From assembly GCA_052055015.1 (NCBI GenBank), contig JBQJIT010000087.1: a DNA stretch of 32,118 bases; one strand, 5' to 3'. Source of the stretch: Malassezia furfur (taxonomy: Eukaryota). This document shows positions 1-32,118 of this stretch, piece by piece; positions within the stretch are counted from its first letter, which is position 1, and each line of letters begins with the position of its first letter. The notes beneath the pieces were generated by a model that was not told where the DNA came from, did no database searches, and was given only the letters and a program-made list of their open reading frames with translations. A program made the translations under genes and the position numbers.

Positions 1-352
1 TCGAGGCCATGCGTCTTCAGCTGGTTCTGGAAGACTTTGAGGAGGCATTCCTGCTAGTCAACATCACGCACCATCAGCTCGTGCCGAAACACGAGGTGCT
101 CACCCCCGACGAAAAGGCCGAGCTCCTCCAGCGCTAGTAAGTTTCTTGGGCGGGCGCCATGCTGACCACCAGCCGTCTGAAGGAATCGCAGCTCCCACGC
201 ATCCAACAGTCGGATCCCGTCGCGCGCTACTTTGGCCTTACCCGCGGGCAGGTTGTCAAAATCACTCGGCGTACGTCGGCACCGCATGCCCCAGCTAACC
301 TCCAGCATCCGAAACAAGTGGGCGCTATTGCTCCTACCGGATCTGTATGTAA
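1..352 (+). CDS. RPB5: RNA polymerase I/II/III shared subunit RPABC1/Rpb5, 3' part (5' end outside window); introns 137-172 (36 nt) and 271-305 (35 nt)
   Basis: Spliced translation [83 protein letters not shown] is the Rpb5 C-terminal domain. Introns GTAAGT..GCTGAC..CAG and GTACGT..GCTAAC..CAG restore the frame. Stop TAA at 350-352. Confidence 0.96.
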
Positions 353-476
353 TGAATACCTTAGTCTAGGGATCACCCTCACGATCCCCGCGTAGCATTG
401 TATTGCGTCGCACGGAAACAAAAAAAAAAGCAGCGAGCGCATCTAGGGACGAGCCGGATGGTCGTGCGGCCCGGCC

Positions 477-487
477 AAAAAAAAAAA
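477..487 (-). terminator. Pol III oligo-dT terminator of tRNA-Asn copy 1
   Basis: T11 run on the minus strand directly after the tRNA 3' end; a second T-run lies at 420-429. Confidence 0.8.
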
Positions 488-586
488 CGACCCATGCTGG
501 AATCGAACCAGCGACCTTAGAGTTTTGTAGTCGTACACACGACCAGTATTAACAGCTCCACGTGCTAACCACTGTACCAATGGGTC
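488..586 (-). tRNA. tRNA-Asn(GTT) with a 26-nt intron after position 37 (copy 1)
   Basis: The reverse complement folds as GACCCAT/ATGGGTC acceptor stem, D-loop AGTGGTTA, anticodon arm TGGAG-CTGTTA[intron]A-CTCTA, T-arm GCTGG-TTCGATT-CCAGC and discriminator G; 73 nt after intron removal. Confidence 0.95.
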
Positions 587-743
587 AGGCGAACTACTCG
601 TGCGAGCGGAAGTGAGGCTATGACCTAATGGCAGCCAGGCGACTAGGACGGCTGTACACCTGAGGCCCACCCACCGCACTGCTGCGCGTGCCTTTTGGTT
701 TATGCGCATTTGCATGTATTGTCGTGTACGCAAGCGAAGCTAC

Positions 744-1772
744 TTAGAACTTGAACACCTGCTCAGACTTGAAGCCGGCGTCCTTGAGCGCACCCTCGAG
801 CGGGCCCTGGTCGGTCATGCTCTTCTTCGGCGCCGAAATTGCCTTCATCATGGGAGGCGGGCCGCAGACAAAGATCTTGACCTTGTCGTCCAGGTCCGGC
901 GAAGGCAGGTACTTCTTCACGGCGTCGGTGTCGATGAAGCCCGACTCACCCGACCACTTGCTCGGCGGCGTGTCGAGGAAGTGCACAATCTTGAAGCGCG
1001 AGTCGTTGGCGAGCTTGCTCCACTTCTCCGAGAGCAGGATGTCCTCCTCCTTCTTGTTGGCGAAGAGCACCGTCACCTTGGTCTTGTCGTCGGGGTTGTT
1101 GGCCACCTCCTGCACAAGCTGCCAGATGGGAGTCACACCCGAGCCACCGGCGATGAGACCAATCTCCTTGAACTGGTTCGCCTTGTAGGGGAACTTGGGG
1201 TTCGGGCCCTTGAGCATCAGCGTGTCACCCGGCTTGAGCGTCTTGAGGTACTGCGTCATTTTGCCCTCAGGGTAGTGCTTGATCAGCAGGTCAAGCTCGC
1301 CCTGGGTGTCGGGGGTCGAGATGGGGGTGTAGGGGCGGATGACAGGCTTGCCCTTGTCGTCCTTGGGCTCCTCGCCCTCGCCGCGCACAACCAGGCACGA
1401 GGCCACAAAGAGACCCGATTTCTTCTTGTCGGGCAACTCGAACACGTAGATCGAGCTGTCGTGGTTGTAGGGCTTGACCTCCTTCAACTTGAAGGGGCGG
1501 AATTCGTCCGACGAGAGGGCCGCATCGCCATCGTCAGCACGGATCTCGCTGAGCTTCGAGCGGATGTCGCCGTTGAAGCCGCCCATGGCGTACCACAGAC
1601 CGAGACCGGCAACGCCGCCGAGCGACAGGTACAGGCCGGTGTTGCTCGACTGCGCCGGGCTCGACGGGGTCGAGTACTTGCGAGCCTGAGCGAAGGGGCG
1701 CACCGACTGAGCGATAGGCGCACGGGCAGCGCTGCGTGCAAAAGTAGAAACAGAAGTAGAAGGACGGAACAT
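744..1772 (-). CDS. MCR1: Mitochondrial NADH-cytochrome b5 reductase 2 (intronless)
   Basis: Presequence-like MFRPSTSVSTFARSAARAP, a hydrophobic anchor, FAD-binding RPYTPIS, NADH-binding GLIAGGSGVTP, VCGPPPMM and C-terminal EQVFKF. An in-frame upstream ATG at 1841 is considered a less likely start. Confidence 0.92.
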   Translation of the reverse strand: MFRPSTSVSTFARSAARAPIAQSVRPFAQARKYSTPSSPAQSSNTGLYLSLGGVAGLGLWYAMGGFNGDIRSKLSEIRADDGDAALSSDEFRPFKLKEVKPYNHDSSIYVFELPDKKKSGLFVASCLVVRGEGEEPKDDKGKPVIRPYTPISTPDTQGELDLLIKHYPEGKMTQYLKTLKPGDTLMLKGPNPKFPYKANQFKEIGLIAGGSGVTPIWQLVQEVANNPDDKTKVTVLFANKKEEDILLSEKWSKLANDSRFKIVHFLDTPPSKWSGESGFIDTDAVKKYLPSPDLDDKVKIFVCGPPPMMKAISAPKKSMTDQGPLEGALKDAGFKSEQVFKF

Positions 1773-1941
1773 CTTGCCTGGATGGAGACCGTTGGGAGAG
1801 AAGGTGGCCCGGCCGCGGGTTTGCGTTTGTACCCGACGCATGGGCCCTCGGGTTCGCTTACATCATCTTACAGAGCCGCTGACAAACGGTTGGCTAGGGT
1901 CCGCGCAAGGCGAGTGCACGGTCCGGAAGAAACGTTGTAGG

Positions 1942-3894
1942 ATGAGCGGCCGCGGACGGGGCGCCTACTACAAGCAAAAGTATGGACGCGGTGGGAACCG
2001 CGGTGCCGGTGGACCAGGTCGGAACGAGCAAAATGTTTCGCACTCGGGCCCGGAGCTGAAGCGATCGCGGACCGCGGTGCTTGGCGATGCGTCTGACCTC
2101 GAGGCATGGCTCCGACGGCACGACAACCGTCCCTACCCTGCCTACCACGACATCGAAGGGACATGGACGTTTCCCGGATTCACATTTACGCTGGATCATG
2201 CTCAGGCTGACCCGTATGCTGCGCCGAGCAAAGCGCATGTGCGCATCCCTCACGCAACGGCCAAGTTTCCTGCTTCGCTGTACACCTCGCGCATCCGCAA
2301 AATTGCGCTAGCGGACTATGTGTTGCGTGCATTGTACGACATGTGTGTCACAAAGCGGTACAACCAGCACCTTTCCGGAGGCGGATGGTCGGGCGGCAAA
2401 GGCGGCCAGCTCGAGGTGGACCGCCCCGGACAGCAGGTGCTGGAGCGCACCGCCGTGCTAGTCGACGACGAGGGGATCGAGGTGCGTTTCCTCGTGGGTC
2501 TTCCTGCGCGTGGACGCAGCATTATGGGTACCTTTGCGGCGACTGTATGTACGTATGAGGCGCATTGATGCAGTGTGTGAGCATGTCTCTGCGCTGGTCG
2601 CTGCCGTGTACTATGCGCACCATGATGCAACGCATCTGGCGGCGCATGTGAACGCCGTTGAGGACCAGGAAGCGCTGCGCGCCATGCTACCCGCTCACGG
2701 GCTCGTCGGATTTGTGCCGAATGGTGCGGTGCTGGCGCGTGAAAGCGGCGCATCAGACCGCCCGATGACGAGTCCGCCGGCGGTGCGCTTTGAGAGCCCC
2801 GAGTCGCTGCAGGTTACGCTAGAGCTGCCGAACCGCGGTGCGATTACCGGGATGGGGATCCAGAAGCAGGCCGTGTACGTGTGTCTAGGCGGTGGTTTCC
2901 ACGGCAAGTCGACATTCCTTGCAGCGCTGGCGCGCGGTCCGTACAATCACGTCCCGGACGACGGGCGTGCGTTTGTGAGCCTCGTCCCGTCGGCGGTGAG
3001 TGTGCGGTCCGAGGATGGGCGCCCGGTGCGTTCGGTAGACATTTCGCCGTTCATTGCAAACCTGCCTGATGGCAGCGACACAAGGTGTGTTATGTGCTAA
3101 CCGGCAGTGCGTTTACGACGAGCAACGCGTCGGGGAGCACATCGTGTGCCGCCGGGTTCATGGAGGCGCTCGAACTGGGAACGGACGTGGTGATTCTGGA
3201 CGAGGACACCACCGCTTCCAATTTTTTGGTGCGCGACGCTGCGATGCAGGCGCTTGTGCCAAATGAGCCGATCACGCCGCTTGCGGTGCGTGCGCGCGAC
3301 GTGGTGGAGCACACGGGCCTAACGATGGTGCTGGTGTGTGGCTCGTCGAGCGCGTTTTTGTCGGCGGCGGACGTGGTGGTGCAGATGGATGCGTACCGCA
3401 TGCTCGACGTCACGGCGCGGGCGAGCGAGGTCGCGCAGGGCGTGGCGGCGTGTGCGCCGCCGCGCGGGGCGTCGGTGTTTGGCGGCGCACGCGCAGAGCG
3501 TGCCGTGGGGCTTGCATCGCTCGCGGCGCACGGCAAAGTGGCGACGCGCGGCGCGTTCCAGGTACAGTGGGGCGACGAGACACTCGACCTGCACGCCGTG
3601 CCGCAGCTGGTCACGCCGAGCCAGACGCGGGCGATCGAGGCGGTGCTGCGGCACTGGGCGCACGGGCGGCTCGCGCCCGGCGCCGGGCGTGTGCCGCTGC
3701 GGGCGCTGGTGGATGCCCTCGAGGCGCATATGGACAAACATGGGGTGGATGTGCTACAAGACTATGGGCGCCTGGATGGGTTCCTCGCGCGTCCACGGCG
3801 CGTGGATGTGGGTGCAGCGGGTATGTACACGCAACTCACGCCAGTGAATCGACTTCGGCAGGCGCAGTGGGCACAGCTCGGCGCCGACGCGTAG
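1942..3894 (+). CDS. ABC-class ATPase of the 'ABC_ATPase' / trypanosome MRB1590-like family with RGG-rich N-terminus; introns 2549-2573 (25 nt), 3085-3107 (23 nt), 3821-3844 (24 nt, in frame)
   Basis: Family motifs: DHAQADPYAAPS, PGQQVLERTAV, LPARGRSI, VEDQEALR, GFVPNGAVLARESGASDRP, Walker A GGGFHGKST, RSEDGR, DISPFI, NASGSTS, Walker B LDEDT and C-terminal LARPRRVDVGAAVNRLR after splicing. Two GT-AG introns join the three ORF-track pieces. Confidence 0.88.
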
Positions 3895-3938
3895 CAGCGC
3901 CGGCCGCGGCGAGCAGAATTAAGGTAGATTTTGGTGCC

Positions 3939-6900
3939 TTAGCGATTCGGTGAGTCGTAAGGGGTGTCGAAGCGGAGCGCACCGTACGAACGGTTGCGGG
4001 CGTGGGTAGTACGCCCGTCGCTTACCGCCGAGGACGCCGCCTCTGGGGTGGTGGGGTCGAGGGGCACGGGGAAGTCGTGGTCGCCGCCAGGCAGGATGCT
4101 GCCCATGTCCATGGAGCCGCGCTGCTTGGCCACGTCGTCGCCGAGCGGGTCCTGCTCGTTGAGCGAGGCGATCGAGTGGTTCGGGATGCTCAAGAACGGC
4201 CCACGTGTGCGGGGGCGCAGCGGGTTGGCGTTTTCGTCCCAGCCGCGCTGAAGCATGTCCTCCAAATCGTTTTCCGAGAGCATTGACGAAAGGCGGTTCG
4301 TCTGCAGCATCGACATGGGCCGCGTGCTGTCGAGCAGCTCCGGCGGGAGCTGGTTCTCGTCGTAGCCGCCGATCTGGTCGCCCCAGCGGTCCTCGTCGAC
4401 ATCGGTCGAGATGGTGGCGGCGTCGTCGCGGTCGACGGCGACTGTCGGCGGCACCGAAGCCGGCGCGAGGCGGCCGTCTTCGGGCGCAAGGCCCGCGTCG
4501 TTGTAGAAGCCCTCGCCAAACTGGTTCTGGAGCTCCTGGCGGCGCCGCTCGTCGCGGCGCAGCTTGCGGATGCGCGAGCGCTCCCAGTCTTCCCATTGGC
4601 GCTGCGGCACGGCCTTGAGCGAGTCGTGGATCTCTTCGTCGACCGTCGCGGCGCTCTCGCCCTTGATCTCGCCCATGACCTTGCGTGTCTCGCCCCAGGA
4701 GAAGTCGTCAAAGTGCCAGAAGGAGTAGGCCGGCAGGATCAGATTCCACACGGGCAGGAAGATGAGGTAGATGATCAGCCAGCCCACAAACGAAGCCTTG
4801 AGCTGCGACAGGGTGATCACCACACCGGGCAGCACCAGCACAGCGATCAGCATCGTGATGGGAATCGCCGTCGCAAAGTCCTTGGGCGGGTTCACAATGG
4901 ACAGCACAATCAGCGTGTAAGTGAGCGAGATGGCGACCGGCAGCACGAGCGTGCCAATGAGGTCCATGAGCACGACAAATTGCATCGAGAAGCAAAACGT
5001 GCCACACAGGTCACGCACCAACACCAGCTCCATCAGGTTGTGCACGGTCGAGTTGATCCAGCGACGGCGCTGCGAGAGGAGCATACGGAAGGTGTGGGGC
5101 ACCTCGGTGTGGCACACCGCCTGCGGCACAAACACCATCTTACGGTGGGGGAAGGTGCGCAGCAGCATCGTGCTCAAAAAGCGGTCCTCGCCGAGCAATA
5201 GCAGATTCTTTTGGTGCAACGTCGTGACGATCGTCTGGCTGTACTCGCGCAGCACCTCGGGCTTGATCACGACTGGAATCCAGTCGTCGTCGTTCGCCTT
5301 GCGCGCCTTGACGCGGTAGATGCTAAAGCACCCCGGCAGACACGTCACACCACCAAACACACTCTCAAACGCCTTGACCTGGTGGTGCGAAATGAAGTAC
5401 TCAAACACCTGGATCATCGTGACCCAGCTCTGGGCCTTGTTCTCGATCCGCGTCTCACCACACGCGCCCATGATGCGGCTGTCGTTCATCATCGCGTCAC
5501 TCAAATGACGCAGCGCCGGCGGCTCGACCTTGGTGTCGGCGTCGACCATCAGCACCAGTTCAAAGAAATCGGGCGTGACGCCCATGAGTGCGTGTACTTT
5601 GCGGAAAAGGTCATAGTCCAGCGGCGTCATGGGGTCGTCGTACGTAACCCGCTGCAAAAAGTTGAGCAGGACCATCTGCGAGTCGCGCTTGCCACGGTTG
5701 CCGGGCTTCTTATCGTTCGCCTCGCTCGGCGTGCCGCACTTGGCCACAACGACCATGGGCACGGGTTCTCCGCCAGAGGGATCGATGTAGTGCCCGGCGT
5801 AGACAAGCGCCATGTTATGCGCCTTGGTGCCCGAGGCAATCGAGCCGTAGCTCATCGGCATCGGCGTGCCGAAACGCGCGTCGGGGCTCATCAGGCTCAC
5901 ACACACGTCCGGGGTACTGATCGTCTCGCCAAAGCCTGTCACCATACCGTCCGCCACGACAAACAACAGCTGCCGGTTCGCGGGGTAATGCGTTTTGGCG
6001 AGCGACGAGAGCGTCGCCGAGATGCCCTCGACGCCCTCCGAGTAGCACGTCACAAGGCACACCACGTACGGGTTGTTGCCAATGTCGCGCTGCGTCATGC
6101 TCTGCGGCAAATGCAGCGGTGCACCTGCATCCTTGCGTGCGGCGGTAGCGGCGACGAGCGGCGGCGCAATCGTCTTGTTCGCCCACGGCGCGACACCGCC
6201 CGACGAGGCATCCGCGGGGAGCACTTGGTGCGACAGGCGCTTGTTGCGCCGCGCCGCCTCGGTGTCCTCCTTCGCTGGGCGGCGCAGCAGCGCACGCGAC
6301 CCGGCAAAGTGGAACCAGAGCGCCATCGAGGTGCGAGCGAGCACGATGCCGAGAATCACGATCAGCGAGATGTACAGCACGATCTGCGAAATAAAACACC
6401 CCGTAGACAGGTAGTTGATGCGCCCGGCAATGTATTTGTCCTTGAGGCACTGCATCGCGTGCCGCGTCTCGGCGGTGTTGGTAAAGAGGCGCGTCGCGTC
6501 GGGGCCCTGGTGTGCGGCCTGCGCAAAGTGCATGCGGATCGCTTCATCCACCACGTCGCCTTCGATCGGATTGGGGTTCAGGTCGAGGTAGGGCGCCATG
6601 TTGAGCACCGTGCCGTCGAGCGTCATGAGGTTAGTGCCGTTCGACACCTCGTCCCAATCGAAGCCAAGCATGAGGTTCACGGGCTCAATGTTGAGAGTCT
6701 GCGCAATGTTGGGCGACAGCTGGTCCATGCACGGCGCGCGGTGGCCACGCAAGTTGATACACTCAAACTGCGTCGCATACACGCCCGTCTGGCCCAGGCA
6801 CGACGGCACCGAGCTGGCCGCGCGGCTCAAGTACGGCGTGAGATCCATACCAGGCTCCGTCTTCATACGTTGGTAGAAACCTTCGTCATTGAAGCGCGGG

Positions 6901-7424
6901 CTATCGCCGCGGTATACCTGGCCCTCGATCGTGTACATGGCGCCGGCCGATTTGAGCGGCTGGAAAATCTCCTGCGCCGACTTGGGACACAGGCTGCGCT
7001 GCAGGCCGACAGTGATGTATGCGATGATGCCACTCAGCAGCATGGCGAGCAACACAAGCGCCACCTTTTCGCGCCACGCCTGGCGCACCACGGAACTGTG
7101 CATGCCACATGCCGCCAGCACCGAGGGCGGCGCCCAGAAGGTGACGACGAGCGCGGTGTACTTCCACCAACTGCGCAGTGGGTGGCGCGACTTGCTGTTC
7201 TCGCCGAACGGGTCACCCGGCGCGCCGTCTGGATTGAGCAGCGGCGTGAGCGGATGACCGCGTTCTGGGCGCGACAAGGTATGCGCGCGAGCGATGCGCG
7301 AGGGGCGCCGCAGCGGGGGAGGGTGGTCTTCATCGAGTGAGATGGTGGTATCGTCGTTCCCCGCTCCAGGCCGCCGGATAAACGACCGGGCCGTGGAGCG
7401 GTGTCGACCGAGTTGCGCAACCAT
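3939..7424 (-). CDS. Class IV chitin synthase (Chs3-like), apparently intronless
   Basis: WREKVAL N-terminal motif, CLVTCYSEG, KPGNRGKRDSQ, LMVDADT, CLPGCFS, LLGEDRFL, SQRRRWINST, WHFDDFSWGETR; no myosin motor domain. The ORF-track start at 7454 is GTG; the first in-frame ATG is at 7424. Confidence 0.93.
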   Translation of the reverse strand: MVAQLGRHRSTARSFIRRPGAGNDDTTISLDEDHPPPLRRPSRIARAHTLSRPERGHPLTPLLNPDGAPGDPFGENSKSRHPLRSWWKYTALVVTFWAPPSVLAACGMHSSVVRQAWREKVALVLLAMLLSGIIAYITVGLQRSLCPKSAQEIFQPLKSAGAMYTIEGQVYRGDSPRFNDEGFYQRMKTEPGMDLTPYLSRAASSVPSCLGQTGVYATQFECINLRGHRAPCMDQLSPNIAQTLNIEPVNLMLGFDWDEVSNGTNLMTLDGTVLNMAPYLDLNPNPIEGDVVDEAIRMHFAQAAHQGPDATRLFTNTAETRHAMQCLKDKYIAGRINYLSTGCFISQIVLYISLIVILGIVLARTSMALWFHFAGSRALLRRPAKEDTEAARRNKRLSHQVLPADASSGGVAPWANKTIAPPLVAATAARKDAGAPLHLPQSMTQRDIGNNPYVVCLVTCYSEGVEGISATLSSLAKTHYPANRQLLFVVADGMVTGFGETISTPDVCVSLMSPDARFGTPMPMSYGSIASGTKAHNMALVYAGHYIDPSGGEPVPMVVVAKCGTPSEANDKKPGNRGKRDSQMVLLNFLQRVTYDDPMTPLDYDLFRKVHALMGVTPDFFELVLMVDADTKVEPPALRHLSDAMMNDSRIMGACGETRIENKAQSWVTMIQVFEYFISHHQVKAFESVFGGVTCLPGCFSIYRVKARKANDDDWIPVVIKPEVLREYSQTIVTTLHQKNLLLLGEDRFLSTMLLRTFPHRKMVFVPQAVCHTEVPHTFRMLLSQRRRWINSTVHNLMELVLVRDLCGTFCFSMQFVVLMDLIGTLVLPVAISLTYTLIVLSIVNPPKDFATAIPITMLIAVLVLPGVVITLSQLKASFVGWLIIYLIFLPVWNLILPAYSFWHFDDFSWGETRKVMGEIKGESAATVDEEIHDSLKAVPQRQWEDWERSRIRKLRRDERRRQELQNQFGEGFYNDAGLAPEDGRLAPASVPPTVAVDRDDAATISTDVDEDRWGDQIGGYDENQLPPELLDSTRPMSMLQTNRLSSMLSENDLEDMLQRGWDENANPLRPRTRGPFLSIPNHSIASLNEQDPLGDDVAKQRGSMDMGSILPGGDHDFPVPLDPTTPEAASSAVSDGRTTHARNRSYGALRFDTPYDSPNR

Positions 7425-7660
7425 GCCAACCGCGTCGACGTCTCCGGCACGCACAAGGACACAAAAACGAGCCTGGCGCCGCCCCGGGCCCTCCGCGCGT
7501 GCGCACGCGGCCGCAGCGTTTCCTCGGCCGACACCATAGGCTCACGTGCTCGGTGGCGCCGCGGAGGCACGCTGCAGCGCGCGCGCCGCCTGCGCCCCGG
7601 CCGCCGCTGCACGGACGTGGGGGCGAGCGCGACGTTGGGCTCTGTGTGCACTCTGCTTTG

Positions 7661-9281
7661 ATGGACTCCCTCGCGGTGCCGGCGCGTGCGGTCGTCGCCG
7701 TCGGCATGGGCGAGTCATGCACGACCACGACCCAGTACGACGCCGCTGCGGCGCACCGGGACATCCAGCAGCGCGACCGACTCGCGCACGACGTCTACCA
7801 TTCCATCCTCCAGACAGGGCGCGGCGACTGGATTGATCTGATGAACTGCGCACCGCTCGCAAGCCAGTACCACCTGAGCACGTACAGCACGTTCAAGTTC
7901 GGGTTCGGAGGTACGCCACCGATGCACGCACTGACCGCCAGGCGCTCCGTACGCCTACCTGCCCATGTCGCTGCAGCAGCCACTGCTCACAGAGACCATC
8001 CTCTCGCGCCAACGCGAGATCGAGCAACAGGCCTGGTGTTGGCGCCTGCACGCGACCGGCCCAGAGGCCGCCGAGGTCGACGCCGCGGCCGACGCCGTGG
8101 CCGACGCCGCAGCCGAGGCTTCGGCGCCCGACGCCACTTGCGCCAACGGTGCGCCGCCCGCGCCCGACGCACTCCCGCACGATACCCCGCCGCTGCTCCG
8201 CAAGGCGATGCGAGACGCGATCCAGTTGGCATGCATGGACGGCGAACAGCCTTTGCAGGAACCAGCGCCGTGCACCATCAAGACGAGCAACTCGCATCCG
8301 ATCCAGGTGAGCCCCATTCTGCCGCCGAGCATGCTGGATGCTCTCTCGGCTCAGGTGCTTGCGCACCTCCCGCCCGAGTATGCGGAATGCGCGAGCGCCA
8401 CCGACCCCGCGCGCGCCTGTGGCTACGTCCACCGCGGCCAGCGTATCGAGCCGGGCGAGTTTGCTGCGCACCTCTTGCACGCGCTGGAGGACCCCGAGGC
8501 GCATCTTACGGAGCAGGTCCGCGGCGAGCAGCTCATCCGCCTCCCGCCGAGTGTCGCACTCGACGAGATCGCGCGCGAGGCACCTCCGGGGTGCAAGGAC
8601 TGCCCCTCGACGCACCAGCCGGTCGAAGCGGGGCGCCTCGGCAACATGATCCTCTCGTCGTGCCCGGGCAAAAAAGTCCGGCTGAATGGTCCCGAGCGCG
8701 GGCGCGGCAGCGTATGCCGCGACCTGAAAATGGACCTCGCGCGCTACCGCGCGATGGGCGTGCGCGCGATCGTGTGCTGCCTCGACGACGAGGAGCTCAA
8801 GCTGCTTGGGTCTCCGTGCGCCGAGTACGTCGAGGAGGTGGCCTCGCTCGGCCTCGACTTGGTGCGTCTGCCGATCGCCGAGGGCTTTGCGCCGACGGAT
8901 TTGGTCAAGTTTGACATCATGATGACCGCGCTCATCCTCACCTACACGCTACGTGGCGCCTCAATTCTCGTGCACTGTCGCGGCGGTGTCGGCCGCGCGG
9001 GCCTCGTCGCGGCGGTGTGGGTGTTCAAGATGGGCTTTGTGTCGCCGCCGTCGCGCGCGCCGCCACCCGTGGCGTCGCTTGCCGACGCGATGCACGCGGC
9101 GCAGCGCGACTCGGAGGATGTGCTGCCGACCGTGCTGAAGCTCATCGAGGTTGTGCGCCGCCGCCGGAGCCTGCGGGCGATCGAAACGGCGGAGCAGGCA
9201 CGGTTCTTGATGGAGTATGTACGGTTCGTCCACCGCCAGGAGCACGCGCGTCGCTGCTTCCAGCGGTGCTGCAAGGTATAG
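7661..9281 (+). CDS. CDKN3-like cysteine-based (PTP/dual-specificity) phosphatase; intron 7911-7941 (31 nt)
   Basis: GNMILSSCPGKKVRL, CRDLKMDL, CCLDDEEL, catalytic HCRGGVGRAG and RAIETAEQ. Intron GTACGC..ACTGAC..CAG joins the upstream exon (LASQYHLSTYSTFKFGFGG) in frame to APYAYLPMSLQQP. Confidence 0.85.
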
Positions 9282-9282
9282 G

Positions 9283-10729
9283 CTAGGCAGACACATTTTC
9301 TTCCCACGCAATCGCGGCAAAGCTCAGCTGCCGTCAGGTTTGGCGTACGTACCAGCACCAGCAGGCCGCCGACCACGTTCTGCAGGCGCAGCGACGACGG
9401 ATCGTGCACCATACCGCCCAACGCCGCCATGGGGATCGTGAGCGAGAGACCAATCGTGGTGAAGAGTGGTGACGACTTGAGCATCGCCAGAAGATAGGCA
9501 AAGTCGCTGCGTCAGGATCTCGCACGTACCTCACGACGGTGATCGCCATGTTGACCACCACACCGAGCCACATGTTCGCGTCAGACGGCAGCGCGAGCGG
9601 CTCGATGCCCAGCCAGTCCAGCACCAGGCCCACGGGCCAGAACGCCACGAGGTTGAACAGGCCCACAAACCCGAAAAAGAGCGGCATCGAGATCCGGTCC
9701 TCGGACCCGATCCGCACCTTGAGCAGCGTTACGTACACTGCGTAGCCTGCGCATGTCAGTCTCGCCAAATACGCACACAGTGCCGACAAAATCGCTAGCA
9801 TATCGCCCAGCAACGGATTTGGTGCAGCCCCCGCAGACGCCGATGGCGTGCCGTGGTCCGACCACGTCACGAGTGCGACGCCCAGGAAACTGAGCACCAC
9901 CGACACCACTTTGCCCGGCGCAAACGTGTCGGTGCCGACCATGCTTCCGAGAAGCAGTGTAAAAAACCCGCTCGATGCACCGAGCGTCGTGCCACTCGCA
10001 ACGCTCGTGTAGCCCAGCGCCGCGACAAACGACCAGTTTGCTGCAAACCACACAACCGCGAACTGCATCGCCAGGATGCCCGTCTCGACGATCGACAGGG
10101 GCGGTAGATCGGAGGCAGGCACCATGCATACACTGTGCTCTGATACTCCCGCATCGTCGTCCGAGCCGTACGACGACGACACTGAATCGGCCATGAGCTC
10201 CTCGCGCTCCTCGAGCGCACGCACCGTAAAGCTACGGCCACGCGACAGGCCGCGCCGCGCCGGCCGCTTGTGCGGCGCAGGGCCAAGGTCAATGCACATA
10301 TTCAAGTTGCTGCGTGGTCGTCGTCCATCGATCGACGAGGGTCGCGGCGGCGAAGGGTCGATGCCGAGCGCGCCGCTCGGCGCGTGCGGCGCCGGCTCGT
10401 CGAGATGCCCAGCCGCCGCGATCGCGGGGTCGACAGGGTACATCGGCGGCAGGCGGAACCCAAGGCGCTCGTACCATGGCATGCGTCTGCCATCCGTAGG
10501 GACGCGCAGATCGGCACCAGAGATCCACAGACCCACGAATGGGACAAGGTAGGTGATGAACGACGCGGTGCTCAAATATGTTACCGCAAATGGCTTATTG
10601 TAGCCGTGTGTGCTGCGTCAATCACACCACGTACAGCACAGCACTCGCAAGAAAATTGGATGCGGTCCATAGCACGTCAACCAGCAGCACCAGCCCCGCG
10701 CCGACCGCGTACCGATGCGCGTGCGCCAT
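9283..10729 (-). CDS. DMT/EamA-superfamily transporter, SLC35F5 / yeast YML018C-Thi74-like; introns 10613-10634 (22), 9747-9776 (30, in frame), 9507-9529 (23), 9328-9352 (25)
   Basis: The spliced product has LLVDVLWTASNFL, YNKPFAVTYLSTASF, WFAANW..AALGYTSVASGTTL.ASSGFFTL, LSALCYAVYVTLLK, FFGFVGLFN and SDFAYLLAMLKSSPLFTTIGLSLTIP. It ends LSFAAIAWEENVSA* (TAG at 9283-9285). Confidence 0.88.
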
Positions 10730-10787
10730 GGCCGCGAAGAGGGCGAGCCGATCCTTTCGCCCGATGATCGGGCTCTCAGCGACGACG

Positions 10788-12628
10788 ATGGCCAGTGGAA
10801 CGGCGGCGCCTGCGGACGACGCGCACGCGTCGCTCGGGCTATGTGTCGGCAGCGGCGAAGAGACGCGCGCGCGGTCCGTGTTTGAGATGCCGCCCGATGC
10901 CGACGATGGGTGGGTGTGGTGCCGTGCGCGCGACCCCGAGGGTATGCACCGCATGTTTGCGCACATTGTGCACTATGTACGCGACGTTGAGCTCGGCGCA
11001 GTTGAGCCCAACGTGGTTGGTGACGACCGCACGCGCGTGCTGAGCGATCCGCTGGAGGAGTGCCCTACGCGCGAGGCGAACCCGGAGTACTACATTCGCG
11101 TATGTTCGCACTTAGACTCACCCAGATTGCACGGCCCACCTCGCTGCAGGCCATCACACATCGGATCGTCCATTGCGAGTATGCACAGCCGGCATTGTTT
11201 GAGCAAGACATGCTTCAGCTCTTTTCCAATGCGCGAACGTGGTATGGGATAGGCACGCCAGGATACAAGGAGATGGTGACGCTCCAGCGGCTCTACCAGC
11301 AGCTCACTCCGTCCAAGGCGAGTATGTACGACGGCGCAAACACCAAGCATGTCAAGGCGCGCTCAAACGACATTGATCTTGTGGACCAACGCCGCGCGCG
11401 TGCCAGTGCCGTCGACTTCTTTTCGTCCAGCGCATACGGGCCCGGCAATGAGCCACACACGCTGCACGAGCCACACACGCTGCTCGACGCCGCGTGGTTC
11501 AAGGGCCGCATGTACCGTACCGGCGACTGGGTGCACCTCATGAACCCCGTTGACCCATCACGCCCGATCGTTGCGCAAATCTTCCGCGTGTACAAGCGTC
11601 GCGACGTTCCAGGCACGTTTTTGACAGCCAATTGGTACTATCGGCCCGAGCAGACATCGCACGGTGCAGCACGGGTCTTTTATGAGAATGAGGTGCTCAA
11701 GACGGGCATTTTTGGTGACCATGTCTTGGAAGACATTGTAGAGGAGATTCTCGTGCTCTTCCACACCAAGTACGCTCGTGCACGGCCCAAGGCCGCGTAT
11801 AGCGCGCCCCAGGTGCCCACCTATATCGTCGAGTCTAAGTACGACGTGGCCCGGGCCGAGTTCCACAAAATTCAGAGCTGGGCCAGCTGTGTACCGACCG
11901 AGGTCCGTGAAAAGCGCACACCCATGGACGTGTTTGCCGTGCCGAGCTCCATGCCGCCGCGACAGCCGTCGCTGCTCACGACCAATGCCTATGCACCTGG
12001 ATTTGGACAGTTAATGGAGCACGCACGGGTCGACGACGAGCCGTACGAATATCGCGACCTGTTCGACACCGGCACGAAGGAGGAGGCTCAGGCGACGCCC
12101 GCACCACCGTCGATGCCCGCACCACGGCCGCCGACCGCGGGCCTATCGGCTGCGCATCCCGACCGCTTGCGTGCGTATGCGGCATTTCACATGGTGGCGA
12201 GCGACATTGCGCGCCGCACGAGTCCGGCGTCCTACGAAGCGATCCAAGCGGCACTCCTTGCCGATCCCGACATGTCGGCTGGCGCGCTCACGGCCCTGAG
12301 CGTGCGGCACAATATTCCCGACAGTCTGCTTGCACGCCTGCGCGATGCGGCGCGCAGTGCCGGCGTCCTGGAAAACGCCAAGACCGGCACCGCACCACGC
12401 GTGCCGAGCCTCGCGCCGGTGCTGGCGGCGCACCGCGCCGAAGCGCAGTTTACGCCACTGCCCCACGGCACCGCCGAGCTGTTCCGTCGCGACGCCGAGG
12501 GTCGGCTGCTGTGGTATGCGGCGCCGCCCCTAGATGGATGGCACGCGTCGACCGCGGTGCAGGATGGCACGACGCACCTGCCGTTGCCGAGCCTGGAATA
12601 CCTGTACGCGACGGTCCGCAAGACCTAG
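10788..12628 (+). CDS. Bromodomain + BAH-domain chromatin protein, RSC1/RSC2-like; intron 11100-11125 (26 nt); start codon uncertain
   Basis: Bromodomain-like segment PTREANPEYYIR|IARPTSLQAI..FEQDMLQLFSNARTWY; BAH domain YRTGDWVHLMNPVDPSRPIVAQIFR..WYYRPEQT..FYENEVLKT; C-terminal ELFRRDAEGRLLWYAAPP and LPSLEYL resemble the Rsc1/2 CT motifs. Confidence 0.82.
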
Positions 12629-12650
12629 ACTGTAGAATACTGCCAAGCGA

Positions 12651-13723
12651 CTATGGGTTCTTGCTTGCCTCGTCCTGTGCGGCGGCCGCCTGCCGTACCG
12701 GTGCAAAGTACGGGTGGCGCTGCGCCTCGAGGGCCGTGAGGCGCTCCTGGTGGTCGTAGCGCAGCAGGTGGTCCAAGAAGTCGAGCGCTTCGTCGGACAC
12801 GTACCGCTCGTTCTCGGGCGTGACAAAGCGCGGCCACGGCTTGCGCTGGTACCGGCCCAGTATGCCGTCATAGTGCGAGTCGAGCTCAATGTTGTACTTT
12901 TCCAAATAGGCAAATAGCCCATCGGTGCCCAGCACCTTGCAGATCTTCACAAGCTGGTCGTAGTTGTCGTGGCCGTGGAAGAACGGCTCCTTGCGGAAGA
13001 TCATGCTGGCGAACATGCAGCCCAGGCTCCACATATCCAGCGAGTAGTCGTATTCCTGGAAATCCACCAGCAGCTCGGGACCCTTGAAGTAACGCGAGGC
13101 GACGCGCACGTTGTATTCGGTATACGGGTGGTAAAACTCCGCCAGGCCCCAGTCAATCAGACGCAGCTTGCGCTTTTCGTGGTCAATCATGACGTTGTGG
13201 GGCTTCACGTCGCGGTGCATGATGCCGCGCGAATGACAAAAGTCAAGCGCCTTGAGCAGTTCAAAGATGTAGTAGCGCACGTCGAAGTCGGTAAAGCGTG
13301 GGTACAGCACCTTGAAATCGGTGTTGTTCACATACTCCGTAATGATCGACGGGGTTTTCGACTGCGGGTCGCGCACCACATCAATCAGCTGCACCACGTT
13401 GGGACCGCCACGAAGGTTTTGCAGGATTTTGATTTCACGCTTGATCTTCTTCTTCTTGACCGGCTTCAGCACCTTAATGATGCACTTGTCGTAGCCAGGA
13501 GAGGCCACATTAATTCCTTCGAACACTTCCGAATACTTGCCGCGCCCCACCTTTTGCAGAATCTCATAGTGGTCCTGCGTTCCCCTGCGGTTAGTCGGTC
13601 GCTTACCATTGCAACTGGAGATTGTCTGCATCAGATCAATTCGTACGTACCATAATCCCACCATGACCGTCCTCGCTTTTCGTTCGCGTCTGCGTACACC
13701 CGCGCCACGCTCAGTCCGGACAT
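12651..13723 (-). CDS. CKA1: Casein kinase II catalytic alpha subunit; introns 13626-13650 (25 nt) and 13585-13606 (22 nt)
   Basis: Spliced N-terminus [56 protein letters not shown]2-specific [35 protein letters not shown] and [11 protein letters not shown]. Confidence 0.97.
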
Positions 13724-13798
13724 AGGTGCTGCCGAAACGGTCGACGCAGTCCGTCGCACGTCGCGTTCCAAACGAAACCGTTCGCGCGGGCGATAATT

Positions 13799-13808
13799 AT
13801 CACGTGAC
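13799..13808. promoter_or_regulatory. E-box ATCACGTGAC (Cbf1-type bHLH site) in the 91-nt WRS1-CKA1 spacer, upstream of CKA1
   Basis: Matches RTCACGTG on both strands about 75 nt upstream of the CKA1 ATG; function inferred. Confidence 0.45.
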
Positions 13809-13814
13809 TCTTGT

Positions 13815-15149
13815 CTACGGTGCCGGCGCTGCGCCGTGCGGCACAGGCGGCGTGGGGTCAATTTTGCGCGTGGGGTCCATAAACTGCGCGACCAGCTCGT
13901 CGGTGACCTGCGCCTTGCGCTGCTGGAAGTCGCCCACAACGCGTTGAAGCTCAGCGATGCAGCGCTTCTTGAGCTCGCCAGTTAGCAGCCGGCCAGCACG
14001 GTAGTCCTCCGCAATCTGCGTAATCTCCTCGTCCGAGTCCACAAAGAACGTCAGGTACTGGAAGCTAACATCCACGTCGGGGTTGCCACCCAACCGGCGC
14101 TGCTCCTCCAGAGTTTCTTGACCACCGGAGAACGCGTGCTTGTTGATCTTGTTCTTGATCTGGTTGGGCGTGTCGTGCATAAAGATGCTCGACGTCTCGT
14201 TCGACGCACTCATCTTCGTCTGCGAGCCCTGCAATGCCGGGAAGAACTTGGAGTGAATCAGCGAAGGCTTAGGGTACTTGAGACGAACGGCCACGTCGCG
14301 CGTCTGACGGAAGTAGGGATCCTGGTCGATCGCACACGGAATCAAACAGGGCACGTCACTCTTTGTCCCATAGATTTGCGGGAACGAGTTGGAGAACGAG
14401 GGGGCTGCCTGCACAGCGACGAAGTGCACCTTGCCGATGCTGTCACTGTCATTGAACCCAAACGTGCCCTTCGACTGGTTTACCGTAATATAGCGCGCGA
14501 TGCGCACAATGTTCTTGTAGAAGGCACCTCCCACATAGTCCAGATCCGAGAAGATGAACGTCTTGTCCAGCTTGAAACCGCACGCAATAATATCGCGCGC
14601 GTTCTCGTATGCATACTTTTGCGCCTGCTCAATCTTCAGTTCATTCTTGAACAGGAACTTCTCGTCATCAGTGAGCTGGATAACCAGGGGCACATCAAAC
14701 ACATCCTGCAGCCACTGGGTGAACAAGAAGGGAATTAGATGGCCCAGGTGCATCGACGAGCTGCTAGGGCCACGGCCGGTGTATAGGTAGAACGGCTTCT
14801 GTTGCTCGTAGCGCGTGAGAATGAGGTCAAGCTCGCTGCGCTAATGAGCTAATACCACGTACCGATGACTGAAGAAGCTGCCACGACGGAGTAGAGGGTG
14901 CGGCTTGCGCCCCGTCAGGCGCTCGAAACGCTCCAGGAGAGCAGCATCAATCGGCTTCGTGCCAAACTCCTTAATGAGCTTGTTATAGTCGATCGAGACT
15001 TGCTTGCCATCGACGTAGCCACCCTCGACATCCCAAGGCGTTACCTTCTGCGCAGTATCACTTGCAGCGGCAGGCGCGCCGCCGTCAGACACCACCGAGG
15101 TCTTGGCCAAATCCTTCGCGAGGGATTCCATATCGTTGTTCTGCTCCAT
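13815..15149 (-). CDS. WRS1: Cytoplasmic tryptophanyl-tRNA synthetase; intron 14836-14862 (27 nt, contains in-frame TAG)
   Basis: [43 protein letters not shown] (HIGH equivalent), [17 protein letters not shown] (KMSKS equivalent) and [10 protein letters not shown]. The ORF-track start at 15194 is GTG; ATG is at 15149. Confidence 0.96.
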
Positions 15150-15209
15150 CTTGCTGACACAAGCAATCGGGTTTTCGGCGGCGGGCGTCTCCACCCGACG
15201 ATCTCCATC

Positions 15210-15604
15210 ATGGTGCGTCGCATGGCTGACCTCAGTTGATGTTCTCTGCGTTCAAGACGCTTACTGGGCAAACAGTCGTCGTCGAGTTGAAGAATGACCT
15301 TGCCATCCAGGGAACGCTCAAGAGCGTCGATCAGTACGTGAGCTGACTTACACAGATTCCTGAATTTCAAACTCGACGACATCAAGGTATTGGACCCCGG
15401 ACGTTACCCCCACATGGTGCGTTTTCTCACTGACAGCAGAGCGCTGTGCGCTCGACCTTTATCCGTGGGTCGGTTGTGCGCTATGTGTATATTCCCTCTG
15501 CCGCCGTCGACACGCAACTGCTGGAGGATGCGACGCGACGAGGTAGGTTGCCCTACATGACCCACGCTAACCGTGCAGAAGCAGAGACGCAGCGCCGTCG
15601 CTAA
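15210..15604 (+). CDS. LSM2: U6 snRNA-associated Sm-like protein Lsm2 (absent from ORF track); introns 15213-15235 (23), 15334-15355 (22), 15417-15439 (23), 15543-15578 (36)
   Basis: Spliced M|LMFSAFKTLTGQTVVVELKNDLAIQGTLKSVDQ|FLNFKLDDIKVLDPGRYPHM|SAVRSTFIRGSVVRYVYIPSAAVDTQLLEDATRRE|AETQRRR* matches the Lsm2 signatures VELKND, SVDQFLN, YPHM, FIRGSVVRYV and VDTQLL. Confidence 0.95.
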
Positions 15605-15654
15605 AAAGAAGCATGTGAGCATGCTGTATGGTATAGAGCTACCTAGTATGCATA

Positions 15655-17716
15655 TTATTGGGTATTTTCGCCGCGCCCTCGACGCGACATGGCCCAGGCC
15701 TTATGCTTGGACGAGAGGAAGGAGCCCAAGTTACCCAGCGCCGCGTAGCCCTGGGCCCCTGTCGCTTGTATCGCGGAGAGTGTCTCCTTTTTCCGAGTGT
15801 CCCAGGTCGCAGCAGTCTGTGTGGCGCTCTGTTCTTCCTCCGGCTCCGCGGCCCCGGCATCTTCAGAAGCGATCAGCTCAGCGCTGTTCCGCTGGGAACG
15901 CCCGGCTCGTGGTGTCTGCCAGCCCGCGTTGAGGCGCGCCAGATCTGACCGCCACGAGCTTGCGACTTTGGAAAGACCCGCACTGCCCGCCTGAATGGCC
16001 GCGCCGATAGCTTCGCGAGTGGGTGCCAGACTTTCATCGATGCGAAGATCGTGCAGGCCCGCCGAGAGGCGAAGCGCTGCGTCTGAGAGAACAGTCACCT
16101 TACCAGAGAAGGGATGCTTGCACCCAATCAGGTCGCAGAGTGTGTCGTCGGTTAGCGCATTCCATTGCAAGAACACACGTGTCTCGCGAAAAAGTTGAAT
16201 TGCTTCGCGACCATACTGCGTGACGGGCGAGTTGGGATCCATCGGTCCATCAGGCGCACGGGGAGGGAGCTGGGCGGCATACTTCGCTGTAGCCAAGAAG
16301 CCAAACACATACTCCTCGAATCGTGCGCGAAGGTAGTCGTCGCTACCCTCGTACTGCATCATAATCGGCTGGGCAGGATCATCTTCCTTCCACGTCTCCT
16401 GCACAACGTGGATGATTTGGTCCATCCAGTTTCTGTCGGCGGGTGTGAGCGAAACCGCACTACTCAGCGCGGGGTCGGTAAAATGAAGTTGCGTATGCTC
16501 CAGCTGCGGTCAGTCGTGGGGTCACATACATCGACAATGACGTCGGGTTTGTGTGCCCGTTGTTGCTTAAAGATGCTGTTGGTTGTCCCAACCAGCCACG
16601 ACTCGCTGGCGAGCATATCAATCTGTTGCAATGGACAACATGGCTGGAAGAATGCCCCCTCGCTGAACAAAGGCAAGGGTAATCCCATGAAAGCAAGCAA
16701 GCTGTTCCGATCGGACATGCGGAGCGACTCGGCCTTGACCCGACCCTGCGACAACGAGTTGAGTTCGGGGGAGGCTGCGTCTTGAAGTGACGAGAGCAGC
16801 GCTGGTATAAGGGCCACAAGGTTGTACTGAGTAGTGCACAATTTCTCCACAGGGTAACCGTAAAAGAGTATCTTGCGCTGAAGCAGAACGAGTTTCACTA
16901 ACGAAAGCGCTTTGAAGCGCCATTGGTGTACAAACTCACGGATGGATGTACCCATATACAGTGCACCATCCGCACCCTTCACTTCGTTCTTTGTATCTTT
17001 ATTGGAAGCTTGTCGCACCGTAGGCTCCAGGGTGTCGTAAAACTCCTCCAGTAACGCGACGTTGTTCAGATCCCTCTGGGCAAAATAGGCGCGTGTCACC
17101 ATTAAGAGCTTTTCGCGGAGTGGTCCGAAAATTGGCTGCATCAGTAGACACACGCACCTCAGTGGCAAGCACTACGACTGCTTTCTGTACCATGCTCCGC
17201 GTCACCTGAGCGCCCTTGTTAATCAGTTCATCGGATTGGATCTGGCGGTTGCACGAAATGCCAAACAGCGTGCTTGGGTACAGCGATGCACAAAGCATAT
17301 GAAAATAGCAGAAGTCTTCCTCCGACTGTGTTAGATTGGATGCGTACCAAATGGCTTCCGTCAGGGAGCGCCATGAAGGGGAGCCGACTGCATAGCTCTT
17401 CGTTCTCCATGAGCGAATTTGGATAAGCGTATTCCACTTGGGGGCCCACGAGGTGGTTCTAGGTTAGACATTCACATACAAAGTCAACAACACAAACGCC
17501 CAAGATTATCTGGGTACCTTGCGCGTGCAGGGGTGGGCGAGGTCCTCCAGTCCCCGCAGGTTGTGCGGCACGTTCGACCGCAGGTTTAGCCGGGGCTGGC
17601 GGCGTTGGTATCGCTCTCGAGGAAGCCGCAGAGGCAGCTGCATTGCCTTGATCCGTACCTCCTACTTTCCCCAGACGTTGAGAGTCCATGCCTTCCTGCT
17701 CTGCCGGTACATCCAT
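15655..17716 (-). CDS. AVL9: Late secretory pathway DENN-like protein Avl9; introns 17459-17479 (21), 17326-17347 (22), 17136-17157 (22), 16504-16529 (26)
   Basis: Spliced VCVVDF|NHLVGPQVEYAYP, LPFMALPDGSHL|SEEDFCYFH, TLFGISCNRQI, VTRSMVQKAVVVLATE|PIFGPLREKL..VTRAYFAQ, FFQP..PLQQIDML, LVGTTNSIF, LTPADRNWMD and YEGSDDYLRARFEEY. Confidence 0.93.
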
Positions 17717-17823
17717 GGCCTGTTCCGCCGTGCCGAACCACGCCAATGGAGGCAAGCGGAGATTTTTAGTAAACGACCCAAGTCTCGACCTACCCCGCAA
17801 AGCAAGGCTTGGTGGTGAGGACG

Positions 17824-18482
17824 ATGGATGCCTCCACGGCATCCAATGCAGAGCATGCACGGCCATTGCCTCTGACGAGCAATGCAGATACATCGACTAT
17901 ATCCTCAGAGACAAGTCTGTTTGCTGGAGACAATGTTTCCCAATCCATCTTGTCCCAACCGAAGGCGAGCGTCGATACGCTTGTAAGCGCGCAACCCGGG
18001 AAAACTGGTGTGCCGCCGACTGATCCTTTTCCCATCCGGTTTGTCTTAGAGACTCATCTGGCAGTATACCCCGTCAATTCAATGGGAAAGAAACAATTCA
18101 ATTTGACGATGTGGTTCCTCCGGCCCTTGTTGGCAGAGTAGGTCCTACTCCGTACTAAGTACAGGTTGATGAGGAACATTACAGGAGTCATGTCAAAGCA
18201 ATGAATGGTATCCTGGAATCCTCTGCTAGTCCGTGCTATGGACTTCTCGACAATGTGCTCACCAATATGACATTCCAGCTTTGGCCCCTGGTCGTGGGTA
18301 CCCACCATCAAAGAGTAGGTGAGCGTCTAACTCAGTGCATGGAGCAATTCTATCGCGAGCTGGACACGTTCCAGCACTCGGTGTTCACACCAGCGGCTTT
18401 GTACGTGGCGCCACCTCGCGATACCGCCTTTCTATATCTGGAAGTGCACAATGCGCGCTGCTCAGGCGACCAAGTTCCTTAG
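17824..18482 (+). CDS. ERF4: Erf4/Shr5/GOLGA7-family Ras palmitoyltransferase accessory subunit; introns 18039-18064 (26), 18138-18164 (27), 18315-18335 (21, in frame)
   Basis: Spliced PIR|IPRQFNGKETIQFDDVVPPALVGR|VDEEHYRSHVKAMNGILESSASPCYGLLDNVLTNMTFQLWPLVVGTHHQR|CMEQFYRELDTFQHSVFTPAALYVAPPRDTAFLYLEV follows the Erf4 domain pattern (RIPR..QF..P..L.GR..N.IL..LDN.L..TH..PR..AFL.LE). Recognised by eye; divergent. Confidence 0.75.
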
Positions 18483-18522
18483 AAGTGATATACCAATTGG
18501 TGCTGACGACTTCCCATCGTTG

Positions 18523-18621
18523 GACCCATTGGTACAGTGGTTAGCACGTGGAGCTGTTAATACTGGTCGTGTGTACGACTACAAAACTCTAAGGTCGCTG
18601 GTTCGATTCCAGCATGGGTCG
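18523..18621 (+). tRNA. tRNA-Asn(GTT) with 26-nt intron (copy 2, identical to copy 1)
   Basis: GACCCATTGGTACAGTGGTTAGCACGTGGAGCTGTTA-intron-ACTCTAAGGTCGCTGGTTCGATTCCAGCATGGGTCG; cloverleaf with A and B boxes. Confidence 0.95.
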
Positions 18622-18624
18622 TTC

Positions 18625-18642
18625 TTTTTGCAGAATTTTTTT
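18625..18642 (+). terminator. Pol III oligo-dT terminator(s) of tRNA-Asn copy 2
   Basis: T5 at 18625-18629 and T7 at 18636-18642, directly downstream of the tRNA. Confidence 0.75.
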
Positions 18643-18773
18643 GACCGCATCCCTGTACATGCGGCACCACTTTTGGTCGCGATAAGGTTCGGCGCAACAG
18701 CGCAGAGGCACAATCTAGAGGGTACACAGCTACACAAGCACAGAGCTCCATCTACATTCACTTGTGCTGAGGG

Positions 18774-19702
18774 TTAGTCACTTCTTGTGTCACGTACCCG
18801 TCGGTATTCTGCGACAAGCATCGCGTGATCGCGCTCGTACGGCTCCAGCGTGAGCTGTTCCCTGGGGCGGAACGAGCTCTTCTTCAGCTTGTTGACCTCC
18901 TCGGCAAACACGGCCTCAGGCTGCGCGGTTGAGTCAATGCAGCTGGCCTTGATCGAAATCACAACAGCGCCGCCGTTCTTAAGGAAGTACTCGGCGTTGT
19001 ACGCAACAATACGGGCCTGGTCGGGCTGCGCAACGTCCGCAAAGATGACATCGACCGTGCCGACGAGCATACGGTATTTCGCGGGGTGGCGCGCATCCTC
19101 GATAATCGGGATCACATTCGTGCGCTTTTTGGCCATGTTGATCAGATCACGGCCTGACCGGTGCGAGAACTCGACCGCGTATACAATCCCCTCAGGACCC
19201 ACAATGTCGGCGACGTGGCTCACACTGGTACCGCTCGCGGCACCCAGGTAGAGCACCTTGGCGCCCGGCTTGATGTGAATGTTGTCCAGACCACCGAGAA
19301 CACCAGCCGCAAGCTTGGAGCGGAACGGGTTCCACACACGGTATTCCACCTTGGCCACCGCCGGGTTCTCGTCCGTGCTCGGTGCCGCGTTAGGGTTCTC
19401 CACCGAGATACGCTTCTCGCCATAGACCGACTCGCCGGGCACCAGGTTCTTGGTCACCAAAAGGTGCTCCTTGCCCTCGGCCACGAACACACCGTCGTGG
19501 CGGTGCGGCTTGACCATGACATTCGAGCCACCGCCCTTGCCACCACGGGCACCGCCACGGCCACCGCCGCGACCGCCGCCGAAGCCACCGCGGCCGCCGC
19601 CGCGTCCACCACGGCCCGGGGGTCCACCACGTCCACGACCCGGAGGTCCGCCACGTCCACGATCACCTGGGGTCAGCCAGGGCCACACATACCAAATGCC
19701 AT
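18774..19702 (-). CDS. NOP1: Fibrillarin, rRNA 2'-O-methyltransferase; intron 19667-19692 (26 nt)
   Basis: MAFG|DRGRGG GAR domain, [62 protein letters not shown] and [13 protein letters not shown]. Confidence 0.97.
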
Positions 19703-19788
19703 TTCTTTTTTTTCTGTTGCAAGCGCTCGCTTCGTGCGCCGTACGAAAAGAGCGACGGCCCGCTTTTTTTTCCGGACACATGGGTGGC

Positions 19789-19796
19789 CACGTGAC
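19789..19796. promoter_or_regulatory. E-box CACGTGAC in the NOP1/gamma-tubulin bidirectional promoter
   Basis: Reads GTCACGTG on the minus strand (Cbf1-type consensus) within a 146-nt divergent spacer that also has T-tracts; function inferred. Confidence 0.45.
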
Positions 19797-19848
19797 TTGC
19801 ACCGAGGCGCGTCGTGCGCGTTGAGGTGTTTCGCAACGCGCGGAGACG

Positions 19849-21309
19849 ATGCCGCGCGAGATTATTACGCTCCAGGCAGGCCAATGCGGCAACCAGATTG
19901 GCTCACAGTTCTGGGAGTACCTTTGCCGTGAGCACGGCATCTCCCAGGATGGCACACTCGAGGATTTTGCGACTGAGGGCCAAGCGGGTGATCGGAAAGA
20001 CGTCTTCTTCTACCAGGCGGACGACGAGCACTATATCCCGCGCGCTATTCTCGTGGACTTGGAACCTAGGGTATGTCGCGCAGCATTCTCACTGTGCAGG
20101 TTATCAATAATATCATGGCAGGGCCATACCGAAGCCTGTACAACCCGGAAAACATTTACAGCAGCAAGGACGGCGGCGGTGCCGGCAACAACTGGGCACA
20201 AGGCTACGCGGCCGGCGAGAAGATTTCCGACGAGCTGATCGAGATGGTAGACCGTGAGGCAGATGGGAGCGACAGTCTTGGCGTACGTGGCTCGAGCTCA
20301 CACAGGGATTCTTCTTGACACACTCGATTGCCGGCGGTACCGGCTCCGGTCTGGGCAGTTTCTTGCTGGAGCGTCTGAACGACGCCTTCCCCAAGAAGCA
20401 GATCCAGACGTACAGTGTTTTCCCCAACTCGGAGGAGACGTCTGATGTGGTCGTTCAGCCATACAACTCGGTACTCACGCTCAAGCGCCTTGTGAACAAT
20501 GCCGACAGCGTTGTGGTACTGGACAATGCTGCGCTCAGTCGCATTGCAAGCGACCGTCTGCACATGCAGAACCCAAGCTACAGCCAGACGAACCAGCTGG
20601 TAAGCACGGTGATGGGGGCGTCCACGACGACGCTGCGGTACCCCGGCTATATGAACAACGACTTGGTCGGTATTCTTGCGTCGTTGATCCCTGCCCCACG
20701 GCTGCACTTCCTCATGACTTCGTACACGCCGTTTACCTCGGACAATGTGGACCGCGGCAAGGCAACGATGAAGACGACGGTGCTGGATGTGATGCGGCGA
20801 CTGCTCCAGCCCAAGAACCGGATGGTGAGCATCTCTGGACAGAGCAAGACAAGCTGCTACATGTCCGTGCTCAACATCATCCAGGGAGAGGTCGACCCGC
20901 GCGATGTGCACAAGAGTCTGCTGCGTATCCGAGAGCGGCACCTGGCGAGCTTTGTGCCGTGGGGGCCTGCGAGCATTCAAGTGGCCTTGTCGCGGCGCAG
21001 TCCCTACGTGGAGAGTTCGCACCGCGTGAGCGGGCTAATGCTCGCCAACCATACCGGCATTGCAAGCATGTTCAAGCGTACGGCGGACCAGTACGACAAG
21101 CTGCGCAAGCGCAACGCGTTCATGGAGATGTACAAGCGCGAGCCCATGTTTCAAGGGGGCGACTTGTCCGAATTGTGCGTCCTACAACTACTGACCACAG
21201 CGACGAAGCGCGCGAGACGCTGGCAGAGCTCATGTCCGAGTATCGCGCCGCCGAACGACCCGACTGTACGTTGCGTGCTTACCCAGACATTTCCGGCCCC
21301 GACGCGTAG
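19849..21309 (+). CDS. TUB4: Gamma-tubulin; introns 20071-20099 (29), 20283-20305 (23), 21175-21200 (26), 21266-21286 (21, in frame)
   Basis: [78 protein letters not shown] and SGLMLANHT; the spliced C-terminus [23 protein letters not shown] matches the gamma-tubulin tail. Confidence 0.97.
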
Positions 21310-21446
21310 GACCCCTGTACTGTACCATAGCCTCGACGCCTACGACGCGCCTATCCCCCGATGGCCCGATCGCCACGTGTGTTCGCCAAGACAAGCACCG
21401 CCGAGCTGCGAGCACGGAGGTACATGCCGAGCGGTCGTCAACTATA

Positions 21447-24400
21447 ATGCGCGATACCTCCTCGTTCCCTGGCAATAGGGGCGAGTCAGAGGCGCGGCCG
21501 AATGTGCGTCTCGAGACAGACGCACATGCGCCCGACGCCGCTGGCGGGTGGGAGCCGCTGGCGTCACCGTCACCGCCGCTCCTCTCGCCGCTGACCGACC
21601 GCCCGCCGAGCGTGGATTTGAGCACACGTCCGCCGACGCGCTGGTCGAGTGGCGAGTCCCTCGCAGGTGCATATGCCGCGGACGCCATGCACGATGTACG
21701 CAGTCCGCCGCTCAAGGCGTACGGCGGCGACGACGACGACGACGTGGAGCACCAAGATATGGGCACGTTTACCAACCGCGGCGCATCGGACCCGCGCTGG
21801 CAGAGCTTTGCATCGCTGCCGCTCAACGATGACGGAGAAAGCAAGCGGTCGACGTCCGTGCTAGGCGACGCGTTCGATACCTACATGCTCCGCGACGGCG
21901 ATTCACCCAGGCACCCCGACCGCTTCCCCGCCCAGGAGCGGCACGCGGGGTGGGCCGAGTACCTACCCACGAGTGCCATTGACGAGTACGACCAAGGCAA
22001 CGAGCCTTCCGATGACGAAGAGGCGCGCGCGCCCTCCGCGGAGTCGCAAAGTGGCCCGCGTCCACGCGAGACACTATCTCAGCGTCTCCAAGACCTGGCG
22101 CAGAGCGGGCGCGAGGCGATCGGGCGCGCCAAGGAGCGCATGCGCCTCGCGAGCGACTCGATGCCCTGGCGGCAAGAGCGCTCGCGCGAGGGCCCGTGGC
22201 TGCCAATGGAGGATGCAGACCACCCCGACGAGAGCGGTGCGGTGCCGGACGTACGGCCGGTGCATGCGCGGCTACGGGGCAAGACGCTGCTGTACTTTGG
22301 TCCCACGCATCCCGTGCGCGTGTGGTGCGCGCGCGTGCTCGAGTCGTGGTGGGTGGAGCCGGTGATCCTCGCGCTGATCACGACGAACCTGGTGGTGTTG
22401 ATCGTGTCGTCGAGCCGGGACATTTTTACGCACCCGCCGCGGTACGACATGCTGACCAGCGGCGAGCAGATTGTGCTGCTGTGTATTTTTTCCTTGTATA
22501 CCCTGGAAATGGCCGCGCGCGTGATTGTGTCCGGCCTGCTCATCGACCCGCCGCCGCCCGAGACGGCGCATCCGTCGGTGCAGGTGGTGCAGAATGCCTC
22601 CACCGACTCGCTGCCGAGCAAGGAGGCGGCCGAGGTCGTGCCCGTATCGATGCAGAGCAATACGGTGCCCACCATGTACCGCGTGTACCGCATGCTGCGC
22701 GAGCAGGTGGAGCGCATCCTGCACCCGTATGGCACTGCGGCGCGGGCGCATGCGGCGACGCACCTCGAGGGCGTCAAGCCGACCGAAGGCATCACAAGCG
22801 ATGGCCAGGCGCACACGCTGCCGCTCGGGCCACTGCCGGACACGCCGTGGGGCGGGTCGGTGTCGGAGGAGCACACCGTGTTTTACCGCGCGTGGCAGCA
22901 CTGCATGACGGTGCTGCTGCGCTTTTCGCGCGGGATCACGGGCAATGTGAGCGTGTTGTCCGAGCGCGCCTACCTGCGGCACAGCTGGAACCGCGTCGAC
23001 ATCCTCGCGATCGTGTGCTACTGGGTGGCTATGGCGCTCAGTCTGACACACACCGAAGAGACGCCGCACCGGCACATTTACCTGTTCCGTGCGGTGAGCG
23101 TGCTGCGGTGTGCGCGGCTAATGGCGCTGCCGAGCGGCGTGGTCATGATTCTGCTGTCGCTCAAGCGCGTCGCACCGCTGCTGATGCGCGTCGCCTACTT
23201 TATCGGGTTCTTCATGCTGCTGTTCGCCATCATCGGCATCCAGAGCTTCAAGGGGTCGTACCGGCGGCAGTGTGTGTGGATCGGCGATTTGAACAACGAG
23301 CAAGGCTTCAACTATACCCTCGACCAGCTGTGTGGCGGCTCGTACGATCCCCTCAATTCAAGTGCCAAGATTGGGCACGTCCTGCTCGACGGCCGGGCGT
23401 CGGGCGAGCGGCCCAAGGGCTACATCTGCCCGTACGGCCAGCTGTGTATGGAGCAGGAGGTGAATCCGAACAACAACGTGCAAAGCTTCGACAATGTCTT
23501 TACGTCGCTCCTGCAAGTGTCCATCGTCATCTCGCTCAACGGATGGAGCGACACGATGTACGACATGATCGATGCCGACTACTACACGGCGTGCATCTTC
23601 TTCATCTTTGGCATCATCCTGCTCAACTTTTGGCTGGCCAATCTGCTTGTCGCGGTGATCACGCATTCGTTTGCGTCGCTCAGCGCGCAGATGGAGCACA
23701 GCGCGTTTGCCGCGATCGTGACGCACCCCGAGCCGGTGGCCGACGCCGACGACACGCGGCGAAGGCGGCGCATGCGGCGCCGGGCGATCGAGCTGTACAA
23801 GCGCGCCTGGGGCTACACCAAGTACCTGTGGCTTGCGTTGATTGTGCTGAGCATCTCGATTCAGGGCTCGCAGAGCGCCTACCAGTTCCCCGATGCGCAG
23901 CTATGGCGCGACCGTGCGGAGCGCTACTTGACGATCGCGTTTGACGCGGAGATCGTGCTGCGGTTCGCGACGTATGCGCTGGACGGCAACCCGCGGGCCT
24001 TCCTGCGGAAGAAGCACAACGTGGTGGACCTGTTTCTCGCGGTGATCACGTCGGTGATCCAGATCCCGGCCGTGCACGAGTCGGGGTGGTACCCGTGGCT
24101 GACCTTTTTCCAGCTCGCGCGTTTCTACCGCGTGATTGCGGCGATTCCGCGCATGCGGGTGCTGCTGCAGCGTGTGTTGGGTTCGGTGGACTCGCTGTTC
24201 AACATGATTGCCTTCCTGATCATGGTGATTTTCATGGCGGCGCTGTTCAGCGTGCAGCTCTTCCGCGGCGACATCCATGAAGAGGACGACGACGGCGAGG
24301 AACACGAAATGACGTGGAAGCAGCTCTTCAACGGCTTCCTCGCGGTATACCAGGTGTTCTCCTCGGAAAATTGGACCGACCCACTGTTCAATGTACTCAG

Positions 24401-27400
24401 CACCGAGCGCAACTACCACCAGGCGGTCATTGCAGGCATCTTCCTTGTGGGCTGGTTCATCTTTGCCAACTTTATCGTGCTACAAATGTTCATTGCGGTA
24501 ATCAACGAAAACTTCCGCGTCGCCGAGGGCGACAAGTACAAGCGGCAGATGGAGGCGTACCTGAAGCGCTCCGAGCCGCGGCGCATGTCGCGCCTCGAGC
24601 GCCTGATGCAAATGTTTAGTCCCTTCCGCGAGCGGCGCCCGCGCGAGCCCAAGCTGCCGACGCCCGGCGGCGTCGTTCCGGAGCCGGTCGCCGAGTCGAT
24701 TGTGCCGATCAATACGATCGCGGGGCCGCCCGCCGACGATGCCGAGGACAAGAAGCCGAGCCTGTTTATGCAGCTCATCACGCCCGACCGCGCGGGCCAG
24801 GCGGTGGACACGCTGCAGCGCGTGCTGCGCCTCGACAAGCCGCGCGAGCACGCGCGGTTCAAGGCGCTGCAGGCACGCATGCAAGAGTCCGGCGACGACC
24901 CCAGCGCGCGGCGGCGCACGCTGTACGAGTACGAGCACGTCTACTACGACGAGGACGAGCAGGCGCGGCTCGTCGGTGGGCGGCAGGCGGTGCGCGATTT
25001 GCGCACGGACTTGGGCCTAACGGACCACGACGCGGACCAAGCCGAGTTCCTGCAGGACTATCTGCAGCGCTCCGAAAACGACCCGCGCATCCGCATGGCG
25101 CGCACCATTGCCGAGCACCCGCTGTACGATCGCTCCTACTTCATCTTCTCGAATCGGAACCCGATCCGGCGCTTCTGCCAGAGCCTCACGCCGTGCTCGC
25201 ACGGCGAGCGCGTATTTGGCCGGCCGATGTCGCGCATCCGCAACTACGTGTTCCAGTCGATCATCTTTGCGGCGATCGTCGGCTCCGTGGTGGTGGCGGC
25301 GATCGCCACGCCGCAGTACCGCAAACAGTACTATGCGGACCACGGCGTGGTGTTTGCGTCGTGGTTCTCGGTGATTGAGCTGAGCCTGTCGGTCTTTTTC
25401 GTGATCGAGTTCTTCGTCAAGACAATCGCCGACGGCCTGGCGTTCACGCCGAACGCGTACGTGCTGAGCGTGTGGAACTTGCTCGACATGTTTGTGCTGA
25501 TCTCGCTGCTGATCAACGTCATCAGTGAGCTGGTGGTTGCCGGCGGTGTGTCGCACTTCACGCGTGCGCTCAAGGCGTTCCGTGCCTTGCGGCTGATCAA
25601 CCTGTCGGCGCTCATGCGCGACACGTTCCATGCGGTGATGATTGCCGGTGCGGGGCGTATCCTCGATGCGTCGCTGCTCGCGCTGCTCTACATCATCCCG
25701 TACGCGGTGTGGGGCCAGAACCTGTTTGCGGGCCTGATGTACTCGTGCAACGACGACAGCTCCTCGATCCGCTCCAAGCTCGACTGCCACGGCGAGTTTT
25801 CCTCGTCGCCGCTCAACTGGTCGTTTCTGGCGCCGCGCGTGTGGGCGAACCCGACCGAGGGGAGCCACTACTCGTTCGACGACTTTAAGAGCTCGCTGCT
25901 GATCCTGTTTGAGATTGTCTCGCTCGAGGGGTGGATCGACGTGATGACGCAGGCGATGAAGATCGTCGGACGCGACCAGCAGCCGCGGACGGACGCCGCG
26001 CAGCACAATGCGCTCTTCTTCTTGATCTACAACCTGATCGGTGCCGTGAGCGTCCTGACCCTGTTCGTGTCGGTGATCATTGAAAACTTCCAGCGGTACT
26101 CGGGCGCGGCATACCTCACCACCGAGCAGCGCCAGTGGCTCGACCTCAAGCGCCAGCTGCGCCGCCAGACGGCGTCCAAGCGACCCAAGGTCTTGCCCAC
26201 GAACCGGTTCGTGAAGTGGTGCTACCGCGCGGCAACGCTCAAGCAGGGCTGGTGGCTGCGCTCCATGACCATCATGCACCTGTGCATCCTCGTGGTGCTC
26301 GTCACGCAGCAGTTCCGCGACCCGCCGTACGCGGAGCGCATCCGGAGCATCATCTACACGGTGCTGGCCACCGTGTACCTCGCCGACATCCTCGTGCGGC
26401 TCATTGGGCTCGGCGCGTCGAGCTTTGCGCGGAATCTGTGGAACTGGTACGACGTCGTGGTCATGGCCGGCGTGATGGGCACCAGCATCCCGCTCGCAGT
26501 GCACGCGGGCGGCTCGCAGGTGCACGCGCAGATGCAAAAGATCTTCCTGACAGGCGTCGCCTTGAAGCTGGTGCAGCGCAACGACTCGCTCAACCAGCTG
26601 TTCAAGACGGCCATCGGGAGCGTGCCGGCCATCTTCAGCCTGTTCCTGCTGTGGCTCACCATGTTCTTCGTGTGGGGCATCATGCTCGTCGAGGTGTTTG
26701 GGCTGACGAAGTGGGGCGCCAACGAGACCTACGCCAAGAACCTCAGCTCGCTCTGGGGCACGCTCGTCTTTTTGCTGATGACATCCACGGGCGAGGGGTG
26801 GAACTCGTACATGCACGACTACACCGTGCAGCCGCCGCTGTGCACGCCATCGTACAACTACCTCGAAACGGACTGCGGCTCGCTGCCGTGGGCCTACTTC
26901 CTGTTCATCACGTGGAACATCATCTCGATGTACATCTTCCTCAACATGTTCACCGCGACGGTGGTCGAAAACTTCTCGTACGTCTTCCACCTGCAGGGCA
27001 GCACGGCGCTGTCGCGCGAGCAGATGCGCCTCTACAAGGACGCCTGGACCAAGTACGACCCCGAGGGCTCCGGCTACATCCGCCGCCAGGACATTGTGCC
27101 GTTCCTCACCAAGCTCCGCGGCATGTTCGAGGTCGGGCTCTACCCGCCGGACGCAAGCGTGCCGGCGCTGATGGAGCGCGCGCGCGCCGTGACGCCGGCC
27201 AACACCGCGCCGTCGTCGCCGTCGTCGCCCGCGCGCTCCAAGCGCGGTCTGCAGCTGCCCCGCAGTCCGCTGCGCAGCACACACAGCCCGCGCTCGCCGC
27301 GATCGCCACGCACCCCCGTGTCGCACCGCGGCAGTGCGCCAGGCCACTCGCCCCATCGCCTCTCGTTCTCGGACGCGGCATCGACCGCCGGCACGGTCCG

Positions 27401-28229
27401 CATCGAGAGCGGCCTGGACATCGACCGGCTGACGGCGCTCGTCAGCCACCTCGATCCGGCCGAGTTGCGCCGGCGGCGTGCGCGGTTCAATCGCATGTAC
27501 CAAGAGGCGCTCCTCACCGACAAGGGCAAGGGTGTGTCGTTTACGTCGATGCTGTTCATCCTTGCCTACTACAAAATGTGCTCCAAGCCCACCAACATGG
27601 AGGTGTCCGAGTTTATCGAGCGCCGCGCGCTGCTCGACCGCATCGACAACACCATCAGTCTAGAGCGTGTGCGGGGGCTGCTGGGCACCGTGTACCTACG
27701 CCGCCGCTTCCTCGCGGCGCGCGCCAACCACGAGCACATCACGCACGTCGCTATGCCGAGCGACGAGCGTGGCTTCCCCTCGATCACCGTCGAGGGCGAC
27801 GTGGGGCGCACGCCGCCGCGGCCCGACATCCGCATCGACACGCGCCTCGCTACCGAACACAGCCCGCGTGCGAGCACGGTCTCCGGCACGAGCGCTCCGG
27901 CGTGGCCGTTCCAGGCGACTCCCGACGGACTGCGCACGCCCAACTCGGCGGCATACCCCGACTACTTTGGCGGCGACATTGCCGACGGTGCCAGCGATGT
28001 GCACCTGTCCCCGATGTCCGTGTCGCCCGTGGCGCGCCGCCGCCTCTCGTTCAACGAACACGGCCCGAATCCGTTTGCAGACCCGCCGCGCGCGCGCAGC
28101 GACGACGAGCCGCCCGGCAGTTCCTCCTCCATCCAAACCCACCGCACCCCGTCGCCCTCGTACGACATGGGTGCGTGGAACTCGGTCATGCGCCGTCTGT
28201 CGCCCGAGCGGCACGACGACCTGACTTGA
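21447..28229 (+). CDS. CCH1: High-affinity Ca2+ channel Cch1 (four-repeat voltage-gated channel-like), intronless, 2260 aa
   Basis: Four 6-TM repeats with pore loops SLNGW, SSENW, SLEGW and TGEGW (N/E/E/E filter typical of fungal Cch1). Also [27 protein letters not shown], a III-IV linker [13 protein letters not shown] and an EF-hand-like [12 protein letters not shown]. Confidence 0.95.
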
Positions 28230-28305
28230 CGACGTTCATACGCTAGATATAGCATACAGCCCTTAAGATCCCTGTCCCCTCCACCTGCCTCCACCTGCCT
28301 CTGCC

Positions 28306-30153
28306 ATGGCCCCGACGCAGGAAGACGCCGCGCCGGCGACGCCGCCGGCCGCTGCCGCATCGGCGCCAAACACTGGCGTGCCCGCCGCGCCACCCGCACA
28401 GACAGGCGCGCCGGACGCGTCCAAGGGTCTGATCGCGTCGATGATGGAGAACAACCCCTACTTCTCCGCCGGCTTCGGCCTGATGCTCTTTGGCGGCGTG
28501 CTGGCCTACTCGCGCAGCCTCGTGCAGTTTGGCGCGAATGCCGCCAAGCACCGCATGCTCGTCTCGCTCGAAATCCCGTCCAAAGACCGCGCGCACCCGT
28601 GGTTCCTGCACTGGATGGGCGCGCAGGCACAGGCACAGGCGCTCCGCCGCAAGGCGTACGATGGCCATCCGCCGCGCGAGTCGCTCCTCGAGTTCCTCGG
28701 CGTGCGCCACGCGGCGCCTTCGCATGCGCCCGACGCCGATGCACGCGCGCGCGACGCCCACTCAGACCCCCTGCGCGCCGGCAACGAGGTGGTGTCGCCC
28801 GTGCGCATCATCTCGCGCGACTTGGCCGTCGACACGCAATACACCGAGCCGACGACCGGCGGACGCGACGACGACGAGCGCGGCAAGGCGACGTTTTCGC
28901 TGGTCCCCGGCCCGGGCACGCACTACTTCCGCTACCGGGGCGTGTGGATCCGTCTGCACCGCGAGCGCAACGGCAAGCTCGTCGACCTGTCGACGGGGGC
29001 GCCGTGGGAGACGGTGACGCTGACGACGCTTGCATCGTACTCGCATCTATTTACGCAGCTCCTCGCAGAGGCGCGCCAGCTCGCACTCGCCTCGACGCAA
29101 GGCAAGACGGTCATCTTCACGAGCTGGGGCGCCGAGTGGCGCCCGTTTGGGCACCCGCGCCGCGTGCGTGAGCTGGACAGTGTGGTGCTCGACACGGACA
29201 AGAAGGACGAGCTGGTGGGCGACGTGCGCCGCTTTTTGAGCCGCGGGCCGTGGTATGCGAAGCGCGGCATACCGTACCGCCGCGGGTATCTGCTGCACGG
29301 CGCGCCGGGCTCAGGCAAGACGTCGTTCATCACCGCGCTCGCGGGCAGCCTCGACTTCAACATCTGCCTGCTGAATCTTGCTGAGCGCGGCATGACCGAC
29401 GACAAGCTCAACCACCTGCTCTCGAACGCGCCGGAGCGCAGCATTTTGTTGTTGGAGGACGTGGACGCGGCATTTGCTGGGCGGCAGCACCACGCGCCCG
29501 AGCGCCATGCAGACGGCTACCAGCCGAGCGTCACGTTCTCGGGGCTGCTCAATGCGCTCGACGGCGTTGCCTCGGGAGAGTCGCGCATCATCTTTATGAC
29601 GACCAACCACCTCGAGCGCCTCGACCCTGCGCTGATCCGACCAGGGCGCGTCGACATGATCTGTGAGCTCGGCGACGCGCGGCCGAGCCAGGTGCGCGAG
29701 CTGCTCGTGCGCTTCTACCAGGCCGACCGGCTCGAGGCGCGTCTCGACGACGCACGCCGCGCGCGCGGCTACGACCCCGCCGAGTTTGCGCACCCGCTCA
29801 ACCAGAGCGCGCCGGACGCGGGCACCGACTACTACCGGCACGCGCTCGAAGAGACCACCGCCGAGCTCCACCGCGCCGCCGACCAGCTCGTGCGCGAGGT
29901 GGAGCAGGCGACGCAGCGCCGCCGTGCAGCGCTGCACCTCGATGCAGACGGCTACGCACCCGGCGAGGGCAAGGAGGTGCGCGCCGCCCGCTCGGGCTTC
30001 TGGCCCCGGCCCGCGGCCCGCGGCGGTGTAAGCATGGCTGAGCTGCAGGGCCTGTTTATCCGCTTCCCGGACGACCCGCACGCGGCGGTGCAGGCGTTTG
30101 CCGAGGAGAATGCCGCGCTCGCCGAGATGCTCGAGAACGCATCGCCTCCTTAG
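28306..30153 (+). CDS. BCS1: Mitochondrial AAA chaperone Bcs1 (complex III Rieske insertion)
   Basis: NPYFSAGFGL, LEIPSKD, LVPGPGTHYFRY, PWETVTLTTL, WGAEWRPFG.PR, RGIPYRRGYLLHGAPGSGKTS (Walker A), LLLEDVDAAF (Walker B), FMTTNH, LDPALIRPGRVD and SMAELQGLF. Confidence 0.96.
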   Translation: MAPTQEDAAPATPPAAAASAPNTGVPAAPPAQTGAPDASKGLIASMMENNPYFSAGFGLMLFGGVLAYSRSLVQFGANAAKHRMLVSLEIPSKDRAHPWFLHWMGAQAQAQALRRKAYDGHPPRESLLEFLGVRHAAPSHAPDADARARDAHSDPLRAGNEVVSPVRIISRDLAVDTQYTEPTTGGRDDDERGKATFSLVPGPGTHYFRYRGVWIRLHRERNGKLVDLSTGAPWETVTLTTLASYSHLFTQLLAEARQLALASTQGKTVIFTSWGAEWRPFGHPRRVRELDSVVLDTDKKDELVGDVRRFLSRGPWYAKRGIPYRRGYLLHGAPGSGKTSFITALAGSLDFNICLLNLAERGMTDDKLNHLLSNAPERSILLLEDVDAAFAGRQHHAPERHADGYQPSVTFSGLLNALDGVASGESRIIFMTTNHLERLDPALIRPGRVDMICELGDARPSQVRELLVRFYQADRLEARLDDARRARGYDPAEFAHPLNQSAPDAGTDYYRHALEETTAELHRAADQLVREVEQATQRRRAALHLDADGYAPGEGKEVRAARSGFWPRPAARGGVSMAELQGLFIRFPDDPHAAVQAFAEENAALAEMLENASPP

Positions 30154-31770
30154 GTGGAGACACGGTCGCCGAGCGCGTGCGCTGCCGCAAACGCGGCGAA
30201 CAAAACAAGCTGGCTGAGAGCGTCGACGAGCGACGTGACGTAGGGCATGCACGACATGTCCGGGTCGTAGTCAAAGTACCACAGCAGCAAGCACAGTGTA
30301 TATCCCAGCGCCAGTGCCACGCACACGAGCAGCATGCTCAGCGAGGTGAAGCACACGGCAAACTGCCAGCCGAACACGAGACTGCCCGTCGCCCACAAGA
30401 CAAACAGGTAGCTCACCTGCACCGCAATCGTGCTGGCCAGCAGCGCGAGCGGCATCTGCCAGCCGCACAATGGCACCAGCCAGCCGCGTGAGCCGGGCGC
30501 CGTGGGCGCCGCATCTGCGCGCGCATCGCCGTCCGCGTCGTGGATCGGCGCATACGTACCGAGCGCCGAGCGCGTCGGCGCCACGATGCGGCCCGTGTGC
30601 AGGGCAGACGACAGCGTGGACGACAAGATGGCTGCCGCGACGCCGGGGAGCCCACTCACCACCGGTGCGAGCAGCGCAAGGCCGTCGTACCTGTCGGCGT
30701 TGCGGTCGAGCAGCAGTCCTGCCACCGAGCTCACAACGGCGGCGACAATGAGCGGCACCCAGCCCTCGCCAAACAGCTCGCGCACGTACACGTTGCGCAG
30801 CGTCATAATCACCATCACGCAGCAGATCCCGATCAGCACCACAAACAGCACAAGCGAGAGCAGCGAGCCCTCGGTGGGGAACATGCCCGCAGCCAGCACG
30901 CCCAGGATGGTCAGCGTGACCAGGTCGCCGAGCGACCCGGCGATCGGTACGACGCTCTGGTCCGGGTCAATGCGGAAGCGCCGCGACCAAATCACTAGTG
31001 CGCACAAACACGTCCCCTGCGCCGCAGACGACAGCGACGCGGACATCATCGCGACCGCGACGATCATAAAAAATTCCAGGTAGCCGTTCCGCAGCCGAAG
31101 CGCACGGTTCACATTAGGTCGGTTGGGGTTGTGGATGCCGCGCGGCGCGAGCGCAGAGGCAGTTGCGTTCGACACAGCGGAGAAGGCTGTTGCGCTCGCA
31201 TCGGCACTTGGCGCGGCGGCCAGCGCCGCGGCGTTGTTGTTCCAGTCGTGGCCGAGCACGAACGACAATGCACCGGCGACGCATGCAATGATGAGCGCCT
31301 GTGCCTGAAGGAGTGCTAAGTTGCCGCGCACCAGTGTCTGGCGCGTACGCCGGCTGTCGAGCTCGCCCATATTGGACTGTGGGTAAGTGCACGCAACGTA
31401 CCGCTGTAGACATGCGGAGCGACAGATTCAGCTCCAGGTTACCCTTGAGGTTGAACATAATGGGCACCAGCACGAGAAACTTGTCCACCGCTTGGAACAC
31501 GTTCCAGTGCTGGAGTCAGCTACGTGCACGTACCGATACCCGGTCCAGCTCGCGGCCGGACAGCAGCAACCCCGCAGCGGCCAGCACCAGCATGGGAAGA
31601 GTTTGTAGCACGGCGCTCCCAAACGACCGCGGAAGCAGCTCCTTTTCTTGTTCCGACTGCGTGGGCTCGCTAGGGCCCGGGGGTATCGGCAGCACGGCCT
31701 GGGATGACATTGCGTCGTATTTGACGGCGTCATCGCCGTCCTCGACACCCTCTGCGGATGGTCGCTGCAT
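30150..31770 (-). CDS. SLC41/MgtE-family divalent cation transporter; introns 31510-31533 (24, in-frame stop) and 31377-31401 (25)
   Basis: SLC41 motifs LVPIMFNLKGNLELNLSLRMSTA|SNMGELD, GNLALLQAQA, IDPDQSVVPIAGSLGDLVTL, GWVPLIVAAVVSS.AGL.LD and YDPDMSCMPYVTSLVD (two MgtE-like halves). Confidence 0.85.
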
Positions 31771-31924
31771 GGCGCTACGCCGAGTATGTACTTCTCCAAA
31801 TAGGGCCAAAATTCGATCGGCTACCTCCGCCCGGCCCTGGGCCTGTCTCCACACAGATCTTCAAGTGCTGGCTTGCCCTCGAGGGCCCATGGCTCGCATC
31901 TCTATATTGCTACGGCGCCGTCAT

Positions 31925-32116
31925 CTAGCGTGCACTGGGCGGACGGTACGCGTTTCCGCTCCGCGGGCGCACCTGCGTGAACCCGTCAGCATCACGCGGC
32001 GGCGCGTTGGCCGACGGCGGCGGGGCATTGCCGCCGCCCTGGCGCATGCGCGAGAAGGCACCCGGCACGTAGCGGCCCGAGCCGCCCATCGACGGCCGGT
32101 CCGAGGACGGCGGCGG
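31925..32116 (-). CDS. 3' end of a gene continuing beyond the window; low-complexity tail reminiscent of fungal eIF3 subunit A
   Basis: Open frame PPPSSDRPSMGGSGRYVPGAFSRMRQGGGNAPPPSANAPPRDADGFTQVRPRSGNAYRPPSAR* (TAG at 31925-31927) with GC3-rich codons. YVPG/YRPP motifs occur in fungal eIF3a tails, but the identity is tentative. Confidence 0.4.
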   Translation of the reverse strand, partial: PPPSSDRPSMGGSGRYVPGAFSRMRQGGGNAPPPSANAPPRDADGFTQVRPRSGNAYRPPSAR

Positions 32117-32118
32117 GG

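Follow-up and report, generated by a model that had tools for sequence, protein, structure and literature searches.

Small introns are an established feature of Malassezia yeasts. A review describes Malassezia genes as having "very short introns". For M. sympodialis ATCC 42132, the portion of the paper that we draw on (PMC5389616) gives a curated annotation with 5350 introns of mean length 30 bp (99% of them supported by RNA-seq), read mappers that allowed introns of 10-2000 bp, and a supplementary figure that plots intron lengths on a 0-100 bp axis. In M. restricta KCTC 27527, the 2150 introns average 37.2 in length, their median is 30, and annotation was done with a minimum intron of 15-20 in the gene finder (PMC9241646 and PMC6473144, including M. 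arunalokei annotations).

Ultra-short introns are also known from ciliates, microsporidia, dicyemids, and myxozoans, with a mode of ~25 nt or below 30 nt in the excerpts cited here (PMC5014332, PMC13644364). As exceptions to a floor of ~30 bp, the excerpted part of PMC13644364 (2026) names ciliates, Microsporidia, and Dicyemida; the word "Malassezia" is absent from the text of that paper.

We analyzed a stretch of 32,118 nucleotides of DNA (the window). The best named matches for its proteins are from Malassezia, with 93% identity to M. furfur CBS 14141 and 45-70% identity to other Malassezia species. Judged by its sequence, the closest named relative of the window is M. furfur.

Introns in the window

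Independently built gene models place 33 GT-AG introns in 13 genes, between positions 137 and 31533, and all 13 models have an open reading frame after splicing. (The window has ~19 protein-coding genes.) These models bear out a sequence-only reading of the window, in which the frame breaks in 13 genes were mended by GT-AG introns. That reading had counted 32 introns and missed one of 31 nt, but its size range of 21-36 nt and its median of 25 nt stand. (The two introns of 31 nt are at 7911-7941 and 18767-18797.) There are three introns of 21 nt, five of 22, five of 23, two of 24, four of 25, five of 26, two of 27, one each of 29 and 30, two of 31, one of 35, and two of 36. The mean is 25.7 nt.

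We are confident that the 33 segments are ordinary U2-dependent GT-AG introns of a Malassezia yeast, which have shrunk to little beyond their signals. Presumably they are excised from the transcripts. Twenty-three have lengths that are not a multiple of three, and five of the other ten contain an in-frame stop, so 28 introns would have to be removed to make the protein. The remaining five are in frame and free of stops (3821-3844, 9747-9776, 15543-15578, 18315-18335, and 21266-21286). Paramecium has a deficit of stop-free introns whose length is a multiple of three. The ten introns of such lengths in the window are too few to test for a similar deficit.

Splice signals

All 33 introns begin with GT, end with AG, and have a GTNNGY donor (GTACGT in 13, GTATGT in 6, and GTGCGT in 5). 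Donor position +3 is A in 26 introns, G in 6, and T in 1; +5 is always G; and +6 is T in 30 and C in 3. In other words, the introns have the extended donor consensus (G at +5 and a pyrimidine at +6), which is able to pair with U1 and U6. The acceptor is CAG in 32 introns and TAG in one. We predicted branch points as motif calls. A putative YTNAY branch motif is present in 32 of the 33 introns (CTGAC in 11, CTAAC in 8, CTCAC in 4, CTTAC in 3, CTGAT in 2, CTCAT in 2, and TTGAT and TTGAC in one each), and the remaining intron has CTAAG. The putative branch A is 16-29 nt from the 5' end and, in all 33 introns, 5-9 nt from the 3' end, which leaves no space for a pyrimidine tract. The donors (mostly GTACGT, GTGCGT, or GTATGT) and the degenerate branch sites lying almost on the YAG, without a polypyrimidine tract, are as they had been described from the sequence alone.

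These are the features of U2-type introns: GT-AG ends, an extended donor, a branch motif near the acceptor, and restoration of frame and protein. U12-type introns would have a long, rigid donor and a TCCTTAAC-like branch. None of the 33 introns has a U12-type donor (ATATCC or GTATCC, with TCC at +4 to +6), and +5 is always G. When we read the 33 sequences by eye for introner-like sharing, we saw no common core beyond the signals, and 21-36 nt leaves hardly any room for one.

We also compared the frequency of these signals to chance. A strict motif (GTRNGY, then YTNAY with its A 5-9 nt from YAG, and 20-40 nt in total) has 37 matches on the two strands of the window, as compared to 8.3 +/- 3.05 (maximum 18) in 200 dinucleotide-preserving shuffles. 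Of the 37 matches, 31 coincide with final introns, 5 pick out alternative ends of these introns, and 1 lies opposite an exon on the antisense strand. A caveat is that part of the excess is built in, because the strict motif was derived from these same introns. That the introns keep to the sense strand and mend the reading frame is not built into this test.

The GTNNGY donor, CTRAY branch, and YAG acceptor are also the intron signals of Cryptococcus neoformans. Cryptococcus introns are ~50-60 nt, or about twice as long as those in the window, so the two are alike in their signals but the spacers in the window are nearly gone. A 21-nt intron would consist of a 6-nt GTNNGY donor, ~6 spacer bases, a 5-nt CTRAC-like branch, 1 base, and YAG. 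Both ends would probably be recognized across the intron (intron definition), and the 3' splice site would be the first YAG 5-9 nt past the branch. If the first YAG after the branch is used, then the pyrimidine tract and the factor that binds it would contribute little.

Might the spliceosome itself be modified for near-minimal introns, as the sequence-only reading suggested, for example with U2AF65/Mud2 lost or weak, or with changes in SF1, SF3b, Slu7, or Prp18? The alternative is that the spliceosome is of the standard fungal kind and works on strong signals packed closely together. A modified spliceosome would fit the closeness of the putative branch A to the acceptor (5-9 nt from the 3' end in every intron, with a shortest 5' end-to-branch distance of 15 nt), which leaves no space for a pyrimidine tract. 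Also, among the papers listed by our literature search, none addressed the Malassezia spliceosome. On the other hand, the signals are ordinary and are found in Cryptococcus as well, and the Lsm2 encoded in the window is normal. Overall, we consider a modified spliceosome to be rather unlikely, although it is the most serious of the alternatives.

Restoration of conserved proteins

When the introns are removed, the predicted translations recover conserved proteins residue for residue. We used Pfam profiles, solved structures, orthologous proteins, and the syntenic DNA of two related species (A and B), and each of the 33 introns has some support from these sources.

First, across nine junctions, the positions in a Pfam profile continue exactly (RPB5 intron 1, introns 2 and 3 of an ABC-class ATPase, Avl9 introns 2-4, gamma-tubulin introns 1 and 2, and intron 3 of an Erf4-family gene). 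In RPB5 (plus strand), intron 1 (137-172; 36 nt, phase 2) takes Rpb5_C from position 26 to 29 over a split codon and one residue, and introns of 46 and 28 nt occupy this position in the relatives. RPB5 intron 2 (271-305; 35 nt) is placed by solved chains instead: exon 2 ends 15 residues short of the C-terminus of Rpb5 chains (210, 214, and 215 residues), and the spliced model gives 15 residues after the intron. The relatives' introns are 43 and 34 nt.

In the ABC-class ATPase (plus strand), intron 1 (2549-2573; 25 nt) corresponds to uninterrupted sequence with 0 extra nt in species A and to a 25-nt intron in species B. Across intron 2 (3085-3107; 23 nt), ABC_ATPase continues from position 150 to 153 over a split codon and one residue. 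Reading through intron 3 (3821-3844; 24 nt, in frame, no stop) would insert exactly 8 residues that the MRB1590_C profile lacks, and 39 of 40 homologs have a gap at this site. Both relatives are uninterrupted at introns 2 and 3.

In Avl9 (minus strand), the profile continues from position 47 to 49 across intron 2 (17326-17347; 22 nt), from 106 to 108 across intron 3 (17136-17157; 22 nt), and from 306 to 308 across intron 4 (16504-16529; 26 nt), each time with one residue between. The relatives' counterparts of intron 2 measure 25 and 24 nt, neither relative is interrupted at intron 3, and at intron 4 only species B is interrupted, by an intron of 25 nt. Intron 1 (17459-17479; 21 nt) has an in-frame stop; the exon after it begins at profile position 10, and the relatives' introns at this site measure 29 and 27 nt.

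For the Erf4-family gene (plus strand), intron 1 (18039-18064; 26 nt, donor GTTTGT) has counterparts of 23 and 31 nt at this junction in the orthologous genes. Intron 2 (18138-18164; 27 nt, in-frame stop) is followed by an exon that begins at Erf4 profile position 29. The corresponding intron of species A measures 29 nt, and the length in species B is ambiguous. Reading through intron 3 (18315-18335; 21 nt, in frame, no stop) would insert exactly 7 residues that are absent from the Erf4 profile, and the relatives' introns are 27 and 26 nt.

In gamma-tubulin (plus strand), the Tubulin profile continues from position 55 to 56 across intron 1 (20071-20099; 29 nt) and from 108, plus two residues, to 111 across intron 2 (20283-20305; 23 nt). 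Species B has introns of 29 nt and of 24 nt (with stops) at these places. The exons flanking intron 3 (21175-21200; 26 nt) fit gamma-tubulin chains, apart from a single additional residue in a variable loop. The exact donor of the 26-nt form is set by the consensus only; a 35-nt alternative with a non-consensus donor also keeps the frame. Exon 4, which precedes intron 4 (21266-21286; 21 nt, in frame, no stop), can be followed to residue 442 of chain 9g3x_g, the sole match and a weak one (E = 0.66). The split codon and the next residues presumably fit the C-terminus of tubulin. Introns 3 and 4 lie outside the span of the relatives' syntenic loci.

Second, the residue numbers of solved chains continue exactly across both introns of CK2 alpha, Lsm2 introns 2 and 3, and the intron of tryptophanyl-tRNA synthetase, as well as RPB5 intron 2 and gamma-tubulin intron 4. 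In CK2 alpha (minus strand), exon 1 ends at residue 25 of chain 6ise_B and exon 3 begins at residue 33. The 19-nt exon between intron 1 (13626-13650; 25 nt) and intron 2 (13585-13606; 22 nt), with two split codons, gives exactly the 7 residues up to residue 33. For tryptophanyl-tRNA synthetase (minus strand; intron at 14836-14862, 27 nt, in-frame stop), exon 1 runs to residue 140 of chain 1r6t_A, the split codon is 141, and the first residue of exon 2 is 142. Both relatives are uninterrupted at all three of these introns.

Lsm2 (plus strand) has 96 residues when spliced, as compared to 95-96 in the solved Lsm2 chains. Intron 1 (15213-15235; 23 nt) is immediately 3' of the ATG, and the N-terminal alignment begins at residue 1-2 of these chains; the same N-terminal codons follow one another without a break in species A, and in species B an intron of 26 nt follows the ATG. 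Around intron 2 (15334-15355; 22 nt), exon 2 runs to residue 33, the split codon is 34, and exon 3 starts at 35; both relatives are uninterrupted. Exon 3 ends at residue 54, and the 23-nt form of intron 3 (15417-15439) resumes at 55. An alternative acceptor at 15436 (20 nt) would add one residue. Species A is uninterrupted here and fits the 23-nt form, and species B has an intron of 30 nt. At intron 4 (15543-15578; 36 nt, in frame, no stop), both relatives have introns of 29 nt.

Third, alignments of orthologous proteins are exact for EamA/SLC35F introns 1-4, MgtE/SLC41-like introns 1 and 2, and ABC-class ATPase intron 3. In the EamA/SLC35F transporter (minus strand), the alignments are gapless at intron 1 (10613-10634; 22 nt), intron 3 (9507-9529; 23 nt), and intron 4 (9328-9352; 25 nt). 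Both relatives' counterparts of intron 1 are 24 nt long and contain in-frame stops, and those of intron 4 are 28 and 26 nt long. The 10 residues from intron 2 (9747-9776; 30 nt, in frame, no stop) are absent from 11 of 13 aligned proteins, and the two proteins that keep them are plain ORF calls. At both introns 2 and 3, species B has an intron of 25 nt where the coding sequence of species A is continuous. In the MgtE/SLC41-like gene (minus strand), intron 1 (31510-31533; 24 nt, in-frame stop) is gapless in all 5 spanning orthologous proteins, and read-through meets the stop. Intron 2 (31377-31401; 25 nt) is gapless in 5 of 6 spanning proteins; the sixth, a M. yamatoensis record, has 8 extra residues.

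The remaining genes are compared mainly by syntenic DNA. Neither relative has any interruption (0 extra nt) at the intron of a phosphatase-like gene (7911-7941, plus strand; 31 nt), where the junction is matched without a gap, or at the intron of a bromodomain/BAH gene (11100-11125, plus strand; 26 nt), whose downstream exon begins at Bromodomain profile position 33. In fibrillarin (minus strand), intron 1 (19667-19692; 26 nt) follows codon 3, and species B has the same first three residues running uninterrupted into the glycine-arginine region. This match cannot be exact because that region varies in length between species. Intron 2 (18767-18797; 31 nt) is two codons ahead of the stop; no intron splits these same C-terminal codons in species A, and in species B one of 29 nt does.

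Junctions in conserved proteins had been said to rebuild the expected motifs, and the profile positions and residue numbers do continue without a gap. As was also foreseen, gene finders mis-annotate such genes: public ORF calls read through the introns or lose the frame. For instance, naive ORF calls lose the frame at EamA/SLC35F intron 3, and one public M. furfur protein record is truncated, with 15 residues missing at one intron.

Comparison to related species

In the DNA of the relatives, the segments are either precisely absent or matched in position by small introns that differ in length. The syntenic loci span 29 of the 33 junctions. The coding sequence of one or both relatives is continuous at 17 of these junctions, with 0 extra nt. 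At 19, one or both have a small intron of their own in the matching position, and 7 junctions belong to both sets. At shared places, the median length is 28.5 nt in species A (10 introns) and 26 nt in species B (18 introns). The difference in length between species is not divisible by three at 16 of the 19 shared places, which a gene could tolerate only if the segment is removed.

Some of the five segments that are in frame and free of stops might escape splicing at times, and be retained or used as alternative coding insertions of 7-12 residues. Their retention would keep the frame and leave the protein intact, and Lsm2 intron 3 likewise has a tandem acceptor (20 or 23 nt, one codon apart). 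However, all five have complete donor, branch, and acceptor signals, profiles and homologs show the five segments as insertions, and the relatives either lack them or have frame-breaking lengths at the same place (such as 25, 26, or 29 nt). We consider partial retention to be improbable.

The idea that errors of assembly or lesions of pseudogenes broke the frames, and that GT-AG segments repair them by chance, given that GC-rich DNA has some GT...AG pair near any frame break and that a loose gene finder does chain many false introns, is already contradicted and has almost no chance of being right: the three-part signal is on the sense strand in 33 of 33 introns, the motif is in large excess over shuffles, the genes are essential and conserved with residue-exact junctions, and introns are at the same places in independent assemblies of two related species.

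We return to ordinary, very short U2-dependent introns as the explanation, and to how unusual they are. The ultra-short introns of ciliates and the other groups described above resemble those in the window in that they are GT-AG introns made almost wholly of signals, as far as the cited excerpts show, but those groups are outside the Dikarya. Within the genus, M. restricta has ~0.5 introns per gene, which is fewer than the 33 in ~19 genes of the window. M. sympodialis belongs to the same genus-level group and has introns of the same order of size: its mean in the cited portion of the annotation paper is 30 bp, as compared to a mean of 25.7 and a median of 25 for only 33 introns from a different species. 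Introns of ~30 nt or less that are common to related species, in a Malassezia, are what we found in the window. The sequence-only reading had taken a mode of this size as atypical of Dikarya; as a novelty it is not supported, given the mean in M. sympodialis, the median of 30 in M. restricta, the review, and the medians of 26 and 28.5 nt in the relatives. The finding is real yet known: the tiny-intron architecture is the published norm for the genus and not a peculiarity of the window.

A set of 33 tiny introns

We found 33 GT-AG introns in 13 genes of the window (137-31533). An earlier sequence-only reading had listed 32 introns in these 13 genes. All of its sizes hold, and its count is short by one because a second 31-nt intron was missing. 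The sizes are now 21 (three introns), 22 (five), 23 (five), 24 (two), 25 (four), 26 (five), 27 (two), 29, 30, 31 (two), 35, and 36 nt (two), which sum to 848 nt, with a median of 25 and a mean of 25.7.

Our evidence for these introns is the window sequence, comparison with known proteins, and related DNA. The window has the character of eukaryotic nuclear DNA (GC content of 55-69%, with dense gene packing), and its best named protein matches are from Malassezia (93% identity to M. furfur CBS 14141 and 45-70% to other Malassezia species). We used a small gene finder with a codon model trained on the longest open frames and then curated the map by eye. Gene finders with loose rules, which accept long and weakly marked introns, joined neighbouring genes through antisense DNA and were dropped; strict intron rules gave a usable gene map of the window.

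The intron-bearing genes, named from Pfam, encode the C-terminal part of RPB5, an ABC-class ATPase (ABC), a phosphatase-like protein, an EamA/SLC35F transporter (EamA), a bromodomain/BAH protein, CK2 alpha, tryptophanyl-tRNA synthetase (TrpRS), Lsm2, Avl9, an Erf4-family protein, fibrillarin, gamma-tubulin, and an MgtE/SLC41-like protein (MgtE). Four other genes, named by reading their translations and not by family search, have uninterrupted reading frames: a cytochrome-b5-reductase-like gene, a 1161-residue gene at 3939-7424, a 2344-codon channel gene, and a BCS1-like gene. Since the BCS1-like and calcium-channel genes are open as they stand, we rejected a 55-nt intron predicted in the former and several candidate introns at the 5' end of the latter.

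Convergent genes in the window end nearly on each other, so their 3' untranslated regions must overlap in antisense. (One nucleotide separates the ends of the phosphatase and EamA genes, at 9281/9283; the coding sequences of the BCS1-like and MgtE-like genes share 4 nt, at 30150-30153; the other cases are 3894/3939 and 12628/12651.) ARAGORN reported no tRNA in the window at its default settings. When introns were permitted, it reported two identical tRNA-Asn(GTT) genes, at 488-586 (-) and 18523-18621 (+), which Rfam also finds (49.8 bits each); both have a 26-nt intron at the canonical position in the anticodon loop.

Signals and chance expectation

We then examined the signals within the 33 introns. 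All have a GTNNGY donor (GTACGT in 13, GTATGT in 6, GTGCGT in 5, GTAGGT in 3, GTACGC in 2, and four others once each), and the acceptor is CAG in 32 and TAG in one. A branch-like motif is present in every intron: CTGAC in 11, CTAAC in 8, CTCAC in 4, CTTAC in 3, CTGAT and CTCAT in 2 each, and TTGAT, TTGAC, and CTAAG once each. These motif calls put the branch A 5-9 nt away from the 3' end, at position 16-29 as counted from the 5' end. A 21-nt intron consists of the 6-nt donor, 6 spacer bases, the 5-nt branch motif, one base, and YAG. This leaves no room for a pyrimidine tract.

Lengths of 3n, 3n+1, and 3n+2 occur in 10, 11, and 12 introns, and five of the 10 introns of 3n length contain an in-frame stop. 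Phases 0, 1, and 2 are represented by 15, 9, and 9 introns.

As a measure of chance, we scanned both strands for a strict motif (GTRNGY, then YTNAY with its A 5-9 nt before YAG, and a total of 20-40 nt). The window has 37 matches, as compared to 8.3 ± 3.05 (maximum 18) in 200 dinucleotide-preserving shuffles. These 37 are 31 of the listed introns, five alternative ends of those introns, and one match on the strand opposite an exon; the two listed introns without a match are both in Erf4 (donor GTTTGT; branch CTAAG). Because we took the motif from these same introns, some of the excess is expected by construction. Coding-strand restriction and the repaired reading frames do not follow from that choice.

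Junctions agree with related proteins

We compared the spliced models to orthologous proteins. (Introns are numbered within each gene in transcription order.) For EamA, annotated orthologs align without gaps over all four junctions. The 10 residues encoded by its in-frame intron 2 are absent from 11 of 13 aligned proteins; the two proteins with these residues, of which one comes from the window's own DNA, are plain ORF calls that go out of frame at intron 3. For MgtE, junction 1 is gapless in all five spanning proteins and junction 2 in five of six, the sixth being a M. yamatoensis record with 8 extra residues of an in-frame intron. Similarly, 39 of 40 homologs of ABC have a gap over the 8 residues of intron 3 (the best 40 by rank with at least 500 residues, among 150 matches listed).

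Gene callers do stumble on tiny introns, as the sequence-only reading had warned, and public protein records of these genes often have errors at them (P0001-P0003, P0054, and P0061-P0064). Plain ORF calls read through the in-frame introns or lose the frame. In the record from M. furfur CBS 14141, the N-terminus is missing, as are 15 residues around one intron. In these yeasts, pipelines whose shortest permitted intron exceeds about 20 nt will leave many genes broken or shortened, and prokaryote-style ORF callers will do likewise.

Pfam profiles place other junctions. Profile positions run from 26 to 29 across RPB5 intron 1, with a split codon and one residue in between, and from 150 to 153 across ABC intron 2. 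Across Avl9 introns 2, 3, and 4, they run from 47 to 49, 106 to 108, and 306 to 308, with one residue between in each case. For gamma-tubulin, position 55 is followed by 56 at intron 1, and position 108 plus two residues is followed by 111 at intron 2. Reading through the in-frame introns ABC 3 and Erf4 3 inserts, relative to the profiles, exactly the 8 and 7 residues of those introns.

Solved structures are also informative. The first exon of CK2 alpha reaches residue 25 of 6ise_B, and the third begins at residue 33. Between a 25-nt and a 22-nt intron lies a 19-nt exon (13607-13625, -), whose five whole codons and two split codons encode exactly the 7 residues 26-32. For TrpRS, residue 140 of 1r6t_A is the last in exon 1 and residue 142 the first in exon 2. 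Beyond RPB5 exon 2, solved chains of 210, 214, and 215 residues have 15 more residues up to the C-terminus, which is the number that our model adds. Gamma-tubulin exon 4 aligns to residues 422-442 of 9g3x_g, which is its sole match and a weak one (E = 0.66), and the junction ahead of it is one residue off, in a variable loop. A 35-nt alternative for gamma-tubulin intron 3 is possible; we did not adopt it, as its donor is non-consensus.

In Lsm2, the exons cover residues 2-33, 35-54, and 55-88 of the solved chains, with residue 34 from a split codon. The first exon is the ATG alone, directly followed by a 23-nt intron (15210-15235, +). In one related species the same codons are uninterrupted, and in the other a 26-nt intron follows the ATG. 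Lsm2 intron 3 (15417-15439, +) has a tandem acceptor, CAGCAG, so that lengths of 20 or 23 nt, one codon apart, are possible. The 20-nt form adds a residue that is absent from the solved chains and from species A (one of the two relatives described below), so homology favours 23 nt, and both forms could be used.

Junctions in two related species

We then looked for related DNA. A metagenome scan with a single Avl9 exon gave no match, and a scan with the alignment of EamA orthologs gave 37 loci. Six of these share synteny with the window and come from two relatives, which we call species A (L001 and L002; GC content of 49%) and species B (L003-L006; GC content of 51-52%). Together they span 29 of the 33 junctions, all except gamma-tubulin introns 3-4 and MgtE introns 1-2.

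At 17 junctions, at least one relative is uninterrupted, with no extra bases and a gapless match to our spliced model (ABC 1-3, the phosphatase gene, EamA 2-3, the bromodomain gene, CK2 alpha 1-2, TrpRS, Lsm2 1-3, Avl9 3-4, and fibrillarin 1-2). At 19 junctions, including seven of those 17, an intron occupies the same position in one or both relatives. The between-species length difference at 16 of these 19 places is not divisible by three, which is tolerable only if the segment leaves the message.

The related loci also settled the start of Erf4. A model with a 67-nt intron at 17983-18049 was ruled out, as the orthologous loci show another junction. The first intron is 18039-18064 (26 nt, donor GTTTGT), in a coding sequence that starts at 17824, and with it the five 26-nt introns of the sequence-only reading are all accounted for. 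The equivalent of Erf4 intron 2 in species B (L004, about 2560-2630, -) is ambiguous in length: removing the obvious 23-nt intron leads to a stop codon, and the frame is kept only by a 55-nt intron or by a 19-nt intron with a non-consensus donor.

Intron gain or loss

Intron content differs sharply at the shared genes. Against 33 introns in the window, species A has introns at 10 of 26 covered junctions (23-46 nt, median 28.5) and species B at 19 of 29 (24-34 nt, median 26, for the 18 of clear length). Nine introns of the window are absent from both species, which are uninterrupted there: ABC 2-3, the phosphatase gene, the bromodomain gene, CK2 alpha 1-2, TrpRS, Lsm2 2, and Avl9 3. This pattern could reflect either the gain of tiny introns in the window's lineage or loss elsewhere.

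We compared more distant fungal loci for one gene, EamA. These loci (L009-L035), which may be paralogs, carry a phase 0 intron that is about 50 nt long and located 20 nt upstream of where the window has its intron 3, and they are uninterrupted at the sites of introns 2 and 4. None of introns 2, 3, and 4 of the window is at the outgroup's intron position. From these comparisons, we consider it possible but rather unlikely that the window's lineage is acquiring tiny introns or, short of that, has a rapid turnover of them. If gain were true, then Malassezia would show the origin of introns of 22-26 nt, and it would be a genetically tractable model within Dikarya for minimal-intron splicing that the literature on ultra-short introns has overlooked.

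The size class is the norm for Malassezia

Introns of this size are not new: they are the documented norm of the genus. The curated annotation of M. sympodialis counts 5350 introns, which average 30 bp and of which 99% have RNA-seq support (Table 2); that study set its mappers to 10-2000 bp, and a supplementary figure shows intron lengths on an axis of 0-100 bp (PMC5389616). The 2150 introns of M. restricta average 37.2 in length, and their median is 30 (PMC9241646, Table 1); in its annotation, the minimum intron length was set to 20 and 15 (PMC6473144). A review mentions "very short introns" in Malassezia genes (PMC7426719). For M. globosa, an older pipeline gave an average intron length of 79 (table in PMC4634964). 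A survey of fungal introns classes M. sympodialis as intron-poor, and length does not come up in its available passages (PMC8476143). According to a 2026 paper on the shortest animal introns, ciliates, Microsporidia, and Dicyemida are the exceptions to a floor of roughly 30 bp; Malassezia is not mentioned there (PMC13644364). Our literature search found no printed distribution of intron lengths for M. furfur itself, although supplementary files may hold such numbers.

The interpretation in the sequence-only reading is supported in part. The introns are real and near-minimal, and gene callers do mishandle them. Their size class, however, is the genus norm and is seen in the two related species at the same loci. 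The further proposal of that reading, that this lineage may have an adapted spliceosome, for example with less dependence on U2AF65 and the pyrimidine tract, is conjectural.

How these introns may be spliced

Judging from their motifs, the introns carry the signals of the major spliceosome. No donor among the 33 is of the minor type, because the +5 base is always G. Since exons are up to several hundred bases long and introns are about 25, splice sites would probably be paired across the intron. Similarly, because the branch is just 5-9 nt from the acceptor, the 3' site would be the first YAG after the branch, and a factor that binds the pyrimidine tract would add little. Among the papers listed in our literature searches, none dealt with the splicing machinery of Malassezia.

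At 21-26 nt, and with the branch just 5-9 nt ahead of the acceptor, such introns are near the physical lower limit of the spliceosome. Malassezia is a transformable member of the Dikarya, so it offers a possible means of finding out what a standard fungal spliceosome requires.

Follow-up and report, generated by a model that had tools for sequence, protein, structure and literature searches.

Splicing in the skin yeast of the Malassezia furfur clade from which the DNA came was found to use introns of 21 nt, the shortest size class seen in use by this organism's splicing machinery. The analysis covered a single stretch of 32,118 nt (the window), in which the segment at 17459-17479 within AVL9 is, judged from its sequence, a real U2-type (GT-AG) spliceosomal intron. 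This intron belongs to the shortest class, and its size is probably best explained by two spacing limits that together set a minimum of 16 + 5 nt. Since the putative branch A was never placed less than 16 nt from the 5' end nor less than 5 nt from the 3' end, the smallest intron would be 21 nt long, and this minimum, seen in a small sample, suggests a fixed minimum spacing for the splicing machinery.

The intron sample consisted of 32 hand-curated introns from the 32 kb window. Codon-score frame tracks and a home-made dynamic-programming gene finder were noisy and served for leads only, so that every intron was curated by hand; the false long AVL9 introns and false third RPB5 intron that they proposed were discarded. 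All seven segments named in an earlier sequence-only reading of this DNA were present with the coordinates, lengths and sequences given there. For comparison we used L001, a syntenic relative from a related species with 18 introns of 23-36 nt. GT starts and AG ends were found in all 32 curated introns; 13 of the 32 were matched by a same-site intron in L001, nine were exactly missing from the L001 ortholog, and seven were supported by reading-frame or Pfam logic alone. Exact removal restored the conserved protein at the AVL9, TUB4 and SLC35F junctions when these were compared with homologs. A tblastn search for TUB4 in 13 (L004-L016) of the 77 other metagenome loci gave sequences that were intronless or unrelated. 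For tRNA genes in the window, ARAGORN reported none and Rfam two. Branch points were assigned by motif, taking the 3'-most box that leaves 5 nt or more before the intron end, a rule that builds part of the conclusion in; the resulting geometry is written below as (x,y), where x is the intron position of the branch A and y is the number of nucleotides after it.

AVL9 intron 1 (17459-17479, minus strand; GTATGTGAATGTCTAACCTAG) is 21 nt long, in frame, and ends in TAG. Its 5' splice site, read from the sequence, is GTATGT (17474-17479, minus strand). The putative branch box CTAAC (17463-17467, minus strand) is the sole TNA-type pentamer within the intron and places the branch A, by motif, at 17464, which is position 16 with 5 nt beyond it. 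On intron retention, the 3' splice site TAG (17459-17461, minus strand) would also be read as an in-frame stop codon. It had been claimed from the sequence that this intron must be removed, given the in-frame TAG between VVDF and NHLVGP, and the claim was borne out: the spliced junction VVDF/NHLVGPQVEY (the slash marks the splice junction here and below) is gapless in 14/14 homologs, and L001 AVL9 carries a 27-nt intron at the site of the 21-nt intron of the window. Retention of AVL9 intron 2 (17326-17347, minus strand, 22 nt, (17,5)) would shift the frame, and this intron is supported by homolog alignment and by a same-site intron of 24 nt in L001. Intron 3 (17136-17157, minus strand, 22 nt, (17,5)) is supported by homolog alignment and by the L001 ortholog, from which exactly 22 nt are missing, while intron 4 (16504-16529, minus strand, 26 nt, (20,6)), whose retention would also shift the frame, has a same-site intron of 25 nt in L001.

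Two further introns are 21 nt long, ERF4 intron 2 (18315-18335, plus strand; GTAGGTGAGCGTCTAACTCAG; putative branch A at 18330) and intron 4 of TUB4, the gamma-tubulin gene (21266-21286, plus strand; GTACGTTGCGTGCTTACCCAG; putative branch A at 21281). Both are in frame and stop-free, so their removal is not obligatory by reading frame, although the related species and homologs show that they are introns. Having a length divisible by three and no stop codons, the two segments might be short in-frame coding insertions, with the AVL9 TAG being read through, and public prokaryote-style ORF calls (P0121, P0241, P0242) do read through such segments; we nevertheless regard this as highly improbable. 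In TUB4, exactly the 21 nt of intron 4 are missing from the L001 ortholog, and the spliced sequence ...RPDY/ISGPDA is gapless against 13/13 full-length homologs, all of which lack the seven residues that retention would add. The alignment of a PDB gamma-tubulin chain reaches RPD-Y of TUB4, but this is a weak match (E = 1.2). In ERF4, the Pfam Erf4 match runs on across the junction, and the L001 intron at the identical site, of 26 nt, is unreadable in frame, as its retention would shift the frame. The AVL9 junction, invariant in 14/14 homologs, argues against read-through, and full splice signals are present in all three segments, with the 5' splice sites GTATGT in AVL9, GTAGGT in ERF4 and GTACGT in TUB4. 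Since full spliceosomal signals were found in every case, a tRNA-type or Ire1/HAC1-type excision is an unneeded reading. As far as sequence comparison can establish it, the three 21-nt introns of AVL9, ERF4 and TUB4 are shown to be real and to have exact borders.

The other introns of these two genes are longer. ERF4 intron 1 (18138-18164, plus strand, 27 nt) contains an in-frame TAA and a CTAAG box (21,6), and the corresponding region of L001 has a 23-nt intron. ERF4 intron 0 (17983-18049, plus strand, 67 nt) is the sole long intron, with CTGAT approximately 26 nt from the 3' end; it was called by reading-frame logic only and is the weakest-supported of the set, with a 31-nt intron nearby in L001. 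TUB4 introns 1 (20071-20099, plus strand, 29 nt, (21,8)) and 2 (20283-20305, plus strand, 23 nt, (18,5)) were supported by comparison with homologs and L001, and exactly the 26 nt of intron 3 (21175-21200, plus strand, (20,6)) are missing in L001.

LSM2 intron 1 (15213-15235, plus strand, 23 nt, (17,6)) lies right after the ATG and has a same-site intron of 26 nt in L001. For intron 2 (15334-15355, plus strand, 22 nt), of which exactly 22 nt are missing in L001, there are two branch candidates, CTGAC with A13 followed by 9 nt, or CTTAC with A17 followed by 5 nt. Intron 3 (15417-15439, plus strand, 23 nt, (17,6)) contains an AG at 15435-15436, 3 nt past the putative branch A, which would yield a 20-nt intron and is skipped. 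The 20- and 23-nt forms both keep the frame; the L001 ortholog, which has a 30-nt intron, reads YPHM/MAVKSTFI, equal in length to the 23-nt form YPHM/SAVRSTFI, and the 20-nt form (15417-15436) was rejected since the ortholog favours the longer one. Removal of intron 4 (15543-15578, plus strand, 36 nt, in frame and stop-free, (28,8)), which has a same-site intron of 29 nt in L001, restores the conserved ...RRE/AE... sequence. In CKA1, a micro-exon of 19 nt (13607-13625, minus strand) is flanked by two tiny introns, intron 1 (13626-13650, minus strand, 25 nt, (20,5)) and intron 2 (13585-13606, minus strand, 22 nt, (16,6)), and exactly 25 and 22 nt, respectively, are missing in L001; a nested 21-nt alternative for the first (13626-13646) was ruled out by homology. 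The intron of the TrpRS-type tRNA synthetase gene (14836-14862, minus strand, 27 nt) contains an in-frame TAG, exactly 27 nt are missing in L001, and a proximal AG that would yield 22 nt is skipped; its branch candidates are CTCAT (A18) and ATTAG (A21).

The SLC35F-like gene contains intron 1 (10613-10634, minus strand, 22 nt, (17,5)), supported by homolog alignment and a same-site intron of 24 nt in L001, and introns 2-4, for which the support came from homologs and not from L001. Intron 2 (9747-9776, minus strand, 30 nt, (21,9)) is in frame and stop-free, and its 10 residues are missing in 10/12 homologs, the other two being unspliced ORF calls. Intron 3 (9507-9529, minus strand) is 23 nt long (18,5). 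Intron 4 (9328-9352, minus strand, 25 nt, (19,6)) includes a nested 21-nt alternative (9328-9348, (15,6)) that is unused; it was ruled out by homology, as the C-terminus ...LVLLSFAAIAWEENVSA fits homologs only via the 25-nt form. With all four introns removed, the model is gapless against an annotated M. furfur protein (423/448 identical). Exactly the 26 nt of the BAH/bromodomain gene intron (11100-11125, plus strand, (21,5)) are missing in L001. NOP1 (fibrillarin) intron 1 (19667-19692, minus strand, 26 nt, (20,6)) gives MAFG/DRGRGG in the window against MAFAGRGG in L001, where this intron is missing, and NOP1 intron 2 (18767-18797, minus strand, 31 nt, (24,7)) has a same-site intron of 29 nt in L001, followed by a conserved HK-stop. 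One RPB5 intron (137-172, plus strand, 36 nt, (29,7)) is bracketed by Pfam RNA_pol_Rpb5_C positions 1-26 before and 29-59 after it; the other (271-305, plus strand, 35 nt, (28,7)) was called by reading-frame logic and a family-typical C-terminus. ABC-class ATPase intron 1 (2549-2573, plus strand, 25 nt, (20,5)), whose TTGAT box is weak, was placed between the ABC_N and ABC_ATPase domains by reading-frame logic, and after intron 2 (3085-3107, plus strand, 23 nt, (16,7)) the Pfam ABC_ATPase match resumes at approximately position 150 in another frame; an in-frame candidate of 24 nt close to the 3' end of this gene (3821-3844) was left out of the intron count. Reading-frame logic also gave the intron of the phosphatase (PTP-SAK) gene (7911-7941, plus strand, 31 nt, (24,7)). 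The MgtE/SLC41-like gene contains intron 1 (31510-31533, minus strand, 24 nt, (18,6)), with an in-frame TAG, and intron 2 (31377-31401, minus strand, 25 nt, (18,7)), which has a same-site intron of 24 nt in L001.

The lengths of the 32 introns are 21 (three), 22 (five), 23 (five), 24, 25 (four), 26 (four), 27 (two), 29, 30, 31 (two), 35, 36 (two) and 67 nt. The onset is abrupt, with no intron below 21 nt but 3, 5 and 5 introns at 21, 22 and 23 nt. Verified introns shorter than 21 nt, which would speak against a floor, were found neither among the 32 curated introns of the window nor among the 18 of L001, although a rare class of 18-20 nt would escape a sample of 32. A strict intron-motif scan of the window, with the expectation taken from 200 dinucleotide shuffles, gave 25 matches of 21-26 nt against 3.1 expected, an approximately 8-fold enrichment, and 8 matches of 12-20 nt against 2.6 expected, which we read as chance level. 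Six of these eight are alternative boundaries within verified longer introns, one falls on an antisense exon and one in a conserved coding stretch, so that none of the eight is an independently supported intron. The short candidates that were rejected include an in-frame segment of 18 nt in CCH1 (22442-22459), whose residues align gaplessly to the ortholog; 54-71 and 51-71 (minus strand), which are antisense to an RPB5 exon; and five nested alternative 5' sites giving 15-19 nt inside verified introns.

The sequence-only reading had also placed the putative branch A at position 16, followed by 5 nt, in all three 21-nt introns, and the only branch-like pentamer in each (CTAAC in AVL9 and ERF4, CTTAC in TUB4) agrees, giving (16,5) in 3/3 by motif. 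Its placement of the branch at position 16 or 17, with 5-7 nt after it, in introns of 22-23 nt held for all those listed, namely CKA1 (16,6), the ABC-class ATPase (16,7), AVL9 (17,5) twice, SLC35F (17,5) and LSM2 (17,6), (17,5) and (17,6), except that the second of the LSM2 introns may alternatively be (13,9). All 31 introns of up to 36 nt have a CTRAC-like pentamer 5-9 nt before the 3' end, with spacings of 5 nt in 12, 6 in nine, 7 in six, 8 in two and 9 in two. In the same 31 short introns a polypyrimidine tract is absent and the branch-to-AG distance is narrow, the exception being the 67-nt intron with its distance of approximately 26 nt and pyrimidine-rich tail. Using the 3'-most box (n = 30), the lowest motif-assigned branch position was 16, seen in 5 introns, and the smallest 3' spacing was 5, seen in 12. 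In shorter introns the 3' spacing is compressed to 5 nt while the branch stays at position 16 or beyond; were the 3' spacing of the 13 introns no longer than 23 nt drawn from that of longer introns, the probability of all their branches lying at 16 or beyond would be approximately 9e-5. The same rule applied to the 18 introns of L001 gave the same minima of 16 and 5, with an ambiguous assignment in 2/18; the corner (16,5) is unreached there, the shortest L001 intron being 23 nt. Minima at 16 and 5, where sharp cut-offs had been predicted genome-wide, are seen in both loci with motif-assigned branches, and the possible exception is LSM2 intron 2, where choosing the best-scoring motif regardless of place gives A13 with 9 nt after it (1/30 in the window). 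AGs lying 3-4 nt past the putative branch were skipped in four cases, each checked by orthologs or homologs: in LSM2 intron 3 (3 nt) and the TrpRS-type intron (4 nt) of the window, and in AVL9 intron 1 (3 nt) and LSM2 intron 4 (3 nt) of L001.

These introns hold little beyond three signals, namely GTRNGT at the 5' splice site, a branch box of the CTRAC type and YAG, and the branch box keeps a distance of 5-9 nt to the 3' end. The minimum of 16 + 5 = 21 nt could be divided into a 5' site (6 nt), a linker (4 nt), a branch region (7 nt) and a tail (4 nt). The limit of 5 nt may be the reach that lets the 3' AG enter the catalytic centre once branching has occurred, a reading suggested by the same value in Stentor and Yarrowia. 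The limit of 16 nt may be the shortest loop between the 5' splice-site and branch helices that the spliceosome of this lineage can accommodate, and it could act either in assembly and activation or at catalysis. We infer from these data the identity of the branch A, the validity of the limits across the genome, and the physical nature of both.

It is possible, though in our view rather unlikely, that the introns are real but that 21 nt is simply the edge of a small sample, with lengths tailing off below it and spacings that have no sharp limits. Only 32 introns were available, L001 with its 18 introns stops at 23 nt so that apparent floors shift with sample and species, LSM2 intron 2 may branch at A13, and the M. 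sympodialis paper (PMC5389616), in its available text, gives a mean of 30 bp. A gradual tail is difficult to reconcile, however, with the jump from none below 21 nt to 3, 5 and 5, with motif matches that are at chance below 21 nt and approximately 8-fold enriched at 21-26 nt, with a compression of 3' spacing in short introns that has a chance of approximately 9e-5, or with the four skipped proximal AGs. A somewhat stronger contender, yet one we hold to be short of probable, is a real floor that is set in early recognition or in B-complex assembly and activation, when the 5' splice-site and branch-site complexes need room on the intron together, and not by a catalytic-core geometry such as the back-to-back U6/5'SS and U2/branch helices put forward in the sequence-only reading. 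In human extracts, it is assembly and the B-to-Bact transition, not catalysis, that limit splicing at short distances from 5' splice site to branch, and the two intron helices of the human B complex lie 15 nm apart, giving a minimum of approximately 52 nt (PMC6692369); a distance of 16 nt therefore needs a differently arranged pre-catalytic complex. The window data cannot separate these steps, and the ciliate Stentor reaches position 10 with a conserved snRNA set (PMC9505925), which weakens the case for a limit at assembly. Returning to the two spacing limits, we suggest only tentatively that the spliceosome of the M. furfur clade is under two separate hard spacings, one of 5 nt, perhaps universal for docking of the 3' AG, and one of 16 nt specific to this lineage.

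If 16 + 5 holds genome-wide, it provides two numbers that bind any structural model of this spliceosome, and tests by one-base deletions would be possible in a culturable, transformable yeast, whereas they are impractical in ciliates, nucleomorphs and parasites. If the two-spacing reading is true, the 16-nt spacing would need a much more compact pre-catalytic complex, and a yeast that is growable and transformable and has strong yeast-like signals would become the first genetic model in which minimal-intron splicing could be studied conveniently. Comparison of intron positions in the window and L001 shows differences at approximately half of them, and these presence/absence differences hint at an unusually fast gain or loss of minimal introns. 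The introns also affect existing gene models. In an annotated M. furfur protein (P0243), the N-terminus and 19 residues beside the 23-nt intron are missing; the M. brasiliensis model P0299 fails to recognise the last intron, of 25 nt; an exon is missing from P0002, the Avl9 model of M. vespertilionis; and metagenome ORF calls run straight through these introns. A gene finder that accepts introns from 21 nt upward and micro-exons down to 19 nt, and looks for the branch box 5-9 nt before the 3' end, would mend such models.

Very short Malassezia introns are already published. The curated annotation of M. sympodialis has 5350 introns with a mean of 30 bp, 99% of them supported by RNA-seq (PMC5389616), and a review mentions 'very short introns' (PMC7426719); this is the same phenomenon in the same genus with a compact genome. 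The available portions of these two papers give no minimum length, branch positions or spacing rules, and the word 'branch' is absent from PMC5389616. The present geometry was not found in the Malassezia literature on branch points, lariats or minimum intron size, a weak negative given that subscription journals were mostly uncovered. Introns under 30 nt are reported elsewhere from ciliates, microsporidia, dicyemids and myxozoans (PMC13644364) and from nucleomorphs (PMC6009652), and these lineages share with the window a convergent extreme shortening and canonical GT-AG ends. They are parasites or ciliates, whereas Malassezia is a free-growing, transformable yeast, and the list of exceptions in the available text of the 2026 paper PMC13644364 does not name it. 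In myxozoans the putative branch A lies farther from the AG as introns lengthen, an anchoring opposite to that in the window (PMC13644364).

A parallel is found in the 15/16-nt introns of Stentor coeruleus, in which the branch A occupies position 10/11 and is followed by 5 nt (PMC9505925). As in the window, these introns are near a fixed minimum with a fixed branch A and 5 nt following, and a steric argument based on a tight lariat has been proposed for Stentor too (PMC9505925). Stentor introns, however, are AU-rich and of nearly a single length with a weak branch consensus, whereas in the window the sequence is GC-rich, the signals are strong and yeast-like, and lengths range from 21 nt upward. 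The hard floor proposed by the sequence-only reading is consistent with the lack of introns under 21 nt in the window and with the minima of 16 and 5, but since the Stentor branch A lies at position 10, the value of 16 is lineage-specific at best and not a general spliceosomal limit. In Yarrowia lipolytica the arrangement is TACTAAC-N2-AG, and in Trichomonas and Giardia the spacer is N4 (Irimia and Roy 2008, PMC2483917). These intron-poor eukaryotes with 3'-anchored branch points resemble the window in that the branch box keeps a short and constrained spacing to the 3' AG and a polypyrimidine tract is absent, and the Yarrowia spacing equals the 5-nt minimum seen here; unlike those of the window, their introns are not short overall, with a median of approximately 200 nt in Yarrowia, so that the limit on the 5' side is not engaged (PMC2483917). 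In human, where the minimum distance from 5' splice site to branch is approximately 50 nt (PMC6692369), the limiting quantity is likewise this distance and not total intron length, and the limit in the window would be approximately one third of the human value.

AVL9 intron 1, GTATGTGAATGTCTAACCTAG, is a 21-nt in-frame segment on the minus strand (17479-17459) whose final three bases form a TAG stop between ...ILGVCVVDF and NHLVGPQVEY.... The Avl9 protein becomes continuous once this segment and three more introns (22, 22 and 26 nt) are taken out, and the junction VVDF/NHLVGP is gapless in all 14 aligned homologs, which range from Malassezia to Mucorales and Lipomyces; removal of the intron is thus necessary, as the sequence-only reading had proposed. 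Only a single GT/AG pair yields a continuous product at this site, and a nested 17-nt alternative was rejected because it breaks the frame. ERF4 intron 2 (18315-18335, plus strand) has a 26-nt counterpart in the related-yeast contig L001 that cannot be read in frame, which marks the 21-nt window segment as intronic rather than coding. For TUB4 intron 4 (21266-21286, plus strand), 13 of 13 full-length homologs read ...PDY/IS... and none carries the seven extra residues that retention would give. Taken together, these homolog junctions, and the same-site introns or exact absence in L001, show that all three 21-nt introns are genuine; AVL9 intron 1 alone of the three is obligatory by reading frame.

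The comparison locus consisted of three contigs, L001-L003, which a metagenome scan with a gamma-tubulin exon had recovered from a related yeast. These contigs have 51% GC and 65-80% DNA identity to the window, and are syntenic with it over 10.3-31.5 kb. Pairwise alignment revealed nine window introns absent from L001 by exactly their own length, with the flanking codons kept: the CKA1 introns (25 and 22 nt), the tRNA synthetase intron (27 nt), LSM2 intron 2 (22 nt), AVL9 intron 3 (22 nt), the BAH gene intron (26 nt), NOP1 intron 1 (26 nt), and TUB4 introns 3 and 4 (26 and 21 nt). Exact-length absence together with conserved flanking codons fixes these borders as firmly as a cDNA would. At a further 13 window introns, AVL9 intron 1 (27 nt in L001) and ERF4 intron 2 included, L001 has an intron of another length at the same site.

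In total, 32 introns were curated in the window, seven of them on reading-frame or Pfam logic alone (two in RPB5, two in the ABC gene, one in the phosphatase, MgtE intron 1 and ERF4 intron 0); Pfam profile coordinates run unbroken across the junctions of RPB5 intron 1 and ABC intron 2. There were three introns of 21 nt, five each of 22 and 23, one of 24, four each of 25 and 26, two of 27, one each of 29 and 30, two of 31, one of 35, two of 36 and one of 67 nt. Both strands were also scanned for 5' GTRNGH, YTDAY with 2-9 nt after the A, and 3' YAG, using 200 dinucleotide shuffles as the null. At 21-26 nt, 25 matches were observed against 3.1 expected, comprising 20 curated introns, three alternative borders within curated introns and two matches elsewhere. 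At 12-20 nt there were eight against 2.6 expected, and six of these are alternative borders within verified longer introns. The match at 54-71 was rejected as antisense to an RPB5 exon, and that at 22442-22459, within CCH1, because its six residues align without a gap to the ortholog. Shortening LSM2 intron 3 to 20 nt would also preserve the frame, at the cost of one residue that the ortholog does not have. The supported length distribution in the window therefore starts abruptly at 21 nt; verified introns below that length, which the earlier reading had named as evidence against a floor, found no support in the window from either the curation or the strict motif scan.

Branch positions were assigned by motif, with p giving where the putative branch A falls, numbered from the first base of the intron, and d how many bases follow it. 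In most curated introns there is a single CTRAC-like box; the main rule was to take the 3'-most acceptable box. By this rule p reached its minimum, 16, in five introns: all three 21-nt introns, each with five bases following the putative branch A as originally noted, CKA1 intron 2 (16,6) and ABC intron 2 (16,7). The minimum d was 5, in 12 introns, and d was 5-9 in 31/31 introns of 36 nt or less. Introns of at least 24 nt spread over this whole range, while the 13 shortest introns, up to 23 nt, have a d just small enough for p to be at least 16. The probability that all 13 would keep p at 16 or more, with d drawn from the longer introns, was approximately 9e-5 (n=30, leaving out SLC35F intron 2 and the 67-nt intron). 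The 18 introns of L001 (23-36 nt) gave the same minima, 16 and 5, by the same rule.

Since the 3'-most box rule is partly circular, the best-scoring box at any place was also taken, and p was at least 16 in 29 of the 30 introns assessed in the window. LSM2 intron 2 departs from this pattern, having both a CTGAC box at (13,9) and a CTTAC box at (17,5). Mapped branch points commonly before position 16 had been named as refuting the floor, with this intron as the example; nearly all motif-assigned branches keep to 16 or beyond, and A13 stands as a candidate here. Two of the 18 L001 introns are ambiguous in the same manner, one of which shares the tandem CTGACTTAC with LSM2 intron 2. The upstream A there would leave d = 12, far more than is usual, a mild argument for the downstream A. 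The 5-nt side was also approached by comparison, as an AG 3 or 4 nt past the branch box is bypassed for the next AG in four introns. These are window LSM2 intron 3 (+3 bypassed, +6 used), the window tRNA synthetase intron (the bypassed AG would make an intron of 22 nt, an allowed length, but with d = 4; L001 lacks exactly 27 nt), L001 AVL9 intron 1 (+3 bypassed, +6 used, as VVDFNHLVGP leaves no room for another residue) and L001 LSM2 intron 4 (+3 bypassed, +8 used). These skipped AGs give independent support to the 5-nt side.

Two 25-nt introns, 13626-13650 and 9328-9352 (both minus strand), open with a tandem GTACGTAC, and their homologs show splicing at the upstream GTACGT. The nested 21-nt sites were rejected by homology; the one in CKA1 would have the legal geometry (16,5), and that of the SLC35F-like gene (15,6). 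CKA1 also has a 19-nt micro-exon (13607-13625, minus strand) flanked by its 25-nt and 22-nt introns, both missing from L001. Outside the 32 counted, a candidate 24-nt in-frame intron, GTATGT...CTCAC...CAG (3821-3844, plus strand), sits within MRB1590_C, the C-terminal domain of the ABC-class ATPase, where the Pfam match covers 110 residues over 99 profile positions. A non-coding 23-nt match, GTGAGG...CCTAAT...GCAG (612-634, plus strand), lies between a tRNA gene and a cytochrome b5 reductase gene and may be either a UTR intron or a chance match. Over 10.9-31.5 kb, roughly half of the positions compared differ from L001 in whether an intron is present (nine window-specific, 13 common, and at least four L001-specific, at L001 2216-2242 (27 nt), 6451-6476 (26 nt), 8447-8482 (36 nt) and 10905-10929 (25 nt)), a pattern suggestive of rapid gain or loss of introns. 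In TUB4, in place of the 21-nt intron, L001 has a different 25-nt intron 28 nt upstream.

The window has a GC content of 55-69% and densely packed genes. A Pfam scan of open frames gave about 17 eukaryotic genes, including RPB5, ABC-class ATPase, chitin synthase, phosphatase, SLC35F-like transporter, BAH/bromodomain protein, CK2 alpha, class I tRNA synthetase, LSM2, AVL9, ERF4, fibrillarin, gamma-tubulin, CCH1-type channel, BCS1 and MgtE/SLC41-like transporter; the best named relatives all belong to Malassezia. The spliced SLC35F-like model (448 aa) aligned without gaps to an annotated M. furfur protein (423/448 identical) and to one of M. brasiliensis (409 identical), which places the window in the M. 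furfur clade. Tiny introns are mishandled in public models of this clade (P0243, P0299, P0002, P0134, P0121, P0122, P0241 and P0242): M. furfur P0243 lacks 19 residues beside a 23-nt intron as well as its N-terminus, M. brasiliensis P0299 misses the last 25-nt intron, and M. vespertilionis Avl9 (P0002) is without exon 3. An M. nana gamma-tubulin entry has 356 aa against approximately 450 in full-length relatives (listed lengths, unaligned), and several metagenome ORF calls were translated straight across introns. Two identical tRNA genes, 488-586 (minus strand) and 18523-18621 (plus strand), matched Rfam RF00005 (49.8 bits); ARAGORN detected neither. Both have a 27-nt insertion 3' of the anticodon loop, an anticodon that looks like GUU (Asn) as read from the loop CUGUUAA, and approximately 95% identity to L001 8109-8216.

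The flagged observation was confirmed, with introns that are real on the sequence and comparison that underlie all intron results. With motif-assigned branches, 16 + 5 describes the 50 introns of the two species best; the stronger terms "hard floor" and "steric limit" were not demonstrated. Short Malassezia introns are already published: the curated M. sympodialis annotation contains 5350 introns averaging 30 bp, 99% of them RNA-seq supported, and that paper makes no mention of branch points (PMC5389616). A search of the Malassezia literature on branch point, lariat and minimum size did not find this geometry, which is weak evidence of absence. The exceptions named in a 2026 survey of sub-30-bp introns are ciliates, microsporidia and dicyemids, Malassezia not being among them (PMC13644364). 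This yeast adds a lineage to a known short-intron type, with unusually clean signals and a tractable host.

The 5-nt value recurs in other systems and the 16-nt value does not. The anchored TACTAAC/N2/AG of Yarrowia leaves 5 nt after the branch, the same spacing as the window minimum (PMC2483917). The 15- and 16-nt introns of Stentor likewise have 5 nt after the branch A, but place it at position 10 or 11 and not at 16 (PMC9505925). Human spliceosomes, unlike the 16-nt minimum p of the window, need approximately 50 nt, and this limit has been attributed to the geometry and activation of the B complex and not to catalysis (PMC6692369). Given Stentor at 10 and a human limit outside catalysis, two helices lying back to back at catalysis are one possibility among several candidate causes, and 16 nt can be limiting only for the machinery of this lineage.
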